This document shows positions 1 to 64,000 of a stretch of DNA of 64,000 nt, one piece after another (positions within the stretch are counted from its first letter, which is position 1; every line of letters begins with the position of its first letter). The notes beneath the pieces were generated by a model, which was given only the letters and a program-made list of their open reading frames with translations, did no database searches and was not told the origin of the DNA. The stretch comes from Chloroflexota bacterium (lineage in GTDB: Bacteria > Chloroflexota > UBA11872 > VXOZ01). Position numbers and translations under genes: made by a program. The stretch is taken from positions 1,984,001 to 2,048,000 of the forward strand of contig OZ219802.1 of the NCBI GenBank assembly GCA_964291655.2, written 5' to 3'.

Positions 1-663
1 GGCGGCACCGTGAGCGCCGCGGTCCCTCACGACGAAGCGGAAGCCACCACCTACGTGGCGGAGCTGCGCAAAGCGATTGAGGGCGAGCCGGAAGTGCTGC
101 TGGCGCTGAGCTACGCCGGCCATGCCACGATCTATTTGCGTGAGGCCATTGAGAACGACTTCATCACGAAGTTCCTCTTTGTGGACGGCACCAGATCGGA
201 AGAGATCATCAAGGCAGTGGGCGCTGAGAATCTTGAAGGCATGCTTGGCACGGCGCCGGGTTCTGCCGAAACCCCGTCGCTTGAGCTCTTCACGGCAGAC
301 TACCAGGCGAAATACGGCGAGTTACCGCCGCTGCCATTCATGACCAACGTCTATGACTCCATCGTCATCGCGGCGTTGGCGGCACTGGCGGCAGAGGTTT
401 CCGGCGCGGAGGTTACGCCGGCCGCAGTGCGTGACAAGCTGCGCACGGTTGCCAATCCAGACGGTGACACGGCGGCAGCGGGCGCGGCCGGTGTGAAGGC
501 CGCCATTGAAGCGCTGCGCGCGGGCGGCAGCATCAACTACGAAGGCGCCGCAGGCGCCCACGACTTTGATTCTGATGGCGACGTGGTCACGCCCATCGAA
601 GTCTGGAAGTATGCCGGCGGCACCATCGAGAGTGTGCGCACGGAGGAGGTCACGATAGAGTAG
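1..663 (+). CDS. ABC transporter substrate-binding protein (branched-chain amino acid / LivJ-like), 5' end outside window
   Basis: C-terminal periplasmic binding protein type 1 pattern: F.TNVYDS, INYEGAAG.HDFD.DGDV; frame open from window start. Confidence 0.8.
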   Translation, partial: GGTVSAAVPHDEAEATTYVAELRKAIEGEPEVLLALSYAGHATIYLREAIENDFITKFLFVDGTRSEEIIKAVGAENLEGMLGTAPGSAETPSLELFTADYQAKYGELPPLPFMTNVYDSIVIAALAALAAEVSGAEVTPAAVRDKLRTVANPDGDTAAAGAAGVKAAIEALRAGGSINYEGAAGAHDFDSDGDVVTPIEVWKYAGGTIESVRTEEVTIE

Positions 664-1097
664 TTCGGCTCCAATCCTACTTCGGTGTCACAAGTAAGGA
701 GGGCTGGCGATTCGCCAGCCCTCCGTGATTCTCACGGCATCCGTCAAGTGTCTGCCTGTTGCCATGGACTTTGAAAACGAAGAGCCGTTCGTGCTGAGCC
801 TGTCGAAGTACGAACGGTTCTTCAAGCTCACATTCCCTGTAAACCCATCGTAGCCAAACCGTAGCGCGGGGGCTTTTTCCCCACGCCGACTACCCTTGCG
901 CGACTTCGCATGCTCCCTCTCCCAAGACTGGGAGAGGGCTGGGGTGAGGGTTGAGAGTTGAAACTGCCCGTTGCGAGTGTGGGGCAAGCTATGTGGAGAG
1001 AGCAGCCAACACCCCGCAGAGTCTATAATCAAGGGAGGAATGTTGGCCCGAAGCCATTTCACTAATTACGGCAGCGCTACGGAGGAGAGACCACCGC

Positions 1098-1925
1098 ATG
1101 ACGACCAAGTACCTGTACGGCAAGATGACGTGGCCGGAAATCAAGGAAGCGGCGGCGCAGGAGCGCGTAGCCCTGCTGCCTACGGGGTGCATCGAGGACC
1201 ACGGCCCGCACTTGCCGCTGGATGTGGACGTGCTGCTCCCCACCACCATTTGCGAACGCGCGGCGGAATTGGTGCCGGACCAGTGCGTGGTGGTGCCGGC
1301 GGTCGCCCACGGCTACGATCCGCACCACCTCGACTTTCCCGGCGTGATCCACGTGGACGGCGACGTGTTCGTGCGCTATCTCGTGGATATCTGCACATCG
1401 CTCATCCACCATGGCTTTACGCGCATCATCATGCTGAACGGCCATGGTAGCAATACGGCCTTTACCGAGGTGGCCGCCCGCCTGGCAGTGATTGAGACCG
1501 ATGGCGTGGGGCTGGTCTATGCGCTGAATCACTGGGGCATCGCCGAGGTACGCAAGGTGGTGGCAGAACTACGGGATTCGCCCCACGGTGGCATGTCCCA
1601 CGGCGGCGAGCTGGAAACTAGCCTGTACCTCGCCATCGACCCCGAAAATGTCTATATGGACAAGGCGGCGGCGGAGATCCCGCCGGACGTGCCCATGAGC
1701 CTGGGTGGCTGGAACGACCTGGTCGCTGGGCGGTCTGAAGAGGCCAACCACGCGGTGGCCATGCCCTACTGGAGCACGTTTTCCAAGACCGGCGTGCGTG
1801 GCGATCCGACGGTAGCCACCGCTGAAAAAGGCCGGAAATTCCTGGAGGCAGGGGCCCGCGGCCTGGCACAAATGGTACGCGACTTGCGGCAGCTTGAAAT
1901 CAACCCGCGCGTGGACCATCATTAG
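1098..1925 (+). CDS. Creatininase / creatinine amidohydrolase family protein
   Basis: Motifs MTWPE, LPTGCIEDHGPHLPLD.D, NGHGSN, HGGELETS, G.RGDPT.ATAEKG; SD GGAGGAG upstream. Confidence 0.9.
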   Translation: MTTKYLYGKMTWPEIKEAAAQERVALLPTGCIEDHGPHLPLDVDVLLPTTICERAAELVPDQCVVVPAVAHGYDPHHLDFPGVIHVDGDVFVRYLVDICTSLIHHGFTRIIMLNGHGSNTAFTEVAARLAVIETDGVGLVYALNHWGIAEVRKVVAELRDSPHGGMSHGGELETSLYLAIDPENVYMDKAAAEIPPDVPMSLGGWNDLVAGRSEEANHAVAMPYWSTFSKTGVRGDPTVATAEKGRKFLEAGARGLAQMVRDLRQLEINPRVDHH

Positions 1926-2273
1926 TGCCGCCTCAGTCCTGCTATGGCAAAGAGCAGGACTCACTTCTTGTCCCCTCTCCCTCTGGGCTGACAGGGTAGG
2001 TATTCTATAATCGACTTTCACATGTCATTCCGAACGGAGCGCAGCGGAGTGAGGAATATCAAATACACCCTTGCCGGGGCGCATCCGGAGCGGACTCTAG
2101 ATTCCTCGCTGCGCTCGGAATGACAGTTTCATACCCCTGTCAGCTCCCTCTGGGAGAGGGCTAGGGTGAGGGGAAGACGATAGAACGACACTAAGCTGAA
2201 CAAGAACTACCGCCGTTGCCTGACATAGACCGTGCCTCCAACACGCGCATACAGCTAGAAGGAGAACCGCAAC

Positions 2274-3995
<1,722 letters not shown>

Positions 3996-4335
3996 GCAGC
4001 CTTTACTCCTGCCGCCGATGCAACGTGACTAGTGGCCTTGCTGAGGCCCGCCTCCACCCTTGGCGCTTCCACTTTAGTGAAGGTGTCGACCCGTGGGGGC
4101 ACGACTTGTCGTGCCCCTACCCCTGTGCGCCTGTGGTTGCGGTGATTTCAACCCTCACCCTGGCCCTCTCCCAAGATTGGGAGAGGGGACATTCGGAGCG
4201 AATTGCGATGGTTTCCAAGACAGGACGAAGAACGCGAGTATCTCCTGCGAACTCTCACTTTGAACTGGTCGGGCTTTGCTCGTGTTGGAGAAGAGCGGCT
4301 CTAATTGTTAGTCGCAATTTGAGGTATGGGGTAGA

Positions 4336-5715
4336 TCATCGCTCTGTCTGCTGGAGCGGATTTGCTGGCACAAGGTTGCCGTTGGCATCCAGTCGAATCA
4401 GGTCGCGCCGCTCAGTGCCGTCACGGGCTACCGTGTAGAGTTGGGGTGCTGAATGCATGTACTTGCTGTAGTCAATACCAGTCATGTAAATTGCAATCCG
4501 TGTGCTATCGGGTGACCATGCTGCATGTTGCCATCCTTCCAAGAACCCTGAGAGCTCCAAGCTGCGGAGGTCACTGCCGTCCGGTCCAACAATGTATTGC
4601 AAAGAGAGGAGAAGTTCTGATCCATCAGGTGACCACGAGACATGGGAGGCAAACTCCGCCACTCTCCGCAACTCCGTGCCGTCAAATCGCACCGTGTAGA
4701 CACCTCCAGGCTCACCCTCTTCGTTAGCCATTACAAAAACGAGATACTCCCCATCCGGCGACCACGACGGCAGAATCGGCGGCCCTGTACACGAATTGTA
4801 ATCGTACTTGCCTACTACCGCTGTATCTGCAATTCGCGTCATCTCAGAACCATCGACTCGCACAGTGAGTAGGGAGTATCCGAATCCATAGCTAATGGTT
4901 CCCTCTTCATCCATCGGTATAGTTCGTCCTACAAGGAGCGCTAAGCGTTCCCCGTCGGGTGACCACACTGGCGGTGCAAAGAATATGCTTCCCAACCATG
5001 CCTCTTCAGATTCCTCAACCTCTTCTCCTCGTTGCATTCTTTGAATTGAAATTTCTGCGGGTGTGTACCAAGATTCAACCCCTGCTTCTAGTGTTACTTT
5101 CCTCAGCGTGGATGCAGCCAATCGGACATCCGACCCGTCTGCCGCCATTGTGTACAGATCCAAAATGTGTTCATAAAAAGGAGGACGACGGATCGAAAGA
5201 AAAGCGATGCGGCTGCTATCGGGCGACCAGACAGGGTAGTGGTCAAGAACATGGTTCTCTGTAAGCCGCTGCTGCCCGGTACCATCAAGATTGATGACGA
5301 CTATCTCATAGTTATAGTTCTCTCGTTCTGAATACCTGACCGTACCCTCTGTGGAGAACTCGCAGGAGGAGTACACGATTCGGGATCCATCCGGCGATAA
5401 GTCGGCGTGGATACCGTACTTGAAGAATTCGCCTGGATTCGCATCTGCAACCATGTGTACCTGCGTGCCTTCAGCATCTACCACCCAAATGCCTGACCAA
5501 GCGTGATCGAATATGAGATGCGAGCCGTCGGGCGTCCAATCGAGGAAGTGATCGTAATGGGTCCATGGTGCTCCAAAAGAGAATGGTCCGCAATTAGAAA
5601 TCGAATGGTCTGGCGGCAACTGATCTACGTCTCCTTCCATGTTCCCGCAACTCGCAACACTTAGCGCCAGGGCAACTACCAAGACCGCTAGCAATTTCGA
5701 GATTTGTCGTCCCAC
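4336..5715 (-). CDS. TolB-like / PD40 beta-propeller lipoprotein
   Basis: Repeated WSPDG/WTPDG motifs; hydrophobic signal with lipobox VASC; GTG start at 5715 chosen (ORF open to 5802); lower GC than neighbours. Confidence 0.85.
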   Translation of the reverse strand: MGRQISKLLAVLVVALALSVASCGNMEGDVDQLPPDHSISNCGPFSFGAPWTHYDHFLDWTPDGSHLIFDHAWSGIWVVDAEGTQVHMVADANPGEFFKYGIHADLSPDGSRIVYSSCEFSTEGTVRYSERENYNYEIVVINLDGTGQQRLTENHVLDHYPVWSPDSSRIAFLSIRRPPFYEHILDLYTMAADGSDVRLAASTLRKVTLEAGVESWYTPAEISIQRMQRGEEVEESEEAWLGSIFFAPPVWSPDGERLALLVGRTIPMDEEGTISYGFGYSLLTVRVDGSEMTRIADTAVVGKYDYNSCTGPPILPSWSPDGEYLVFVMANEEGEPGGVYTVRFDGTELRRVAEFASHVSWSPDGSELLLSLQYIVGPDGSDLRSLELSGFLEGWQHAAWSPDSTRIAIYMTGIDYSKYMHSAPQLYTVARDGTERRDLIRLDANGNLVPANPLQQTER

Positions 5716-5808
5716 ATACCCACTCACTCTGTAAGTCCTATCTCCAGCCTGGTTGTAGACCTCATGAATCACCCAAACTCCCAGGCATGCTGCTGCCTTC
5801 ACACGTTC

Positions 5809-6876
5809 CTAAGTTGCTGCCAGGGTGGCTTCCATGCGGCGGCCGAGGGCGGTGACGCCGAAGAGGAACACGGCGCAGATGGCGAAGCCGATAGCGAGTT
5901 CCACCCACACGTCGGCGAGGCCCGCGCCGCGGATGGCGATGTCGAACAGCGGGGAGAGGAAGTAGTAGGTGGGGAAGATCTTCGCGATCCACTGGGGCAG
6001 GTTGGGCCAGATGAAGAAGACCACGGGCGCGAGCAGCACGATGGCGCCGGACTTCCAGATGGTGTAGAGCGCTTTCGTATCTTTGGCGAAGGAGCCCAGC
6101 ATCAGGCCGACCTCCACCGCCATGAGCGTGGCGAGCACGAGCACGAGGAGCAGCGCGGCGGTGTTGGTACCGAGCGCGCCGTTCAATGCCAGGGTCACGA
6201 CGCCGGTCGCCATCGCCAGGATGAAGCCCAGCGCGCCCTTGCCGAGCAGGACGTCACCCAGACTGGTCGGCGTCACGAGCAGTGCGGTGAGCGTCCGTTT
6301 TTCCTTTTCTTCCACGAGGCTTGTCGCCGGTGTCAAAGCCCCCGCAATGAGCACCGCCATGAGCACGATCAACGGCAGCAGGCGCGATACCAGCGGCACG
6401 GACTCGCCATCGCCGACGGTGACGGTCTCCACCTCAATCGGCGCGGGAGAGCCCGCCACCTCGCGGATGAGGTCGACCATGGTCACTCCCAGCACGACGC
6501 GGTTCGCGGCCAGGCTCTGGCCGCCAAAGAAGAACTGCACGTTGGGCATCTGACCGGCCTGCAGCGCGCCATCGAAGCCCGTGGGCAGCACGAGGCCGGC
6601 GTCCAGGTCGTTGTTCTCCACCAGCGTCTTTAAAGCGGCGGCGGACTCCGGAAACGTCACCTGAACGCCCTCGATCTCTTGAACGTTCTGCACAATTTGC
6701 GAATCACCCTCATCCACGATGCCGAGCCGGGGCGCGGGATCGAAGAGACTGCCGAACACCACGCGAATGAGGAGCGTGAGGATCACGGGCAGGGCGATGG
6801 CATAGAGAAAGATGGGCGAGCGCGGCCCGACGCCCAAGTCCTTGCGCAACAGGTGCCACGCGTGCACTCCGACCAT
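5809..6876 (-). CDS. ABC-2 type transporter permease
   Basis: EEKEKRTL.ALL.TP motif, multiple TM segments. Confidence 0.9.
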   Translation of the reverse strand: MVGVHAWHLLRKDLGVGPRSPIFLYAIALPVILTLLIRVVFGSLFDPAPRLGIVDEGDSQIVQNVQEIEGVQVTFPESAAALKTLVENNDLDAGLVLPTGFDGALQAGQMPNVQFFFGGQSLAANRVVLGVTMVDLIREVAGSPAPIEVETVTVGDGESVPLVSRLLPLIVLMAVLIAGALTPATSLVEEKEKRTLTALLVTPTSLGDVLLGKGALGFILAMATGVVTLALNGALGTNTAALLLVLVLATLMAVEVGLMLGSFAKDTKALYTIWKSGAIVLLAPVVFFIWPNLPQWIAKIFPTYYFLSPLFDIAIRGAGLADVWVELAIGFAICAVFLFGVTALGRRMEATLAAT

Positions 6877-7140
6877 GATGTCTCCGCCTTTCGCTCTAAT
6901 TCCTTGTAGCGCGGGGAAAAGACCCCGCTCCTATCCCTGTTTCCTATTGTTCCAGTTCGGCTTACGCCTTTCACCCTTCGACAGGCTCAGAGCCTGCCCC
7001 GTACCGGATACGGGGGCTAACGGTATGTGTCAGACTTAAGGCTAAGGGCATCAACCGGCCCTCTGCACGGCCCTAAGCCTGCCAAAGAATCTCCAACACA
7101 GTCTCCCGGTAACGCGGGGGCTTGTCCCCCGCCTCTTGGT

Positions 7141-8277
7141 CTACAGCGTTTCCACTTTTCTCTTCAGCACAACCAGCCCTACCGCAAAAGCAATCACACA
7201 CCACCCCAACGCCGTGCCAAGGTGCGGCAGAACCTCCGGCCAACCGGCATTGTAGGCACTGGACTGCACCACTGCCTGCACCAGACCGTACGACGGCAAG
7301 ATCTTCACCCACGCCGCAGCCGTGCCGGGAAAGAGCACGGCAATTGCGGGAATCATGAGCGGAATCATGAATGCCATGCCGTAGAAGAGCGTTTCGATGA
7401 AGTCCTTGCCCGCTGAACCGGCAATCAGGCCGAAACCGGTCACCAGCACCGCCCCCAGCAGGATTGCGGCCAACAGGATGAGCGGCTGGTTGGCGAACGA
7501 GCCGATAATAAGCAGCAGGAGCACCGCTTGCACAAAGGCCATGCCCGTGCCCAGGATGCCCTTGGCCGCCAGGAAGTCCGAGACTCGCGTCGGCGAAACG
7601 AGCACGGCCGTCACCGTACGCGCCTGAATCTCGGTGGCTATGAGCGCACTCAGGGCAAAGGTCTCGATGACGAGCGCCAAGACCGCAAAGAGCGGGCGAA
7701 TCTTCTCGCGAAACGGTACCTGATCGCCCACGCGGTCTTCGCCGAGCACGATCACCTCGCGGTCAGGATCGGCAACCGGCAGCGGGTTGCCCGACAGCGC
7801 ATAGGCAATCTCGCGGACAAAGCTCTCCATGGCGCTGCGCAACTCTGCCGGCACGTTGGCGTCCACATAAACGCGCACCGTCGTTTGCTCTCCGGCGGCG
7901 ACGCGCTGCAGGAAGTCATCAGGGAAGGCCAGTCCTATGGCGAGCGGCTGTTCCGGCTCCGCGCCGCCCATGCCGAGGGCAGCCTCCAACGCCGCCACGG
8001 ACTCAAACTGCACAATCTCGATCCCAGCGCCCTGTTCTCCCATGGCCTCAGCGAAAACCGCGTCCATGCCCGTCTGGCGTATGCCCACAGTGAACGACTC
8101 GTCCACGCTGCTCGGCATGAGCCAGAACGCAATGCCGTAGATCACGACGCTAATGACCGTAATCACCACAAAGAACCGTTCGCGGCTATACTCGCGCAAG
8201 TCCTTGCGGAGAATCGCCCAGATGATGGCGGCGCGCGATACCTGGGCACTCATGCTAGACGTCCTCTGTTCATCCAC
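7141..8277 (-). CDS. ABC-2 type transporter permease
   Basis: Paralogous to 5809..6876; E...RT..AVL.SP motif, TM segments. Confidence 0.9.
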   Translation of the reverse strand: MDEQRTSSMSAQVSRAAIIWAILRKDLREYSRERFFVVITVISVVIYGIAFWLMPSSVDESFTVGIRQTGMDAVFAEAMGEQGAGIEIVQFESVAALEAALGMGGAEPEQPLAIGLAFPDDFLQRVAAGEQTTVRVYVDANVPAELRSAMESFVREIAYALSGNPLPVADPDREVIVLGEDRVGDQVPFREKIRPLFAVLALVIETFALSALIATEIQARTVTAVLVSPTRVSDFLAAKGILGTGMAFVQAVLLLLIIGSFANQPLILLAAILLGAVLVTGFGLIAGSAGKDFIETLFYGMAFMIPLMIPAIAVLFPGTAAAWVKILPSYGLVQAVVQSSAYNAGWPEVLPHLGTALGWCVIAFAVGLVVLKRKVETL

Positions 8278-8365
8278 GCTTGCCGTTCTTTACGCGTCAA
8301 CTTTTGCAGTCCCTTGCCTGTCATCCACGTAGTCCCCTGGCAAAGAGCATTCTTCTCTCAGTTCG

Positions 8366-9229
8366 TTATTCTTGCAGCCCCCTGCCCGTGAGGGTGATGA
8401 ATACGGCTTCCAGGGTGGCCTCTTCCGTATGGATCGTAAGCAGGCCCTCCGCGCCCACCACGGCTTTCAGTTGGTCGCCGGTGTCGCTGGCATCGAGCGG
8501 CACCACCTGCTCGCGGATTTCGCCATTCTCGCGGGTGCGCACCCGCACCGACCGCTGGCCATGAGCGAGCTTGAGGTTCTCCGGCGTGTCCAAGGCAGCG
8601 ATCTGGCCGTCGTTGATGAAGGCCACGCGGTCCGAGAGCTTGTCCGCCTCGTCCATGTCGTGGGTGGTGAGCAGTATCGCCGCGCCGCGCTCGGCTTCTT
8701 CCTCGATGACGCGCCGGATGGCCTGCGAGGAGACCGGATCGAGCCCGTCGGTGGGTTCGTCGAGGAAGAGGATATCGGGATTGTTCAGCAGGCACCGGGC
8801 GACCATGAGTCGCTGCTGCATGCCTTTGGAGTAGTCCTTCACGCGGTCGTCGGCGCGGTCAGCCAGGCCCACTCGCTGCAGGAGCGGCGTGGGATCGAAA
8901 TCGCGTATGCCAAAGAGCCTGGCAAAGAAACGCAGGTTCTCCTTGGCGGAGAGATTGAGATAGAGGTTCTTTTCCTCAAAGCAGACGCCGATACGGCCTT
9001 GTATGGCGTCACGGTCCTTGGCAACATCCATGCCAAGTATGGCAATCTCGCCGCTCTGCGGGCGCACTTGGCCGGTGAGCAACTTGATCGTGGTGGACTT
9101 GCCCGCGCCGTTCGGTCCCAGGAAGCCCAAGACTTCGCCTTGCGCGACGCTGAAGCTGATGTCATCCACCGCTTTCACGTCGCCATAGGCAAAACTGACG
9201 CCTGCCACGCGAATGGCTGCCTCACTCAT
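8366..9229 (-). CDS. ABC-2 transporter ATP-binding protein
   Basis: Walker A GPNGAGKST, signature YSKGMQQR, Walker B LFLDEPT. Confidence 0.95.
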   Translation of the reverse strand: MSEAAIRVAGVSFAYGDVKAVDDISFSVAQGEVLGFLGPNGAGKSTTIKLLTGQVRPQSGEIAILGMDVAKDRDAIQGRIGVCFEEKNLYLNLSAKENLRFFARLFGIRDFDPTPLLQRVGLADRADDRVKDYSKGMQQRLMVARCLLNNPDILFLDEPTDGLDPVSSQAIRRVIEEEAERGAAILLTTHDMDEADKLSDRVAFINDGQIAALDTPENLKLAHGQRSVRVRTRENGEIREQVVPLDASDTGDQLKAVVGAEGLLTIHTEEATLEAVFITLTGRGLQE

Positions 9230-9810
9230 GTGCTGTTTCTCCTTTGCCCCGACAAGGGCGGAACATCCTTAGCCGCAAAGGGGCCCAAAAACGGCTCGTC
9301 ACTCACGCGCGAACCACCCAACGTCCCGTCATTCGTATGTTGAAAGAGGCGGGCATATGGGCGAATGTAAGAAAGTAACGCAAGGGGCGCGTCGTCCGTC
9401 ATTCCCGCGAAAGCGGGAATCCATCTTCTCTCTTCATCCGAGTGCAGAGCACTCCCAGGGGCGGGGAACAAGCCCCCGCGCTACATTGATTCTCCATTGC
9501 ACCCAGTAGAAATCTCCTGCCGCAATGCAGTTCGTCATTGCCCCTCGCCAGTCAAGCATTGTCCCGTCTTGTCCCGCGCAAGCGGGAACCCATCCTTTGG
9601 CGCCTTTTGCGCACGGTACATGCTATGGAACGGTGCAGTAGCCGCTGCGCAACATTGCTCTTTTCCTGCACGCGAAGCGTTCTAAGAGGCGGGGGACAAG
9701 CCCCCGCGCTACGAGGAGCTTGTGATCCCTCACCCGAACCCTCTGCCCAAGGAGAGAGAATTACCTTGTAATGCGGGACATCCTTTTGCGTAGACTCTAT
9801 CATGAAATGT

Positions 9811-10446
9811 TCAGAAATTCGGCAGAATTCGCCAAATTGCGTTGGCAACCTTGTCGGCCCCGAGCGCCGCGCTCACCACACGCCAGCGGTCGGGGTCCGA
9901 TTCGGCGAGTGCGTGGAAGCCGGCGGCAACCTTAAGGTGAAATTCCACGTCGAGGCTGTCCATGCGATTGGTCGATCCGTCGCCGCCAGCGCCGAAGCGA
10001 CGCTGCAGCCCGTCCTCCACTGGCAGATCGAGCAGAATCGTTAGGTCGGGCACAAGGCCGCCGGTAGCAAATTGATTGAGCGTGCGCAGCGTTGCCAGGT
10101 CTTGGCCGCGACCAAAGCCCTGATACGCAAAGGTCGAATCGCTGTAGCGGTCGCAAATGACGACGTGCCCGGAGTCGAGCGCCGGTCGGATGACCTCGTG
10201 CACAAGCTGTGCCCGCGCGGCGCACATGAGCAGCGCTTCTGTGTGGGGATGGATCTCGACGTTTTGCCGGTCGAGCACAACGCCGCGAATGCGGTCGCTG
10301 ATGGGCGTGCCGCCTGGCTCGCGGGTGGTTACCACCGTGCGGCCGGCCTGCCGCAAACGCTCGGCAAGCCGCTCTACCTGGGTGGTCTTGCCGGAACCTT
10401 CCACGCCCTCGAACGTTATAAAGTAGCCCTGCGGGGTGTCTGCCAT
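9811..10446 (-). CDS. tmk: Thymidylate kinase
   Basis: FITFEGVEGSGKTTQ, TREPGGT, DRYSDSTFAYQG; start trimmed to ATG 10446. Confidence 0.95.
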   Translation of the reverse strand: MADTPQGYFITFEGVEGSGKTTQVERLAERLRQAGRTVVTTREPGGTPISDRIRGVVLDRQNVEIHPHTEALLMCAARAQLVHEVIRPALDSGHVVICDRYSDSTFAYQGFGRGQDLATLRTLNQFATGGLVPDLTILLDLPVEDGLQRRFGAGGDGSTNRMDSLDVEFHLKVAAGFHALAESDPDRWRVVSAALGADKVANAIWRILPNF

Positions 10447-10484
10447 ACGATCTCCATCCCACATTCGCTTTGGACTGTTATTCC

Positions 10485-10707
10485 TGTAAGTGTTGAGTAA
10501 TTCGTTGACAGAATTCTCTCTCAAATTGGCAGTGTTGACAGATCATGTCATTCCGAGCGGAGCGAGGAATCTAGAGTCCCTGCTCAGCACTCTAGATTCC
10601 TCACTCCGCTACGCTTCGTTCGGAATGACATGTGTACTAGTCATGACTAACACTGCGAAAGGTTGCTTTTCTTCTCAAATCTGTCAACGAATTACCTGAC
10701 ATTTACA
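10485..10707. mobile_element. MITE, TGTAAGTG-ended family (copy 1)
   Basis: ~28-bp terminal inverted repeats TGTAAGTGTTGAGTAATTCGTTGACAGA / TCTGTCAACGAATTACCTGACATTTACA enclosing a GTCATTCCGAGCG...CGGAATGAC palindrome pair. Confidence 0.8.
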
Positions 10708-10844
10708 GGAATGACATGTACGGTCGACACAGTCCAGTGAGTAGACGCTTTTCTCAACGAATTACGCAACACATACCGGAATGACTTTGGCTGTCAGCGA
10801 ATTTCGCAACGCATACAGGAGAGACATTTGTCGGACGCCATGCG

Positions 10845-12278
10845 TTACACTCCCGCCAGTGCACGCGCCACTTGGATGAGCGCCTGCACCCGTTCAGGGG
10901 AGTCTGCCTCGGCGTAGATGCGCATGATCGGCTCCGTGCCGGAGAAGCGGACGCACACCCACGCGCCGTCGCGCAGCGTATAGTGAAACCCATCTTCTGT
11001 GCGGCGTGCGACGACTTCGCCATTCGCGATTTTCGTCGGCACGTGCGCTTGCATGCGCGCCGTGATGTTTTCCCGCTCCTCCTGCGGGAAGTCGAGGTCC
11101 AGGCGATCGTAGCAGTGGGGACCCACCAGACTGAACAGGTGTTCCACTAGATCCGTGGGCGCGCGGCCGGACTGCACCACGTAATCCAGCAGGAATAGCC
11201 CCGCCAAAATGCCGTCGCGTTCCGGCACATGGCCGCGAAAGGCGTAGCCGCCGCTTTCCTCGCCGCCCAGCAGCGCGTCAGTCTCCAGCATCTTCGGGGC
11301 CACGAATTTAAAGCCCACCGGCGTTTCGTGCACGGGCACGTTGAAGTGCTCGCCAAGGCGGTTGAGCATGGAACTGGACGTGAACGTCTTGACTATCGGT
11401 CCGCGCTGACCGCGCACTTCGAGCAGATAGAGCGCCAAAAGCGACATAACCGTAAGTTGATTCAGGAATTCACCTTTTTCATCACAAGCGCCGAGGCGGT
11501 CGGCATCGCCGTCGGTTGCGAGACCTAACCGCGCCCCCATTCTCGGTACCAGGCTGAAGAGGTCCTGCAGGTTTCCCGGTATCGGTTCCGGGTTGTGCAT
11601 GTTGGGGAACATGGGATTGCGTCTGTTATGGAGATCAAACACCCGCAGGGAGCCGCCTTGCAGGATGTTGCTGAACCAATTGCATCCGGCGCCATACATG
11701 GCGTCTACCACCAGCGTGCCGTCCCAAGCGCGCAGACCCTCGAGATCGAGCAGTTTACTTATGTGCGTCAGGTACGCCGGCGCGGGGTCAAACTGCTCGT
11801 GGAGGCCCTGACTCTGCGCTTCGGCAAGTGACAGCGAGCGCACGTCGCGGGGATGCAGCGTGCTCACGATCTCCTCAATTTCGGCCAGTTCCTCCGGCGG
11901 AGTTGCACCGCCGTACGCGGAACGTACCTTGTATCCCTGGTAGTCGAAGGGGTTGTGACTTGCCGTGAGGGTGATTCCGCCGCCGGCCCGGCGGTTGACG
12001 ATGGCGTGGGCGAAGACCGGCGTAGGCGTGGGCACATCGGCAAGAGCAACCGGAATGCCGTTGCCGACCAGCACCTCGGCTGCGGCCGCGGCAAACATCT
12101 CGGCATTGAACCGGGTATCGTAGGCTACGACCAAGCCGCGTTCCGCCGCTTCCGGTTGGGCCTTCAGCCAATGCTGCGCGACCGCCTGCGTAAGCAAACG
12201 CACGTTTTCGACGGTGTAGTCGTCGCCGATTACGGCGCGCCAACCGTCGGTACCAAATCTAATTGCTGATGAACCCAT
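10845..12278 (-). CDS. Phosphoglucomutase/phosphomannomutase
   Basis: FGTDGWR, TASHNP, DGDADR, GEESGG, RFSGTEP. Confidence 0.95.
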   Translation of the reverse strand: MGSSAIRFGTDGWRAVIGDDYTVENVRLLTQAVAQHWLKAQPEAAERGLVVAYDTRFNAEMFAAAAAEVLVGNGIPVALADVPTPTPVFAHAIVNRRAGGGITLTASHNPFDYQGYKVRSAYGGATPPEELAEIEEIVSTLHPRDVRSLSLAEAQSQGLHEQFDPAPAYLTHISKLLDLEGLRAWDGTLVVDAMYGAGCNWFSNILQGGSLRVFDLHNRRNPMFPNMHNPEPIPGNLQDLFSLVPRMGARLGLATDGDADRLGACDEKGEFLNQLTVMSLLALYLLEVRGQRGPIVKTFTSSSMLNRLGEHFNVPVHETPVGFKFVAPKMLETDALLGGEESGGYAFRGHVPERDGILAGLFLLDYVVQSGRAPTDLVEHLFSLVGPHCYDRLDLDFPQEERENITARMQAHVPTKIANGEVVARRTEDGFHYTLRDGAWVCVRFSGTEPIMRIYAEADSPERVQALIQVARALAGV

Positions 12279-12338
12279 ATTGGTTTCAGTGCTCCTTAAC
12301 AGAGATGGCAGGAAGTGTGCTCATTGTATTCGTGTGTT

Positions 12339-13310
12339 TTATTGGAATTTGGAATCAGCCCGTACTTGGAATCGCCAATAGTCCAGGGTATCCAGTAAGG
12401 TCTGTTCCAGAGGAATAGTTGTACGCCAACCGGTCTGCTCCTGGAATGCGCGCGGGTCTGCTTGGAGAATCGGCAGGTCGCCGGGTCGGAAGAGCGTCGG
12501 ATCGGTCTCCACCCGCACCTCTACCTGCGTGAGGCCCAACATGACCTGCAGCATTTCGTCAATCGAACGTGCGGCGCCGGAGCCAATGGTGTAAACGGCG
12601 CCTGGAGTCCCTTTTTCCAGCGCCAGCCAATAGGCGCGAGCCATGTCACGCACGTCGGTGAAGTCGCGCTTAGCGCTCATGTTACCCACTGTTAGGTTTG
12701 GTGGGCGCAGTCCCGCCTCCATCTCCGCCAGTTCCCGCGCAAAACGGGCGATGACGAAGTCCGGCGCTTGGCGGGGTCCGATGTGGTTGAACGGACGCAC
12801 CCGCACGCTGGACAACCCGTGACTCTGCCAATATTGCAACGCCAGCATGTCCTGCCCGACCTTACTCACCGCGTACGGATCAGCGGGGCGCAAGGGCGCT
12901 GTTTCGCTGACGGGGAGGTCTTTCTCCTCCACCATACCGTAGACGTTGCTCGAACTCACCACAAGGAGTCGCGCCGCCGGCACGTGCCGCTGCATCGCCA
13001 GGATGATGTGCAGTTGTCCGAGTATGTTGGTGGTGAGGGTCGCGGCTGGGTCTTGCCACGCGGTCGGCACGTGCGCCTGGGCAGCGAGATGGAAGATCCT
13101 GTCCGGCCGGATAGCGGCAAGCGCGGCTTGCATGCCGTCTTCGTCAACGATGTTTGCACTGTGGAGTTGAATGCGATCGCCCAGGTGCACGAGATGCGGA
13201 TGCGGCCCCGGCGTGTGCGCCAAGCCCCATACGTCTGCTCCCTGCGCCACGCACACGTCCGCGAGGTGGCTGCCCGCAAAGCCGGTGATGCCGGTAATGA
13301 GTACGCGCAT
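12339..13310 (-). CDS. GDP-mannose 4,6-dehydratase / GDP-6-deoxy-mannose reductase-like extended SDR
   Basis: ITGITGFAGSHL, HLAAQ, YAVSK, RPFNHIGP, RDFTDVRD; start at MRVLITG. Confidence 0.9.
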   Translation of the reverse strand: MRVLITGITGFAGSHLADVCVAQGADVWGLAHTPGPHPHLVHLGDRIQLHSANIVDEDGMQAALAAIRPDRIFHLAAQAHVPTAWQDPAATLTTNILGQLHIILAMQRHVPAARLLVVSSSNVYGMVEEKDLPVSETAPLRPADPYAVSKVGQDMLALQYWQSHGLSSVRVRPFNHIGPRQAPDFVIARFARELAEMEAGLRPPNLTVGNMSAKRDFTDVRDMARAYWLALEKGTPGAVYTIGSGAARSIDEMLQVMLGLTQVEVRVETDPTLFRPGDLPILQADPRAFQEQTGWRTTIPLEQTLLDTLDYWRFQVRADSKFQ

Positions 13311-13440
13311 GGGGGCGACTTCTCGCATCACGTGAAGGGGTGGATTCCTGTGGCGATTATACGCGGCAATTCTTGTCCGGGGCAACCGCGCGGAGGGAGG
13401 TGAAAGCGCGCGGTGCACGTGCCGCCGCAGGCTGGCACGG

Positions 13441-13595
13441 CGTAGGTTGCAAACCTACGCTACTGGAGGGGTAGGGGCAACCACCGGGGGTTGCCCGCTG
13501 CGCATAGGTCAGAATGAACAACCGCCGCGTTCTGGATTGGCGCAGGTTGCAAACCTACGCTACCGGAGGGGTAGGGGCAACCCTTGTGGTTGCCC
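13441..13595. repeat. Two ~100-bp-period units of paired GTAG-type palindromes
   Basis: CG(T/C)AGGTTGCAAACCTACGCTAC.GGAGGGGTAGGGGCAACC...GGTTGCCC at 13441 and 13541. Confidence 0.85.
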
Positions 13596-13633
13596 TCTTC
13601 TTACCGATAGGTCAACACGTCGCTTCCAGGACT

Positions 13634-15478
13634 TTACAGCTTCTGCGCCTGGTAGAGATCGTGGAAGAGTCCCGGCTGCGCGAGCAACGTTTGGGGAGCG
13701 CCCTCTTGCACCAGTATCCCTTCATCGAGCACGAGAATCCTGTCGGCATGCATCACGGTTACCAGCCGGTGTGCCACGACAAGGGTGGTCCGGCCGCGCC
13801 GTGCCGTCTCCAAGGCGGTGCGTACCTTCTGGTCGGTGAGCGCGTCCAGTGCGGACGTCGCCTCGTCCAACAAGAGGATGCGGGGCTGTTCCAGGATTGC
13901 CCGGCAAAGCGCCAGGCGCTGACGCTCGCCGCCGGAAAGCGCCAGACCCCGCTCGCCGACCTGCGTGTCGTAGCCATCCGGCAGCGACTCGACAAATTCG
14001 TGAAGCTGCGCGGCTTTGGCGGCGGCAATGACGTGTTCTCGCGGTACGTCGCGGGACGGGTACACGAGGTTCGCATAGATGCTGTCGTTCCAAAGGAAAA
14101 CGTCTTGCGGCACGAGGCCGATCATCCCGCGCAGGTGGGAGAGCGGCAGTTCCTCAACAGGCGTACCGTCTACCAGGATCGCTCCGGTACGCGGTTCGTA
14201 GAAGCGCAGCAGGAGATCGATGACCGTACTCTTGCCACCCCCGCTCGGACCCACGACGCCGATGAATTCACCAGGTTCAACGCGAAATGACACAGCTTCC
14301 AAACCGAAACCGTCCCGGCCGTAATCGAAAGAGACATCTGAAAATTTGATGGTGGCGCCGCTTGGACAAGCTGTGTTTTGTGCGGTCACCGCATCATGTG
14401 AATCCGTTCGTGCTGAGCCCCTCGACAAGCTCAGCACAGGCCCTGTCGAAGCACGAACGGATTCGTCATTCTCGCTCGGGAGACTGAACAGCGAGTCGAT
14501 CCGCCCGGCAGCAGCTTTGGCCTGGCCGGTGCTGATGTGGCCGTCCAAGATTGCTTCCAATGCGATATAGGCGCGCGGCACGTAGATGATGAAGGCCACC
14601 AAGCCGCCAATGCTCAGCCGACCGTTAATCACCTCGTATGCGCCGTAGCCGTACACGAGTCCGACCACGACGTTTTGGATAAGGTTCAGCGGCAGCGTCA
14701 TTACCAGATTATGGAAGGTAATAGTCTTTGCTTTGATGCGCCAGTCGGCCTTGATCCACTCCAGCCACCGCGCTCTCTCATGCGGCTCCGCGGCGTGGGC
14801 GCGGATGGTGCGCATGCCGGGAATCACGTCTTGCAGGTAGCTCATGGCATGTTCTCTGCTCTGGTGCAGTTCCCCGTCCATTGCTTCCGCATAGTGCTGC
14901 ATCCGTCGTGCAAAGAGGTAGGAAAGCGGAAAGGCGATCAGGCTGACCAGCAACAAGTGGCCGTTGAGAAAGAACATGACGCCCAGCGTTCCTAGCAAGA
15001 GCACAGCGTTGGTGAACATGGGGAGCAACTCATTGCTCACGTACACCTCGCCAATTTCGCCACAGACTTTGGTTATGGTGCGAATGATGCGCCCACTTGC
15101 GATTCGCTCCAGGTCTTGCAATTTCACGTACAAAGTATGGTTGAAGAGCGTCCGCCGGAGTGACTGCGAGACCGCTTCGCCAATGTTGGCGCGCAGATAG
15201 TTTTGCACCGCCCCCAGCGCCATTGTGATCAGCGGAAAAGCAATAATGCCAATTAGCAACGGCACGATCAAGGCAACATTGCCTGTGGGAATCGCCTCGT
15301 CGATGAGGCGCTTGACGAGCAATGGAGTGACGAGACTAACGCTAGTACTCACGATAACCAGCGCGACAATGCCCGCAATCAGGTGCCAATGGGCGCGCAG
15401 TTGCCGCGTGACAACCTGGTAGGTCGAATGGTTTCGCTTGATGGTATACCCTCCTGAAATTGGTTTGCTACTCCGCGT
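13634..15478 (-). CDS. ABC exporter (fused TMD + NBD, MsbA-like); start codon uncertain
   Basis: TM region, GPSGGGKST, LSGGERQR, LLLDEATS; no ATG near the N-terminus, in-frame ACG (15478) and ATC (15442) follow strong SD motifs. Confidence 0.88.
   Translation of the reverse strand, partial: TRSSKPISGGYTIKRNHSTYQVVTRQLRAHWHLIAGIVALVIVSTSVSLVTPLLVKRLIDEAIPTGNVALIVPLLIGIIAFPLITMALGAVQNYLRANIGEAVSQSLRRTLFNHTLYVKLQDLERIASGRIIRTITKVCGEIGEVYVSNELLPMFTNAVLLLGTLGVMFFLNGHLLLVSLIAFPLSYLFARRMQHYAEAMDGELHQSREHAMSYLQDVIPGMRTIRAHAAEPHERARWLEWIKADWRIKAKTITFHNLVMTLPLNLIQNVVVGLVYGYGAYEVINGRLSIGGLVAFIIYVPRAYIALEAILDGHISTGQAKAAAGRIDSLFSLPSENDESVRASTGPVLSLSRGSARTDSHDAVTAQNTACPSGATIKFSDVSFDYGRDGFGLEAVSFRVEPGEFIGVVGPSGGGKSTVIDLLLRFYEPRTGAILVDGTPVEELPLSHLRGMIGLVPQDVFLWNDSIYANLVYPSRDVPREHVIAAAKAAQLHEFVESLPDGYDTQVGERGLALSGGERQRLALCRAILEQPRILLLDEATSALDALTDQKVRTALETARRGRTTLVVAHRLVTVMHADRILVLDEGILVQEGAPQTLLAQPGLFHDLYQAQKL
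14400..14464. repeat. REP-like palindrome in frame within the ABC exporter linker
   Basis: GAATCCGTTCGTGCT...AGCACGAACGGATTC with internal TCGACAAGCTCAG; same family as intergenic copy at ~785-820. Confidence 0.85.
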
Positions 15479-15764
15479 TAGTAAGCCCTCCTTTCGAGGA
15501 ACAACAGCGGTGGCATCGGACCGGCGACGCCGTCCGCTGCGATAAGGGTGGGTCAAGAGGCTCTGGTTGTTTCCTCATTTGGGAGGAGCGACTGCTCCTA
15601 AAGTGACGCAGCTTTACTCTCCTTTGGATGGAGCTGCTGCCCGTCGACTTTCCCCCTTCTGCCTGCGGACGTGACCGTTGTCCACTGACGTGAAGCACAC
15701 TGTTTGTCTTTGGGGCGAAGCGGCTGCTCGTCGCCAAGACCATCTTTCACCCTCTCCCTTGATG

Positions 15765-16293
15765 GAGACCTTTGCATAACCATCGCCACAGCGCGGATGT
15801 CCCCTCTCCCTCGACGGGAGAGGGCTAGGGTGAGGGTGAATCTCCTGAAGTCTCTCCATTTGCACACCGATTCTGCCCTGATACGTCTTGACACTGCCCA
15901 GCGTAAAGGGCCATCGTAGCAAAAAGACCCCCTCACCCCAACCCTCTCCCCTGTACAGACCGGGGACATAGGTAACAGTTGTTCGGGGACATGGGTTACA
16001 CATTTTACTGATTGACACCTACGAGAGCATTGGGTTGGTCCGGGTTTGATAAGAGACTGGCGACACAGTGCACTCACTTTCAGCCTGTCAGCTTGTGCCA
16101 GAGAAACAAACTGTGTGCATAAGGATATTGAGCGGATCTAACTTTCAAGGCAAGGACATCGCATACTACGAAAATCCCCTCGTTCTATGGTGTAACCTAT
16201 GTGCCCGAACATGTGTAACCCATGTACCCGGTCTATACACTCCCCCAGGAGAGGGAGTGCTCCTGCTTGAAAGTGGGGTTATGCAAAGGTCTC
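15765..16293. mobile_element. GAGACC-ended MITE containing a nested IS481-derived MITE
   Basis: TIR GAGACCTTTGCATAAC / GTTATGCAAAGGTCTC; flanking direct repeat CTTGATG (15758-15764, 16294-16300). Confidence 0.85.
15952..16239. mobile_element. 288-bp non-autonomous IS481 derivative (MITE, copy 1)
   Basis: TGT...ACA ends; right 51 bp identical to reverse complement of IS481 left end at 40147; TSD CTCCCC. Confidence 0.92.
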
Positions 16294-16490
16294 CTTGATG
16301 GGAGAGGGCGGGGGTGAGGGTGATGCGTGACGTGACAAACCCCCGTCCGGCCATTTCAGAATGCGGATTACCTAGCCCTGCGCATGGGTGCGGGGCACAA
16401 AACAGCCAGTATACGCGGCAGGCGAAATTCGTAAAGAATCCGTCCAGAAAGCCCCGTTTTGGCGGCACATGTGCGTGTGTACCGTCAAGG

Positions 16491-16499
16491 TGGTATACT
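16491..16499 (+). promoter_or_regulatory. Extended -10 promoter TGnTATACT
   Basis: TGGTATACT upstream of a short structured region and terminator. Confidence 0.5.
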
Positions 16500-16554
16500 G
16501 TTAACACGATTGAGACAAGCTGCGGTGTGTTGCAATCACTGACATGACAAAACA

Positions 16555-16590
16555 AAACACCCGGGCGATTGACCCGGGTGTTTATTCATT
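16555..16590. terminator. Bidirectional intrinsic terminator
   Basis: 11-bp stem AAACACCCGGG / CCCGGGTGTTT with A-rich and T-rich flanks. Confidence 0.8.
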
Positions 16591-16626
16591 TAACGACAGA
16601 GAGAGTGGCTGGTACTTACTTTTCCA

Positions 16627-16986
16627 TCAAGAACCGGACCCTACCGGCACCTCTTCTTGCATAACCAGATACACGGCGTCGGCCAACACGCGGTCTCGCA
16701 TGTGGGGCTTGATGCTGCGGAAGGTCGTGACGTCCACTCTACGCCCAAAGAGGTCTTCTAAGAAAAAGCAGAGGTCCATGTAGCCTACCAGCGTCAGAAA
16801 CGATTCGGCCAACTCTACCAGCACATCCACGTCACTCTGCGGAGTGGCCTCATCTCGTGCCACCGACCCATAGAGCGCGATCTTCTCTACGCCGAGACGC
16901 TTGAGTTGCGCGCGGTTTGCTGCGAGCATGCGCAGGGCGTGTGAACACGTTAGCGTTCTTGGCGACCTCTTTTTGGAGGTCATCAC
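16627..16986 (-). CDS. Minimal nucleotidyltransferase (MNT, MntA-like antitoxin), no adjacent HEPN partner
   Basis: LYGSVARDEATPQSDVDVLVE, LEDLFGRRVDV. Confidence 0.88.
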   Translation of the reverse strand: MMTSKKRSPRTLTCSHALRMLAANRAQLKRLGVEKIALYGSVARDEATPQSDVDVLVELAESFLTLVGYMDLCFFLEDLFGRRVDVTTFRSIKPHMRDRVLADAVYLVMQEEVPVGSGS

Positions 16987-17136
16987 TTACCTTCCCACAG
17001 CGTAGTAGAGACCAAACCCATTCCGCAGAGTACGTAACCGCCCTTTTCTTCCTGGCAGTTTATACTCCTGCGTTTGTCATCCTACTCAGGATAGTGTAGT
17101 AATCATACTTGAAGGATCGGAAAATCAAGCATCACA

Positions 17137-17433
17137 ATGGACGTACGCTTCGCGGACAACGCCCAAGCAAGATTGGAGACCGAACTTTCTTTTCGTGGAA
17201 AATGGCCGCGAGCGGTAGTGAGAGCGTTTCGCAAACGTATGCAGGCTATACGCGCAGCCTCCGACGAGTGGGTATTCTACCGTATGAAGTCCTTTCACTA
17301 CGAGAAATTAGCAGTCGCGCGCAGCCATCAGCACTCTATGCGCTTGAATAACCAATTCCGGCTAATAGTTGAGTATGAAGGAAAGCCGCCCAATAAGATT
17401 GTCGTAGTGATTGCGATCGAAGACTATCACTGA
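17137..17433 (+). CDS. higB: HigB/RelE family toxin (plasmid maintenance system killer)
   Basis: HYEKL...R..QHSMRLNNQFRLI, C-terminal IEDYH. Confidence 0.88.
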   Translation: MDVRFADNAQARLETELSFRGKWPRAVVRAFRKRMQAIRAASDEWVFYRMKSFHYEKLAVARSHQHSMRLNNQFRLIVEYEGKPPNKIVVVIAIEDYH

Positions 17434-17462
17434 GATAGCAGCAAAGAGGAGGGCACTATCAC

Positions 17463-17762
17463 ATGCCCAAGAGGACGGTAGCTGAGGCGTTTCCACCTGG
17501 GGAATTCATACAGGACGAACTGGAGTCTCGCGGTTGGTCGCGCACCGACCTGACAAACATCATGGGTCGTACTGCGCGCCTCATAGATGAGATCATCGCT
17601 GGCAAGCACTGCGTTTCACCGGACATAGCCAGAGAACTTGGCGATGCGTTCGGCACGGGCGCGGACTTCTGGCTGAACCTCGAAGCAGCGTATCGACGTC
17701 ATACGCCGTTGCAGACAGGGGATCATGGCAACCGCCGGCAGGAAGAGCGGCAGGTCGTGTAG
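17463..17762 (+). CDS. higA: HigA family HTH antitoxin
   Basis: AEAFPPGEFIQDELE.RGWS, FGT.ADFWLNLE. Confidence 0.88.
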   Translation: MPKRTVAEAFPPGEFIQDELESRGWSRTDLTNIMGRTARLIDEIIAGKHCVSPDIARELGDAFGTGADFWLNLEAAYRRHTPLQTGDHGNRRQEERQVV

Positions 17763-17771
17763 GCCGCGGTC

Positions 17772-20700
17772 TTATCGATGCGTTCCCACCAGCACCTTCG
17801 ATTCCAGCAGCACCTCCAGCAGCGCATCCAAGCCGTCGCGCCATTTCTCTTCCTGACGTCCCACGTGCCAGCGGACCACGTTGCGGGTCAGGCGCACGTC
17901 GCCGCCAAACTCCTTGAATACGCGCATGCGGTCGAACACGCGCTCCTCGCGGAAGCGGATCACGAGCACGTCGTCCTCGAAGGCCAGCGAGAGGATGCCG
18001 TTCTCCGCCGCGCGGGCACGAAGCCGCAAGAGCGCCAGGATGTTCTTCACCGCCGGCGGCGGGGGTCCGAACCTGTCGCGGAGTTCTTCGGCAAATGCCT
18101 CGGTATCCGCCCTGCCATTTAGCGCAGCCGCCCGTTGGTAGAGCTTCATCTTGGTGCCCACCCCGCCCACGTATTCGTCCGGTATGTAGGCGGCAAGCGG
18201 CAGGTCGACAACGGTCTCCAGGGCTTGCTCCGGCGGCAAGTCTTCTTTGGGCTTCTGGCCGAGCATGGACTGCACCGTTTGTTGGAGCATCTTCGTATAG
18301 AGGTTGAGACCCACGGCGTTCACAAAGCCGTGCTGCTCGGATCCCAGCAGGTTGCCGGCGCCGCGAATCTCCAGGTCCCGCAGCGCGATCTTGAAGCCTG
18401 CCCCCAGTTCCGTAGCTTCCATGATGGCGTCCAGCCGCTTTTCGGCCTCTTCCGAAAGTTGCTTCACCGGGTTATAAAGAAAGTAGGAATAGGCCTGCAC
18501 GTCGGCGCGGCCCACGCGTCCCCGCAATTGGTAGAGCTGCGCCAGCCCAAAGCGCCAGGCGTCATTGACGATGAGGGTGTTCACGCGCGGGATATCCAGG
18601 CCGTTCTCGATGATGGTCGTGCTGACCAGAATGTCGAACTCGCCCTGCACGAAGGCGTGCATCACCTTCTCCAGGCGGTCGGATTCCATCTGGCCGTGGC
18701 CTACCGTGACCCGCGCCGTCGGCACGAGTTCGCGCACGTGGTACGCCAGTGAATAGATAGTCTCGATGTCGTTGTGCACCATGAAGATTTGCCCGCCGCG
18801 ATTGAGTTCTCGCTGGATCGCGTCGCGGACCAGGTCGTCATTGAAGGCGGTGACGTAGGTCTTAACCGCCAGACGGTTGGGCGGCGGCGTCTCGATGACG
18901 CTCAGGTCGCGAATGCCTGCCAGCGCCATGTGCAGCGTGCGCGGGATGGGAGTCGCGGAGAGCGCCAGCACGTCCACCTGCTTGCGCAATTGCTTGAAGT
19001 GCTCTTTCTGCGCCACGCCAAAGCGCTGCTCTTCATCGACGATGACGAGCCCCAGGTCTTTGAAATCAACGTCTTTGGAGAGCAACCGGTGGGTGCCCAC
19101 GGCAATATCGAGCGTGCCTGCGCCGAGGTCTGCCAGGTGCTGCTTAATCTCTTTCGGCGTGCGGAATCTGCTCACCAGACCCACCCGCACGGGAAACGGC
19201 CGCAGGCGGCTGCTGAGAGTCTCGTAATGCTGGAGTGCGAGCACGGTAGTGGGGACCAGCACGGCGACCTGCTTACCGTCGGCCACCGCCTTGAAAGCGG
19301 CTCGGATCGCCACCTCGGTCTTGCCGAATCCCACGTCGCCGCAGATGAGGCGGTCTGTAGGTTTGGGCTGCTCCATGTCGGCCTTCACTTCGGTAATGGC
19401 TTTCTCCTGGTCCGGTGTCTCCGCGTAAGGGAAGGCCTGTTCGAGCTGCCGCTGCCAGTCGGTATCGGCGGCAAAAGCGTGTCCGGGTTCGGACTCGCGG
19501 GCAACGGCGACGTCCACGAGGTCGTGCGCCATATCCACCACCGACTGCTGTGCGCGCTGCTTGGCGCGTTGCCACTCCTGCGTGCCCAAGCGTGAAAGAT
19601 TCGGCACACGCTCCCCCATGCCGATGTACTTTTCCACCCGGTCCATGTGGTCGGTGGGCACGTAGATGCGGTCGTCGCGGGCGAACTCCAGCACCAGATA
19701 TTCGCGCTCGCCGGAAGGACCGGGCATGCGGCTGATGCCGGCAAAGCGTCCGATGCCGTGGTCCACGTGCACCACGTGGTCGCCAACCTGCAGTTCGTCC
19801 AACAGCCGCTGACCGCGCACGGAGGGCCGCAGGCGGGCCGCCGTGGGCGGCCGCTTCCAGCCGAAGATCTCGGCGTCCGAGAGCACGAGTAAGTTCGCCT
19901 GCTCGCAGCGAAGACCTTCCGCCAAAGAGAGCGGCACCACGCTGATGCTGCCCGGCGGCGGTGAACTTGGCAGGGCCTCGTAAACTATGGGTGCGAGGTC
20001 GTATTCCAGGAGAATCTCAGTAACGCGCTCAACTTGCGTTGTAGCCAGCACGACGCGCATGCCCTGCCCGCTAAACTGCGCGACGCCCTTTGCCAGCCGT
20101 CCGGGACGACCGGCGTAGACCGGCAACACGTCGAGACCGTCGGTTTCATTCTCAATTTGGTCGCGCACGTCGAGTAGGGCGTATGCGTCTATCTGCTCTT
20201 GCACCGTGGCGGACGCATGATAGGATTCCGGCCAGTCGGCGGAGAGTTCGCCACCAGCAATAAGCCGGCTCTTGCGTTCAGCGGTCTGGGCTTCCAAGGC
20301 GGAGGCCGCGTCTTGCAGGTGTGCCGCATCTTCCATAAACAGCAAGCCCTGCGGCAGGTAGTGAAGCAGATTTGAGTCGAGAAAAGGCATGGTGTAGAAC
20401 GACGCGTGCTCAAAGAACACGCCTTCTTCCAACAGGCGCAAGTGGCGCTGCCATTGTTCGCGCACTTCCGGACGCAGGCCGCTATGGTCGAGCGCGCGCA
20501 CGTCGGCGGCAAAATCGACGCTGCGCCACGTCGGCACTTCATTGGCAGGAAGGACGGAGAGAGCGGTATGCTGCGCCGTGCTCCGCTGGGTTGAGACGTC
20601 AAAGGGGCGCACCGAGTCGATCTCGTCGCCGAAGAATTCGATGCGGATGGGGTGGTCTTCCGACGGCGGGAAGATGTCCACAATGCCGCCGCGACCGGTG

Positions 20701-21248
20701 AAGGTGCCGGGCTCTTCAACTTGCGGCATGGGTTCGTAACCGAAGCGAAGCAGGCGATTCTTGAGCGCTGCCGGGTCGGTGCGCTGCCCCGGCGCCAGCA
20801 CGAGCACGTGTTCGCCCAACTCCGCCGGCGACGGCAGCCGCTCGAACAAGGCGCGTACGGAGGTGATGACTACCGGATAGTCCCCGGCAGGCAGGTTGGC
20901 GCTTTGCCCCGCCAACAACGCGCCGAGCACGGCGATGCGCGCGCTGAGCGTGCTGGAGAAGTGGGGCAGGTTTTCGTAGGGCAGGTAGTCGAGTTCCGGG
21001 TAAAAGAGCACATTGGCTGGCTGCGGCGACCACGAGCAGAGCTCCTGGTAAAAGCGGTGCGCCCGGTCGCGGTCGGCACAGAGCATAAGCAACGGCTGCG
21101 CCGCTTGCTGCTGGGCGAGGGCAGCCAGTACCGGCCGCGCCCCCGCGCGGCATGCAACCTGCTGCGAACTGCTTGCATTTAGCCAGCGCTGCGCCTTCTC
21201 CGCCCACGGCAGAGGGGCCAGGAGCGCGCGAATGCCATCAAGATTCAT
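17772..21248 (-). CDS. mfd: Transcription-repair coupling factor
   Basis: CarD/TRCF domain, [40 protein letters not shown]. Confidence 0.98.
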
Positions 21249-21337
21249 CTACGCTGTTTCCTGCATCAATGCGAGGTTCCCAATGCACGTCGCAATAGCT
21301 AATCGGTATTGAGGGCGGACCGCAGGAGTTCTTGTGT

Positions 21338-21468
21338 GTGATTCCGAGCGCCTCACTTGTCACACCGAGCGCATCACTAGTCATTTCGAGCGCCTCACTT
21401 GTCACTCCAAGCGCCTCATTGGTCACTTCGAGCGCCCTATTTGTCATTTCGAGCGCAGCGAGAAATCT
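21338..21468. repeat. 21-bp tandem repeat (5 units) ending in a GTCATTTCGAGCGCAGCGAGAAATCT palindrome arm
   Basis: Units at 21338, 21359, 21380, 21401, 21422, then the full arm at 21443. Confidence 0.88.
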
Positions 21469-21633
21469 AAGAACTCCCGGCCTCAACCCAGCGATTTTGC
21501 ATTCCACGGGGCAGAAAGGCAAGGGGGCATTCGATTATAGATGATGTACAGCTTGAGTGCCACTTCCGAGTCTTCTTGCGATGTTAGTAGATATAGACGT
21601 GATAACTTGGCCGAGCTGCTTAATTGTCATTCC

Positions 21634-21874
21634 TGTAAGTGTTGAGTAATTAGTTGACAGAATTCCCTTTCCATTGTGAGGAGTTGACGCTGCATGTCAT
21701 TCCGAGCGCAGCGAGGAATCTAGAATCAATGTCGAACATGGTCCATACGGCTCAGTACTTTAGATTCCTCACTCCGCTGCGCTCCGTTCGGAATGACATG
21801 CATGCAGGCAGGCACAGAGTTCTGCTCCCAAGTTTCTTCTACCAAATCTGTCAACGAATTACCCGACATCTAGA
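21634..21874. mobile_element. MITE, TGTAAGTG-ended family (copy 2)
   Basis: Same TIRs; TSD ATTCC at 21629-21633 and 21875-21879. Confidence 0.82.
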
Positions 21875-22065
21875 ATTCCGAGCTCAGCGTCGAACCCGGT
21901 TCGCGGGATTTAAGAGTTCCTGCACTCTAGATTCTTCGTTGCTGCGCTCCTCAGAATGACAGATGAGGTGCGGCTTTGAGCGTGAGTGCGTGCGATGTGT
22001 CGCATTTCCGTACGGTGTAAGCCCAATTCTGCTAATGCTGGATTTCTCGTTACCAGGTCGACAAA

Positions 22066-22719
22066 CTACGCTTCCGGCGGCGCTGCCGGCTGCGGCTCTT
22101 TACAAGAGCTCGTCTGAGCGGCTGTCGTAGCGCGCCTATTGAAGCGCGTCATAGTCTTTTCTAGACCCTCAGTAACGAGGCTCAGCGCGGCTTCCACTGT
22201 CCGCTCTATCGTCTTTTCGATCTCAGGCTGCTCCTCTGGCAAGAAATCGCTGAGCACATGGGCAATTGGGTCCATTCCTGCCGGCGGACGTCCCACGCCG
22301 ATGCGCAGGCGCACGAATTCGCGGTGGCCCAATGCGTCAATGACTGATTCGATGCCGCGATGCCCGCCGTGGCTCCCGCCGGCGCGGAGGCGCAGACGCG
22401 CGAACTCCAGGTCTATGTCGTCGTAGACCACCGCAATGTTGTCCGATGGGATCTTATAGAACCGCGACGCTGCGGCGACAGCAGAGCCGCTAGCATTCAT
22501 GAAAGTAGTCGGTTTGAGAAGCAGCATGGCATTCCGGCCCACCATCGCTTTACCAAACCAGCCCTTAAAGCGCCGGTCCGAGACGGACACGCCGGTCTTG
22601 GCCGCAATGCGGTCGAGCACGTGAAAGCCGACGTTATGGCGGTTGGCGGCATATCTCTTCTCTGGATTGCCCAGCCCGACGATGAGCCAGCGGGTGGGGT
22701 CTTCCGGTGTCGCTGTCAT
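22066..22719 (-). CDS. pth: Peptidyl-tRNA hydrolase
   Basis: LIVGLGNP, RHNVGF, KPTTFMN.SG, GGSHGGHRG, RLRIGVGRP. Confidence 0.97.
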   Translation of the reverse strand: MTATPEDPTRWLIVGLGNPEKRYAANRHNVGFHVLDRIAAKTGVSVSDRRFKGWFGKAMVGRNAMLLLKPTTFMNASGSAVAAASRFYKIPSDNIAVVYDDIDLEFARLRLRAGGSHGGHRGIESVIDALGHREFVRLRIGVGRPPAGMDPIAHVLSDFLPEEQPEIEKTIERTVEAALSLVTEGLEKTMTRFNRRATTAAQTSSCKEPQPAAPPEA

Positions 22720-22816
22720 CTGAATACCTGGATTAGCTTTTCAATACGCATATCTTTTTGAGGATTCCCCTCACGCCCGTTTCGAGTACGGGGCAGGCTC
22801 TAACCCTCTCCCCCAG

Positions 22817-23050
22817 GAGACCTTTGCGCAACTCAAGCGGTAGCAAAATAGTTCCCTCTCCCTCGACGGGAGAGGGCTAGGGTGAGGGTGGATCTCCTGA
22901 AATCTCTCCATATGCACACCAAATCTGCCCTGATACGTCTTGACACTGCCCAGCGTAAAGGGCCATCGTAGCAAAAAGACCCCCTCACCCCAACCTTCTC
23001 CCCCAGGAGAGGGAGTGCCCTGCTTGAAAGTGGGGTTATGCAAAGGTCTC
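22817..23050. mobile_element. GAGACC-ended MITE (uninterrupted version of 15765..16293)
   Basis: Same TIRs; TSD CCCAG; interior largely matches 15765..16293 without the IS481 MITE. Confidence 0.87.
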
Positions 23051-23392
23051 CCCAGGGAGAGGGAACCGGAAAACGTAGCGCGGGGGCGTGTCCCCCGCTC
23101 CGGTAGCTAGTTGCCCCGCACAGGAAGATGGATTCCCGCTTTCGCGGGAATGACGAATCAAAACTCCGACTTACCCGACAAATTCCATTGTCACCCAATG
23201 GCGTTGGCTCCGTTCGTGGCCCAGGGGCGTGTCCCCCGCTCTTGTTCACCTTCAGCAAGCACCATCTCAAGTGTCTTAAGGACTCCCCTCACCCTAACCC
23301 TCTCCCCAAGGAGAGGGGATCAGAGGCCATGGCGTGGGGGCGTGTCCCCCGCTCTGGTGCATCTTCAGCAATCACCGGCACGAAATTCGCAT

Positions 23393-24286
23393 CTAACTTC
23401 CAATCAGCAGGCCGTCCGCTTTCACCGCCTGATACAGCGCGAACCATGCATCGAGCGAGAGTTCCTGCGGACGGCACTGCGGAGAGATTCCCGCTTCTTC
23501 TAGCAGCCAGCGCATATGCTCGTCATCAATCCGGAGGAGCGAGCGGACGGAGTTATGTACCTGCTTGCGCCGCTGGGAGAAGCCCGCCTGGGCGAGTCGC
23601 AGCACGTCAGGCACCGCTTCTACGGGAAAATACGGCTGTGGGCGCTTCACCACTTCCACCACGGCGGAGTTCACCTGCGGCGGAGGAAAGAACGCCTGCG
23701 CGGGTACGGCAAAGAGGTGGGTGGTCTCCGCATAGGTCTGCATAAGCAGGGAGAGATAGCTCATGTCGCCCGGCGCTGCACTGACCCGCGCCGCAACTTC
23801 CCGTTGCAACATCACGACCATACGTTGCGGACCGGCCGGATGCACTATGAGTTGCCTGATCACCGGGGTTGCCACGCTGTAGGGCAGGTTCGCCGCCAGC
23901 ATGTACGGTGATTCTCCAAAGTAAGGGGAGGGATCAAACGCCACGGCATCCTGGTGGACCATCTCGACGTTTGTATGGAAAGCCAGTGTAGCGTCCAGCA
24001 AGGCTAACATGCGCGCATCGATTTCCACAGTCACCACCCGCTCGGCCACGTCCGCGAGGCAAACGGTAAGACTGCCCAAACCGGGTCCGACCTCCAGGAT
24101 GCGGTCGTGGTCTCCCTGCTGCACGTGCCGCATGATCGCGCGCAGCACGCCCGCGTCAGCCAACAGGTGCTGGCCGAGCTTGCGGTTCAGGCGCAAGTCC
24201 ACCTGACGCAGCAGCATGCGCATCGTGCGCGGACGGCACAGATCGCGTGCTTGCGCGGGAATGTCAAAGACCTTGGAATTAAGCAT
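23393..24286 (-). CDS. rsmA: 16S rRNA m6,2A dimethyltransferase
   Basis: LGQHLL, LEVGPGLGSLT, ANLPYS, MLQREVA, FFPPPQVNSAVV. Confidence 0.96.
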   Translation of the reverse strand: MLNSKVFDIPAQARDLCRPRTMRMLLRQVDLRLNRKLGQHLLADAGVLRAIMRHVQQGDHDRILEVGPGLGSLTVCLADVAERVVTVEIDARMLALLDATLAFHTNVEMVHQDAVAFDPSPYFGESPYMLAANLPYSVATPVIRQLIVHPAGPQRMVVMLQREVAARVSAAPGDMSYLSLLMQTYAETTHLFAVPAQAFFPPPQVNSAVVEVVKRPQPYFPVEAVPDVLRLAQAGFSQRRKQVHNSVRSLLRIDDEHMRWLLEEAGISPQCRPQELSLDAWFALYQAVKADGLLIGS

Positions 24287-24313
24287 GTCTCACGTCTACG
24301 CGGTAAGCAGCGC

Positions 24314-24537
24314 CCGGTAGCGCAGGTTTGCAACTTGTGGGTACTCCCGGGTAGCGCAGTTCAGCAACCGGCAGTCCCATCCGGCAAGGCAGGTCCGGGT
24401 CACCAACACCTTCCGGTAGCGCAGGTTTGTAACCTGCGGGTACTCCCGGGTAGCGCAGTTCAGCAACCGGCAGTCCCATCCGGCAAAGCAGGTCTGGGTC
24501 ACCAACACCTTCCGGTAGCGCAGGTTTGTAACCTGCG
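24314..24537. repeat. 99-bp tandem repeat (~2.3 copies) built on GTAGCGCAGGTTTGTAACCTGCG palindromes
   Basis: CCGGTAGCGCAGG recurs every 99 bp with near-identical intervening sequence. Confidence 0.9.
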
Positions 24538-24645
24538 TCGTCACAGTCTTGCACCGAAACGTGACCCCTGTAGTGCAGAACGCCCTTAGTTCTTATAATA
24601 CCGTAGAGACGAGAACGACATTCTTCCACGTAAAGGAGCAGAACC

Positions 24646-25368
24646 ATGCGGGTGCAGGCAATCGGCGCGCATCCTGACGACATCGAGCTGCTGTGCGCGG
24701 GCACACTGGCAAAGTACGCGGCGCAGGGGCACCACGTGACGATGTGCTACGTGTGCAACGGCGGGCTGGGCCACGTGGAGATCATGCCGCCCGAACTCAA
24801 AGAGGTGCGCAAGCAGGAGTCAAAGAACAGTGCCGACGTGATCGGCGCGGACTTTCAATGGCTCGACATCGACGACGCGGACGTGCGCCAGAGTACCAAC
24901 GAGGCGCTGGCGCGTTTGGTCGACGCCGTGCGCGCGGCCCAGCCGGACGTGATCATCACCCACGCGCCCAACGATTACATGGACGATCACCGCTTGGTGG
25001 GCGAACTGGTGCTCAAGGCGAGCTTCGACGCCACTATTCCCCATCTTGTTTCGAAGCAGGAGAATCCGGCACAACTCGTGCCCATCTTCCACATGGATAC
25101 CCTGATGGGCGTGGACTTTCTGCCGGAAATGTGGGTGGACATTAGCGAGACCATCGAGATTAAGCGGCAGATGCTCGCGTGCCATGAGAGCCAGTACGCT
25201 TGGCTGAAAGAACATGACAACATCGACTACATCGATTCCATGGTCACGGTGGCGAAGTACCGGGGCTTGCAGGTCGGCACGCCGTATGCGGAAGGCTTCC
25301 GACAGGTGCGCGTCTGGGGCCGCACGACCACCGTGCCGCTGCTGCCGACGGACATCGCCCGCGGGTAG
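24646..25368 (+). CDS. PIG-L/LmbE family deacetylase
   Basis: AHPDDIE, THAPND..DDH, K...LACHESQ, YAEGF. Confidence 0.92.
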   Translation: MRVQAIGAHPDDIELLCAGTLAKYAAQGHHVTMCYVCNGGLGHVEIMPPELKEVRKQESKNSADVIGADFQWLDIDDADVRQSTNEALARLVDAVRAAQPDVIITHAPNDYMDDHRLVGELVLKASFDATIPHLVSKQENPAQLVPIFHMDTLMGVDFLPEMWVDISETIEIKRQMLACHESQYAWLKEHDNIDYIDSMVTVAKYRGLQVGTPYAEGFRQVRVWGRTTTVPLLPTDIARG

Positions 25369-25464
25369 CAAGGTACGGGCCGCAGTCGCTGCTGGATAAT
25401 GAGAACTCAAGTTGCTTTTCCGGCGCAATTGCAACTTTCAGATCGAAAAGTGTCAATTATGTCG

Positions 25465-25686
25465 TCAATCGCAACCAGAGTACTGAGTGGTAGGCGGTGG
25501 CAGCGGCTTGCCGTCAACGCGATAGAGGTGGATGACTTCGTCTACTATCTGGCGCAGTTCCGCGAATACCTGCCATTTGTCGTCGCCATGGCAGCCGCCG
25601 TAAAACAGGCCCGGAGCGCTGCCCACATAGCACTGATCGTCCTCCGACCACTCGACGACTTTGGCGTAGCGGGCACTATCTTTCAT
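25465..25686 (-). CDS. HicB-like antitoxin (short form)
   Basis: YAKVVEWSEDDQCYVGSAPGL..GGCHG, GKPLPPP. Confidence 0.8.
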   Translation of the reverse strand: MKDSARYAKVVEWSEDDQCYVGSAPGLFYGGCHGDDKWQVFAELRQIVDEVIHLYRVDGKPLPPPTTQYSGCD

Positions 25687-25762
25687 TTCTGGACTACTCT
25701 ATCGTGGCATTCACGGCACGGACTTGGTAGTTCTTCGCGTCACTGCTTGGACTGCCATGACG
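25687..25762 (-). pseudogene. Probable 3' relic of a HicA toxin gene
   Basis: Translates HGSPSSDAKNYQVRAVNATIE*SR directly upstream of hicB; resembles the DAK.YQ C-terminus of HicA-like toxins (from memory). Confidence 0.5.
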
Positions 25763-26746
25763 TCAGACCAACTCCCGGTTTACGAAGTAGCACCCACCTT
25801 CATTACACTTGTTCGGATAAAAACACTCTCGTTCTGGCTTGTTCGGACACATTACCCTTTCCGCTTCTGCCACGCAGTGTGGGCACTCCCTATCACCGTC
25901 GTAGTCAAAGTATTCGCCGTGGGTCAAGCAAATCCGTGTAGCGCATTTGTCGCAAGGACCGTATGACTCTTTTTCCGCCTGAGGCAGGTTAAACCTGTCA
26001 TGGTACGGGTCCTGGTACAAAAACCAGTTCCCTTGTATTTGGTCACAACTGGTACACACGTTAGCCAAGTACTTTGCTCCGACTGTGGCACTGAATCTTC
26101 GTTCTAGGGTCACGCCGCTGTCCCGGACAAAGTCTAACTCCTCTTTGGTGAATTCATCCTGCTCTAGGGCTTGGCCGTCTTTGTAGCCAGTAGCAACTTT
26201 GATGTTTTGCTCACAGTTCCAACAGTCTTTGAGACTGACAGCAACCGTTCGCAGTGGTAGCGGAGTGGAGCAGTCTATGCACTTGGGTCGCTGGCAAAGC
26301 AGATTGTGTGCATCAATGTTGAGCCGCTTTGCTGCGAGGTCTTCAAGCCTTGCCTTTACGTTTAGCGAGGCATCAAGAGCGCGGTTGCGTCTCTCCCCAA
26401 CGAATTCTCGTGGCGCATTCAGGTGGAACTCAACGACTTCAATGTTGTTCCCCACTGCATATTCGTGGACATTACTTTCGGGAATGTGCTTGTCCGCTAT
26501 TTCTATGAATCTGATCGGATTCCAATCTATATCAAACATGGACAGATCGGGGCGAACCGTTCCTACACTCTTGTTTCTTTCGACAGTTGCTACGTTCTCA
26601 ACTAGGTTGATGATAAGTTCCTCCCTACATTCGTTGCACATTGCGGTAGCTGGCAGGCTTTTGCCTAGGTTCACTCTGATGTGCAACTCAAGTATGGAGA
26701 CTGCACGCTCGTGCGGTGTCTCTCTTATTTGACTTCTCTTGGCCAC
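25763..26746 (-). CDS. Hypothetical Cys-rich protein with possible PD-(D/E)xK nuclease (CoiA-like) region
   Basis: VRPDLSMFD...RFIEIADKH; several CxxC pairs; lower GC; downstream of tRNA-Gln. Confidence 0.7.
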   Translation of the reverse strand: MAKRSQIRETPHERAVSILELHIRVNLGKSLPATAMCNECREELIINLVENVATVERNKSVGTVRPDLSMFDIDWNPIRFIEIADKHIPESNVHEYAVGNNIEVVEFHLNAPREFVGERRNRALDASLNVKARLEDLAAKRLNIDAHNLLCQRPKCIDCSTPLPLRTVAVSLKDCWNCEQNIKVATGYKDGQALEQDEFTKEELDFVRDSGVTLERRFSATVGAKYLANVCTSCDQIQGNWFLYQDPYHDRFNLPQAEKESYGPCDKCATRICLTHGEYFDYDGDRECPHCVAEAERVMCPNKPERECFYPNKCNEGGCYFVNRELV

Positions 26747-26983
26747 CGGCCTATCTCTAACGGTTCAGTCGCTATTCGGATCTCTGTTATTGGATTGCAT
26801 GTGAGATTTTCCCCTGACAACGCAAATAGCAACCCATGCAATTCCAATTTGGAAACCGGTCCACGAATGCTTGGCGACAAGTCTGGATTCCAGATAAACG
26901 GCAAGCTGCAGTGCTTAGGGACAGAGGAAAGGTTGGCAACTGCTCCGGCTCCACATGAGGCGTAGCCGTGAGCACTCCGAACT

Positions 26984-27057
26984 TGGCTGGGGAACCAGGA
27001 TTCGAACCTGGACTTATGGATCCAGAATCCACTGTCCTACCATTAGACGATTCCCCA
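26984..27057 (-). tRNA. tRNA-Gln(CTG)
   Basis: TGGGGAATCGTCTAATGGTAGGAC-GTGGA TT CTG GA TCCAT-GGTTCGAATCC-CCCCAGCCA. Confidence 0.97.
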
Positions 27058-27409
27058 TGGCAGCCGCCGCTAGTGCGACCATTTTCATGGTACTAAGTGG
27101 CTTTGGCTCGCGTCAACAGACAAGGTGGTGCTTTATGCTCCACCAGCCAAACGAGAGCGATATGAGGTTTGGTCCGTCATTAGTAAGTTGAAGAAGGCGG
27201 GCACATGAGCGGATACAAGAAGGAAACGCGAGGGCAAGTTTTCCGTCATTTCCGCGATAAGCCTGCCCCGTACTTGATACGGGGCGGGAATCCATCTTCC
27301 TCTGGCTCATTGCCGTCCACTCGGTTGCAGGCCTAGGACACACTTCCCTCACGCCGTCCCCTGGACTCCGGCTTTCGCCGGAGTGACGGTGCGGTTGGTC
27401 CGCCGCAAT

Positions 27410-27665
27410 TGTAGATGTCAGGTAATTCGTTGACAGATTTGAGAACAAAAGCAGCTGAACGCAGTACTCTACATGAACAGTACACATGTCATTCCGAGCG
27501 GAGCGTCGAACCCTGTTCGCGGAATCTAGGGCCCATGCAACGTGTCGCCCAATAGGCTCAACATCTTAGATTCCTCTCTTCGCTGCGCTCCGTTCGGAAT
27601 GACATGATCTGTCAACACTGCCAATTTGGGAGAGAATTCTGTCAACGAATTACTCAACACTTACA
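27410..27665. mobile_element. MITE, TGTAAGTG-ended family (copy 3, inverted)
   Basis: Same TIRs; TSD GCAAT at 27405-27409 and 27666-27670. Confidence 0.83.
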
Positions 27666-28140
27666 GCAATGACCAATGGGTAGAGGCACGACCTGTGGTG
27701 CCCCTCACCGCGTCCGGCCCTTCCGGTAGCGCAGGTTTGCAACCTGCGTCCGCCGGCGTGCTGACCCCTCTTGTCGATTTACGTGACAAGTATCAGGCAT
27801 GAACTTGGCGCCACGCCAAGCTGGGTCCGATCACGACACGCGCAAATCTGCGACCGTCATCGCTGCGACCCTGCGCCGGGTTCAGGACAGGCAAGGGCTT
27901 CGCGCAGCACGCAGCACGAACGGACTTCTCGGTCTGTGGAGTCTTGGAGATGCCGCCCCCTAAGCAAGACGATACCCCGTTGGCCGGCCATGCCTCTGAG
28001 TCGGATTCATGGTTAAATGTGGGATGCGTTCGCCCGCCTTCGCTACAATAGGGACGGAAGGCGGGCCGCAAGACATGCCGTGGATCAGACGACGCTGAAA
28101 TGCGGAGCAAGCGAAGGGTCACATTGGAGGGGAATCAACC

Positions 28141-28890
28141 GTGCGGCGTTTTGAAGACCAGGTAGCCATTGTCACCGGCGCCGGCAGCGGCATTGGCTTG
28201 GGGATTGCCGAGCGGCTGGGGAGCGAGGGCGCGCGGGTGCTCATCACCGACATTGACGGAGCGGTTGCCGATCGTGCCGCGGCGGGGCTGGCGGCGCAAG
28301 GCATCGCAGCGCTGGCGATGAGCGGCGACACCGCCGAGGAGTCAACGGCTGAACGCGCGGTGGCCCAGGCCATGGATGCCTGGGGGCGCATCGACGTGCT
28401 CATGAACAACACCGGCATCATCGGCAATACCGCGCCGCTGTGGGAACTGCCGGTGAGCGAGCTCGACCGCGTCTATGCGGTGAACCTGCGCGGCACCTAT
28501 CTTTTCTGCCAGCATGCCATTCCCCACATGCTCGCCCGCGACTACGGCCGCATCGTGAACATGGCGTCGATCGCGGGCAAGGAAGGCAACCCCAACATGG
28601 TGCCCTATTCAGCAACCAAGGCCGCCATTATCGGCCTCACCAAGTCGCTGGGCAAAGAACTCGCGGAGACCGGTATCCGCGTAAACTGCCTCACGCCCGC
28701 CGTCGTCCGTACGCCCATCTGGGAGCAGACCACGGCGGCGCAAATGGACATGCTGTTGGCCCGCATTCCCATGAAGCGCAGCGGCGAGATCAGCGAGGTA
28801 GCGGCGCTGGTGGCGTGGCTGGCGTCGGCTGAGTGCTCGTTTAGCACCGGCGGCGTCTTCGATCTCAGCGGCGGCCGGGCAACGTACTAA
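28141..28890 (+). CDS. Short-chain dehydrogenase/reductase (FabG-like)
   Basis: TGAGSGIG, NNTG, YSATK, FDLSGGRATY. Confidence 0.93.
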   Translation: MRRFEDQVAIVTGAGSGIGLGIAERLGSEGARVLITDIDGAVADRAAAGLAAQGIAALAMSGDTAEESTAERAVAQAMDAWGRIDVLMNNTGIIGNTAPLWELPVSELDRVYAVNLRGTYLFCQHAIPHMLARDYGRIVNMASIAGKEGNPNMVPYSATKAAIIGLTKSLGKELAETGIRVNCLTPAVVRTPIWEQTTAAQMDMLLARIPMKRSGEISEVAALVAWLASAECSFSTGGVFDLSGGRATY

Positions 28891-28996
28891 TGGAAGGTCT
28901 TGCTACCGTACACACAAACATGGAATGCGGGTGCATTGCGTAGGTGAACGATACCCCTTAGGCGGGGGCACTAATTTAAGCGGTCAAACGAACACT

Positions 28997-29338
28997 TCAC
29001 GGAGACTCCGTTGCCGTAATGATCGTGCCGTCGGGAAGTCGCAGCCATTTCGGGTCTGGTCGGCCACTACCGCCGACTTTCCCATCCGGCTGCAAGTACT
29101 GATGGACGAGCGCAACCGGACGAAGGTTTTCACCTTGTAGGTCTTCGTAGTAGATTACCATTTGAGTAATGGTGCCTGCAGGCTGGCGAGCTGCTCTGGG
29201 AGCTAGGTATTCATCTCGCACTATCGCGACCAATTCACCTGTTGCGGATTTCTGGTACAAAAGCATAGAATTAAAGTGATGTCGGATCTCAGCCTTTGAC
29301 ACGAAACGGTCGGGTTCATCCAGGCGGGTAGAAGGCAT
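28997..29338 (-). CDS. Hypothetical protein (possible toxin-like)
   Basis: Protein-like composition with VHQYLQPDG..GGSGRPDPKWL; lower GC. Confidence 0.65.
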   Translation of the reverse strand: MPSTRLDEPDRFVSKAEIRHHFNSMLLYQKSATGELVAIVRDEYLAPRAARQPAGTITQMVIYYEDLQGENLRPVALVHQYLQPDGKVGGSGRPDPKWLRLPDGTIITATESP

Positions 29339-29615
29339 GAATGCAAATTCACTTGAGACAGTTGGTGAACGGGTAGAAGCCTATCTTGACGAGGCGCTCT
29401 CATTACAGGCGTTGTCTACGTGGCTACTATCCAAGACTGCGTACTTCGCTGATGCGCCGCGCCAGTCCCATGATGCCAGACTGTGGGCACGAGCGTGTAA
29501 CCTAATCTCGCTCTTTGGTGATAGCGCTCTGTCGGAAGATGAGGTCAGGGCCGCGCTTCGTGAATGGCTTGCAGAAAATCCACGTGTACTCGCCCACGCA
29601 TCTTCCCCGCGCTAG
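29337..29615 (+). CDS. Hypothetical small helical protein
   Basis: Amphipathic pattern VEAYLDEALSL..LSTWL...LSEDEVRAALREWL. Confidence 0.6.
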   Translation: MNANSLETVGERVEAYLDEALSLQALSTWLLSKTAYFADAPRQSHDARLWARACNLISLFGDSALSEDEVRAALREWLAENPRVLAHASSPR

Positions 29616-29670
29616 ACATCCTTTCCCAATTGGTCGCTGGCATACGTCTGCAAAGGGTTTGCAGGCCGGC

Positions 29671-30813
29671 CTAGATAAACGCCGCTGAACCGTCGGGGCC
29701 TACGTCGAACGGCCGGTGCCAGGAACGGATGGGCTGACCGCGCACGTAGTCCTCGTTGAGTTCAATGCCCCAGCCGGGCTTCTCGGGAATCTCCAAGTAC
29801 CCGTCATTGAGCTTGACCGGCGCGTCGAGTATGTCCTTGCGCGGCGCTTCGTCGTCGGCGTGGTACTCCAGGATGATGAAGTTGTGGGTGGCCGCCGCAA
29901 AGTGGACGTTCACAGCAGTCGCTACCGGCCCCAGCGGATTGTGCGGCGCAACTTTGACGTAATGCGCTTCAGCGAGTGCAGCGATCTTGCGCATCTCGGT
30001 CAGGCCGCCGCAGACGCAGATATCCGGCTGAATGATGGTCGCCGCCTGCTTCTCCAGCAGTTCCCGAAAGCCGAACGACATGTAAAGCATCTCACCGGTG
30101 GCGACGGGAACCGGCGACTTCTGCGCGAACCACGCCAGGGCGTCGATGTTCTCAGGACGCAGCGGCTCCTCGAAGAAGAACGGCTGGGAGGGCGCCACCG
30201 CTGCCGCCATTTCCAGGGCGCGGGCGGGCTCGAAAGTGCGAGCGTGAGGATCAAGCCCAATGTCCACGTCCGGCCCCACGGCCTCCCGCACCGCCGCGAT
30301 GCGTTCGCCGGCCGCAGCCACTACGGCATTCCACGACATTTGGCTGGAGTTAGGCGGATGCGGCGACATCTTGAGCGCGGTGTAGCCGTACTTCTCCACG
30401 AGTGACTTTGCGCTCGCCGCACAGTCCTCCGGCGTAGCGCCGCCGCAACCCTGGTAAACCCGAATGCGGTCGCGGCACTTGCCGCCGAGCATGCGGTACA
30501 CCGGCTGCCCGGCTGCTTTGCCGCTGATGTCCCACAGCGCATGGTCGATACCGCTGATGGCGGCGTTGATGACCGATCCACCGGGAAAGCGCGAGTGCAC
30601 GTACATGTGGTACCAGATTGCGTTGATGTCACGGGGGTCTTTACCCACGATCCAATCGGCAAAGTCGTCAATGGCGGCTGCCACCGCCCGGTTCGGCCCC
30701 ACCGGATAGGCCTCGCCGATACCGCTGATGCCTTCGGACGTGTTGATCTTTACGATGAGCACGTCGCGCGAAGTGATCGGCGCGGCAAAGGTTTCGACCG
30801 AGGTGATTTTCAT
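29671..30813 (-). CDS. Mandelate racemase/muconate lactonizing enzyme family (galactonate dehydratase-like)
   Basis: ISGIDHALWDI.GK, FFEEP, ATGE, QPD..CGG, APHNP.GP. Confidence 0.92.
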   Translation of the reverse strand: MKITSVETFAAPITSRDVLIVKINTSEGISGIGEAYPVGPNRAVAAAIDDFADWIVGKDPRDINAIWYHMYVHSRFPGGSVINAAISGIDHALWDISGKAAGQPVYRMLGGKCRDRIRVYQGCGGATPEDCAASAKSLVEKYGYTALKMSPHPPNSSQMSWNAVVAAAGERIAAVREAVGPDVDIGLDPHARTFEPARALEMAAAVAPSQPFFFEEPLRPENIDALAWFAQKSPVPVATGEMLYMSFGFRELLEKQAATIIQPDICVCGGLTEMRKIAALAEAHYVKVAPHNPLGPVATAVNVHFAAATHNFIILEYHADDEAPRKDILDAPVKLNDGYLEIPEKPGWGIELNEDYVRGQPIRSWHRPFDVGPDGSAAFI

Positions 30814-30922
30814 GGCGCGTTACTCCTGTGACGAGCTATGGATGGGGAGTGGGAGACACGTTAGGATGTCCTAGCCCTCCCCCGGTATCAAGTACGGGGC
30901 AGGCTCTAGCCCTCTCCCACGG

Positions 30923-31147
30923 GAGAACTTTGCAAAACCCTCGCCACAGCGCGAATGTTCCCTCTCCCTCGACGGGAGAGGGCTAGGGTGAGGGTGAATC
31001 TCCTGAATACTCTCCATAGCATACCAATATTTGATCTACTACATCTTGACACTGCACTAGCGCAAGGGGCCATTGCAACGTAAAGATCCCCTCTCCCCGG
31101 GGAGAGGGAGATTCTCTCGCCTACAGGTGAGTTATGCAAAGGGTCTC
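30923..31147. mobile_element. GAGACC-ended MITE (diverged copy)
   Basis: GAGAACTTTGCAAAAC / GTTATGCAAAGGGTCTC; TSD CACGG. Confidence 0.78.
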
Positions 31148-31549
31148 CACGGGGAGAGAGATTACTCCTGCTACCCGGCGTGTATATTATGGCTTCCTAG
31201 ACTCGGAATCCAATGTCTTTGCGCAACATGGGAAGTTTGCAGCGCGGGAGACAAGCCACAATCGTGTCGCATCAAAGTAGCGCGGGGGCTTGTCCCCCGC
31301 CAGAGCAAAGGGAACAGGCATGGAAAGGATTGACCTTACAGGAACGCAGGTTGCAAACATGTCCTGAGCCTGTCGAAGGGCCTGCGCTACCGGGGATAGG
31401 AGGCACGGTGCTCGGCGCCACTATGTTTGATGCGACAACATTGGGGACAAGCCCCCGCGCTACGGGAATTTAAGAGTGCCTACCCTTTTGGTCCAGGGTG
31501 CAACTGCCAAGCTTTCGAATGGTTCGGCTCGTTGGGCTGAAACTATTCG

Positions 31550-32521
31550 TCAGGCGCACACGGGATGGTCGGCGGACCAGCGGTTGAAGTTCTCGGTAGA
31601 GGAGGCGGCCAGTTTGGGTCGGGCGTCTTCCCACATTTGGGTCCACATTGCGGCATCGCGCAGCTCCGATTCAGGATTGGCGCGGCTGCGGGCCACGAAC
31701 TCGGGGAAGACCGGTCGCCCGGTAGGCTGGCCGACCGGCTGATAGCGCAGGTCGAAACTCCAGCGCACCTGGTCCTGGGTCTTGTTGTCGTACGAACAGT
31801 GCATGGTCTTGCTGTGCATGAGCAGAATGCTTCCCGCTTGCATGGGCAACGGTACAGCGTTCGCCACGTCCACAAGTTTTTCCGGTATCCAGACGCCGCC
31901 GACGCCCGGGCAGTGTACGGCGAGCTCTTCTTCCCGGTGCGAGTAGGGCACCACGTACATGCAGCTATTCTCGATGGTGGCATCGTTCAGGGGCAACCAC
32001 ACCGTCAGCATCTCGGTTTCGTCCGCCTCTTCCACCACCACGCCGTTGTCCTGGTGCCAGGGCACAGCCACGGAAAGATTGCTCGGATTCTCCACGTGGA
32101 CGACGTGACGCGGCAGCTTCATGCGCACGTGCTGCACGGGGTTGGAGAGGATTTCAGGCCCCACGACGCTCTCCGCGCAATCGAGCAAACGCGAGTTTAC
32201 GAGCAGATTGAAGACGGCCGGGCCGGTGTGCATCGGCGCGTCGGCCCCTATGGCTTTCTGCGGCAGTGAAATGTCAAAAGGCTGGGCAAAAATCTGGCCG
32301 CTTTCGTCGCAGACTTGAATAAGCCGCTGGTCGAACGGCAGGTCGGCATACGTAGAAGAAATGACGCCCTCTGCGTAGAGATCGCGGGCGATACCGTCCA
32401 GCACGTCGGCATATTCCGCCATCACCGGCGCCAGGTCTTCTTCCGGATCGAGGACGTTTTCTACGACAACGTAGCCTTGTTCAGTGAGTTGATTGAGTTG
32501 CGCTTGCGTCAAGCCGGCCAT
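31550..32521 (-). CDS. Phytanoyl-CoA dioxygenase (PhyH) family protein
   Basis: PWHQD, TVWLPL.DAT.EN.C, MHCS, RWSFDLRY. Confidence 0.93.
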   Translation of the reverse strand: MAGLTQAQLNQLTEQGYVVVENVLDPEEDLAPVMAEYADVLDGIARDLYAEGVISSTYADLPFDQRLIQVCDESGQIFAQPFDISLPQKAIGADAPMHTGPAVFNLLVNSRLLDCAESVVGPEILSNPVQHVRMKLPRHVVHVENPSNLSVAVPWHQDNGVVVEEADETEMLTVWLPLNDATIENSCMYVVPYSHREEELAVHCPGVGGVWIPEKLVDVANAVPLPMQAGSILLMHSKTMHCSYDNKTQDQVRWSFDLRYQPVGQPTGRPVFPEFVARSRANPESELRDAAMWTQMWEDARPKLAASSTENFNRWSADHPVCA

Positions 32522-32964
32522 TTCTTGCTGCTCCTAATTGTCCAATGCGGAACGTATGCACATCCGAGTGCGAAAGATGCCAATGCCGAGGTTCTTTACG
32601 CCCATGTATCTGTCTTGTACCAAAATAATACATCCAGAGCATTATAGGCAAGCCTTCAAGCGATTATTGAGTGTGGCAGGCAGGCTCCCGCACAAAGACA
32701 GGAATTATTGCGGCAGGAGAGGGTCGGATGAACGGGCTCGTCATTTCCGCGAAAAGGCTGCCCCGGGCTTGAAACGGGCAGGAATCCATTTTTGCACTTT
32801 GCACGCGCCCTAGACTCCGGCGTTCGCCGGAGTGGCGGATGGAAGGCCTGACCTCGTTCAACTAGCGGTAAGTTGGCGGGGGACAAGCCCCCTCGCTACG
32901 GGGAAAGAGCGCCTTCGCCTGCCGCCATGCAGAGCAGATCCTGCCAGTAAGGCGATGTTGCTTG

Positions 32965-33933
32965 TTAGGCGCACGCGGGGTGATCGGCGGACCAGCGGTT
33001 GAATTTCTGTTCAGCGGAAGCGGCCAGACGAACCCGCGCATCTGCCCAGAGCTGCTCCCACGCGGCGGCGGAACGGAGTTCCGTATCAGGGTTGGCGCGG
33101 CTGCGGGCCACAAAGTCAGGGAAGACCGGGCGGCCGCTGGGTTGTCCGCTCGGGTGGTAGCGCAGGTCGAAGCTCCAGCGCACCTCGTCCTCTGTCTTGT
33201 TATCGTACGAGCAGTGCATGGTCCGGCGGTGCATGAAGAGCACGCTGCCGGCCTGCATGGGCAGCGGCACGGCCTTCGCCACATCCATCTGCTCTTCCGG
33301 TATGCTCAGGCCGCCGGTGCCCGGGCAGTGCACGGCGAGGCCGTCCCGATACGAGTACGGCACGACGTTCAGGCAGCTATTCTCAATGGTGGCATCATTC
33401 AAGGGCAGCCACACCGTGAGCATTTCCGTTTCATCCGCCTCAGTTACCACCACGCCGTTATCCTGGTGCCAGGGAGTGGGGCCGGCGAGGCCGCTCGACC
33501 CCTCCGTATGCACGGCGTGGCGCGGTAACTTCATGCGCACGTGCTGTATCGGATTGTTGAGGATTTCCGGCCCCATGATGCTCTCGACGCAATCGAGCAG
33601 GCGGCGGTTGATAAGCAGGCTAAAGACGGCCGGGCCGGTGTGCATGGGCGCGTCGGCGCGCTCAGCGCTCTGCGGCAGGGAGATATCGAATGGCTGGGTG
33701 AAGAGCTGGCGGCTCTCGTCGCAGATGTGAATGAGCCGCTGATCGAACGGCAGGTCGGCATAGGTGGAGGAAATGACGCCCTCGGCGTGCAGGTCACGGG
33801 CGATGCCGTCCAGTACCTCGCCGTATTCCGCCATCACCGGCGCCAGGTCTTCCGCCGGATCGAGCACGTTTTCCGCGACCACGTACCCTTGTTCAGCAAA
33901 TTGATCGAGCTGTGCTTCGGTTAGACCGGCCAT
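32965..33933 (-). CDS. PhyH family dioxygenase, tandem paralog of 31550..32521
   Basis: Same motifs, collinear along full length; start trimmed to MAGLTEAQ. Confidence 0.93.
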   Translation of the reverse strand: MAGLTEAQLDQFAEQGYVVAENVLDPAEDLAPVMAEYGEVLDGIARDLHAEGVISSTYADLPFDQRLIHICDESRQLFTQPFDISLPQSAERADAPMHTGPAVFSLLINRRLLDCVESIMGPEILNNPIQHVRMKLPRHAVHTEGSSGLAGPTPWHQDNGVVVTEADETEMLTVWLPLNDATIENSCLNVVPYSYRDGLAVHCPGTGGLSIPEEQMDVAKAVPLPMQAGSVLFMHRRTMHCSYDNKTEDEVRWSFDLRYHPSGQPSGRPVFPDFVARSRANPDTELRSAAAWEQLWADARVRLAASAEQKFNRWSADHPACA

Positions 33934-34687
33934 GGTGTGCTGCTCCTGGACTTCCCGTGCAAGCCGCTTGCACGTGCGCTGGCGCCCGCTGCTACTTCCG
34001 GGGCTACTTACCCTCTTCTCCCAAGGTTGTACCAAAATAATGCATCCAAAGCAATCTTGGCAAGACTGCAAGGGAGTAGTGAGGAGCGGGGACTGAGCCC
34101 CAATGTTGTCGCATTAACTTTCTTGGCAAGGAAAATGGAGCTCTCATTACCTTACAATTCCGGTAGCGCAGGCCCTTCGACAGGCTCAGGACGGGCCCTT
34201 CGGCAGAGCCTGTGCTGATCCTGCCGAAGTGCTCAGGACAGGTTTGCAACCCCGTATCGAGTACGGGGCAGGCTCTGCGCCTTTTGTAGGGTCAAGCCCT
34301 CGCGCACCCGTTTCTATCAGTGGAAGTGTTAGAGCCACGCCTTGTGCTGCTGATGTGGTCGCAGTTTCGCGTGCTCTGGCGGGGGACAAGCCCCCGCGCT
34401 ACAATGAGCAGCCCTCTCCTTGTCGCTAGGGTGGCCAACGAACTGCCTTGGTAGCGCAGGTTTGTAACCTGCGTCCCCAGCCCGTCACTTCCGCGCAAAG
34501 CAGGAATCCAATTTCCCTTCTCACGCGGTGCGCGTTGCTATCGGTTGAGCGGGCCGGTGGCGTTGAGCTCGTAGCTAGACTTGGCAGCGTTCTGCGCAGA
34601 GCGCTGCCCTTTGCAACGAATCGTTCGCGCCCAAGTCGCGGAATGGCATTAGAATGAATTAAGGAAGAAAGAGAGGGGAGAAATCCT

Positions 34688-35131
34688 GTGCATGTAGCGG
34701 CACAAAACTACGCCTGCGCGCTCGGTCTTGCGTTGATGGTCTTGCTGCTCGCTGCGTGCGGCGGTGCTGGGGAATTTTCAGACGCTGACACAGCGCCGCA
34801 ACCTGCCCTGCGCGGCGGGGCCGATGCTCCTATAAATAGCAAAGAGGCTGCTCTCGCGGCAGTGCGCACGCATCTCTCTGAGATTATCTCCTGTCGGGAG
34901 GCGCATGGCCGCTTGGAGCAGGACTTCTCACAAGGCTTATTTGAGGCGCGACTCACCTCCGCCTACTCCCTGCGGACGCAGAGTCCGGTGTGGGAGGTAG
35001 CATTCGCAGGTGACCTCCACATCCCGTACGTGATCTGGTTTGTGGAGCAGAGCGACGGCACAGTGCTGGCGAGCATTAGCGCGGCGACGTACTACGAATC
35101 TCCGCTCCATCACATGTGCCGCCGCGACTAA
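34688..35131 (+). CDS. Hypothetical lipoprotein
   Basis: Signal peptide with lipobox LAAC; SD GAGGGGAG. Confidence 0.7.
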   Translation: MHVAAQNYACALGLALMVLLLAACGGAGEFSDADTAPQPALRGGADAPINSKEAALAAVRTHLSEIISCREAHGRLEQDFSQGLFEARLTSAYSLRTQSPVWEVAFAGDLHIPYVIWFVEQSDGTVLASISAATYYESPLHHMCRRD

Positions 35132-35183
35132 GCTGCAATTCAGCCCAAACTGAAATACACCCGCGGCAATGTGGGAGAAGAGG

Positions 35184-35909
35184 TTACTGCGCCGCGTGCC
35201 GCACGGTCGCCAGCGCTTCCGGTAGCGTGAACGCGCCGCGGTAGAGGGATACGCCGACGATTGCCCCTTCGACGCCGAGCGTCGTCAGCCGCGTGAGGTG
35301 GTCGAGACTGGCGACACCGCCGGAGGCGATTACCGGCACGCTGACGGCTTGAGCCAGCGCCCCTGTAGCCTCAAAATTCGGTTGGGAGAGCGTGCCGTCG
35401 CGTTCCACGTCGGTGTAGAGAAACCGGCTCACGCCGCTCGCCACCATCTGGTGCGCCAGATCGAACATGTCAACGCCGCTCTCATGCTGCCAGCCGTGGG
35501 TCATCACCTTGCCGTTGCGGGCATCTAACGCGACGACCACCCGGCCGGGATAGCGCGCGCACGCATCGGCGACCAACTCAGGCTGCTCCAACGCCACCGT
35601 GCCCAACACGACCCGCGCCACGCCTGCCGCGACTGCCTGCTCGATGGCGGCGAGGTCGCGCAGACCGCCGCCCATCTGCACGGGAATGGTCAGCGCCGCG
35701 GCAATCGCCGCCACAACCGGGTGGTTTCGGCTCTTGCCGCGCTCGGTGCCGTCCAGGTCCACCACGTGGAGCAACGCCGCGCCCTGTTCCTGCCAGCCGC
35801 GGGCGGTTTCCACCGGATCGTGGGAGAAGACGGTGCTCTGGTCAAAGTCACCTTTGAACAGGCGCACCACCGCGCCGTCTTTGATGTCTATCGCGGGAAT
35901 TACTTGCAT
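35184..35909 (-). CDS. hisA: ProFAR isomerase
   Basis: VIPAIDIKDG.VVRL..G, HVVDLDG, TDVERDGTL, IASGGV. Confidence 0.97.
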   Translation of the reverse strand: MQVIPAIDIKDGAVVRLFKGDFDQSTVFSHDPVETARGWQEQGAALLHVVDLDGTERGKSRNHPVVAAIAAALTIPVQMGGGLRDLAAIEQAVAAGVARVVLGTVALEQPELVADACARYPGRVVVALDARNGKVMTHGWQHESGVDMFDLAHQMVASGVSRFLYTDVERDGTLSQPNFEATGALAQAVSVPVIASGGVASLDHLTRLTTLGVEGAIVGVSLYRGAFTLPEALATVRHAAQ

Positions 35910-36022
35910 GGCGTACTGCGCACGTCCTTCGCGTCACCTCAACGGCGGCGCTCTACCGACAAGATCGCTGGGCATTCACTATCGTGTATGTACCGTATTT
36001 AGCCTACCAACATCCGAATCTT

Positions 36023-36305
36023 GTAACGCAGGGGGCTTGTCCCCCGCCACTTGGCGCACACCATTTGGGTCGCGCAAGTCTTTGGCAAATGCGTTCACCC
36101 AGACAAGCTGACTTCGCATTCCAGTGTCACCCGAACCCAATCCCGGCTCTCGTAGCGCGGGGGCTTGTCCCCCGCCACTTGGCGCACACCATTTGGGTCG
36201 CGCAAGGTCTTGGCGAATGTGTTCACCCAGACATGCTGACTGGGCATTCACCAGTGTCACCCGAACCCAATCCCGGCTCTCGTAATGCGGGGGCTTATCA
36301 TCCGC
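36023..36305. repeat. ~130-bp tandem repeat (2+ copies) each starting with GTAGCGCGGGGGCTTGTCCCCCGC
   Basis: Units at 36023, 36152, 36282. Confidence 0.88.
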
Positions 36306-36485
36306 CTCTTGGCGTCAAATTCAAGCGCCCCTTTGGAAGAAACATGCCTTGCGCTCGCGGCATTGGTTCATCTTGCGACCCTTCGGCAAAGCCTGTACTT
36401 AGCCTATCGCAGCGTTCTTGCCGCCGTTCGTGTTGCGTTCTTACCCCCGTTCGCGCTGAGCCTGTCGAAGCGCTGTTCCAGAGAT

Positions 36486-37115
36486 TCATGAAGTTTTCGC
36501 GCTGCGCGCCCCCATCGCCCACGCCACGAAATTCTCATAGAGCCGCAACCCCATGCCGGCGCTCTTCTCCGGGTGAAACTGGGTGGCAAAGACGTTTTCC
36601 TGCGCTATCACGCTGGGGAAGGCGACGCCATAGTCGGTGGCGCCGGCGGTCAGCGCGGCGTCCTCAGGGTCGGTGTAGTATGAGTGCACAAAGTAGAAAT
36701 ACGCTTCGTCCGGAATGCCGGCGAACATCGGGTGCTCCTGCGTCTGCCGCACCTGGTTCCAGCCCATGTGCGGCACGGTGAGCCCCTTGGGGAAGCGCCG
36801 CACGAGGCCGGGATAGAGATCGAGGCAGGGCGTGCCGCCGTCCTCTTCACTGGCCGTGAGCAAGACCTGCATCCCCATGCAAATGCCGAAATACGGCTTG
36901 CCGGACGCAATCGTCGCCTGCACCACCTCAATCATGCCGTGCCGCTCTAAGCCGCGAATCGTATCCCCCGCCGCGCCCACACCGGGCAAGATCACCGCCG
37001 CGGCGCGTTCCACTTCCGCCGGGTCCTGCGTCACCACAAAATCCGGCGTGTGCAACGCCACCGCCCGGCTGACGCTACGCAAATTCCCGGCGCCGTAGTC
37101 AATAATCGCAATCAT
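36486..37115 (-). CDS. hisH: Imidazole glycerol phosphate synthase glutaminase subunit
   Basis: IIDYGAGNLRSV, LPGVGA, GICMGMQ, PHMGWN, YFVHSY, QFHPEKS. Confidence 0.97.
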   Translation of the reverse strand: MIAIIDYGAGNLRSVSRAVALHTPDFVVTQDPAEVERAAAVILPGVGAAGDTIRGLERHGMIEVVQATIASGKPYFGICMGMQVLLTASEEDGGTPCLDLYPGLVRRFPKGLTVPHMGWNQVRQTQEHPMFAGIPDEAYFYFVHSYYTDPEDAALTAGATDYGVAFPSVIAQENVFATQFHPEKSAGMGLRLYENFVAWAMGARSAKTS

Positions 37116-37311
37116 GGCAGGGTAGTTTCTTTCATAAATGTACGGGTCACCTCTGTATGATATCGCCTCAGCAAGGTAGGCAACAATTTTACGCCGCGCT
37201 TTGTTCGGATTCAAACTACGCTTGCAACGTCCATGTGAGTCTGGTTTCGCGAAGGCCCTGCGCCACAACTGGTAAGAAATTCTCCTCCCAGCAATTGGCG
37301 TTCTTAGATTC

Positions 37312-38139
37312 CTACGGCCTACCGTTCCGCTTGCGGCGTGGGGTTGGGGGCACGGGGAAGGTCGTCGTTTGTGTAGGCAGGCGTTCGAGCAGGATCCAGC
37401 CGTGGCCGGCTTGTACGCGGGCACGTTCCCAACCGGCTTGGAGGGCGAGGCGGTGTGCCTCGGAAGCCGTGTACGACGCGCCAATGGACGCCGACGGCTC
37501 GCCGTTTTCGCAGAGCGCCAGCCCGTCTATGCCCACTTGGCTTGCTTTGAGCAGCGTCCACAGCCAGGGGTGAATGTCGCGGCGGGTGTCGGCCACGAGG
37601 ATCCGGCCCGATGGTTGCGCCACGCGCCGTAGCTCCGCGAGCGCGGCTACCGGGTCCTGCACGTGGTGCAGAGCCAGCGTGCTCACGACGAGATCGAACG
37701 TATCGTCCGCAAACGGCAGCACCTCGCCGCGCGCCTGCGCGAAATGCACGGCCTGTTCGTGATTGCCGGTCGCGGCATGGGCGGTTGCCGTTGTGAGCAT
37801 CGGCAGTGAGAGGTCGATGCCAGTCACGGTAGCCTGAGGCGCGCACTCTGCCAGTTCAAGGGGAAACCACCCCGGCCCGCACCCCACGTCCAGGATGCGC
37901 CACTGCGTGGACCCAGCGGTAGCGTAGCGCGCCAGGTAGCCGCGCACCACCCGCATGGGGAGCAGCGCCATGAAGCGGCTGTACCGCGCGACGAGTTCCG
38001 GCGGCTCGATGGCTTCCTTGTGGGAGGTGCGTTGCGTGGGCGGATCGCCCGCCCACTGCCGCAGCCGGCGTAGGAATAGGATGCAGATGCCGATAAGCGC
38101 TATGAGAATTGCCGAGCGTGCCGACTTCACAAGTCTCAC
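37312..38139 (-). CDS. Class I SAM-dependent methyltransferase with N-terminal membrane anchor
   Basis: ILDVGCGPG, GIDLS, LPFADDTFDLVVS..ALHH. Confidence 0.9.
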   Translation of the reverse strand: MRLVKSARSAILIALIGICILFLRRLRQWAGDPPTQRTSHKEAIEPPELVARYSRFMALLPMRVVRGYLARYATAGSTQWRILDVGCGPGWFPLELAECAPQATVTGIDLSLPMLTTATAHAATGNHEQAVHFAQARGEVLPFADDTFDLVVSTLALHHVQDPVAALAELRRVAQPSGRILVADTRRDIHPWLWTLLKASQVGIDGLALCENGEPSASIGASYTASEAHRLALQAGWERARVQAGHGWILLERLPTQTTTFPVPPTPRRKRNGRP

Positions 38140-38287
38140 CCCTCAGTCTGTGTCGATGAATTCAGTGTGGTCTATTTTGTGCTGCCACTTATTATTGCGC
38201 GTGTGGCTGGTCTATGGGAGCCGTGGCTGCCACCAAGCAATTCAAGCTCTGAGTCTTAAAGACCCCTCACCCTAACCCTCTCCCCCG

Positions 38288-39931
38288 GAGGGTGTCTCAA
38301 AAATAGATCTACTGGATATATACTGGTGTGAAGAGAAGCAAGGTGAGGTTGTGGGATAGTTTGTAGAGAGGTAGTGACGATGCCGTTGAGACCGTTTAGT
38401 CGTGAACAGGCCTGGCTGTTGCCGCCGACGCTGGACGAACTGATCCCGGACGACCATCCTGTCAGGTTTGCGGCAGCGTTCGTGGACAGCCTCGATGCTG
38501 CGGCCTGGGAGGCGATGGAGATTGACCTGCAAGGCGATCCGCGTGGCGCCGGGGCCTACCATCCGCGCGCGCTGCTGGGCGTATGGGTCTACGGCTTCAT
38601 GACCGGCGTGCGCTCGAGCCGCAAGCTGGAGGCAGCCTGCCGGGATCAGGTACCGTACCTGTGGCTGGTGGGGATGCAGCAGCCGGACCACAACACGCTG
38701 TGGCGCTTCTACAAGGCGCACCGCGACCGGATGCGGACGCTGCTCAAGCGCACGGTGCGCACGGCGGTGCGAGCCGGCCTGGTGGAGTTGGCAATCCAGG
38801 CGGTGGACGGCACCAGGATCGCGGCCAACGCCGGGACGCGGCATACCCACGACGCGCAGGGGCTGCAGCGGCTGTTGTCCCGCACCGAGCAAGCGATCGC
38901 GGACCTGGAGGCGCAGAACGCCACGGGGGGCGACGCGCCGCCAGCGACTTTGCCGCAGGAACTTGCCGATGCCCAGGCCCTGCGGCGGCGGGTGGACGAC
39001 GCGCTCGCCCGCGTCGCGGCTGAGGACGGGCCGCGCTACACGAACCTGACTGATGCGGACGCGGCCCTGCTCAAGACTGGCATGGGTGGCTTCATCACCG
39101 GCTACAACGCCCAGGCGCTGGTCTCCCCTCTTGCGTCCCCGGACGAGGGCGCAGGGGGGAGGTTGATCACAGCCGTGGACGTGAGCGCCAGTGCCGACGA
39201 CCATCCCCACCTGGCGCCGCTGATCGAGGCGGCGCAGGAGAACATCGACGCCGCGCGGGACGTGGTGACCGTTGCGGACGCCGGCTACCATTCGGGGGCC
39301 AACCTCGCCACGTGCCACGCCGGCGGCCACACGGTATTGATGCCCACGACCCACGAGCGCAGACGCCGCAACCCCTACCATAAAGACCACTTCACCTACC
39401 GTCCAGAGACCGACACCTACCTGTGTCCCCAGCAAAAGGTGCTCACCTACACGCACCGCTTGACCCACAGCAACGGCTACCGGGTCAAGCGGTACCAAGC
39501 CAACGGCCGGGACTGCAGAACCTGTCCGGCCTTCGGCGTCTGCACCTCCTCCCAGAGGGGCCGCTCCATAAAGATCAGCGCCTACGAGCCAATACTGCAA
39601 CGGCACAGGCAGTTGATGGCCACCGCGCCTGCCAAGCAGGTGTACCGCCGCCGGAGTACCATCGTCGAGCCGGTCTTTGGCCTGCTCAAGGAGTGGCACA
39701 GTGCCAGGCGCTTCCTGCTCAGAGGCCGCAGCCACGTGACGTCCGAATGGCACCTGCTGGCCACCGCGTTCAATCTCAAGAGCCTCCACGCCCTGTGGCG
39801 GTCTGGGTGTAGTCCAGCGTCGCCCCGGGGACGAGTCTCTCACTGGCACCGTCTTGTTCATACCACCCGCCATCTGTCTGTCCTTCTCACCCCATTCACC
39901 GTGCCCCGCACCAAAATATTGAGACAGCCTC
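38288..39931 (+). mobile_element. IS1182-family insertion sequence, copy 1 (1644 bp)
   Basis: TIR GAGGGTGTCTCAA / TTGAGACAGCCTC; TSD CCCG. Confidence 0.93.
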
Positions 39932-39966
39932 CCCGGGAGAGGGAACCGGTCAGTCTGTGTCGGTGA
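38374..39966 (+). CDS. IS1182-family DDE transposase
   Basis: LLPP.LDELIP.DHP, YHPR.LL, SSRKLE, PDHNTL.RF, VDGT.I.ANA, TD.DA, GYNAQ, ADAGY, RR.TIVEPVFG..K. Confidence 0.93.
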   Translation: MTMPLRPFSREQAWLLPPTLDELIPDDHPVRFAAAFVDSLDAAAWEAMEIDLQGDPRGAGAYHPRALLGVWVYGFMTGVRSSRKLEAACRDQVPYLWLVGMQQPDHNTLWRFYKAHRDRMRTLLKRTVRTAVRAGLVELAIQAVDGTRIAANAGTRHTHDAQGLQRLLSRTEQAIADLEAQNATGGDAPPATLPQELADAQALRRRVDDALARVAAEDGPRYTNLTDADAALLKTGMGGFITGYNAQALVSPLASPDEGAGGRLITAVDVSASADDHPHLAPLIEAAQENIDAARDVVTVADAGYHSGANLATCHAGGHTVLMPTTHERRRRNPYHKDHFTYRPETDTYLCPQQKVLTYTHRLTHSNGYRVKRYQANGRDCRTCPAFGVCTSSQRGRSIKISAYEPILQRHRQLMATAPAKQVYRRRSTIVEPVFGLLKEWHSARRFLLRGRSHVTSEWHLLATAFNLKSLHALWRSGCSPASPRGRVSHWHRLVHTTRHLSVLLTPFTVPRTKILRQPPREREPVSLCR

Positions 39967-40146
39967 ATTCAGTGTGGTTGCCTAACCATTGCCCCTACTT
40001 GTCGCGCCTGTGGCTGGTCTTCGAAAGCCGCAACCGCCTCTTGGCAGTGTACTCCCTTTCAAAAAGAATCCCCCTTACCCTAGCCCTCTCCCTCGGGAGA
40101 CCTTTGCGCAACTCCGGCCGGAGGCGCAAGAATTACCCCCTCTCCT

Positions 40147-41411
40147 TGTATAGACCGGGTACATGGGTTACACATGTTCGGGCACATAGGTTACACCTTA
40201 AGGCATGGAGATTCTTACAGATGGAGGAGCGCCATGCCTTGGAAGGAGAGTACGGTTGTGTCTGAACGCAAGGAGTTCATTGCACTGGCACTGATGGAAG
40301 GGGCCAACATCAGCGAGCTGTGTCGCCGTCTGGAGATCAGTCGCAAGACGGCGTACAAGACGCTGGAGCGGTATGCGAAAGCTGGCGAAGACGGTTTGCA
40401 CGACCGGTCGCGGCGGCCGCACACGTGTCCGCACCGCACGCGCCCGGCGCTGGAGGAGCGCATCATCGCCTTGCGCCTGGCGCATCCGAAGAAAGGCGCA
40501 CACGTGCTGCGCCGGATGCTGCAGGACCAGGGGGTCACCGACGTGCCGGCCAAGAGCACCATCAATGCCATTCTCAAACGCCATGGGCTCATCGATCCAG
40601 CCCAGAGCGCCAAGCACACGCCCCATGTGCGCTTCGAACGACCCCAGCCCAACGAGCTGTGGCAGATGGACTTCAAGGGACATTTCGTCATGCAGCAGAA
40701 CCGCTGTCATCCTCTCACCCTCCTAGACGATCACTCCCGCTTCAACCTCGGGTTACAGGCCTGTGCCAACGAGCGGGGAGAGACGGTCCAAGACCGCCTC
40801 ACCGCTGTCTTTCGCCGCTACGGCTTGCCCCAGGCCATGCTCATGGACAACGGCTCTCCCTGGGGTAACGACAGTGCCCAGCCCTTCACGCCCCTCACCG
40901 TCTGGCTCATGCAGCTGGGCATCAACGTCCTGCACAGCCGACCCTACCATCCCCAGACACTCGGCAAGCTGGAACGCTTCCACCGCTCCCTCAAGAGCGA
41001 ACTGCTGGCAGGGACCACCTTTACCGACCTGGACCATTGCCAGCGCGCCTTTGACACCTGGCGCCACTTCTACAACTTGGAACGCCCACACCATGCCCTC
41101 GATCTCGACACTCCCATTACCAGATACACGCCTAGTCCTCGCCCTTTCCCAGAGACCTTGCCTGCCCTCGCCTACGCTCCCGACGACCGCGTACGCAGCG
41201 TCGATGTCTCCGGCCGCATCTCCTTCCAAGGCAGACGGCTCCGTGTGGGCAGGGCCTTCACGCACAAGCAAGTCGCCCTGCGACCCACCCGAACGGACGG
41301 TGTCTGGGACGTGTACTTCTCGATCCAAAGAGTAAAAACCATAGACCTCAGAGCACAAAATGTGTAACCTATCTACCCGAACATCTGTTACCTATGTCCC
41401 CGGTCTGTACA
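40147..41411 (+). mobile_element. IS481-family insertion sequence
   Basis: TGT...ACA ends with ~50-bp imperfect TIR; TSD CTCCT. Confidence 0.93.
40234..41367 (+). CDS. IS481-family transposase
   Basis: MPWKE, ISRKT.YK, LWQMDFKG, DDHSR, DNGSPW, HPQTLGKLERFH; SD GGAGG. Confidence 0.95.
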   Translation: MPWKESTVVSERKEFIALALMEGANISELCRRLEISRKTAYKTLERYAKAGEDGLHDRSRRPHTCPHRTRPALEERIIALRLAHPKKGAHVLRRMLQDQGVTDVPAKSTINAILKRHGLIDPAQSAKHTPHVRFERPQPNELWQMDFKGHFVMQQNRCHPLTLLDDHSRFNLGLQACANERGETVQDRLTAVFRRYGLPQAMLMDNGSPWGNDSAQPFTPLTVWLMQLGINVLHSRPYHPQTLGKLERFHRSLKSELLAGTTFTDLDHCQRAFDTWRHFYNLERPHHALDLDTPITRYTPSPRPFPETLPALAYAPDDRVRSVDVSGRISFQGRRLRVGRAFTHKQVALRPTRTDGVWDVYFSIQRVKTIDLRAQNV

Positions 41412-41737
41412 CTCCTTGGGGAGAGGGTCGGGGTGAGGGGTCTTATCTGCTTTGCATATCGTAAAACATGTACAGTCAATCATATTAGAGCCAATCCGGT
41501 CAGGAAGTTGCTCGTGCTCAGAGCAGTTTCACCCTCACCCCCGTATCACGTACGGGGCAGGCTCTAGCCCTCTCCCGTCAAGGGAGAGGGGACAATCTCC
41601 CTTCCACATGGGTTTTGCAAAGGTCTCCTCAGGGAGAGGGAATCGGAGGAGAAACGTTCACTTACACCCTTGTCCTCTCTTCCTGGAGACTGAGACGAGG
41701 AACTGCAAATTCCGACCTGCACCGGCAGTCCATAGTG

Positions 41738-42688
41738 CTATGCTTCCACGTCCTGCACATCCAGTAGCCGCACGTGCGCTCGCGTTGCTGCCGCCTCGGC
41801 CGTGTTGGTGAGCGGCCCGTTCACCACCAGCACACCCACTTTGTATTTGTCCTCTTCCAAGGCCGCGACCAGCTCTTCAACCTCATCCGCGGACACCGGC
41901 GATTCCGGCACGACGCGCACGGCCAGGAAGCGCAAGCCTCTTTCCAGCGTCAGGGCAGCCGCTCCCTCAGCTTGCTCATCATCCAGGCGCACGGCATATC
42001 CCTGCCGGCGCAGGCCACGCACCGCAGATTCCAGCAGCGAGGCGCGCAGCGATGCCTGGGGAGTCTTGGCAACCGCTGTCAGCGCTTTCAGCAAGTCCTG
42101 GTGAATCCAGTGCTCTTGGGGCGTGGGGCCGATTTCTGCCGGCGGTTTTTCCAGGTACCGTTCCGCGCGAAAGTTCGCGCCGCAGTAGCACATGAGGGCG
42201 AACGCAAGCGGAATACCCACGATACTTCCCACCGACGTAAAGAAAGCCAGCCAAAGCCACAGACCCTTCACCCGCATGCCGTGGGCCACGTACCAGCCGC
42301 CGGTAAGCAAGAAGGCCCCCCACTGCCACCGGGCCGGCACCAGCGGTGCTTGCCCGTTCGCCTCGCACCAGTGGCGGTAGGCGTCGCCGCGAAACGACGC
42401 GGCGCAATAGGAGCCGACGAGCGACCAGAGCACCAGCGCCGCAACTGCCGCAGGCAGCGCTGCCGTCTCGAACGGCGACTGGCGGAAGATAAACACTGCG
42501 TTAATCAGCGCGAGCAATACCACCACGCTCTGTGGCACGAGCAGAACGCGCCCCTTGCCGGTGATGCCTTCCCGCAGGTACCAAAACGCGCCCAGCGCAA
42601 ATGCGGCCAAGCTCCAGCCGTTGGGCGGCAGAGGCGGCCAAGCTTGTGCGCTATCTGCGTTCGATTGTTCCATGGCAGCGATCTGCAT
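41738..42688 (-). CDS. Membrane protein with two W..AF....WY repeats (DUF2628-like) and C-terminal Mrr-like restriction endonuclease fold
   Basis: WSLAAFALGAFWYL and WQWGAFLLTGGWYV; C-terminal LRRQGYAV...VSADEVEEL...GVLVVNGPLTNTA...VRLLD. Confidence 0.7.
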   Translation of the reverse strand: MQIAAMEQSNADSAQAWPPLPPNGWSLAAFALGAFWYLREGITGKGRVLLVPQSVVVLLALINAVFIFRQSPFETAALPAAVAALVLWSLVGSYCAASFRGDAYRHWCEANGQAPLVPARWQWGAFLLTGGWYVAHGMRVKGLWLWLAFFTSVGSIVGIPLAFALMCYCGANFRAERYLEKPPAEIGPTPQEHWIHQDLLKALTAVAKTPQASLRASLLESAVRGLRRQGYAVRLDDEQAEGAAALTLERGLRFLAVRVVPESPVSADEVEELVAALEEDKYKVGVLVVNGPLTNTAEAAATRAHVRLLDVQDVEA

Positions 42689-43691
42689 TTAGCTCCGCGG
42701 ATATTTCTCTGTCGGGTTGTACCCTTACGGTAACAGTAAGCGATTGCTTCCGTCTGCGCCCATAGCAATTTCAATTGACGAATAGCGTTTCGGACCGAAG
42801 TGACAGACGAATCAGCCCATCGCTGCCAGCTTGACGCCCTGCAGCGGTCAGCCGTTTCGCCCCACCACCGTACCTTGCACACCCATCCCTTTGCGGCAGG
42901 ATGCACGCAATTTGGCGTTGCCGAACACCACTTGAACCAAAGCGGCGAGGCTTGAGACACAATTTCGCAGTTCCGGTCGAGCAACTGGACCTACAAGCTG
43001 CGCCAACTTCCTACAAGATTCGCCACAGGTATGTCCTGCTCAGTCGCATCGACTGCATTGTGAAGGATGTAGGGCTTACATGGGGGCACCTTGGCCCTCT
43101 GGCGACACCGATATTGCGGTACAGTTACCCTGTTGAACTCCAACTATCAAGCAGTTTGCGGCCAGCCTTGTGACAATAGTAACAGGCCAATCGATAGACG
43201 TAGACCTTGTCAATACCCCGATATGTTTGGTGTACGAAAGAGGGGGTATTATGCAAACTCTACGGCTTTGCATGTAAAGTCAAGAGAGACCCCAGACCTG
43301 TCAACCCCGTATGTTGTGCAGTATGCACAGATTCAGCAACCGCTGAGTATCGTTGTGCTGCATAGCATTGCTGCCCACCACGTTGAGATACTGCCGAAAA
43401 GCGAATTCTTATCAATCTCTTAGGAAACTTTGCAGGGTTGAATTCGTGCAAAAAGCGACTTTTCCCTGTTATGGCGCGCATCAATCGCATTTGCAGAAGC
43501 TTGACAGCAGCCGCCAATATTAGATATCCTTGACCTGCATGTGAAATTGCACACAAAGTGACAAATCGTGTCAATTTAGGAGCAAGGCAGAGGTTACCGG
43601 AGTAGTTGGTGCGCTTGCGCAGCTTGTTCGTGTGCAGCATGCGTTCGGTTCTCTTTTGGGTATTCGTGTTCAGTTTCTGCTGGAGGTTCCG

Positions 43692-44162
43692 ATGGAGGCA
43701 ACAGTTCAAGTTCTTACCTGTGCGCGCTGCGAGACCGATATTACCGGTCAGCGTGACGGTAAATCCAAGCGCGCCGGCCTGTGTGCGCGTTGCGGCCGCG
43801 CCGAGCGGCTCTCTACGTATTTCAAGCGTTACTATCAAAGCAACAAGGACAAGATTCTGGAGAAGAATCGCAGGTGGGCGCGGGAGAATAAGGAGCGTGT
43901 CGCCGAGTTGCGCCGCATCCGCTTGAGCAAGCAGCCCAAGAAGCCCAAGGAACCGAAGTTCTGCATCGATTGCGGCACAGTTGTGCAGCGTGCGTTGCGC
44001 TGTCGCAAGTGCTACGTGCGTAACAAGTACCACACGGACGATGAGTATCGCCGCAAGCGCCTTATCACGACCAAGCGCTGGGCCCAGAAGAAGCGGGAAG
44101 AAGCCCGCCTCTACAAGATGGTCGATTCGGCGGAGACTGAGGCGCAACCGGTAGGACGCTAG
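43692..44162 (+). CDS. Hypothetical basic Zn-finger protein
   Basis: SD GGAGG; CARC, CARC, CIDC, CRKC; very K/R-rich; followed by a perfect palindrome. Confidence 0.8.
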   Translation: MEATVQVLTCARCETDITGQRDGKSKRAGLCARCGRAERLSTYFKRYYQSNKDKILEKNRRWARENKERVAELRRIRLSKQPKKPKEPKFCIDCGTVVQRALRCRKCYVRNKYHTDDEYRRKRLITTKRWAQKKREEARLYKMVDSAETEAQPVGR

Positions 44163-44212
44163 AAGAGTAGACTGAGAGTCTGCCGTCGGTTTTGCTGAAG
44201 AGTGTGAGATTC

Positions 44213-44246
44213 AAGAAGCCGCGAGCGCATGCGCTCGCGGCTTCTT
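44213..44246. terminator. Perfect 34-bp palindrome, likely bidirectional terminator
   Basis: AAGAAGCCGCGAGCGCA|TGCGCTCGCGGCTTCTT between convergent CDS and tRNA genes. Confidence 0.75.
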
Positions 44247-44483
44247 CATTTGCGCAGATGGATGGACACGGGCAACACGCCCAGGCTCATGAGAGGACAC
44301 CAAGCCTACATACTGCCAGGGAGTATGTGATCGAAACAGAGGGTAGCGGCGCGGCAGTCACAGATAGTACGCCACGAACGCATGCCTAGCTTACGCCAAG
44401 TAAGAGAAGGATCGTGGATTCCACGATCCTTCTCGCGCTGCCAATTATCCGAAGCCGCTGCCGGGCAGCGCTTCTAAGGGGGG

Positions 44484-44558
44484 CGGTCCCGACCGGATTC
44501 GAACCGGCGATCTCAGCCTTGACAGGGCCGTGTGTTAGGCCAACTACACCACGGGACC
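44484..44558 (-). tRNA. tRNA-Asp(GTC)
   Basis: GGTCCCGTGGTGTAGTTGGCCTAACAC-CGGCC CT GTC AA GGCTG-GGTTCGAATCC-CGGGACCG. Confidence 0.96.
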
Positions 44559-44592
44559 AAAGCGTTCTCTATCACGCGGAGAACTATCGCGG

Positions 44593-44676
44593 TGGGCCGG
44601 GGAGGATTCGAACCTCCGTAGCCATTACGGCGCCAGATTTACAGTCTGGTGGTTTTGACCGCTCGCCCACCGACCC
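44593..44676 (-). tRNA. tRNA-Tyr(GTA)
   Basis: GGGTCGGTGGGCGAGCGGTCAAAAC-CCAGA CT GTA AA TCTGG-long variable arm-GGTTCGAATCC. Confidence 0.96.
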
Positions 44677-44744
44677 ATAAATCAGGCAGCAAGCAGGTAT
44701 ACGCTCATACCTGGATTCAGTATAGCAGTGAATACCCCTCTTTG

Positions 44745-45635
44745 TCACCTTGTTTTCGCCCCGCTCTGCGCTGTTAACCACTCCTCATATGCGGCGCGAA
44801 ATCGCTGCGTGACCGGGCCCGGAACGCCGGCGCCAAGCGGCCGTCCGTCTACGGCGCTTACCGGCATTATGCCCATGAGGGCGTTCGTCAGAAAGACCTC
44901 GTCAGCCTGGAACAACGCTGCCTCGTCGAGCCGCGAGACATTGACGCCGCACTGCAGCTTCTGTGCCAGTTCTCCACACACCAGAGCGCGTATCGTACCC
45001 GGCAACGCGCCGTCTGCAACCGGTGGCGTGCGTAAGCGACCTGCTTGCACGCAAAAGACATTCGCGGTTGTGGCGCACACCACGCTGCCTTGCGTGTTGA
45101 GCAGCAAGGCCTCATCGGCGTCTTTCTCCATCGCTTCTTGGCAGGCGACAACATTGTCCAGATTGCACAGCGACTTGACGCGGGACAGGGGCGACTGCTC
45201 ATTCCGGCGTACTCTGCGGCTGACTATCACTTGCATCCCGTTGCGATAGAGGTGGGCCGGGTAAGGAGCGAAGGGCGTGGCGCGAATGAGGAGTGTCGGT
45301 AGGGTGTCGCCTGGCGGCAGGAGACCCCGCGTGGCACTGGTCCCGCGCGTAACCGTGAGGCGGACGGTGGCTTCGCACAGGTTGTTGGCGTGCAGCGTCC
45401 GGTCGATCGCTTCGCGCAGTTCATCCAAGGTCCAGGGCAACGCAAGTCCAAGCGCTTGTGCTCCGCCGCGCAGCCGTTCCCAGTGCCGATCCCACTGCAG
45501 CACGCGCCCGCGCACAACGCGCATTGTCTCGAATAGCCCGTCCCCAAGCAGCAAACCCCGGTCAAGCGGCGAGACCGCATCGGAGCTTTCTGGCACGAGT
45601 TGCCCGTTCACATAGCATATGGGTTTGCCGCTCAT
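44745..45635 (-). CDS. Class IV aminotransferase (IlvE/PabC-like)
   Basis: DRGLLLGDGLFETMR, H.ERL, RVKS, GALPGTIR, DEVFLTNA. Confidence 0.92.
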   Translation of the reverse strand: MSGKPICYVNGQLVPESSDAVSPLDRGLLLGDGLFETMRVVRGRVLQWDRHWERLRGGAQALGLALPWTLDELREAIDRTLHANNLCEATVRLTVTRGTSATRGLLPPGDTLPTLLIRATPFAPYPAHLYRNGMQVIVSRRVRRNEQSPLSRVKSLCNLDNVVACQEAMEKDADEALLLNTQGSVVCATTANVFCVQAGRLRTPPVADGALPGTIRALVCGELAQKLQCGVNVSRLDEAALFQADEVFLTNALMGIMPVSAVDGRPLGAGVPGPVTQRFRAAYEEWLTAQSGAKTR

Positions 45636-46227
45636 ACGTGCTTCCTTGCCGCACGAAATCCGCGCTCTTGCCACCAATATACCCTTGCTCAACATCCGCC
45701 CGAAGCACGAGAGGTCTCCGCTCTCCTTGGGGAGAGAGGGCCGCCGCGAAAGGATCCTGGCTGGTACGGTTCATCATCCCTACGGAGACTCTGCGGCCTG
45801 TGTGAAACAGGCAAGACTACGGAAACTCTCCCTCGCCTCCCGTTTCGCGTGCGGGGCGGGCAGCTAGTGCTCACCCGCCGGAGCGCCTTGCATGACCCTT
45901 GCCCAGGCGAGATAGCCCCCTCTCTCCCTCCTGCTGGGCGAGAGTCGGGCTGGGGGGATTTAGAACGGCTTCACGGCTACTACCTACCCCCCCCTCCTGG
46001 ATTCCGGCTTGCGCCGGAATGACGGATGTTTTCAAAGTCCTCCTCGACAGGAGAGGGTTAGAGCCTGGTCCGTACTCGATCCAGCGTTTCGACACGAAAC
46101 GGGGGTGAGGGTGAATCTCCTAAAATCTCTCCGAATGCAAATCGATTCTGTTCTCATATGACTTTACACGTCACAAATCAAAGGGACATTGTAGCTGCGA
46201 GTCCCCCTCACCCCAGCCCTCTCCCCC

Positions 46228-46515
46228 TGTACAGACCGGGGACATAGGTAACAGTTGTTCGGGGACATGGGTTACACATTTTACTGATTGACACCTACGA
46301 GAGCATTGGGTTGGTCCGGGTTTGATAAGAGACTGGCGACACAGTGCACTCACTTTCCGCCTGTCAGCTTGTGCCAGAGAAACAAACAGTGTGCATAAGG
46401 ATATTGAGTGGATCTAACTTTCAAGGCAAGGACATCGCATACTACGAAAACCCCCTCGTTCTATGGTGTTACCTATGAGCCCGAACAACTGTTACCCATG
46501 TCCCCGGTCTATACA
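46228..46515. mobile_element. 288-bp IS481-derived MITE (copy 2)
   Basis: Near-identical to 15952..16239; TSD CCCCC. Confidence 0.92.
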
Positions 46516-46731
46516 CCCCCAAGGAGAGGGAGGTATTCTCGCCTGCAAGTGAGTTTCGCAATGGCCTCCGCTGGGGGAGGAGACTTTCGCGCCTCGGCAA
46601 AGTTCTTGCACGAGTCTCCTGCGGGAGAGGGGGCCTTTAATCCAACAGAAGTCTGTTTATTTCCGCCGCGTCGTGCTGATGGCTTGGCCCCCGCAGGAGG
46701 ATGCGTTCTCAGGTAGTGCCTCCACCGAGAA

Positions 46732-47961
46732 CTATGAATATACTGCCTGCAGTTGGTCCACGTTTCGTTGCACCTTGGCGATGGCGGCAGCGATGTCATC
46801 CATGGCGCTCTGGTCGGCGAGAAGCGTGGTCTGGCCGATCCAGGCCGCTTCCTCGTGGCACAGCCGCTCGGTGACCGGACACGGCTCAGCGCGAAAACCG
46901 CCGATTGAGCCTTTCACCGAGCCGTCGGACTTATCGAACATGGGGTTGTCATACAGCGGCCACGGGTAGCCGCTGGACATGCCGATGCCCTCCGCCTGCA
47001 CCGCCTGCAGGAAGGTCTCACGGTCGGTGCCGAACTCCTCGGCATCCAGACGCATGGGATAGATGTGGTAGCCGTGCTGCGTAACCTCCGGCGCAAGCGC
47101 CTGCACGGTAAGACCTGGGACTTCCTCAAGCATACTGGAGAGATACGCTGCGTTCCGGTTGCGCCGTTTCGTGTGCTCGTCGAGCCGCTCGAGTTGCGGC
47201 AGGCAAACAGCCGCTTGAAACTCGTTCATGGGGTAGGCCTGGCCGAGCTCGTGGTGCTCGTACCACGGGCGGCCGTTCTTGCGGCCAAAGCACGCCAGCG
47301 TGTAGAAGCAGCGTTCCCATTGGGCTTCGTTGTCGGTAGTCGCCAGGCCGCCTTCGCCGCAGGTCATGTTCTTGGCCTGGTTGAAGCTGTAGGAATTCAG
47401 GTCGCCCCAGCCGCCCACTTTCTTGCCGGCCCATTCGGTGCCGTGAGCGTGGGCGCAATCAACGATGACGGCGAGGTCGTGAGCCTTTGCAATGGCGCCA
47501 AGTTCGTCAATCTGTGCCGGGTAGCCGCCAAAGTGCACGGGTATGATGGCGCGGGTGCGGGGCGTGATGGCAGCGGCCACTGCCGCCGGATCGAGACAGA
47601 GCGAGTTGGGGTCTACGTCGGCAAACACCACGTCAGCGCCGACGTACATGGGCGCAAAAGCCGTGGCCATGAAGGTGAAGGCCGGCACGATCACCTCGTC
47701 GCCGGGTCCAATGTCAAAAGCCCGCAGGCCGATGTCCAGGCCCGCCGTGCAGCTCGTAAGCGGTATCCCAAACAAGGCGTCGTGGTAGTCGCAGAAACGC
47801 GCGTTGAGTTCCATTACCATCGGGCCGTGGGCCGTGCCGCCCCATCGGCTGCTCTCCAGCACCTGGTGCAAGAGTTCCTCTTCTCGCTCACCGTGCTGAG
47901 GCCAGGAAGGGAACTTTGTCGTACATACCGGCGTGCCGCCGCGTATCGCTAATTTCTCCAT
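46732..47961 (-). CDS. DegT/DnrJ/EryC1/StrS PLP-dependent aminotransferase
   Basis: KLAIRGG.P, GDEVIVPAFTF.AT, DCAHAHG, SFNQAKNMTCGEGG. Confidence 0.93.
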   Translation of the reverse strand: MEKLAIRGGTPVCTTKFPSWPQHGEREEELLHQVLESSRWGGTAHGPMVMELNARFCDYHDALFGIPLTSCTAGLDIGLRAFDIGPGDEVIVPAFTFMATAFAPMYVGADVVFADVDPNSLCLDPAAVAAAITPRTRAIIPVHFGGYPAQIDELGAIAKAHDLAVIVDCAHAHGTEWAGKKVGGWGDLNSYSFNQAKNMTCGEGGLATTDNEAQWERCFYTLACFGRKNGRPWYEHHELGQAYPMNEFQAAVCLPQLERLDEHTKRRNRNAAYLSSMLEEVPGLTVQALAPEVTQHGYHIYPMRLDAEEFGTDRETFLQAVQAEGIGMSSGYPWPLYDNPMFDKSDGSVKGSIGGFRAEPCPVTERLCHEEAAWIGQTTLLADQSAMDDIAAAIAKVQRNVDQLQAVYS

Positions 47962-48322
47962 AGACTTTCTTTTCTCCTGATTCTCAGCGCCCATTGCGTG
48001 TGGGTGTGTCGCACACCAGGCGCGCACGGCGCGACCAGCGCCCAGCATTTGGTGATTTCACCATGCCGCCCCTGCGAGGGCAGTCGTATCCCCGCGCGCT
48101 TCTCTTGTTTCCCTATCTTAGCCTAATCATGTTCCAGGTACGAGACTTGGCTTGGTGGGGCGAGACAGGCGGTTGAGGACGCAATGCTGATAGCTGCGCA
48201 GATTGACTCTTTCCGTTCAAATACGGCAACGCAACATCAGCGACGTGTTCCATTCGTATTCTTCCTCAATTGGGCACGGAAGCGGGGGGCAAGCCCCCGC
48301 GCTACGAAGAAGATGTCATTCC

Positions 48323-48564
48323 TGTAAGTGTTGAGTAATTCGTTGACAGAATTGAGAACAAAAGCAACCTTTCGCAGTGTTAGACATGACTAGTACACAT
48401 GTCATTCCGAACGAAGCGCAGCGAAGAGAGGAATCTAGTGTGCTGAAGCCGTTAAAGTGCGTTGAGCAGGGACCCTAGATTCCTCGCTCCGCTCGGAATG
48501 ACATGCACCGTCAACTCCTCAGAATGGAAAGCGGATTCTGTCAGCGATTTACCTGACACTTACA
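48323..48564. mobile_element. MITE, TGTAAGTG-ended family (copy 4)
   Basis: Same TIRs; flanks GTCATTCC / ATTTCCGAGCG. Confidence 0.8.
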
Positions 48565-48792
48565 ATTTCCGAGCGGAGCGTCGAACAGGGTTCGCGGAAT
48601 CTAAGGTGCTTCCCCCACAAGTTTCGCTGCTATTTGGGAACGGTATGCACTACTCGTGCCGTTTGTGATGAATGGTCAAGGGGCAAAGGGCAATAAGGCG
48701 TGAGAGGTTGAGCGCAAGGCTGATTAAGGTCTACGATAGGAATGAGTTCTCTCATTACGTCTCGATGATAATTTGCAAAGAGGCACACTGTC

Positions 48793-49512
48793 ATGGCAAC
48801 AAGAATAGGCTTCATCACCGACGTGCATGGCAATGCGCCGGCGCTGCGGGCCGTGCTGGCGGAACTGGCGCGGGAGGACGACCTGTCCCACATCTACGGC
48901 GCAGGCGACCTGATCGGCATTGGACCGTACACCAATGAGGCGCTGGAACTGCTGTTCGGAATGCCTAGTTTCTCAAGTGTCGCGGGTAATCACGAAGACT
49001 GTATCCTGGCGCTGTTGGCCGGTGAAGTGCCCAACAGTCCGCCGGGAATGGCAGAACATCACCAGTGGGTTGCAAATGAACTTGACCGCCGCTTCGTGCC
49101 GCAGTTGACAGCACTGCCCTGCATGCTGTCGCCGCAACATGGCGACCTGGAGCTCTTCATCGCTCACTACCACCTGGATGCGGCGCAGAAGCTGCTGCCG
49201 ATAGACCCGGAGCCCACGTTGGCAAAGCTCGACGCGCACTATGGCGAACATCCTGCCGCCGCGGTCCTCACCGGCCACCACCACGACGGCCACTTCTTTG
49301 CAAGGCCGGGGCGCACATTCTTGAATCCTGGCGCACTCGGTTGCGGTACACAACCCGTGGCGCGGTACGCCGTGCTAACACTCGGAGAAGAAGGCATTGG
49401 CGTCGAACGGCGCGAGGTGGCGTACGATTGGGAGTGTTTTCTCCATGCGTACCGTGAGCGTAACGTGCCGGGTGGAGATTTTATCTTAGAACGCGTATTC
49501 GGACAGGCGTGA
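48793..49512 (+). CDS. Metallophosphoesterase (YfcE-like)
   Basis: DVHGN, GDLIG.GP, GNHE, GHHH, NPGALG. Confidence 0.92.
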   Translation: MATRIGFITDVHGNAPALRAVLAELAREDDLSHIYGAGDLIGIGPYTNEALELLFGMPSFSSVAGNHEDCILALLAGEVPNSPPGMAEHHQWVANELDRRFVPQLTALPCMLSPQHGDLELFIAHYHLDAAQKLLPIDPEPTLAKLDAHYGEHPAAAVLTGHHHDGHFFARPGRTFLNPGALGCGTQPVARYAVLTLGEEGIGVERREVAYDWECFLHAYRERNVPGGDFILERVFGQA

Positions 49513-49759
49513 GAGTGCGAAGCGACCCTTTTCGTGGAATGCTGAGCAGTCGGACTTTGAACTAAGCAGTGAAGGTGGATTCCGCGCCCCCGTGCGGTGC
49601 GAACTTGCGCGGGAATCACCATGGCCTTCCGAGAGTCCACATTAGGGATAGAAACTGCGGTCGCCTTTTTGACCGTCATTCCGGCGAAAGCCGGAATCCA
49701 GGGCGCGGGCGGTGAAGATGGATTCCGCCGCTCGAGCGGAGGCGAGCTTGCGCGGGAAT

Positions 49760-50177
49760 TGTAAGTGTCAGGTGATTGGTTGACAGATTTGGTAGGCATT
49801 GTCGGTGGTACCAACGTCATGTTTGACCACATCACATGTCATTCCGAACGAAGCGCAGCGCAGAGAGGAATCTAAAGTGCTAAGCCAAACAGACACGCTC
49901 GACGTGAACACTAGATTCCGCGAACTCTGTTCGACACTGCGCTCGGAATGACATTAGTTGTCAACGCAATCTAGAAGTCAGGAGAATCTGTCAACGAATT
50001 AGTCAGCATTTACAAATCCGAACGAAGCGAAGTGAAGTAAGGAGTCTAAGATGTTGCGCCTTTTACGCGACATGTAGCATGGGCCCTAGATTCCTCGCTG
50101 CGCTTGGAATGACATGAACTGTCAATACATCAAGTGGAAGGGGAAGGGTCTTAGCAACGAATTGCTCAATATTTACA
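49760..50177. mobile_element. MITE, TGTAAGTG-ended family, composite with one left end and two right ends (50014, 50177)
   Basis: Outer flanks GGAAT / GGAGT within a GCGGGAAT-GACGG palindrome arm; inner right end followed by AATCCGAACG. Confidence 0.7.
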
Positions 50178-50301
50178 GGAGTGACGGACTACCGCACGAA
50201 ATGACAGGATGGATACCATTCTGCTTTGACGGAGTGTGATGAAAGCAAGAGTACACCGCTGCCGCAGCAACGTGAAATCGCAGTAGACGAAAGGACCGCA
50301 T

Positions 50302-51717
50302 ATGGCAAATGAAGAAACCCGCACCGAGCGGGATTCGATGGGTGAAATGGAAGTGCCCGCCGATGCGTATTACGGCGCCTCGACGCAGCGGGCGGTGCTG
50401 AATTTTCCCATCAGCGACTTGCGCTTTCCGCGCCGGTTCATCCAGGCGCTCGGCTTGATCAAGCAGAAGGCGGCGGAGACGAATCAAGAGCTTGGTCTAC
50501 TGGACGAAAGACCGGCGGGCGCCATCATGCAGGCGGCGCAGGAAGTGGCGGACGGCGCGCTGGACGGCGAATTCGTGCTCGATATCTTCCAGACCGGCTC
50601 CGGCACGTCCACCAACATGAACGCCAATGAGGTCATCGCCAACCGTGCGGTGGAGATTCTGGGAGAAGAGCGCGGCTCCCGCACGATCCATCCGAACGAC
50701 CACGTGAACATCTGCCAGTCGTCCAACGACGTGATTCCGGCGGCGATGCATCTGTCGGCGCTCCTGGGCATCCGCGAAGACCTGATCCCGGCATTGGCAC
50801 ACCTGCAACGCGCCCTAGTAGCCAAATCTGAAGAATTCATGCCAATCATCAAGACCGGCCGCACGCACTTGCAGGACGCCACGCCCATCCGCCTGGGGCA
50901 GGAGTTCCAGGGCTACGCCGGGCAGATCGAGCGGGCGATCAAGCACCTGCGCCACGCCGAGGACTGGTTGGGCGAAATTGCGCTCGGCGGCACGGCGGTG
51001 GGCACCGGCATCAACGCGCACCCCGAGTTTGCGCGCCGCGTCTGCGCCAAGCTGCGCGCCGCGACGGGCTACCATATCCGCGAGACTGAGAACCACTTCC
51101 AGGCCCAGAGCGCCATCGATACGTTCGTGATGACGAGCGGCATGCTCAATACCGTGGCCGTGGCGTTGCTCAAGATCGCCAACGACATCCGCTGGCTGGG
51201 ATCGGGTCCGCGCGCCGGGCTCGGCGAACTGCTGCTGCCGGAGGTGCAGCCGGGGAGCAGCATCATGCCCGGCAAGGTGAATCCGGTCATTCCCGAATCG
51301 GTGATCCAGGTCTGCGCGCAGGCCATGGGCAACCACCACGTGGTGACCCTGTCCGGCCAGTGGGGGTATTTCGAGCTCAATACCATGCTGCCGGTGGCGA
51401 CGTATAACGTCTTGCGACCCATTGGCCTGCTCAGCAAGGCGGCGGCGAACTTTGCCGACCAGTGCGTAAGCGGAATCCAGGCAACGGAACACGGCCCCGC
51501 CACCGTGGAGCGCGGCCTCATGACGGCCACGGCCTTGGCCCCACTCGTGGGCTACGACCAGGCTGCCGTGATCGCCAAGACTGCGTACGCCGAGAATAAG
51601 ACGGTTCGCGAAGTCGCCAAAGAGCTCACCGACCTCACCGACGCGCAACTTGACGAGGCGCTAGATCCGGCCAAGATGGTGCAACCGGGATTGAGCGGCA
51701 TCGCGGCGGGGGGATAG
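50302..51717 (+). CDS. fumC: Class II fumarate hydratase
   Basis: RTERDSMG, QTGSGTSTNMNANEV, HPNDHVN, KTGRTHLQDATP, GSSIMPGKVNP. Confidence 0.96.
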   Translation: MANEETRTERDSMGEMEVPADAYYGASTQRAVLNFPISDLRFPRRFIQALGLIKQKAAETNQELGLLDERPAGAIMQAAQEVADGALDGEFVLDIFQTGSGTSTNMNANEVIANRAVEILGEERGSRTIHPNDHVNICQSSNDVIPAAMHLSALLGIREDLIPALAHLQRALVAKSEEFMPIIKTGRTHLQDATPIRLGQEFQGYAGQIERAIKHLRHAEDWLGEIALGGTAVGTGINAHPEFARRVCAKLRAATGYHIRETENHFQAQSAIDTFVMTSGMLNTVAVALLKIANDIRWLGSGPRAGLGELLLPEVQPGSSIMPGKVNPVIPESVIQVCAQAMGNHHVVTLSGQWGYFELNTMLPVATYNVLRPIGLLSKAAANFADQCVSGIQATEHGPATVERGLMTATALAPLVGYDQAAVIAKTAYAENKTVREVAKELTDLTDAQLDEALDPAKMVQPGLSGIAAGG

Positions 51718-51983
51718 TATAGAGACACGCAGACCCTAGCCACGTTGCAAAGACATGGGGGTGAGTTGCAGATAGCGGTTGTACAAACCTGGCCCAACGA
51801 TGTCTGCGTGATTGGGTGCTCAAGGCTGCTAACATCAAGTTGTGCTTAGCCGCACAGGCCCCTACAAGAACTTGGTCATCCAAGCACTCGACTACCTTCG
51901 AGACGAGATTCGCACTTACTCGATACGTTTCTCAGCAATACGGAGGAGATGCTCGCCGACGGTGACTTCATGCTCTATGGGTC

Positions 51984-52013
51984 TTGCCGAGTGTACTGTG
52001 ATACCGTACACTC
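51984..52013 (+). promoter_or_regulatory. sigma70 promoter with overlapping operator palindrome for higBA
   Basis: TTGCCG-N17-TACACT; inverted repeat GAGTGTAC-N9-GTACACTC; ATG 7 nt after the -10. Confidence 0.72.
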
Positions 52014-52019
52014 AACTGT

Positions 52020-52310
52020 ATGGTCATTCGCTCCATCCGTCACAGGGGATTGCGTCGGCTAATCGAGGACGACAACCCTCGCTTCTTGGAAACTCAATTG
52101 GCCGGTCGAATTAGGAGGATCCTAACCGTGCTGCTCCTGGCCGAAGACATGAACGGCTTCTTATCCGATGCGCCTTCCGGTTGGCGCGTTCATCGGCTCT
52201 CGGGTGAACGGCAGGAGGAGTGGAGCGTTTCCGTATCGGGCAACTACCGTATGACATTCAAGGAACGGAATGGCCATATCGACCGCTTGAACCTGGAGGA
52301 CTATCACTGA
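52020..52310 (+). CDS. higB: HigB family toxin
   Basis: IRSIRHRGL.RL, WRVHRLSG.R...WSVSVSGNYRMTF, LEDYH. Confidence 0.92.
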   Translation: MVIRSIRHRGLRRLIEDDNPRFLETQLAGRIRRILTVLLLAEDMNGFLSDAPSGWRVHRLSGERQEEWSVSVSGNYRMTFKERNGHIDRLNLEDYH

Positions 52311-52615
52311 TGACTGCCGACGGTATCAAGGTAAGAATGACCCCCTCGCATCCAGGGGAGTTCATCCGTGCGGAGATCATCGAGCTGTTGGGTCTGAACG
52401 TGGCCAAGACCGCCGGCATCCTGGGTGTCCGGCGCGCCACGCTCTCAGACTTGCTGAACGGCAACGCGGCGCTGTCACCCGAAATGGCGCTGCGGATCGA
52501 GAAGGCGTTTGGCGTAAACATGGACATGCTGCTGCGAATGCAGGCCTGGCATGATGCCGCGCAGATGCGCGCCCGGGCAGATGAGATTAGAGTTGAGCGC
52601 TATCAGCCCGCTTGA
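52310..52615 (+). CDS. higA: HigA family antitoxin
   Basis: PSHPGEFIR.EI, LSPEMALRIEKAFG; TGATG coupling with higB. Confidence 0.92.
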   Translation: MTADGIKVRMTPSHPGEFIRAEIIELLGLNVAKTAGILGVRRATLSDLLNGNAALSPEMALRIEKAFGVNMDMLLRMQAWHDAAQMRARADEIRVERYQPA

Positions 52616-52732
52616 GCCGGCTGCTGACTCGACTGTCGCGCAAAGTGTTGTATGAGTCCTGACTGGGAAGAGGTCGGCTGGAATCGTCGCAAGCCGTAAC
52701 TCCCCAGTCATAGAAACAGGAGATGCCCCACC

Positions 52733-53890
52733 ATGGCCTATTACGACGATTGGCCCGTTCTCGGCATAGAGGACGTGAATCCGCGGCAGCAGCGTTTGTA
52801 CGAGCAGTACGAGGACTACCTGGTCCACTACATCAAGCAACTCTACGACGCACGGGAACGCTACTGGAACCGGGACTTCTCCGACCTGGATGCCTACGTG
52901 CATTCGGTGGAGCCCAACCGGCAGCATTTCTTGGATAGCCTGGGCGGTTGGCCGTGGGAGCGGCACGACATGCACCTGCGCATCGAGCCGCTGGCAACCA
53001 CCGCGGACTTTCGCGTGGAGCGCGTGTACTATCGCGTGTTCGAAGGCGTGGAAAGCGATGCGCTCCTCCTGACCCCGCTTGGCAAAGGGCCGTTTCCCGG
53101 TGTGGTCTTGCAGATCGGTATCTACGGCGTACCGGAAGTCGCCTGCGGCTTCACCGCTGACGAGCATGCCGGCAAGGACAGCACCTACCACCGCATTGGC
53201 GGGCGGCTGGCGCGGCACGGCTATACCGTGCTCGCCACGCGCATGGTGACGGGATTCGAGCCGGACACGCTGGCTGGACGGTTTGCCCCGAAGCTGCAGG
53301 AGCTCAAGAGTGCGCAACCCCACGCCCGCATGTACCTCAACCGCCTCTGCCGCACTATCGGCATGGACCTTTTTGGCGTCGAGATGTTTGCGCTCTCGCG
53401 CGGCGTGGACCTGCTGGAGAGCCTGCCGCAAGTGAATAGCGACCGCATCGGCTTCTACGGCAAGTCGCAGGGCGGGCAGTCGGGGCTTTGGCTCGGCGCA
53501 TTGGATACCCGCCTGCAGGCCGTGGTCAGCACCGCATGGTTCAACGAGCGCTACCAGAAGCAGGTGATCCCGTCCGAGCACTACCGCCCGTTCGCTCTCA
53601 CCGCGGAGGAAGACAAGATCTACCCCCACCTGCACGAGTTTGCCGACAGCGACATCGCCTCGCTGATCTGTCCGCGCGCGTTCATGGTGGAGGAAGGCAA
53701 GCACGACGGCGCGGTGTACTGGAAGTTGGCCGAGCAGGCCATTGCCGAGGTCAAGGCCATCTATGAACGGCTCGGCATCGGCGAGAGGTGCGAAATCCAC
53801 GTCCATGAGGGCGGCCATGAAGTCGAGCCGGAAGATGATACCGCACGGATGCACTCGGTGCAGTTCTTAGACCGCTGGTTGAAGAGCTAA
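52733..53890 (+). CDS. Alpha/beta hydrolase (dienelactone hydrolase / acetylxylan esterase-like)
   Basis: RIGFYGKSQGG nucleophile elbow, LICPRAF, GGHE. Confidence 0.85.
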   Translation: MAYYDDWPVLGIEDVNPRQQRLYEQYEDYLVHYIKQLYDARERYWNRDFSDLDAYVHSVEPNRQHFLDSLGGWPWERHDMHLRIEPLATTADFRVERVYYRVFEGVESDALLLTPLGKGPFPGVVLQIGIYGVPEVACGFTADEHAGKDSTYHRIGGRLARHGYTVLATRMVTGFEPDTLAGRFAPKLQELKSAQPHARMYLNRLCRTIGMDLFGVEMFALSRGVDLLESLPQVNSDRIGFYGKSQGGQSGLWLGALDTRLQAVVSTAWFNERYQKQVIPSEHYRPFALTAEEDKIYPHLHEFADSDIASLICPRAFMVEEGKHDGAVYWKLAEQAIAEVKAIYERLGIGERCEIHVHEGGHEVEPEDDTARMHSVQFLDRWLKS

Positions 53891-54022
53891 GCGGGCACGC
53901 TCTTGTTCAGCACAGATATAGCCAAATGGGCGAGCTGCAAGGGGCGGACAGCGTATTATTCCGAGAATGGGGCAATAGAGCACTCATCGCACGCAGAGCA
54001 GTCTGCCTAGTTTCGTCATTCC

Positions 54023-54276
54023 TGTAAGAGTTGAGTAATTCGTTGACAGTTTTGATAGGAATTGTCAGTGGTTTCACCGTCATGTACGACCACATCGCAT
54101 GTCATTCCGAGCGGAGTGCAGCGAAGAGTCGCTCGGAGCGCGGAATCTAAGATGTTGAGCCTATTGGGCGACACGTTGCATGGGCCCTAGATTCCTCGCT
54201 CCGCTCGGAATGACATGATCTGTCAACACTGCCAATTTGGGAGAGAATTCTGTCAACGAATTACTCAACACTTACA
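54023..54276. mobile_element. MITE, TGTAAGTG-ended family (copy 6)
   Basis: Same TIRs; TSD ATTCC at 54018-54022 and 54277-54281. Confidence 0.85.
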
Positions 54277-54529
54277 ATTCCGAGCGCAGCGTCGAACAGG
54301 GTTCGTTGACTTTGTCAAAGACGCGGAATCTAAAGATGCTGATATTGCGGGGATGTACTTTAGATTCCGCGCTCTCAGCGACACTTCGCTGCGCTCCGTT
54401 CGGAATGGCATGTGAAGTCGATTTATAGAATACATATCCCTGTCAGCCCACGGGGAGAGGCGACTTTCCCGTGCCGGCGAGGGTTAGGCAAAGGTTTCCA
54501 GAGGGGGAATGAATGACGCAGTTGTATTC

Positions 54530-55273
54530 TTAGGAAGCGGGCCGGATGAGCTTGCGCTGGCCGACGTCGGCCGAGGACGTGGCTTCCTGGTACGAGACGA
54601 TGAAGGCCTGGCGCACGTGGTCGGTGCTGTTGCCTTTGGAGTGGTGCCACAGCAGGCCGTGGAAGAGCAACATGGAGCCGGCCGGCAGCGGGACGGGAAT
54701 GGCGTGCTCGTTGGCGTATTCTTCGGGCGTGAGCTTGCGCACGCAGGCCCCATAGTCCATGACTTCGTAGTCCTGCAGTCCCCAGCGGTGACTGCCCGGC
54801 ACCACCCACATGCAGCCGTTGGCCTCGTTGGCGTCCTGGAGCGGCACCCAGATAGACATCCGCGTTTGGCTGAACGACTTGGGATCGTCGGGCCGCGTGT
54901 AGAAGGCCTCGTCCTGGTGCCAGTGGCAGACGATGTCGGAGTGGGGCACCTTGGAGACGAGTTTTGCGGAGTGAATGGCAATGCCGGGGTGCACAATATC
55001 CTCGATCAGGGACAGGATCCGTTCGTCGCGGGCGAAGTTGCTGATGAGCTCGGAACGCAGCCCCAACTGAAAAATCCAACCCGGCCGGTTTGCCATGGTG
55101 TCGCCATGCTCCGGCATGAGACGCTCGATCTCGTCGTTGAGGGTCGTGATGTCCTGGGACGGAAAGACATTATCTAAAATGACGAATCCCTGCTCGTCGT
55201 AGGTCTGAAGTTCCTGCGCACTCAAGGTGCGCAGAGGCTGGGTGCTCTCGTCTAGCGTCACTACCTTCGCCAT
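54530..55273 (-). CDS. PhyH family dioxygenase
   Basis: YDEQGFV, WHQDEAFY, WVPLQDA.E.NGC..VVPGSH, WHHS..N. Confidence 0.92.
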   Translation of the reverse strand: MAKVVTLDESTQPLRTLSAQELQTYDEQGFVILDNVFPSQDITTLNDEIERLMPEHGDTMANRPGWIFQLGLRSELISNFARDERILSLIEDIVHPGIAIHSAKLVSKVPHSDIVCHWHQDEAFYTRPDDPKSFSQTRMSIWVPLQDANEANGCMWVVPGSHRWGLQDYEVMDYGACVRKLTPEEYANEHAIPVPLPAGSMLLFHGLLWHHSKGNSTDHVRQAFIVSYQEATSSADVGQRKLIRPAS

Positions 55274-55709
55274 GCCGCACTTCCTTCATGAACCGACACG
55301 TCACACTGCACTGGGTAAGTCCTACCGCTTATTCCGCCGCTTGCCACCCAGGCCTTTCAGCATGAATTGGACAAACTCAATGGCCCGAAGGCCTGAAATC
55401 GCCCTCCCCGTAGCGTTCACGTACCACGGGAACAACCTCTCTGTCATTCACACTGGGTATTATACACAGAATTCCCGAATTCTTGGAATGTGACGTTGCG
55501 CCAATGATGACAAGAAGAATGACTACTAATGCCTACCTACCTTGCGGATGAGCGGGGAGCTTGCCTAGCACGTTTCCCGCTCTCTTGCGTGCACGACCGA
55601 GCTTGCTCCACTGGCAGCAGAGCTGTTTGCGCTAAATGACCCCTGTTACCGAGTGCGGAGCATGCGCGGATCTCCAGATCGAGGCATGGGCAGAGTCCGC
55701 ACGCGAGAA

Positions 55710-55929
55710 TTCTCCCTCTCCCGGGAGACGTATGCGCAACCAAGGCCGCCGGGCAAGAGTTCCCCTCTCTCCGGGAAACCCTTGCACAACCAGGCCTGCT
55801 CGCAAAGAGACCCCCTCTCCCTGGGGAGACCTTTGCATAACTAATCTGAATGCGAGAATATCACCCTCTCCCCGTGGAGACATTTGCGAAACTTCGGCTA
55901 GCGGCGCAAGAATTGCTCCCTCTCCTTGG
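55710..55929. repeat. Stack of four ~51-bp units, each a CCCTCTCC hairpin arm plus a GAGACC-MITE left end
   Basis: GGAGACGTATGCGCAAC, GGAAACCCTTGCACAAC, GGAGACCTTTGCATAAC, GGAGACATTTGCGAAAC at ~51-bp spacing. Confidence 0.7.
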
Positions 55930-57487
55930 GAGGCTGTCTCAATATTTTGGTGCGGGGCACGGTGAATGGGGTGAGAAGGACAGACAGATGGCGGGTGGTA
56001 TGAACAAGACGGTGCCAGTGAGAGACTCGTCCCCGGGGCGACGCTGGACTACACCCAGACCGCCACAGGGCGTGGAGGCTCTTGAGATTGAACGCGGTGG
56101 CCAGCAGGTGCCATTCGGACGTCACGTGGCTGCGGCCTCTGAGCAGGAAGCGCCTGGCACTGTGCCACTCCTTGAGCAGGCCAAAGACCGGCTCGACGAT
56201 GGTACTCCGGCGGCGGTACACCTGCTTGGCAGGCGCGGTGGCCATCAACTGCCTGTGCCGTTGCAGTATTGGCTCGTAGGCGCTGATCTTTATGGAGCGG
56301 CCCCTCTGGGAGGAGGTGCAGACGCCGAAGGCCGGACAGGTTCTGCAGTCCCGGCCGTTGGCTTGGTACCGCTTGACCCGGTAGCCGTTGCTGTGGGTCA
56401 AGCGGTGCGTGTAGGTGAGCACCTTTTGCTGGGGACACAGGTAGGTGTCGGTCTCTGGACGGTAGGTGAAGTGGTCTTTATGGTAGGGGTTGCGGCGTCT
56501 GCGCTCGTGGGTCGTGGGCATCAATACCGTGTGGCCGCCGGCGTGGCACGTGGCGAGGTTGGCCCCCGAATGGTAGCCGGCGTCCGCAACGGTCACCACG
56601 TCCCGCGCGGCGTCGATGTTCTCCTGCGCCGCCTCGATCAGCGGCGCCAGGTGGGGATGGTCGTCGGCACTGGCGCTCACGTCCACGGCTGTGATCAACC
56701 TCCCCCCTGCGCCCTCGTCCGGGGACGCAAGAGGGGAGACCAGCGCCTGGGCGTTGTAGCCGGTGATGAAGCCACCCATGCCAGTCTTGAGCAGGGCCGC
56801 GTCCGCATCAGTCAGGTTCGTGTAGCGCGGCCCGTCCTCAGCCGCGACGCGGGCGAGCGCGTCGTCCACCCGCCGCCGCAGGGCCTGGGCATCGGCAAGT
56901 TCCTGCGGCAAAGTCGCTGGCGGCGCGTCGCCCCCCGTGGCGTTCTGCGCCTCCAGGTCCGCGATCGCTTGCTCGGTGCGGGACAACAGCCGCTGCAGCC
57001 CCTGCGCGTCGTGGGTATGCCGCGTCCCGGCGTTGGCCGCGATCCTGGTGCCGTCCACCGCCTGGATTGCCAACTCCACCAGGCCGGCTCGCACCGCCGT
57101 GCGCACCGTGCGCTTGAGCAGCGTCCGCATCCGGTCGCGGTGCGCCTTGTAGAAGCGCCACAGCGTGTTGTGGTCCGGCTGCTGCATCCCCACCAGCCAC
57201 AGGTACGGTACCTGATCCCGGCAGGCTGCCTCCAGCTTGCGGCTCGAGCGCACGCCGGTCATGAAGCCGTAGACCCATACGCCCAGCAGCGCGCGCGGAT
57301 GGTAGGCCCCGGCGCCACGCGGATCGCCTTGCAGGTCAATCTCCATCGCCTCCCAGGCCGCAGCATCGAGGCTGTCCACGAACGCTGCCGCAAACCTGAC
57401 AGGATGGTCGTCCGGGATCAGTTCGTCCAGCGTCGGCGGCAACAGCCAGGCCTGTTCACGACTAAACGGTCTCAACGGCATCGTCAC
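55898..57487 (-). CDS. IS1182-family transposase
   Basis: Protein identical to 38374..39966 except last ~10 residues. Confidence 0.93.
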   Translation of the reverse strand: MTMPLRPFSREQAWLLPPTLDELIPDDHPVRFAAAFVDSLDAAAWEAMEIDLQGDPRGAGAYHPRALLGVWVYGFMTGVRSSRKLEAACRDQVPYLWLVGMQQPDHNTLWRFYKAHRDRMRTLLKRTVRTAVRAGLVELAIQAVDGTRIAANAGTRHTHDAQGLQRLLSRTEQAIADLEAQNATGGDAPPATLPQELADAQALRRRVDDALARVAAEDGPRYTNLTDADAALLKTGMGGFITGYNAQALVSPLASPDEGAGGRLITAVDVSASADDHPHLAPLIEAAQENIDAARDVVTVADAGYHSGANLATCHAGGHTVLMPTTHERRRRNPYHKDHFTYRPETDTYLCPQQKVLTYTHRLTHSNGYRVKRYQANGRDCRTCPAFGVCTSSQRGRSIKISAYEPILQRHRQLMATAPAKQVYRRRSTIVEPVFGLLKEWHSARRFLLRGRSHVTSEWHLLATAFNLKSLHALWRSGCSPASPRGRVSHWHRLVHTTRHLSVLLTPFTVPRTKILRQPPKEREQFLRR

Positions 57488-57573
57488 TACCTCTCTACAA
57501 ACTATCCCACCACCTCACCTTGCTTCTCTTCACACCAGTATATATCCAGTAGATCTATTTTTGAGACACCCTC
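55930..57573 (-). mobile_element. IS1182-family insertion sequence, copy 2 (1644 bp)
   Basis: Same TIRs inverted; TSD TTGG; near-identical to copy 1. Confidence 0.93.
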
Positions 57574-57768
57574 TTGGGGAGAGGGCTGGGGTGAGGGGAA
57601 TTCTTCACAATACCAACCCATTTGCGCGCAGTCGACGGGTATCGCAAGAGTCTCTAATTGGGGAATGGGCCGCAACGCGTTCCGGATTGGCCGCACTCAA
57701 GTCACCCTTGTGCTTGGTGCTGAATGGGGAGTCATGCTCTGGCGCTACATTCGTATGCAATACGTGTC

Positions 57769-58752
57769 TTAGGTGAGCGTCCGCGTGCTCATCCAGTATC
57801 TGCGCCAGACTGTGTAGCCAAGCTTGCCGTAGAAGTCGACGATGTTCGTCCAATCGATGTGGCAATTGCCGACGCCGCGTGCGCGCAGCACGGCCGAGCC
57901 GACGGCCACCATGCCAATGCCGATGCCGCGCCCCCGTTCGCTCTGGGCTACACCCACGGCGCTGATGCCGCCGAGGGAATCGCCCAGCAGCGTCTGCCAC
58001 GTGATGTTTGCCGTGAGCCAGCGTGACGACGGCGTGTGCAGCATGAGCGTGCCGACGATGCCTTCTTCCTCGTCAATCGCGACGAGCATATTCTGGAAGT
58101 CACCGAGTTCCCCCATGTAGACGAAGCCGGCGGCCCAACCGGGAAAGTGCTCCCATTCAAATGCAAGGACATCGTCGACTTCATCCTGCCGGGCGGGACG
58201 TACGGTCACGCATTCTTGCGCTAGCCGCGCGTCCATGGCAGGCGGCACTCTAAAGTCACTGAGGTCGCGCACAAGATCGCACGAGCCTTTATCCGGATCC
58301 AGCGGCCAGCCGCAAGCGGCGAAGAATTCATAGGCGCCGGGCAAGTCGGTGGGGATGCCCGGCCAAAACCGGTACGCGCCGCCACCGCCGAGCCGTATCT
58401 CCTGCACGCCTTCACGGCGCAGTTGCGCTAGCGCTGCCTCGTGCAGCCGCCTACCGATGCCCTGTCGCTGCCAGTCCGGATGCACGAGCACGACGGAAAT
58501 GCCCCCGCCGCGCTTACTCTCAGGCACGCCCTCCCAGCGGTCAACCTGCGTGCCCACGAAACCGACGATTCGCCCGTCCGCGACCGCCACCAGGTGATCG
58601 TCCCCGCGATAGAAGCGATGCTCGGTCAATTGCCGCCGCAAGAGGTCGTTGCGCATGGGCCAGGTGTCACCGAGCGCCGCTTGCCAAAGGGGCAGCAGGG
58701 CCGTCGTGTCGAGATTGGGGTTGTACGGACGTATCAGGACTCTTGCCAACAC
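57769..58752 (-). CDS. Tandem GNAT N-acetyltransferase
   Basis: Two acetyl-CoA motifs VHPDWQRQGIG and VAQSERGRGIG; FYGKLGY. Confidence 0.9.
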   Translation of the reverse strand: MLARVLIRPYNPNLDTTALLPLWQAALGDTWPMRNDLLRRQLTEHRFYRGDDHLVAVADGRIVGFVGTQVDRWEGVPESKRGGGISVVLVHPDWQRQGIGRRLHEAALAQLRREGVQEIRLGGGGAYRFWPGIPTDLPGAYEFFAACGWPLDPDKGSCDLVRDLSDFRVPPAMDARLAQECVTVRPARQDEVDDVLAFEWEHFPGWAAGFVYMGELGDFQNMLVAIDEEEGIVGTLMLHTPSSRWLTANITWQTLLGDSLGGISAVGVAQSERGRGIGIGMVAVGSAVLRARGVGNCHIDWTNIVDFYGKLGYTVWRRYWMSTRTLT

Positions 58753-59096
58753 TGTCTGCTCCTACGTGTCGAGATAGCTACGCGAAAGCTCTCCATTTCG
58801 AGGCCATTGCGATGCCCTCGCCGAGGCCAGAGTAAACCCTCTCCCTCGACGGGAGAGGGCTAGAGCCTGCCCCGTACTCGATTCATAGTATCGACACGAT
58901 ACGGGGACGAGGGGTGAATCCTCCGAGATCCGGTACTCACACTATAGGTTGTGCACCGCTACGTGCAGGTCTTGCACGAGGTGGCAACGTGGTAAGCAAG
59001 AACTCCCCTCACCCCAACCCTCTCCCCAAGGAGAGGGGGCAATTCTCGCTTCCCTGTCCAATCTGTCCAAGGTCTCACTTCTCGAATTGCACCGGC

Positions 59097-59870
59097 TTAG
59101 TTCAGCCGCATTGGAATGCCCTTCGCGGCTAGATACTCCTTCACTTCCCGCACGGTAAAGTGCTCGTAGTGGAAGATAGATGCGGCCAGCACGGCGTGGG
59201 CGTGGCCTTTGTCGAGGGCCTCGAAGAGGTGTTCCAGGCTGCCGCCGCCGCCGCTGGCGATCACCGGCACATCCACGGCGGCGCACACGGCGGCGAGGAG
59301 TTCCAGGTCGTAGCCGGCCAGGGTGCCGTCGGCGTCGATGCTGTTGACTACGATCTCGCCCGCGCCGCGCTCCACACCCTCGATTGCCCAGGGCACCGCC
59401 TCGCCATCGGTCTGGCGGCGGCCGCCGTGGGTAAACACGTGCCATTTGATGCTGCCGTCGGCCTGGGGCACGCGCTTCACGTCCATGGAGAGCACGGTGC
59501 ACTGGCTGCCGAAGCCCTCGGCGCCGTCGTTGATGAGGTCGGGGTTGTCCACCGCTGCCGTATTGATGGAGACCTTGTCCGCACCGGCCCGCAACATGCG
59601 GCGCATGTCCTGCGCCGTGCGAATGCCGCCGCCGACTGTGAGCGGAATGAAGAGCTGATCGGCGGTGCGCTCCACGAGGTCTTGAAAGATGCCGCGCTCT
59701 TCCGCCGACGCGGTGATGTCGTAGTAGACGAGCTCGTCGGCGCTTTGCTCGTTGTAGCGCACGGCCAGCTCGATGGGATCACCGGCGTCCTTATCGGCCG
59801 AAAACTGCTGCCCCCGCACCACGCGGCCGCGATGCACGTCGAGACAGGGAATGATGCGTGTTGTAAGCAT
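59097..59870 (-). CDS. hisF: Imidazole glycerol phosphate synthase cyclase subunit
   Basis: RIIPCLDV, ADEL..DITAS, PLTVGGG, GADKVSIN, SIDADGT, LAASIFH. Confidence 0.97.
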   Translation of the reverse strand: MLTTRIIPCLDVHRGRVVRGQQFSADKDAGDPIELAVRYNEQSADELVYYDITASAEERGIFQDLVERTADQLFIPLTVGGGIRTAQDMRRMLRAGADKVSINTAAVDNPDLINDGAEGFGSQCTVLSMDVKRVPQADGSIKWHVFTHGGRRQTDGEAVPWAIEGVERGAGEIVVNSIDADGTLAGYDLELLAAVCAAVDVPVIASGGGGSLEHLFEALDKGHAHAVLAASIFHYEHFTVREVKEYLAAKGIPMRLN

Positions 59871-60042
59871 AGTTTGTCTAGGAGTCTGTTGCGTAACGTA
59901 TGCGTGAAAAGCGTTGGGCTCGTTTTGCACCTTGCGCGGACACGCGCACGAGACACAACACTTCCAGCATTACCTTGTTGTGTGACGGACTTCGTCCCGT
60001 CACTCCAAGTGTTGTCAGTCTAAGGCAAGTACGGTCCGCGAT

Positions 60043-60074
60043 ACAAAAACAGAGACCGCTCACAGAGCGGTCTC
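60043..60074 (-). terminator. Intrinsic terminator upstream of hisF
   Basis: Stem GAGACCGCTC-TGT-GAGCGGTCTC followed by TGTTTTTG on minus strand. Confidence 0.75.
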
Positions 60075-60211
60075 GACCCTGCCGCCAAAGCGGACAGGGG
60101 CTGTAATTCCGATGATAGCAGTCAACGAGAACTCTGTCGAGTACATGGACCTGCATTAGAGCACTTCCTGGAGGACCGGAGACGAACCGGTGGGCAGCGG
60201 CAATGGAGTAA

Positions 60212-60240
60212 AGTATGCTGAGAGAACTACAATCTCTCAA
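60212..60240 (-). promoter_or_regulatory. sigma70-like promoter with internal palindrome
   Basis: TTGAGA-N17-CATACT on minus strand; inverted repeat TGAGAGA-N7-TCTCTCA (60219-60239). Confidence 0.55.
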
Positions 60241-60265
60241 CCTAAGGTATGAGGTAAGCGTCTCA

Positions 60266-60877
60266 ATGGATAAACCGGCTGTTTCCGACCATCCCGTCCA
60301 CGAATTAATCCGACGTCGCTGGAGTCCCCGGGCGTTTGCAGCGCGCTCGGTGGAACCAGAGAAGCTTGCCAGCCTCTTCGAGGCGGCGCGTTGGGCGCCA
60401 TCGTCGTTCAATGGTCAGCCCTGGCACTACATCGTTGCCACCAGGGACGATCAGGCGGGGTTCGCGCGGCTCCTGAACTGCCTGCGCCCGCAGAACATCC
60501 AGTGGGCGCAGCACGCGCCGGTACTGATCATTGCGGTTGCAGAGCTATCCCTAGGGGATGACCGCGGCCCCAACCGCCATGCTTTCCACGACGTGGGCCT
60601 AGCAAACGAAAACCTCGTTCTCCAGGCCGTCGCCCTGGGCCTCGTCTCGCATCAGATGGCCGGTTTCTTTCCCGATAAGGCACGCGAGACGTTCAACATA
60701 CCGGAAGGGTACGAGGCGCTCACGGCGATCGCAGTGGGCTACCCGGGCGACCCTGAGGACTTGCCGCCGGAGGTCAAAGCGCGCGAACTTCAGCCCCGCG
60801 AGCGCAGGCCCCTTAGCGCGTTCGTGTTTGCCGACGCATGGGGCCAGGATTGGGCGGCGCCGACGGATGAGGAATGA
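60266..60877 (+). CDS. Nitroreductase family protein
   Basis: IRRRWSPRAF, EAARWAPSSFN.QPW, HQMAGF, IAVGYPG. Confidence 0.93.
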   Translation: MDKPAVSDHPVHELIRRRWSPRAFAARSVEPEKLASLFEAARWAPSSFNGQPWHYIVATRDDQAGFARLLNCLRPQNIQWAQHAPVLIIAVAELSLGDDRGPNRHAFHDVGLANENLVLQAVALGLVSHQMAGFFPDKARETFNIPEGYEALTAIAVGYPGDPEDLPPEVKARELQPRERRPLSAFVFADAWGQDWAAPTDEE

Positions 60878-61082
60878 GTCCTGGATCGGCCCTAGGCGTC
60901 TGCGGATCCGTCTCTCGTAGAACCAGTGCCGGGATGTCTTGACGGTTTGCTGCAGTGGGGGCGCCTATCGCGCCAAAGAGCGGGGGACAAGCCCCCGCGC
61001 TACGTTCTACCTCTCGACCCGAACAGAGAACTCTGGATGGCATATCGAGAGGCCCAAGATGTGGCATGGAAGCTCTCTCGAT

Positions 61083-62264
61083 CTAATGGTGAAACAGCCG
61101 TAGGTTGGCAAACGCCATAACCATGCCGTATTCATTCGCGGCGTCGATCACCTCGTCATCGCGGTTGGATCCGCCGGCCTGCGCCACGTAGCGCACACCG
61201 CTGCGCGACGCGCGGTCCACATTGTCGCGGAAGGGGAAGTAGGCGTCTGAACTGAGCGCTACGTCCTGCAGCGTGCTCAGCCACTCTCGCTTTTCGTCAG
61301 CCGTGAGGCGGGTTGGCGGCGCGGTGAACGCTTGCAGCCACGCCTCCGTCTCAGCCGCCGTAAGCTCCTCCAAGAGAAAGCGGTCGATGGCGTTGTTGCG
61401 CTCGGCGCGTGATAGCTTCGGGCGGAGCGACAGCCCCAGCACGCTTGGATGCTGGCGGAGATGCCAGAGGTCCGCTTTGTCAGCAGCGAGCCGGGTACAG
61501 TGAATACGAGACTGCTGTCCCGCGCCCAATCCAATCACCTGCCCGTCGGCGGCAAGGCAGACGGAATTCGATTGCGTGTATTTTACGGCAAGCGTCGCCA
61601 CCAATAGGTCTCGCACGGCCGCGGACGGCAACTCAGTTTCAGAGGTCACGATTTCTTGCAGAAACTCGGGGCCCGGCATGCGGTCGTTGCGGCGCTGCTC
61701 GAACGTGACGCCGAAGACCTCCCGGCGTTCGAGCAGCGGTGGCGCGTAGTCCGGATCAATCTGCAGCACCACGTAACTGCCGCCTTTCTTGCGCCGCAGC
61801 ATCTGGAGCGCTTCCGGTTCGTACCCGGGGGCAATTACACCGTCGGAGACCTCGCGGCGGAGCAAGCGCGCAGTTGGCACGTCCACCACATCGCTGAGCG
61901 CGGCCATGTCGCCAAATGAGGAAACGCTATCACCGCCCCGCGCACGCGCATAGGCGGTTGCAAGGGGAGAAAGCGTGACGCTTCCCACTGCGTATGCCGT
62001 ATGCAGGGAGTCGCTCAGTGGCACGGCGACGGCGGCGCCTGCCGGGCTGACGTGCTTGAAAGAGGCGGCCGCCGGCAACTCCAGGGTGTCGCGCAATTCC
62101 TTGACCAGTTGCCAGGCATTCAAAGCATCGAGCAAGTTGATGTACCCGGGCGCGCCATTCAATACGGTGAATGGCAGGGGGTTGCTGCCTTCACCGCGCA
62201 GTACGCGCGCCGGTGTCTGATGCGGATTCACACCATACCGGAGCGGCAAATCATAGCTGTTCAT
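61083..62264 (-). CDS. purH: AICAR transformylase (short PurH-type lacking IMP cyclohydrolase domain)
   Basis: LRYGVNPHQ, SFKHVSPAGAA, KYTQSNSV, GAGQQSRIHCTRLA, SDAYFPFRDN, RLFHH. Confidence 0.9.
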   Translation of the reverse strand: MNSYDLPLRYGVNPHQTPARVLRGEGSNPLPFTVLNGAPGYINLLDALNAWQLVKELRDTLELPAAASFKHVSPAGAAVAVPLSDSLHTAYAVGSVTLSPLATAYARARGGDSVSSFGDMAALSDVVDVPTARLLRREVSDGVIAPGYEPEALQMLRRKKGGSYVVLQIDPDYAPPLLERREVFGVTFEQRRNDRMPGPEFLQEIVTSETELPSAAVRDLLVATLAVKYTQSNSVCLAADGQVIGLGAGQQSRIHCTRLAADKADLWHLRQHPSVLGLSLRPKLSRAERNNAIDRFLLEELTAAETEAWLQAFTAPPTRLTADEKREWLSTLQDVALSSDAYFPFRDNVDRASRSGVRYVAQAGGSNRDDEVIDAANEYGMVMAFANLRLFHH

Positions 62265-62437
62265 GGTAGTTTCGGTCCTTCCGCAATAGTGGTTTTCATG
62301 TAAGCCTGCGGGCTCTACGCTTCCGCGCGGTCTCCTACGTACACCTTTGCTCCGAGGAATTGCAGCGGGATTAGCCTCTTGAAATCTGAAAGCGTAGCGT
62401 CCCCCGAACCCTCGTGTTGCGGGCGTGCCGCACTCGG

Positions 62438-64000
62438 TTAATCTACAATCGTCACCCTTACCTGCGGCGTCGTAACCTGGTTAGGATTCAGAAAGTGGTC
62501 CACGGCTTTGTTGTACGCCACGACAAAGATCGTATGGACTCCTGTGGCTTGCGGGAGCCATTCTACCTCGAATGGTGGTGTCCTGCGCTGGGCGATCAGT
62601 TTCCCATCAACATAGAAGTCCACTCTATCAAGCGTCTCAGCGGCGGCGTGCGCTCTGATTTGAATGTTCCCTAGCGAAAACACGTCGCCCTCCTGCGGAG
62701 AGAGCAGCTCCAGCTGCGGCACCGTGTTGTCAACCGTGACATGTGCGCGCACTTCCTGTTCCTGACCGCTCGTGTTCCGGGCAGTTACACGGACCGTGTA
62801 GATGCCGCTGGCAGGGAAAGTGTCCCATCCCATCAGCACGCCGTTCGCTACCGGTTGCGTGCGGAGTTCCTCGATCTGCGTCCAGCGCGTTGGTTCCAGC
62901 CCCTCGCCGTAGTCGACCCGGTACCAGTTGAGGTCCGGGATCAGCACGTTGCCTTTGATTTCCAAAATGCTGCGTACGGGACGATCGAACTGCGGCCAGG
63001 ATATCGCCAACGGCGCCACCGGCGCGGGGATGTGCGCCTCGGTTGGCGGCTGGGGGATTTCTTCCTGCCGGGCCCAATCGAGCGCTTCCGGTGGGATGAT
63101 AAAGAACACCAGTTCCTCTATTTGGTCGGCAGGGGTCTGCGGCGAGGCAAGAAGGCCGGTCTCTCGGTGGATTTTGAAAGGTGTGAAAAACTGGTCTTCT
63201 TCGGTGGGTTCTGTGCCGGCGATAAAGTATTCCCAATAGATGCCGCCACAGTCCGGCACATTCTGGTAACCGGAAACTAAGGTGCACAGTGCGGCCAATG
63301 ATTCCTGATCGAGAGTTTCATCGCAATACGGCGTCGCCACCATACCGGTCGCGCGGCAGACCTCTACTTGGACAAGGTCGGCCGGTCGCTCAAACTCTTC
63401 AACCGGTAAGGACTTGAGCACCTCCTCCATGAAGTTTTGCCAAATAGGGGCGGCTCCGGTCAGACCGCTCGTCTCCTTCATGGGGCTACCGTCCGAGTTC
63501 CCTACCCACACGCCAGCGACGAGATTCGGTGTGTAGCCAAACGTCCAGTTATCCTTCGAGTTGTCTGTGGTCCCGGTCTTGGCTGCAGCCGCTCGGGAAA
63601 GCCTTAGAAAACTATTCTCTCCGAACAACGGAGTGCGGGCTTCGTTATCCGAAAGTATGTCGGTGATCAGGAAGGTGATTTGCGGGCTGAGTTTCTGCAC
63701 GCCTTCCGGGGGATCGTATTCGTAGAGCACGTTGCCGGCAGAGTCGGTGATTTTGAGGATGGCTTCCGGCGGACGATACAGGCCGTTTGTGGCGAAAACG
63801 CTATAGACACTGGCCAGGTCGAGGAGTCTCACTTCAGCGCCGCCAAGCACGACCGCGGGTCCGTAGTATGTTTCGTCGTCGAAGGACGTGATGCCCAGTC
63901 GCCGGGCCATCGCGATGCCGTCATTCACTCCCACGAATTGCGCCGCTTTTACTGCCGGAATATTGTAAGAGTTCGCCAAGGCTGCGCGCACTGTCGCTGG
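62438..64000 (-). CDS. Class A penicillin-binding protein (transpeptidase part plus C-terminal Ig-like domains), 5' end outside window
   Basis: ALANSYNIPAV, AAKTGTT, GYTPNL..GVWVGN, GAAPIW. Confidence 0.92.
   Translation of the reverse strand, partial: PATVRAALANSYNIPAVKAAQFVGVNDGIAMARRLGITSFDDETYYGPAVVLGGAEVRLLDLASVYSVFATNGLYRPPEAILKITDSAGNVLYEYDPPEGVQKLSPQITFLITDILSDNEARTPLFGENSFLRLSRAAAAKTGTTDNSKDNWTFGYTPNLVAGVWVGNSDGSPMKETSGLTGAAPIWQNFMEEVLKSLPVEEFERPADLVQVEVCRATGMVATPYCDETLDQESLAALCTLVSGYQNVPDCGGIYWEYFIAGTEPTEEDQFFTPFKIHRETGLLASPQTPADQIEELVFFIIPPEALDWARQEEIPQPPTEAHIPAPVAPLAISWPQFDRPVRSILEIKGNVLIPDLNWYRVDYGEGLEPTRWTQIEELRTQPVANGVLMGWDTFPASGIYTVRVTARNTSGQEQEVRAHVTVDNTVPQLELLSPQEGDVFSLGNIQIRAHAAAETLDRVDFYVDGKLIAQRRTPPFEVEWLPQATGVHTIFVVAYNKAVDHFLNPNQVTTPQVRVTIVD

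Follow-up and report, generated by a model that had tools for sequence, protein, structure and literature searches.

The window analysed here is a stretch of 64,000 nucleotides from the genome of a Chloroflexota bacterium. Six loci in it have similar inverted ends and enclose the same palindrome, called family B. This raises two questions: how the six elements came to their present positions, and whether they also spread the palindrome. The reading preferred here, at a probability of roughly 88%, is that the six loci are MITEs. They would be deletion derivatives of a 1.06-kb IS481-type insertion sequence (IS) that inserts at (C/T)GTC-ATTCC of REP hairpins or family-B units, where the hyphen marks the point of insertion.

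Anatomy and flanks of the MITE copies

The original prediction, made from the letters of the window, was that the six loci form one MITE family with TGT...ACA ends of about 28 bp. All six are present where they were predicted and do belong to one family, with lengths of 223-256 bp. The ends are of two types, A (TGTAAGTGTTGAGTAATTCGTTGACAGA) and B (TGTAAATGTCAGGTAATTCGTTGACAGA), which are identical at 24 of 28 positions.

Three of the copies lie between exact 5-bp duplications, each as first proposed. The copy at 21634-21874 (241 bp) is flanked by ATTCC at 21629-21633 and again at 21875-21879. It interrupts the GTC-ATTCC that heads a free family-B unit, and the palindrome unit that served as its target lies at 21875-21960 on the plus strand. 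The copy at 54023-54276 (254 bp; 54018-54281 with the duplication) also has an exact ATTCC duplication, and its ends are of type A on both sides. The family-B palindrome that it struck is found at 54277-54408 on the plus strand, followed by the arm of a second MITE-like family (...ATCCCTGTCAGC). The copy at 27410-27665 (256 bp; 27405-27670 with the duplication) has a left B end and an exact duplication of GCAAT. Read on the other strand, its target is GTCATTGC.

The flanks of the other three copies are less regular. The copy at 48323-48564 (242 bp; 48318-48569 with flanks) is located in the head of half a family-B unit, and its flanks, ATTCC and ATTTC, match imperfectly. The copy at 10485-10707 (223 bp) has a left A end, a right B end and no duplication. 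It lies between ATTCC and GGAAT, as is expected after recombination between copies in opposite target orientations. Next to it, at 10708-10817, are stacked remnants of more copies: GGAATGACATG with a degenerate A arm that runs to 10777, and a second degenerate end at 10817. The genome-wide end search returns these two ends as C2:1994777 and C2:1994817.

The sixth locus had been read as consistent with self-insertion. A complete copy with a left B end (49760-50014, 255 bp) is followed at 50015-50187 by the remainder of a second one, which consists of a family-B core without its GTC head and an A arm that runs to 50187, its last bases being TTTACA. With this further right end, the array fits insertion into a resident copy and later loss of one arm. 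The whole array (49760-50187) is bounded by GGAAT and GGAGT. The 49760 copy alone has the flanks GGAAT and AATCC, an imperfect duplication or none.

The region of the window is dense in several interleaved repeat families. An Rfam search of the window returns three tRNAs only, and the repeats match no known RNA family.

The family extends over the whole genome. Allowing up to 6 mismatches, there are 135 MITE ends, which form 56 plus/minus pairs no more than 600 bp apart. The number of ends is far above chance: at up to 3 mismatches the end pattern has 71 matches in this genome, and a control pattern read backwards has 0 in all 41 genomes searched. The 56 pairs are mostly 223-270 bp long (range 200-511), which leaves no room for a transposase gene. 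For 45 of them, those of 220-275 bp with one A and one B end, the copies were aligned. Every aligned copy encloses the palindrome GTCATTCC...GGAATGAC between variable modules, in line with the predicted family-B pair and its variable interiors. The whole MITE folds as a hairpin (z = -11.2).

Of the 56 pairs, 32 lie between exact 5-bp duplications. When the innermost pair alone is kept for each right end, 53 pairs are left, 30 with an exact duplication and 23 without one. About 7 of the 56 have an ATTCC-type flank on one side and a GGAAT-type flank on the other; such mismatched flanks probably arose by recombination between copies.

Two long-range candidates for an autonomous copy in this genome were rejected. 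The end pair at C2:2184117-2192095 has housekeeping genes as its interior, and the one at C2:942901-945691 belongs to a MITE that has been interrupted both by an IS1182/IS5-type element and by another MITE. Clustering along the chromosome was also discarded as an independent signal: MITE density tracks the density of free targets (Fisher test of C1 against C2, p = 0.20).

Related genomes were searched for empty sites, and two of the window copies have one. The site of the 48323 copy is empty in the closest relative, G008, and another relative, G013, has an A arm only at the same place. The site of the 27410 copy is empty in G002, with an 11-base indel difference; in the anchor search, which was tried for four loci, G002 was the sole match for this site. 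For 21634, 49760 and 54023 the relatives provide no clean empty site, the intergenic DNA there being different and shorter. At least one MITE copy was inserted after the split from the closest relative sampled (G008).

Partner element and target site

The original prediction saw no cognate transposase in the window and proposed a search for an autonomous element with the same ends. The window indeed contains none, and in the whole genome there are 0 matches to the transposase at E<=1e-40. A tblastn search of this genome yields only IS481-like genes of 30-33% identity and one fragment of 70 aa. DNA internal to the IS was not found in this genome either, except for a stretch at about 820-900 of the IS that matches 24 places, probably those of the other IS family of this genome. 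The assembly consists of 2 contigs and has a completeness of 97.55%, so that a single IS copy may lie in unassembled DNA.

The autonomous element is found in sister genomes. It is 1,060-1,061 bp long, has the same ends as the MITE, and contains one DDE transposase gene of 333-343 aa. The single open reading frame spans the IS and stops within the right inverted repeat, so that there is no frameshifted two-ORF layout. The B end of the MITE is the left end of the IS and the A end is its right end. Between the MITE arms and the extant IS, only about 30-40 bases at each tip are in common.

Transposase matches occur in 6 of 16 sister genomes (G001, 15; G006, 11; G003, 5; G008, 1; G015, 1; G010, 1 that is broken), and MITE ends occur in all 16. 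Exact 5-bp duplications, mostly ATTCC or GGAAT, flank 18 of the 23 IS copies examined in the sister genomes. More distant copies, at 76-80% amino-acid identity, are present in Dehalococcoidia MAGs; all 50 that were examined have both ends, and 43 of the 50 have exact duplications. Across sister and distant copies the IS is 1,046-1,061 bp long, with TGTA...TACA ends and a 5-bp duplication. The Pfam domains of the transposase are rve_3, rve and rve_2. Its best NCBIfam model is the IS481 family (NF033577), at 206 bits against a curated cut-off of 224, and the next is IS3 at 82 bits. On this best match the element classes as IS481-like, a probable member of the family.

For the target site, the MITEs were pooled with IS copies from several genera (53 and 73 respectively, 126 elements in all). 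Exact duplications are found at 91 of the 126, namely 30 of the 53 MITEs and 61 of the 73 IS copies. Within these 91, removal of the element restores GTCATTCC in 70 cases, and GTC stands immediately 5' of the duplication in 89. At position -4 of the reconstructed sites C occurs 44 times and T 42 times. The 5-bp duplication and the GTC-ATTCC target, which had been read from a few window copies, are therefore consistent across the family. Although the motif is asymmetric, MITEs are found in it in both orientations: the REP body is faced by the A end in 19 cases and by the B end in 20.

The motif GTCATTCC is the junction of tag and stem in CGTC-tagged REP hairpins. The same motif heads the family-B palindrome in the MITE core, so that it occurs twice in each copy, as the original prediction held. 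The genome contains 180 hairpins of the CGTC type. The tag is CGTC in 165 and TGTC in 10, the loop has 4 bases in 177, and a CCA tail is present in 167. The commonest stems are ATTCCGGC (81), ATTCCCGC (42) and ACTCCGGC (29).

A model for these elements can be proposed from the sequence comparisons. In this model, the transposase encoded by the IS would move the MITEs in trans, and its cuts, staggered by 5 bp, would produce the 5-bp duplication. The target would be read by its sequence, (C/T)GTC-ATTCC, where the unpaired CGTC or TGTC tag meets the first five bases of the stem, and not by the shape of the hairpin. The MITE itself consists of tips in common with the IS and two variable modules around a palindromic family-B dimer. 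Since the core has the motif at both heads, each new copy adds two potential targets, and insertion of one copy into another does occur. Most targets are nevertheless older REP hairpins independent of the element. Finally, the autonomous IS appears to have been lost from this genome, and because of this loss its MITE copies are probably immobile now.

Spread of the family-B repeat and alternative readings

The original prediction went one step further and described a self-seeding element, whose insertions could explain the spread of family-B repeats. One part of this claim stands. Motif copies and family-B loci do occur inside MITEs, and nested copies exist. As an explanation of the spread, the claim falls short. 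Only 96 of the 479 copies of GTCATTCC are inside paired MITEs, and the main targets are the 180 CGTC hairpins, which the MITE does not carry. Of 98 genomes in the class, 53 have hairpins of this type and 6 have the transposase. Nesting gives no sign of a preference: 4 of the 53 MITEs abut another arm, a share no higher than the roughly 20% that a random choice of target sites would give.

The family-B loci can be divided by their surroundings. Of 108 such loci, 55 are in paired MITEs, 14 adjoin solo arms, 13 are free targets hit by MITEs, and 26 stand alone. A second MITE-like element, of low copy number and with unrelated ends (GCTGACAGGGGTATG...), has the same family-B core. The MITE is the largest single carrier of family B and not the sole one.

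These numbers bear on the strongest alternative, in which family B is an independent REP dimer with a spread of its own, REPIN-like or by repeated recombination, that the MITE merely captured. The MITE would then not be the cause of the spread. The 26 standalone loci and the 13 free targets suit this account, as do the second element with the same core, the wide occurrence of related CGTC hairpins in genomes without the IS, and the presence of one RAYT-like gene in the genome. Still, most copies (the 55 in paired MITEs and the 14 beside solo arms) are tied to MITE ends, and solo arms such as that in G013 show that recombination can strip the arms from MITE-derived cores. No GTCATTCC lies within about 1.5 kb of the RAYT-like gene, and the genome contains a separate family of GTAG-headed repeats, which are the usual partners of RAYTs. 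We therefore regard independent spread as a serious though doubtful account.

A RAYT was also considered as the mobiliser of family B and rejected, since the lone, weak match to Y1_Tnp (30 bits) is not flanked by the motif; its 3.2-kb locus contains neither GTCATTCC nor GGAATGAC.

Another alternative concerns the present state of the MITEs. They could still be mobile in this genome if a resident IS481-like IS cross-mobilised them. A candidate is an IS with TGTATAGACC ends (28 copies, 1.3 kb, ends TGTATAGACCGGG...). It is abundant, is of the same wider family and likewise duplicates 5 bp of its target (CTCCT at its window copy), and at least one MITE insertion is younger than the split from G008. 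However, identity between the resident and the cognate transposase is only 30-33%, the resident ends match those of the MITE in TGTA only, and the resident IS targets a different palindrome, CCCTCTCC...GGAGAGGG. Cross-mobilisation is accordingly very unlikely.

The shared ends might instead be constant portions of a larger mosaic repeat that is not mobile (BIME-like), the outcome that was named at the start as fatal to the MITE reading. Several repeat families are densely interleaved in the region, and at some loci the difference from relatives consists of large blocks and not of clean insertions. This account is contradicted by the exact duplications at MITEs and IS copies, by the transposase-bearing element with the same ends and by the empty sites in relatives, which together make it highly improbable. 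Derivation from a Tn7-, Mu- or Tn402-type transposon, which TGT...ACA ends, a 5-bp duplication and a second subterminal GTTGACAG in one arm variant might suggest, can be dismissed. The 28 rve matches in this genome all belong to IS481-like elements of 1.3 kb whose ends are different, none of them being a large transposase of the TnsB, MuA or TniA type, and the partner that does have matching ends is an IS of 1.06 kb with a single gene.

The preferred reading, MITEs derived from an IS481-type IS, has a speculative extension. This clade, as a specific reader of the tag and stem sequence, may supply the transposase that CGTC-tagged REPs have seemed to lack, and MITEs with a TGTC-tagged dimer as cargo would disperse REP dimers. 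If this were true, a DDE transposase, and not a tyrosine transposase, would have a part in building and moving such REP families. The extension is unlikely and is offered tentatively.

Relation to known systems

Insertion sequences that target REPs and bacterial MITEs are each already known. As far as our searches show, the present pair is new as an IS481-type, REP-targeting one. The literature searched contains no earlier IS481-type clade that reads the tag-stem junction of CGTC REPs, a habit conserved here across several genera, and no earlier MITE that carries its own target, with a dimer of the target repeat as cargo. The pair provides a natural case in which to ask how a DDE transposase reads an asymmetric site of 8-9 bases, and whether an element's own landing pad alters the spread of a repeat. 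It also shows MITEs that outlive their IS across a genus. The elements account for much of the repeat load in these genomes, and probably for many of the assembly breaks.

Members of the IS481 family (ISfinder) are about 1 kb in size and have TGT ends and a single DDE gene. IS481 itself prefers NCTAGN and makes a 6-bp duplication. The IS described here is alike in its size of about 1 kb, its one rve-type DDE gene, its TGT...ACA ends and its short duplication. It differs in scoring below the family cut-off (206 against 224 bits) and in its strict, asymmetric motif of 8-9 bases at a REP hairpin.

Among the REP-targeting IS described in PMC1525189 are IS1397, ISKpn1, ISPsy8, ISPa11, ISPpu9, ISPpu10 and ISRm22. 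As in the present case, all or nearly all copies occupy the same position in a repeated extragenic palindrome, and imperfect duplications are attributed to recombination between copies. The families named in the sections of that paper used here are IS3, IS110, IS4, IS256 and IS5, with IS481 unmentioned there; its supplements may list further ones. The present IS differs from these in that it inserts at the tag-stem junction of CGTC-type REPs and has a numerous MITE derivative.

CGTC REPs are defined by a CGTC or TGTC tag, a stem of 8-9 bp that starts with A-T, a loop of 4-5 bases and a CCA tail (PMC3733652). The target hairpins of the window genome match this definition. In the sections of that 2013 survey used here, CGTC REPs are assigned to five phyla, which do not include Chloroflexi, and are said to lack any association with transposase genes. 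Their range is thus extended to Chloroflexota, where one transposase clade inserts specifically at them.

Bacterial MITEs as reviewed in PMC10969869 resemble the present family in being small and non-coding, with inverted ends, duplications, many copies and a related autonomous IS. The portions of that review used here mention neither IS481 nor nested copies. What sets the present family apart is its cargo, a dimer of the element's own target repeat.

A final comparison can be made with REPINs and RAYTs (PMC3116915, PMC3337134). The family-B core, like the REPINs in the portions of those papers used here, consists of two inverted REP-like units that form a long hairpin. Its borders, unlike those of REPINs, are inverted ends of the DDE type and 5-bp duplications, and the RAYT-like gene of this genome is not flanked by the motif.

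Architecture and target sites of the MITE

The sequences of all six window loci (10485, 21634, 27410, 48323, 49760 and 54023) have an identical architecture. An end of 28-31 bases, beginning TGTAAGTG or TGTAAATG, is followed by a variable 35-55-base module, a palindrome opening with (C)ATGTCATTCCGA(A/G)CG and closing with CG(C/T)TCGGAATGACATG, a second variable module, and the inverted end ...CACTTACA. The two end types, A and B, are identical at 24 of 28 positions. The original prediction of one shared-end family enclosing a palindrome holds in 6/6 loci and extends to the whole genome (3.47 Mb, two contigs, 59% G+C), where a fuzzy search yields 135 ends, from which 56 facing pairs can be formed at distances of up to 600 bp. 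In most cases a pair measures 241-268 bp and has an A end opposite a B end. That this is a genuine, high-copy repeat family follows from the 71 matches of the true end pattern in this genome, against 0 in 41 genomes for a backwards-read control. Of the 56 pairs, the 45 that measure 220-275 bp and have one end of each type were aligned; they form a mosaic in which each internal module exists in three or four versions and the palindrome between the modules is conserved.

Directly outside the ends, an exact 5-bp direct repeat is present in 32 of the 56 pairs, or in 30 of 53 if only the innermost pair per right end is counted. Tabulated across the genome, the duplication is nearly always ATTCC after GTC, or the reverse complement GGAAT before GAC. 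Of the window copies, 21634, 54023 and 27410 have exact duplications, as originally read; a single base differs at 48323, and 10485 and 49760 have no duplication. Relative to the asymmetric motif, MITEs lie about equally often in either direction (19 to 20). Mixed flanks, with an ATTCC-type and a GGAAT-type sequence at opposite ends, occur in about 7 of the 56 pairs, a pattern also seen in full-length copies of the partner insertion sequence (IS), for example at locus L014 and in the L020/L023 pair. Such flanks are expected from recombination between copies in opposite target orientations, which the available text of PMC1525189 also proposes for ISRm22.

Empty sites are present in relatives for two window copies. 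In G008, the closest sampled relative (about 95% DNA identity), the 48323 site is intact and unoccupied (...gatGTCATgcgGAGCGCAGCGTCGAACAGGGTTCGCGGAATCTAAG). Locus L044, which spans this empty site (G008:C17:7480-7820), contains four tandem 43-base units, each a GTAG-type hairpin plus a GTCATGCGGAGC head. Sister genome G013 has only an A arm and GTCATTCCGAGCG at this position, which is read as a copy that shrank when its core recombined with the identical target unit. In G002 the 27410 copy is absent and the 5-mer single, with an 11-base indel adjacent. At 21634, 49760 and 54023, the intergenic DNA in relatives is shorter and different.

An IS481-like partner in sister genomes

No autonomous partner of the MITE is found in the genome under study; the cognate transposase predicted to be missing from the window has 0 matches in the entire genome. 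Two long-range end pairs were considered as autonomous copies and rejected, one being housekeeping DNA and the other a MITE interrupted by an IS1182/IS5-type element. The resident rve-domain hits were likewise rejected, as all 28 lie in 1.3-kb IS with other ends, TGTATAGACCGGG....

At locus L002 (C2:942000-946500), a MITE copy is interrupted by a nested second MITE and by an IS1182/IS5-type element, whose 540-aa transposase has DUF772 and DDE_Tnp_1_6 domains. Window 40147-41411 holds a 1,265-bp IS481-like IS bounded by TGTATAGACCGGG...CCGGTCTGTACA, whose 397-aa ORF occupies 40174-41367; the IS has a 5-bp duplication, CTCCT, and is located within the hairpin CCCTCTCC-TTGG-GGAGAGGG. Nearly all 28 rve hits of this type are in the same palindrome family, CCCTCTCCC/GGGAGAGGG; a second repeat family is thus the target of another IS481-type lineage.

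The MITE end pattern occurs in 16/16 same-genus genomes and in 0/24 genomes from ten other genera of the class. In sister genome G006, end matches form pairs spaced exactly 1,061 bp. These bound the same-ended autonomous element that had been sought, an IS running from a B-type to an A-type end with a single 333-aa ORF whose stop lies inside the right repeat. Its transposase matches rve_3, rve, rve_2 and, weakly, a helix-turn-helix in Pfam; the top NCBIfam model is the IS481 family (206 bits against a cut-off of 224), followed by IS3 (82 bits). Six of 16 sister genomes carry the transposase, with 15 matches in G001, 11 in G006, 5 in G003, and one each in G008, G015 and G010, the last broken. 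MITE arms and IS tips have about 30-40 bases in common, and the B arm tracks the IS left end up to ...GACAGATTTGGTAGAA. Exact 5-bp duplications flank 18 of 23 full-length IS copies examined (11 from G006, 12 from G001); as in the MITEs, they are ATTCC or GGAAT beside GTC or GAC.

More distant relatives use the same target. Species-representative genomes contain 181 stretches encoding related transposases, the best 80 of which were taken as loci. Fifty of these 80, from MAGs named Dehalococcoidia, show 76-80% protein identity. Their elements are 1,046-1,048 bp long with ends TGTAGATGTTAGGTAATTCG..., and the duplication is exact in 43/50, preceded by GTC in 43/43. Among 126 pooled MITEs and IS, 91 have an exact duplication; GTCATTCC is restored in 70 of these and GTC present in 89, while position -4 is C in 44 or T in 42 and the base 3' of the duplication is G in 55 or C in 30. 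Because the rare off-motif sites GTCATAAT, GTCCTTCT and GTCGTCCA still retain GTC, this comparison argues for a transposase that probably reads target sequence rather than hairpin shape.

The target repeat and the spread of family-B

Counting both strands, the genome has 479 copies of the motif GTCATTCC, compared with 93 expected from base composition. It has three main classes of follower: GGCG(A/C)A or CG(C/T)G(A/C)A in short hairpins, GA(A/G)CG in family-B (the palindromic dimer of the MITE core), and TGTA at sites that already contain a MITE. Structural searching identifies 180 hairpins consisting of CGTC, one of the stems ATTCCGGC, ATTCCCGC and ACTCCGGC, a 4-base loop (GAAA in 95), the complement and CCA. 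These are CGTC-tagged REPs as defined in the available text of PMC3733652: a CGTC/TGTC tag, an 8-9-bp A-T-first stem, a 4-5-base loop and a CCA tail. That text reports them in five phyla, Chloroflexi not included, and states that they have no transposase-gene association. Family-B units resemble TGTC-tagged relatives whose loop is larger and bulged, and they are arranged as inverted dimers.

REP sequences are usually species-specific, so the conservation of one such hairpin across this class is unusual. A 27-base CGTC-tagged hairpin, CGTCATTCCSGCGAAAGCSGGAATCCA (example at window 49680-49710), searched with at most two mismatches, occurs in 53/98 class genomes and 8/20 genera, reaching about 690 copies in one genome. 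The partner transposase is in 6/98, all of the same genus; thus the target repeat predates and outranges the element.

Free GTCATTCC sites, MITEs and the resident IS481-like IS are all concentrated in one half of contig C2 (about 1.2-2.4 Mb), which includes the window, whose 200-kb bin is the densest (52 free sites, 12 MITEs). Just upstream of the 21634 MITE, window 21337-21456 consists of roughly six 21-base units in tandem, each with a target-like head (TGTCAYTCCGAGCGCCTCACT). A GTAG-headed repeat family (GTAGCGCGGGGGCTTGTCCCCCGC) is found at window 7109-7134, 23075-23354, 31277-31302, 36024-36307 and elsewhere. A GTAG head is typical of RAYT partners, and there is one RAYT-like gene, at C2:2523481-2523714.

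The original prediction was of a self-seeding element whose insertions deliver new targets and could spread family-B. The 53 paired MITEs do contain 96 of the 479 motif copies. Nesting is real, since another arm adjoins 4/53 and a few further stacked arrays exist (e.g. 1292872-1293382 and window 49760-50187), but it is not above the roughly 20% expected under random site choice. Window 49760-50187 holds a complete copy, then a core without its GTC head, then an A arm. This layout fits the predicted self-insertion, into a resident copy at its left head, with the resident's left arm lost afterwards, though the flanks are not cleanly resolved.

Profile searches find 108 family-B cores: 55 within paired MITEs, 14 next to solo arms, 13 as free targets adjoining a MITE tip, and 26 standalone. 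The MITE is thus the main vehicle of family-B in this genome, yet not the sole one. A stricter search gives eight standalone palindromes, three of which, including window 2024-2124, lie within a second low-copy MITE-like element with ends GCTGACAGGGGTATG. The window element, at 1987-2144, is 158 bp long with a family-B core, unrelated ends GCTGACAGGG...CCCCTGTCAGC, and a flanking direct repeat, CCCTCTGG, within a CCCTCTCC-type palindrome. This second family has 10 end matches, with sisters at C2:2285552-2285726 and near C1:637746.

Comparison with known REP-targeting elements

A bolder reading gives the transposase clade a part in building or moving CGTC-type repeats. It is weakened by 47 hairpin-positive genomes without a match to the transposase query used; for dimeric family-B the clade may have such a part. 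No paper was found on an IS481-type REP-targeting element, an IS481-derived MITE or MITEs of these Chloroflexota, although supplementary tables may hold more. The available text of PMC1525189 documents REP-targeting IS in the families IS3, IS110, IS4, IS256 and IS5, and the word IS481 is absent from that paper. REP-targeting IS are thus a known kind of element, of which the system described here, an IS481-type REP-targeting IS/MITE pair, is a new form as far as the literature searched shows. It lands where the tag and stem of CGTC REPs meet, and its MITE holds that landing site twice.

Follow-up and report, generated by a model that had tools for sequence, protein, structure and literature searches.

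A BoxC-type palindrome as the probable shared insertion site of four transposon lineages in a Chloroflexota genome

The intergenic transposon nests of this Chloroflexota genome are probably built on a BoxC-type repeat, into which four element lineages insert site-specifically, each in its own register; we put the probability of this reading at roughly 0.7. The target specificity is real and represents a variant of the known REP- and hairpin-targeting insertion sequences. What is new is that the palindrome is the BoxC motif, that it is carried by IS5-derived MITEs and that it is hit by four element lineages.

The core of the palindrome is CCCTCTCC-N4-8-GGAGAGGG, of which 161 intact copies were found genome-wide. 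In the window, which is the whole 64-kb stretch of DNA analyzed, ten intact palindromes of the form CCCTCTCC-N3-9-GGAGAGGG were counted against none in 100 shuffles. A third block, GGGTGAGGG, usually follows 3 nt after the palindrome (118 of the 161 copies, with a 3-nt linker). The published consensus for BoxC, PIT or TM_ECO is given as CCCTCNCCC, N3-6, GGGNGAGGG, N3, GGGNGAGGG in the available part of PMC4666352. The strict consensus, in the order pyrimidine block, loop, purine block, 3-nt linker and GGGTGAGGG, is matched 48 times genome-wide, five times in the window and not once in 1 Mb of shuffled sequence, and the E. coli repeats are 90-95% identical to the palindrome motif over 42 nt. 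Sequence comparison further indicated that the motif is conserved across phyla. Judged on these matches, the palindrome with its third block is evidently the BoxC/PIT/TM_ECO intrastrand-triplex motif of E. coli. An identity as RAYT-type REP was rejected, as the sole Y1_Tnp match (contig 2, 2523481-2523714) has no exact palindrome arm nearby, only four one-mismatch 8-mers within about 1 kb, and a RAYT gene flanked by the repeat was not found in the genome.

The features of the window are as follows, with the strand for those that were oriented:

15750..16308: palindrome split by a 529-bp GAGACC MITE (15765-16293), recognized by its ends, its duplication and the empty site in the closest congener, G008
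15750-15757 and 16301-16308: arms of the palindrome around the 529-bp MITE
15758-15764 and 16294-16300: 7-bp duplication CTTGATG of the 529-bp MITE
15802..15836, + strand: intact strict TM_ECO/BoxC motif inside the 529-bp MITE, by consensus match
15952..16239: 288-bp IS481-derived MITE, duplication CTCCCC (6 bp) over the arm/loop junction
22804..23063: palindrome split by a 234-bp GAGACC MITE (22817-23050), duplication CCCAG
23298..23317: unoccupied palindrome, 4-nt loop
30910..31160: palindrome split by a 225-bp GAGACC MITE (30923-31147), duplication CACGG, right flanking arm with one mismatch
38276..39943, + strand: IS1182 copy 1, 1644 bp (element 38288-39931), in the 4-nt loop CCCG
38276-38283 and 39936-39943: arms around IS1182 copy 1
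40084..41640: palindrome split by a GAGACC MITE (40097-41627), duplications CTCGG/CTCAG
40147..41411, + strand: IS481, 1265 bp, transposase 40174-41367, duplication CTCCT (5 bp)
46217..46530: palindrome split by a 288-bp IS481-derived MITE (46228-46515), duplication CCCCC
55706..55929, + strand: four tandem GAGACC left arms of ~51 bp each, a Russian-doll nest
55918..57585, - strand: IS1182 copy 2 (element 55930-57573), inserted at the innermost arm in its 4-nt loop, TTGG
915-938, 4164-4187, 31089-31108, 58837-58859 and 59018-59037: other intact palindromes

The earlier note had placed all IS1182, IS481 and MITE copies that it named in this palindrome, and this is true of the window, of the whole genome and of related species. 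The coordinates also confirm its view that IS1182 copies 1 and 2 duplicate the whole loop, together with the duplications that it assigned to the GAGACC MITEs (CTTGATG, CCCAG, CACGG and CTCGG/CTCAG). MITE 22817-23050 holds two internal palindromes, at 22854-22876 and about 22998-23013, while MITE 40097-41627 contains an intact palindrome at 41568-41590 as well as the nested IS481, whose duplication lies across the left arm/loop junction in a palindrome that has TTGG as its loop. The 288-bp IS481-derived MITE at 15952-16239 sits within the 529-bp GAGACC MITE, in its second palindrome. Each of the tandem arms at 55706-55929 terminates in a left palindrome arm, and a single matching right arm is left at about 57640-57655. 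Degenerate remnants of old MITEs with non-canonical flanks are also present, e.g., at 45881-46618 and as a solo end at 54498. The nests of the window all lie between open reading frames.

IS1182 is a single-gene element of 1644 bp with the terminal inverted repeats GAGGCTGTCTCA and GAGGGTGTCTCA. Its transposase matches NF033551 (364.9 bits vs. a cut-off of 270) and also the Pfam models DDE_Tnp_1_6, DUF772 and DDE_Tnp_1; in copy 1 the frame (38374-39966) extends beyond the element end. The palindrome flanks all 23 full copies with both arms at 4 nt, 22 of them exactly and one with one mismatch. The 4-bp duplication is exact in 13 copies, and the mismatched 4-nt flanks of the other ten were assumed to result from recombination between copies, as were the missing duplications of the IS5-type element, which concern half of its autonomous copies in congeners. 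In other genomes, both arms are present in 35 of 45 IS1182 relatives, and the 4-bp duplication is kept in five of six sites with a spacer of at least 5 nt. None of the 370 other perfect palindromes of the genome with an 8-bp stem and a 4-nt loop holds IS1182, which points to an element that reads sequence as well as shape.

The state of two sites before insertion was obtained from G008. Its site L238 is empty and reads arm, CCCG, arm where the window has IS1182 copy 1, and its empty site L243 reads arm, CTTGATG, arm where the window has MITE 15765-16293; hence the 4-nt loop and the 7-nt spacer were duplicated on insertion of IS1182 and the MITE, respectively. The palindrome of IS1182 copy 2 carries an IS481 end in the G008 ortholog, another orthologous palindrome holds IS481 in one species and a GAGACC MITE in the other, and the site of MITE 40097-41627 is occupied in G008 by a different GAGACC MITE subtype. 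Empty sites with an intact palindrome largely refute the notion that the arms are extended terminal repeats of the elements, which is further contradicted by the same arms around four unrelated elements and by the variable duplication that separates arm from element end. The related notion that pre-formed nests were spread only by segmental duplication finds some hitch-hiking in its favour, as there are four composite MITE::IS1182 units (1880-1884 bp), every one bounded by an outer duplication of its own; nevertheless, IS1182 is found in both orientations at the same MITE position. We give these two notions practically no chance. Moreover, the context at 16-60 nt from the ends falls into 19-22 clusters for the 23-24 copies of IS1182 and IS481-A, so that most copies are independent insertions.

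Solitary half-sites, of which there are 139 genome-wide, mostly within coding sequence, are not occupied by any of the 47 copies (23 of IS1182 and 24 of IS481-A). Insertion needs both arms, and sequence matters. Selection could add to the emptiness of these half-sites, as most of them are in genes. It would also be conceivable that selection is the only filter, i.e., that insertion is random and survivors are found in harmless MITE centres, in keeping with the genic half-sites and with the window nests between open reading frames. This is very improbable in view of registers that are exact to the nucleotide and of palindromes that together make up only a few kb of the 3.47-Mb genome. Recent bursts, seen in IS1182 copies that are 99.8-100% identical to each other and in 11 IS481 copies that are 100% identical, left little time for purging, and a control IS5-family element of congeners, with a 335-aa transposase, persists at ordinary sites in all nine copies examined, with arms beside none of them.

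The 1265-bp IS481 encodes a transposase that matches NF033577 (290.2 bits vs. a cut-off of 224) as well as Pfam rve, rve_3 and LZ_Tnp_IS481. The offset towards the stem/loop junction, noticed earlier for IS481 and its two MITEs (CTCCT, CTCCCC, CCCCC), recurs genome-wide: all 24 IS481-A copies are in the palindrome, 23 at the arm/loop junction and one at the outer edge, with duplications of 5 bp in 12, 6 bp in nine and none in three. A second, putative IS481 lineage, IS481-B (~1287 bp), has 4/4 copies in the palindrome; its transposase is 55% identical to that of IS481-A over residues 15-394, with one in-frame TAA per copy. In other genomes, the palindrome was reconstructed in 15 of 24 IS481 relatives, and relatives were also found at two unrelated palindromes of similar geometry (L118 and L145), which favours a structural component of targeting.

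In its own genome, the GAGACC element is present as MITEs only, of 98, 139 and 234 bp. When this genome was searched with the congener protein for the autonomous element, nothing was found at E<=1e-60, and the only DDE_Tnp_1 matches above the cut-off were the 25 IS1182 copies. The transposase of three congener copies scored 278-298 bits against NF033581 (cut-off 140), the second-best model being IS1182 with 184-200 bits, under its cut-off of 270. The MITEs and the autonomous IS5-type element share the 16-nt end GAGACCTTTGC.TAAC (ends compared to about 18 nt) and the same target, with the duplication equal to the spacer in both. By this resemblance, the GAGACC MITEs seem to derive from an IS5-family element that is absent here and present in congeners. 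Genome-wide, an arm precedes 165 of 302 GAGACC ends, 137 are without a recognisable arm, and at least seven paired MITEs lie at non-palindromic sites with duplications of 5-7 bp. An internal arm lies within 44 nt of the end in 204 of the 302, and an inward-facing GAGACC end was found within 75 nt of 95/161 intact palindromes vs. 53/5004 random positions. The palindrome is usually inside GAGACC MITEs, and this explains the nesting. Relatives of the IS5-type element use various palindromes, four different ones within the genome G031 and a further one in G042; across genomes, the target rule of this element is not one fixed sequence.

The family models distinguish IS1182, IS481 and IS5-type transposases on the palindrome, joined by IS481-B, which bears out the suggestion in the earlier note of a landing pad shared by at least three lineages. 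As IS5 and IS1182 are related families, only IS481 represents a clear convergence. A target common to unrelated catalysis, rve-type in IS481 and DDE_Tnp_1-type in IS5/IS1182, might also mean that a cellular protein on the BoxC-type repeat recruits unrelated transposases, and conservation of the motif across phyla fits a conserved binding partner. Such tethering is, in our opinion, improbable: direct reading accounts more easily for the nucleotide-exact register of each element, no candidate protein was identified in this analysis, and earlier work, in the available part of PMC4666352, found the motif to have no promoter, terminator or protein-linked function.

It had been proposed that the length of the duplication tracks that of the loop. 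This stands for the IS5-type element in the genus (4-8 bp) and fails for IS1182 (4 bp) and IS481 (5-6 bp). For the GAGACC MITEs of this genome, duplication and spacer are equally long in 25 of 30 pairs (4 bp in one, 5 bp in 19, 6 bp in one, 7 bp in three and 8 bp in one), and in the remaining five it is one base longer, never shorter. The duplications of autonomous copies, 4, 5, 6 and 8 bp in G004 and 6 bp in G011, likewise equal the spacer. A distant IS5-type relative in G085 makes a fixed, off-centre 5-bp duplication in 7-nt spacers, so the flexible stagger is lineage-specific.

A 4-8 bp duplication that follows the spacer would ill fit a rigid complex on B-form DNA, and could be taken as a sign that structure alone is captured, i.e., that a cruciform, hairpin or intrastrand triplex is recognized and that the third block, present in 118/161 palindromes, eases its extrusion. 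The several palindromes used by IS5-type relatives in G031 and G042 and the similar register of IS481 relatives at two other palindromes point the same way, as does the hairpin targeting without sequence consensus described for IS1272/TnSha1 of the IS1182 family in the available text of PMC4923244 and PMC5678879. Nevertheless, we consider this unlikely. IS1182 resides in one palindrome in 23/23 cases despite the 370 others of equal geometry, and the non-palindromic IS1182 sites of relatives keep a right flank like GGAnAGGG. Folded as a single-strand Watson-Crick hairpin, the palindrome gains no more than some -9 to -10 kcal/mol (z-scores between -1.4 and -1.9), and according to the accessible portion of Holder et al. 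(2015, PMC4666352) a stable triplex was found neither in double-stranded DNA nor in vivo.

In the site-specific insertion that we prefer, the transposases themselves would read both arms. The IS1182-family element would cut with a rigid 4-bp stagger within the spacer, and the IS5-family GAGACC element would cut the two strands at the inner edges of their respective arms, by which the whole spacer (4-8 bp) is duplicated. The first IS481 lineage duplicates 5-6 bp across the arm/loop junction, and the second the outer 5-6 bp of an arm. The flexible IS5-type stagger may reflect either independent positioning of the two strand transfers by the two arms or a transiently extruded hairpin as target; hairpin extrusion at the target might thus take part. 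By bringing the palindrome at their centre or in their arms, the IS5-type MITEs would supply new targets with each insertion, and the nests would grow.

The earlier note knew of no description of this combination; in outline, the targeting of REP sequences by several IS families and hairpin targeting in the IS1182 family have been published, while the link between BoxC and MITEs is new. According to the available text of Tobes and Pareja (2006, PMC1525189), REP/BIME repeats are targeted by IS1397 and ISKpn1 (both IS3), by IS621, ISPpu9/10 and ISPa11 (all IS110), and by ISRm22 and ISPsy8. The likeness lies in all or nearly all copies of an element at one exact position of an abundant intergenic palindrome, in several IS families on one repeat (IS3, IS110, IS4, IS256 and IS5 are named), and in elements that enter at the axis of symmetry and produce short duplications, whose mismatches were also blamed on recombination between copies (PMC1525189). 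In contrast, the target here is the BoxC/TM motif instead of a RAYT-type REP, and it is used by IS1182, IS481 and a subgroup of IS5. One of these inserting elements has given rise to the MITEs that carry the target, and in one of them the duplicated spacer varies in length (4-8 bp).

In IS1630 of Mycoplasma fermentans (IS30 family), which Calcutt is said to have described in 1999, the inverted repeat of the target reportedly sets the duplication length. It resembles the present case in that this length is not set by the enzyme alone. The duplications of IS1630 are given as 16-26 bp in the available part of PMC3317919. They reportedly comprise the whole inverted repeat, at varied sequences, whereas the IS5-family enzyme here duplicates only the 4-8 bp spacer between the arms.

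IS1272/TnSha1 of Staphylococcus, as far as the accessible text of Furi (2016, PMC4923244) and Wan (2017, PMC5678879) goes, shares the IS1182 transposase family and the targeting of inverted repeats or hairpins, and the TnSha1 transposase frame is without its own stop codon, as in the IS1182 element here. IS1272, however, deletes the hairpin, with no duplication and no sequence preference, whereas IS1182 here keeps the arms, duplicates exactly 4 bp and uses one palindrome sequence; a pathway duplicating the loop alone was sketched as hypothetical by Wan et al. (PMC5678879). Finally, the BoxC/PIT/TM_ECO motif of E. coli (Holder et al. 2015, PMC4666352) has the same three-block architecture and a near-identical sequence, and is described in the available text as always intergenic, often arranged as inverted pairs, found across many phyla and tied to variable loci. 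According to that text, neither a transposase nor a MITE nor an insertion was found with the motif in E. coli, and the cause of the instability was left open. In the present genome, in contrast, IS5-derived MITEs carry the motif and four lineages insert into it.

An earlier note on this DNA had claimed that the IS1182 and IS481 copies, the miniature elements (MITEs) derived from IS481 and those with GAGACC ends all lie in one palindrome, two 8-nt arms around a short spacer or loop, and that the loop is duplicated as the target site. Listing of every half-site (single palindrome arm) and every element end in the window reproduced its coordinates and duplications, as follows.

Elements in the palindrome, by window position
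38288-39931, IS1182-type copy 1, duplication CCCG
55930-57573, IS1182-type copy 2, duplication TTGG
40147-41411, IS481-type copy, duplication CTCCT
15952-16239, IS481-derived MITE of 288 bp, duplication CTCCCC
46228-46515, IS481-derived MITE of 288 bp, duplication CCCCC
15765-16293, GAGACC MITE, duplication CTTGATG
22817-23050, GAGACC MITE, duplication CCCAG
30923-31147, GAGACC MITE, duplication CACGG
40097-41627, GAGACC MITE, duplications CTCGG/CTCAG

The exceptions in the window are old degenerate MITE remnants (45881-46618 and a solo end at 54498) and four left arms, stacked at 55706-55929, for which there is only one right arm. The two IS1182 transposase frames, 38374-39966 (+) and 55898-57487 (-), have no stop codon inside the element, and that of copy 1 runs on beyond 39931, where the element ends, to enter the duplicated loop and palindrome arm; open frames vary from 454 to 624 aa among copies.

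The window holds 10 intact palindromes of the form CCCTCTCC-N3-9-GGAGAGGG versus none in 100 shuffles, and the whole genome (G000; 3.47 Mb, contigs C1 and C2) holds 161, of which 80 have a 4-nt loop, 29 a 5-nt loop and 48 a 7-nt loop. A third block, GGGTGAGGG, follows 3 nt after the palindrome in 118 of the 161 copies. A 50-nt stretch of the window finds matches in 5403 of 5426 complete E. coli genomes, at a median of 12 places per genome with 90-95% identity over 42 nt, and the same inverted pair was seen in an E. coli intergenic example. By its sequence, the palindrome with its third block is the BoxC/PIT/TM_ECO motif. E. coli has been known to carry BoxC/PIT/TM repeats since the 1990s, and its laboratory strain K-12 natively has about 23 such sites. 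Strict matching to the consensus published by Holder et al. (2015, PMC4666352) gave 48 sites in G000, five of them in the window. According to passages of that paper, the motif occurs in more than 260 genomes, cyanobacteria and enterobacteria included, TM loci are unusually variable in E. coli by an instability mechanism that "remains unclear", and a transposase, integrase or mobility function was never found near TM motifs. Among the congeners, 16 of 16 carry the palindrome in 7-291 copies each, and certain other families within the class have it as well. An origin of the palindrome from a RAYT was rejected, as the lone Y1 gene of G000 is not flanked by a BoxC-type palindrome:

C2:2523481-2523714, minus strand, single Y1 (RAYT-like) transposase gene, open frame of 276 aa

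A known RNA family was likewise rejected, the Rfam matches in the window being three tRNAs only. In a test for replication-strand bias, GC skew of G000 was weak or flat and orientations were mixed.

Genome-wide, the residence seen in the window holds for all 23 full-length IS1182 copies and all 24 full copies of the first IS481 lineage (IS481-A). The IS1182 copies are 99.8-100% identical, with two more cut by contig ends, and each is flanked by an arm plus 4 nt on one side and 4 nt plus an arm on the other. The duplication of 4 bp is exact in 13 of the 23, while the two differing 4-nt flanks of the other 10 are as expected from recombination between copies. IS481-A (86-100% identity) lies across the arm/loop junction in 23 copies and at the outer edge in one; its duplications are of 5 bp in 12, 6 bp in nine and absent in three. 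Relative to the third block, in this small sample, the IS481 junction is proximal in nine cases, distal in two and between blocks on both sides in 11. The second lineage, IS481-B, is 55% identical to IS481-A and enters the arm at its outer foot, duplicating its outer 5-6 bp (CCCTC, GAGGG or AGAGGG) in four of four copies:

C2:1707063-1708349, IS481-B, one in-frame TAA
C2:1755174-1756460, IS481-B, one in-frame TAA
C2:1906013-1907299, IS481-B, one in-frame TAA
C2:2408023-2409309, IS481-B, one in-frame TAA

An arm precedes 165 of the 302 GAGACC ends in G000, at offsets of 5 nt (109), 7 nt (22), 4 nt (14), 6 nt (8) and others. The nearest relatives of IS1182 are found in Chloroflexota and Dehalococcoidia MAGs. 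Copies of IS1182 and IS481 cluster in C2 at ~0.4-2.4 Mb, where cumulative GC skew is flat, a pattern that may come from IS-mediated rearrangement. Both contigs end inside IS1182 copies (C1 828441-830011 and C2 2642393-2643963); the assembly breaks at IS1182, and it is of practical consequence that such nests break assemblies.

Sequences 16-60 nt from the IS ends fall into 19-22 clusters for 23-24 copies, and since the outer flanks mostly differ, the insertions are largely independent events. As control sites, G000 offers 139 solitary exact half-sites, which are occupied by none of the 47 IS1182 and IS481-A copies, and a further 1317 perfect palindromes whose stems measure 8 bp, which are occupied by no IS1182 copy. 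Those with 4-nt loops number 370 versus 80 of the present family, a count that overstates unrelated palindromes as it includes shifted stem registers of the same family (e.g., CCTCTCCC, 75). Arms were absent beside all nine examined copies of a different congener IS5-family element with a 335-aa transposase; residence is therefore a property of particular elements and not of survival alone.

Orthologous sites, four of them by hand, were compared in the closest congener (G008), whose flanks are 93-95% identical. There, IS1182 copy 1 has as its counterpart an intact empty palindrome with the loop CCCG, and the MITE at 15765-16293 one with the spacer CTTGATG. Evidently, the duplicated unit is the 4-nt loop for IS1182 and the whole 7-nt spacer for the MITE. 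One orthologous palindrome holds IS1182 in G000 and an IS481 end in G008, and another holds IS481 in G000 and a GAGACC MITE in G008. No empty site for IS481 was found at the two G008 orthologous sites examined, both being filled by GAGACC MITEs. At the palindrome of 40097-41627 the two genomes carry different GAGACC MITE subtypes with the same duplication CTCAG, which could reflect re-insertion after excision or MITE-MITE conversion.

That duplication length tracks loop length stood for the GAGACC element of one genus but not for IS1182 or for a distant relative. In G000, 30 MITE pairs combine two arms with an exact duplication of 4 bp or more. For 25 of these, duplication and spacer match on both sides (4 bp in one, 5 bp in 19, 6 bp in one, 7 bp in three and 8 bp in one); the other five duplicate one base more than the spacer, usually 5 bp where the spacer is 4 nt, and no pair duplicates less. 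The autonomous elements of congeners behave likewise, with 4, 5, 6 and 8 bp in one genome (G004) alone and 6 bp in another (G011), each equal to the spacer, though six of 12 paired copies have no exact duplication. Relatives of IS1182 have both arms in 35 of 45 cases; the duplication is 4 bp in 14 of the 16 that have an exact one, and 4 bp is kept in five of six at spacers of at least 5 nt. A distant IS5-type relative (in G085) duplicates 5 bp in 12 of 12, nine of them abutting one of the arms around a 7-nt spacer; others duplicate 6 bp in another palindrome (G042) and 6-7 bp across four distinct palindromes (G031). Spacer-tracking thus holds for a single element of a single genus and is no general rule.

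The GAGACC MITEs occur in forms of 98, 139 and 234 bp with a median pairwise identity of 0.83-0.87 (maximum 0.98-0.99). No autonomous element and no end with a unique coding interior was found in G000, where the high-copy repeats above 600 bp are IS1182 and IS481 only and a PF01609 profile search returned IS1182 transposases only. Eight partial matches to the 139-bp MITE in congeners were followed and rejected as the parent, no neighbouring ORF matching a transposase family; these ORFs belong to ordinary host families or have no Pfam match (4 of 10 scanned). The autonomous partner was found through PF01609 in the genus: congeners carry elements of 1217-1248 bp that share the 16-nt ends and have a single gene, coding for 326-339 aa. 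Its transposase scores 278-298 bits on the IS5 model NF033581 (cut-off 140) and 184-200 bits on the runner-up IS1182 model, under the cut-off of 270. The other window transposases pass curated IS1182 and IS481 models and have Pfam matches too. The landing pad is thus shared by IS1182, IS5 and two IS481 lineages, of which only IS481 represents clear convergence because IS5 and IS1182 are related.

An internal arm lies within 44 nt of 204 of the 302 GAGACC ends, and 95 of the 161 intact palindromes lie at most 75 nt from an inward-facing GAGACC end versus 53 of 5004 random positions. Nests arise because the target palindrome is carried inside the MITEs. The fold of the 98-bp form is one extended hairpin that bears the palindrome at the tip (−22 kcal/mol, z = −4.0). 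Other features in the window are listed below, the first group being probably a further MITE family; in addition, the palindrome family CGCAGGTT has ~70 perfect copies genome-wide.

27410-27694, 48323-48567, 49760-50128, 54023-54305, also 10677 and 21844, repeat family whose ends resemble TGTAAGTGT..GTAATTCGTTGACAG, with a GTCATTCCGAGCG hairpin in its interior
35993-36314, 24314-24511, 13422-13582, repeats in tandem, of 128, 99 and 100 bp, in which other hairpins lie (GCGGGGGCTTGTCCCCCGC; GCAGGTTGCAAACCTGCGC)
31550-32521 and 32965-34071, minus strand, two adjacent PhyH-family dioxygenase paralogues, DNA identity ~78%

Insertion takes place in nucleotide-exact, element-specific registers of a dyad-symmetric site, both arms are needed for it, and IS1182 selects by sequence. 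The arms would be read directly by each transposase and, in the case of the focal IS5-type enzyme, its own arm may position each strand transfer. Such placement would need a flexible complex or a spacer-independent target geometry, for example that of an extruded hairpin. As single strands, the hairpins have modest folding energies (−9 to −10 kcal/mol) and, in the relevant passages of Holder et al. (2015, PMC4666352), no stable triplex was observed in duplex DNA, so extrusion is put forward as a hypothesis only. Taken together, what the earlier note observed is borne out in the window and genome-wide, and its interpretation is supported in part. We tentatively propose, at a probability of about one in four, that BoxC/TM repeats, far from being passive motifs, travel as cargo of IS5-type MITEs within and between genomes and offer several transposase families a structured landing pad. 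If so, this would explain the cross-phylum distribution of BoxC/TM and the unexplained instability of E. coli TM loci, and the spacer-following duplication of 4-8 bp would represent a DDE transposase capturing a transiently extruded hairpin or triplex. The genus offers a candidate for BoxC/TM mobility and instability, with the motif inside IS5-derived MITEs and attracting four IS lineages, and the origin and instability of these repeats become testable, E. coli having the same motif natively. Moreover, rigid 4-bp, rigid 5-bp and flexible 4-8 bp staggers made at the same site by related transposases form a natural series for studying how DDE transposases place two strand transfers.

The literature search, mostly outside subscription journals, found neither the Chloroflexota system nor a link between BoxC/TM and transposons reported, and supplements such as the TM-locus tables of Holder might hold cases. 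Targeting of REP sequences by several IS families (IS3, IS110, IS4, IS256 and IS5), with insertion at the axis and hybrid duplications after recombination, is established according to passages of Tobes and Pareja (2006, PMC1525189). Hairpin targeting has been published for IS1272/TnSha1 of the IS1182 family, but there the hairpin is deleted with no duplication, and duplication of the loop is a drawn possibility only in the pertinent passages (PMC4923244; PMC5678879). IS1630 is reported to differ in duplicating whole inverted repeats of variable length (PMC3317919). Against these systems, what is new is BoxC/TM as a target, its carriage by MITEs that descend from one of the very elements invading it, the insertion of four lineages in four registers, and an IS5-family enzyme whose duplication is set by the spacer.
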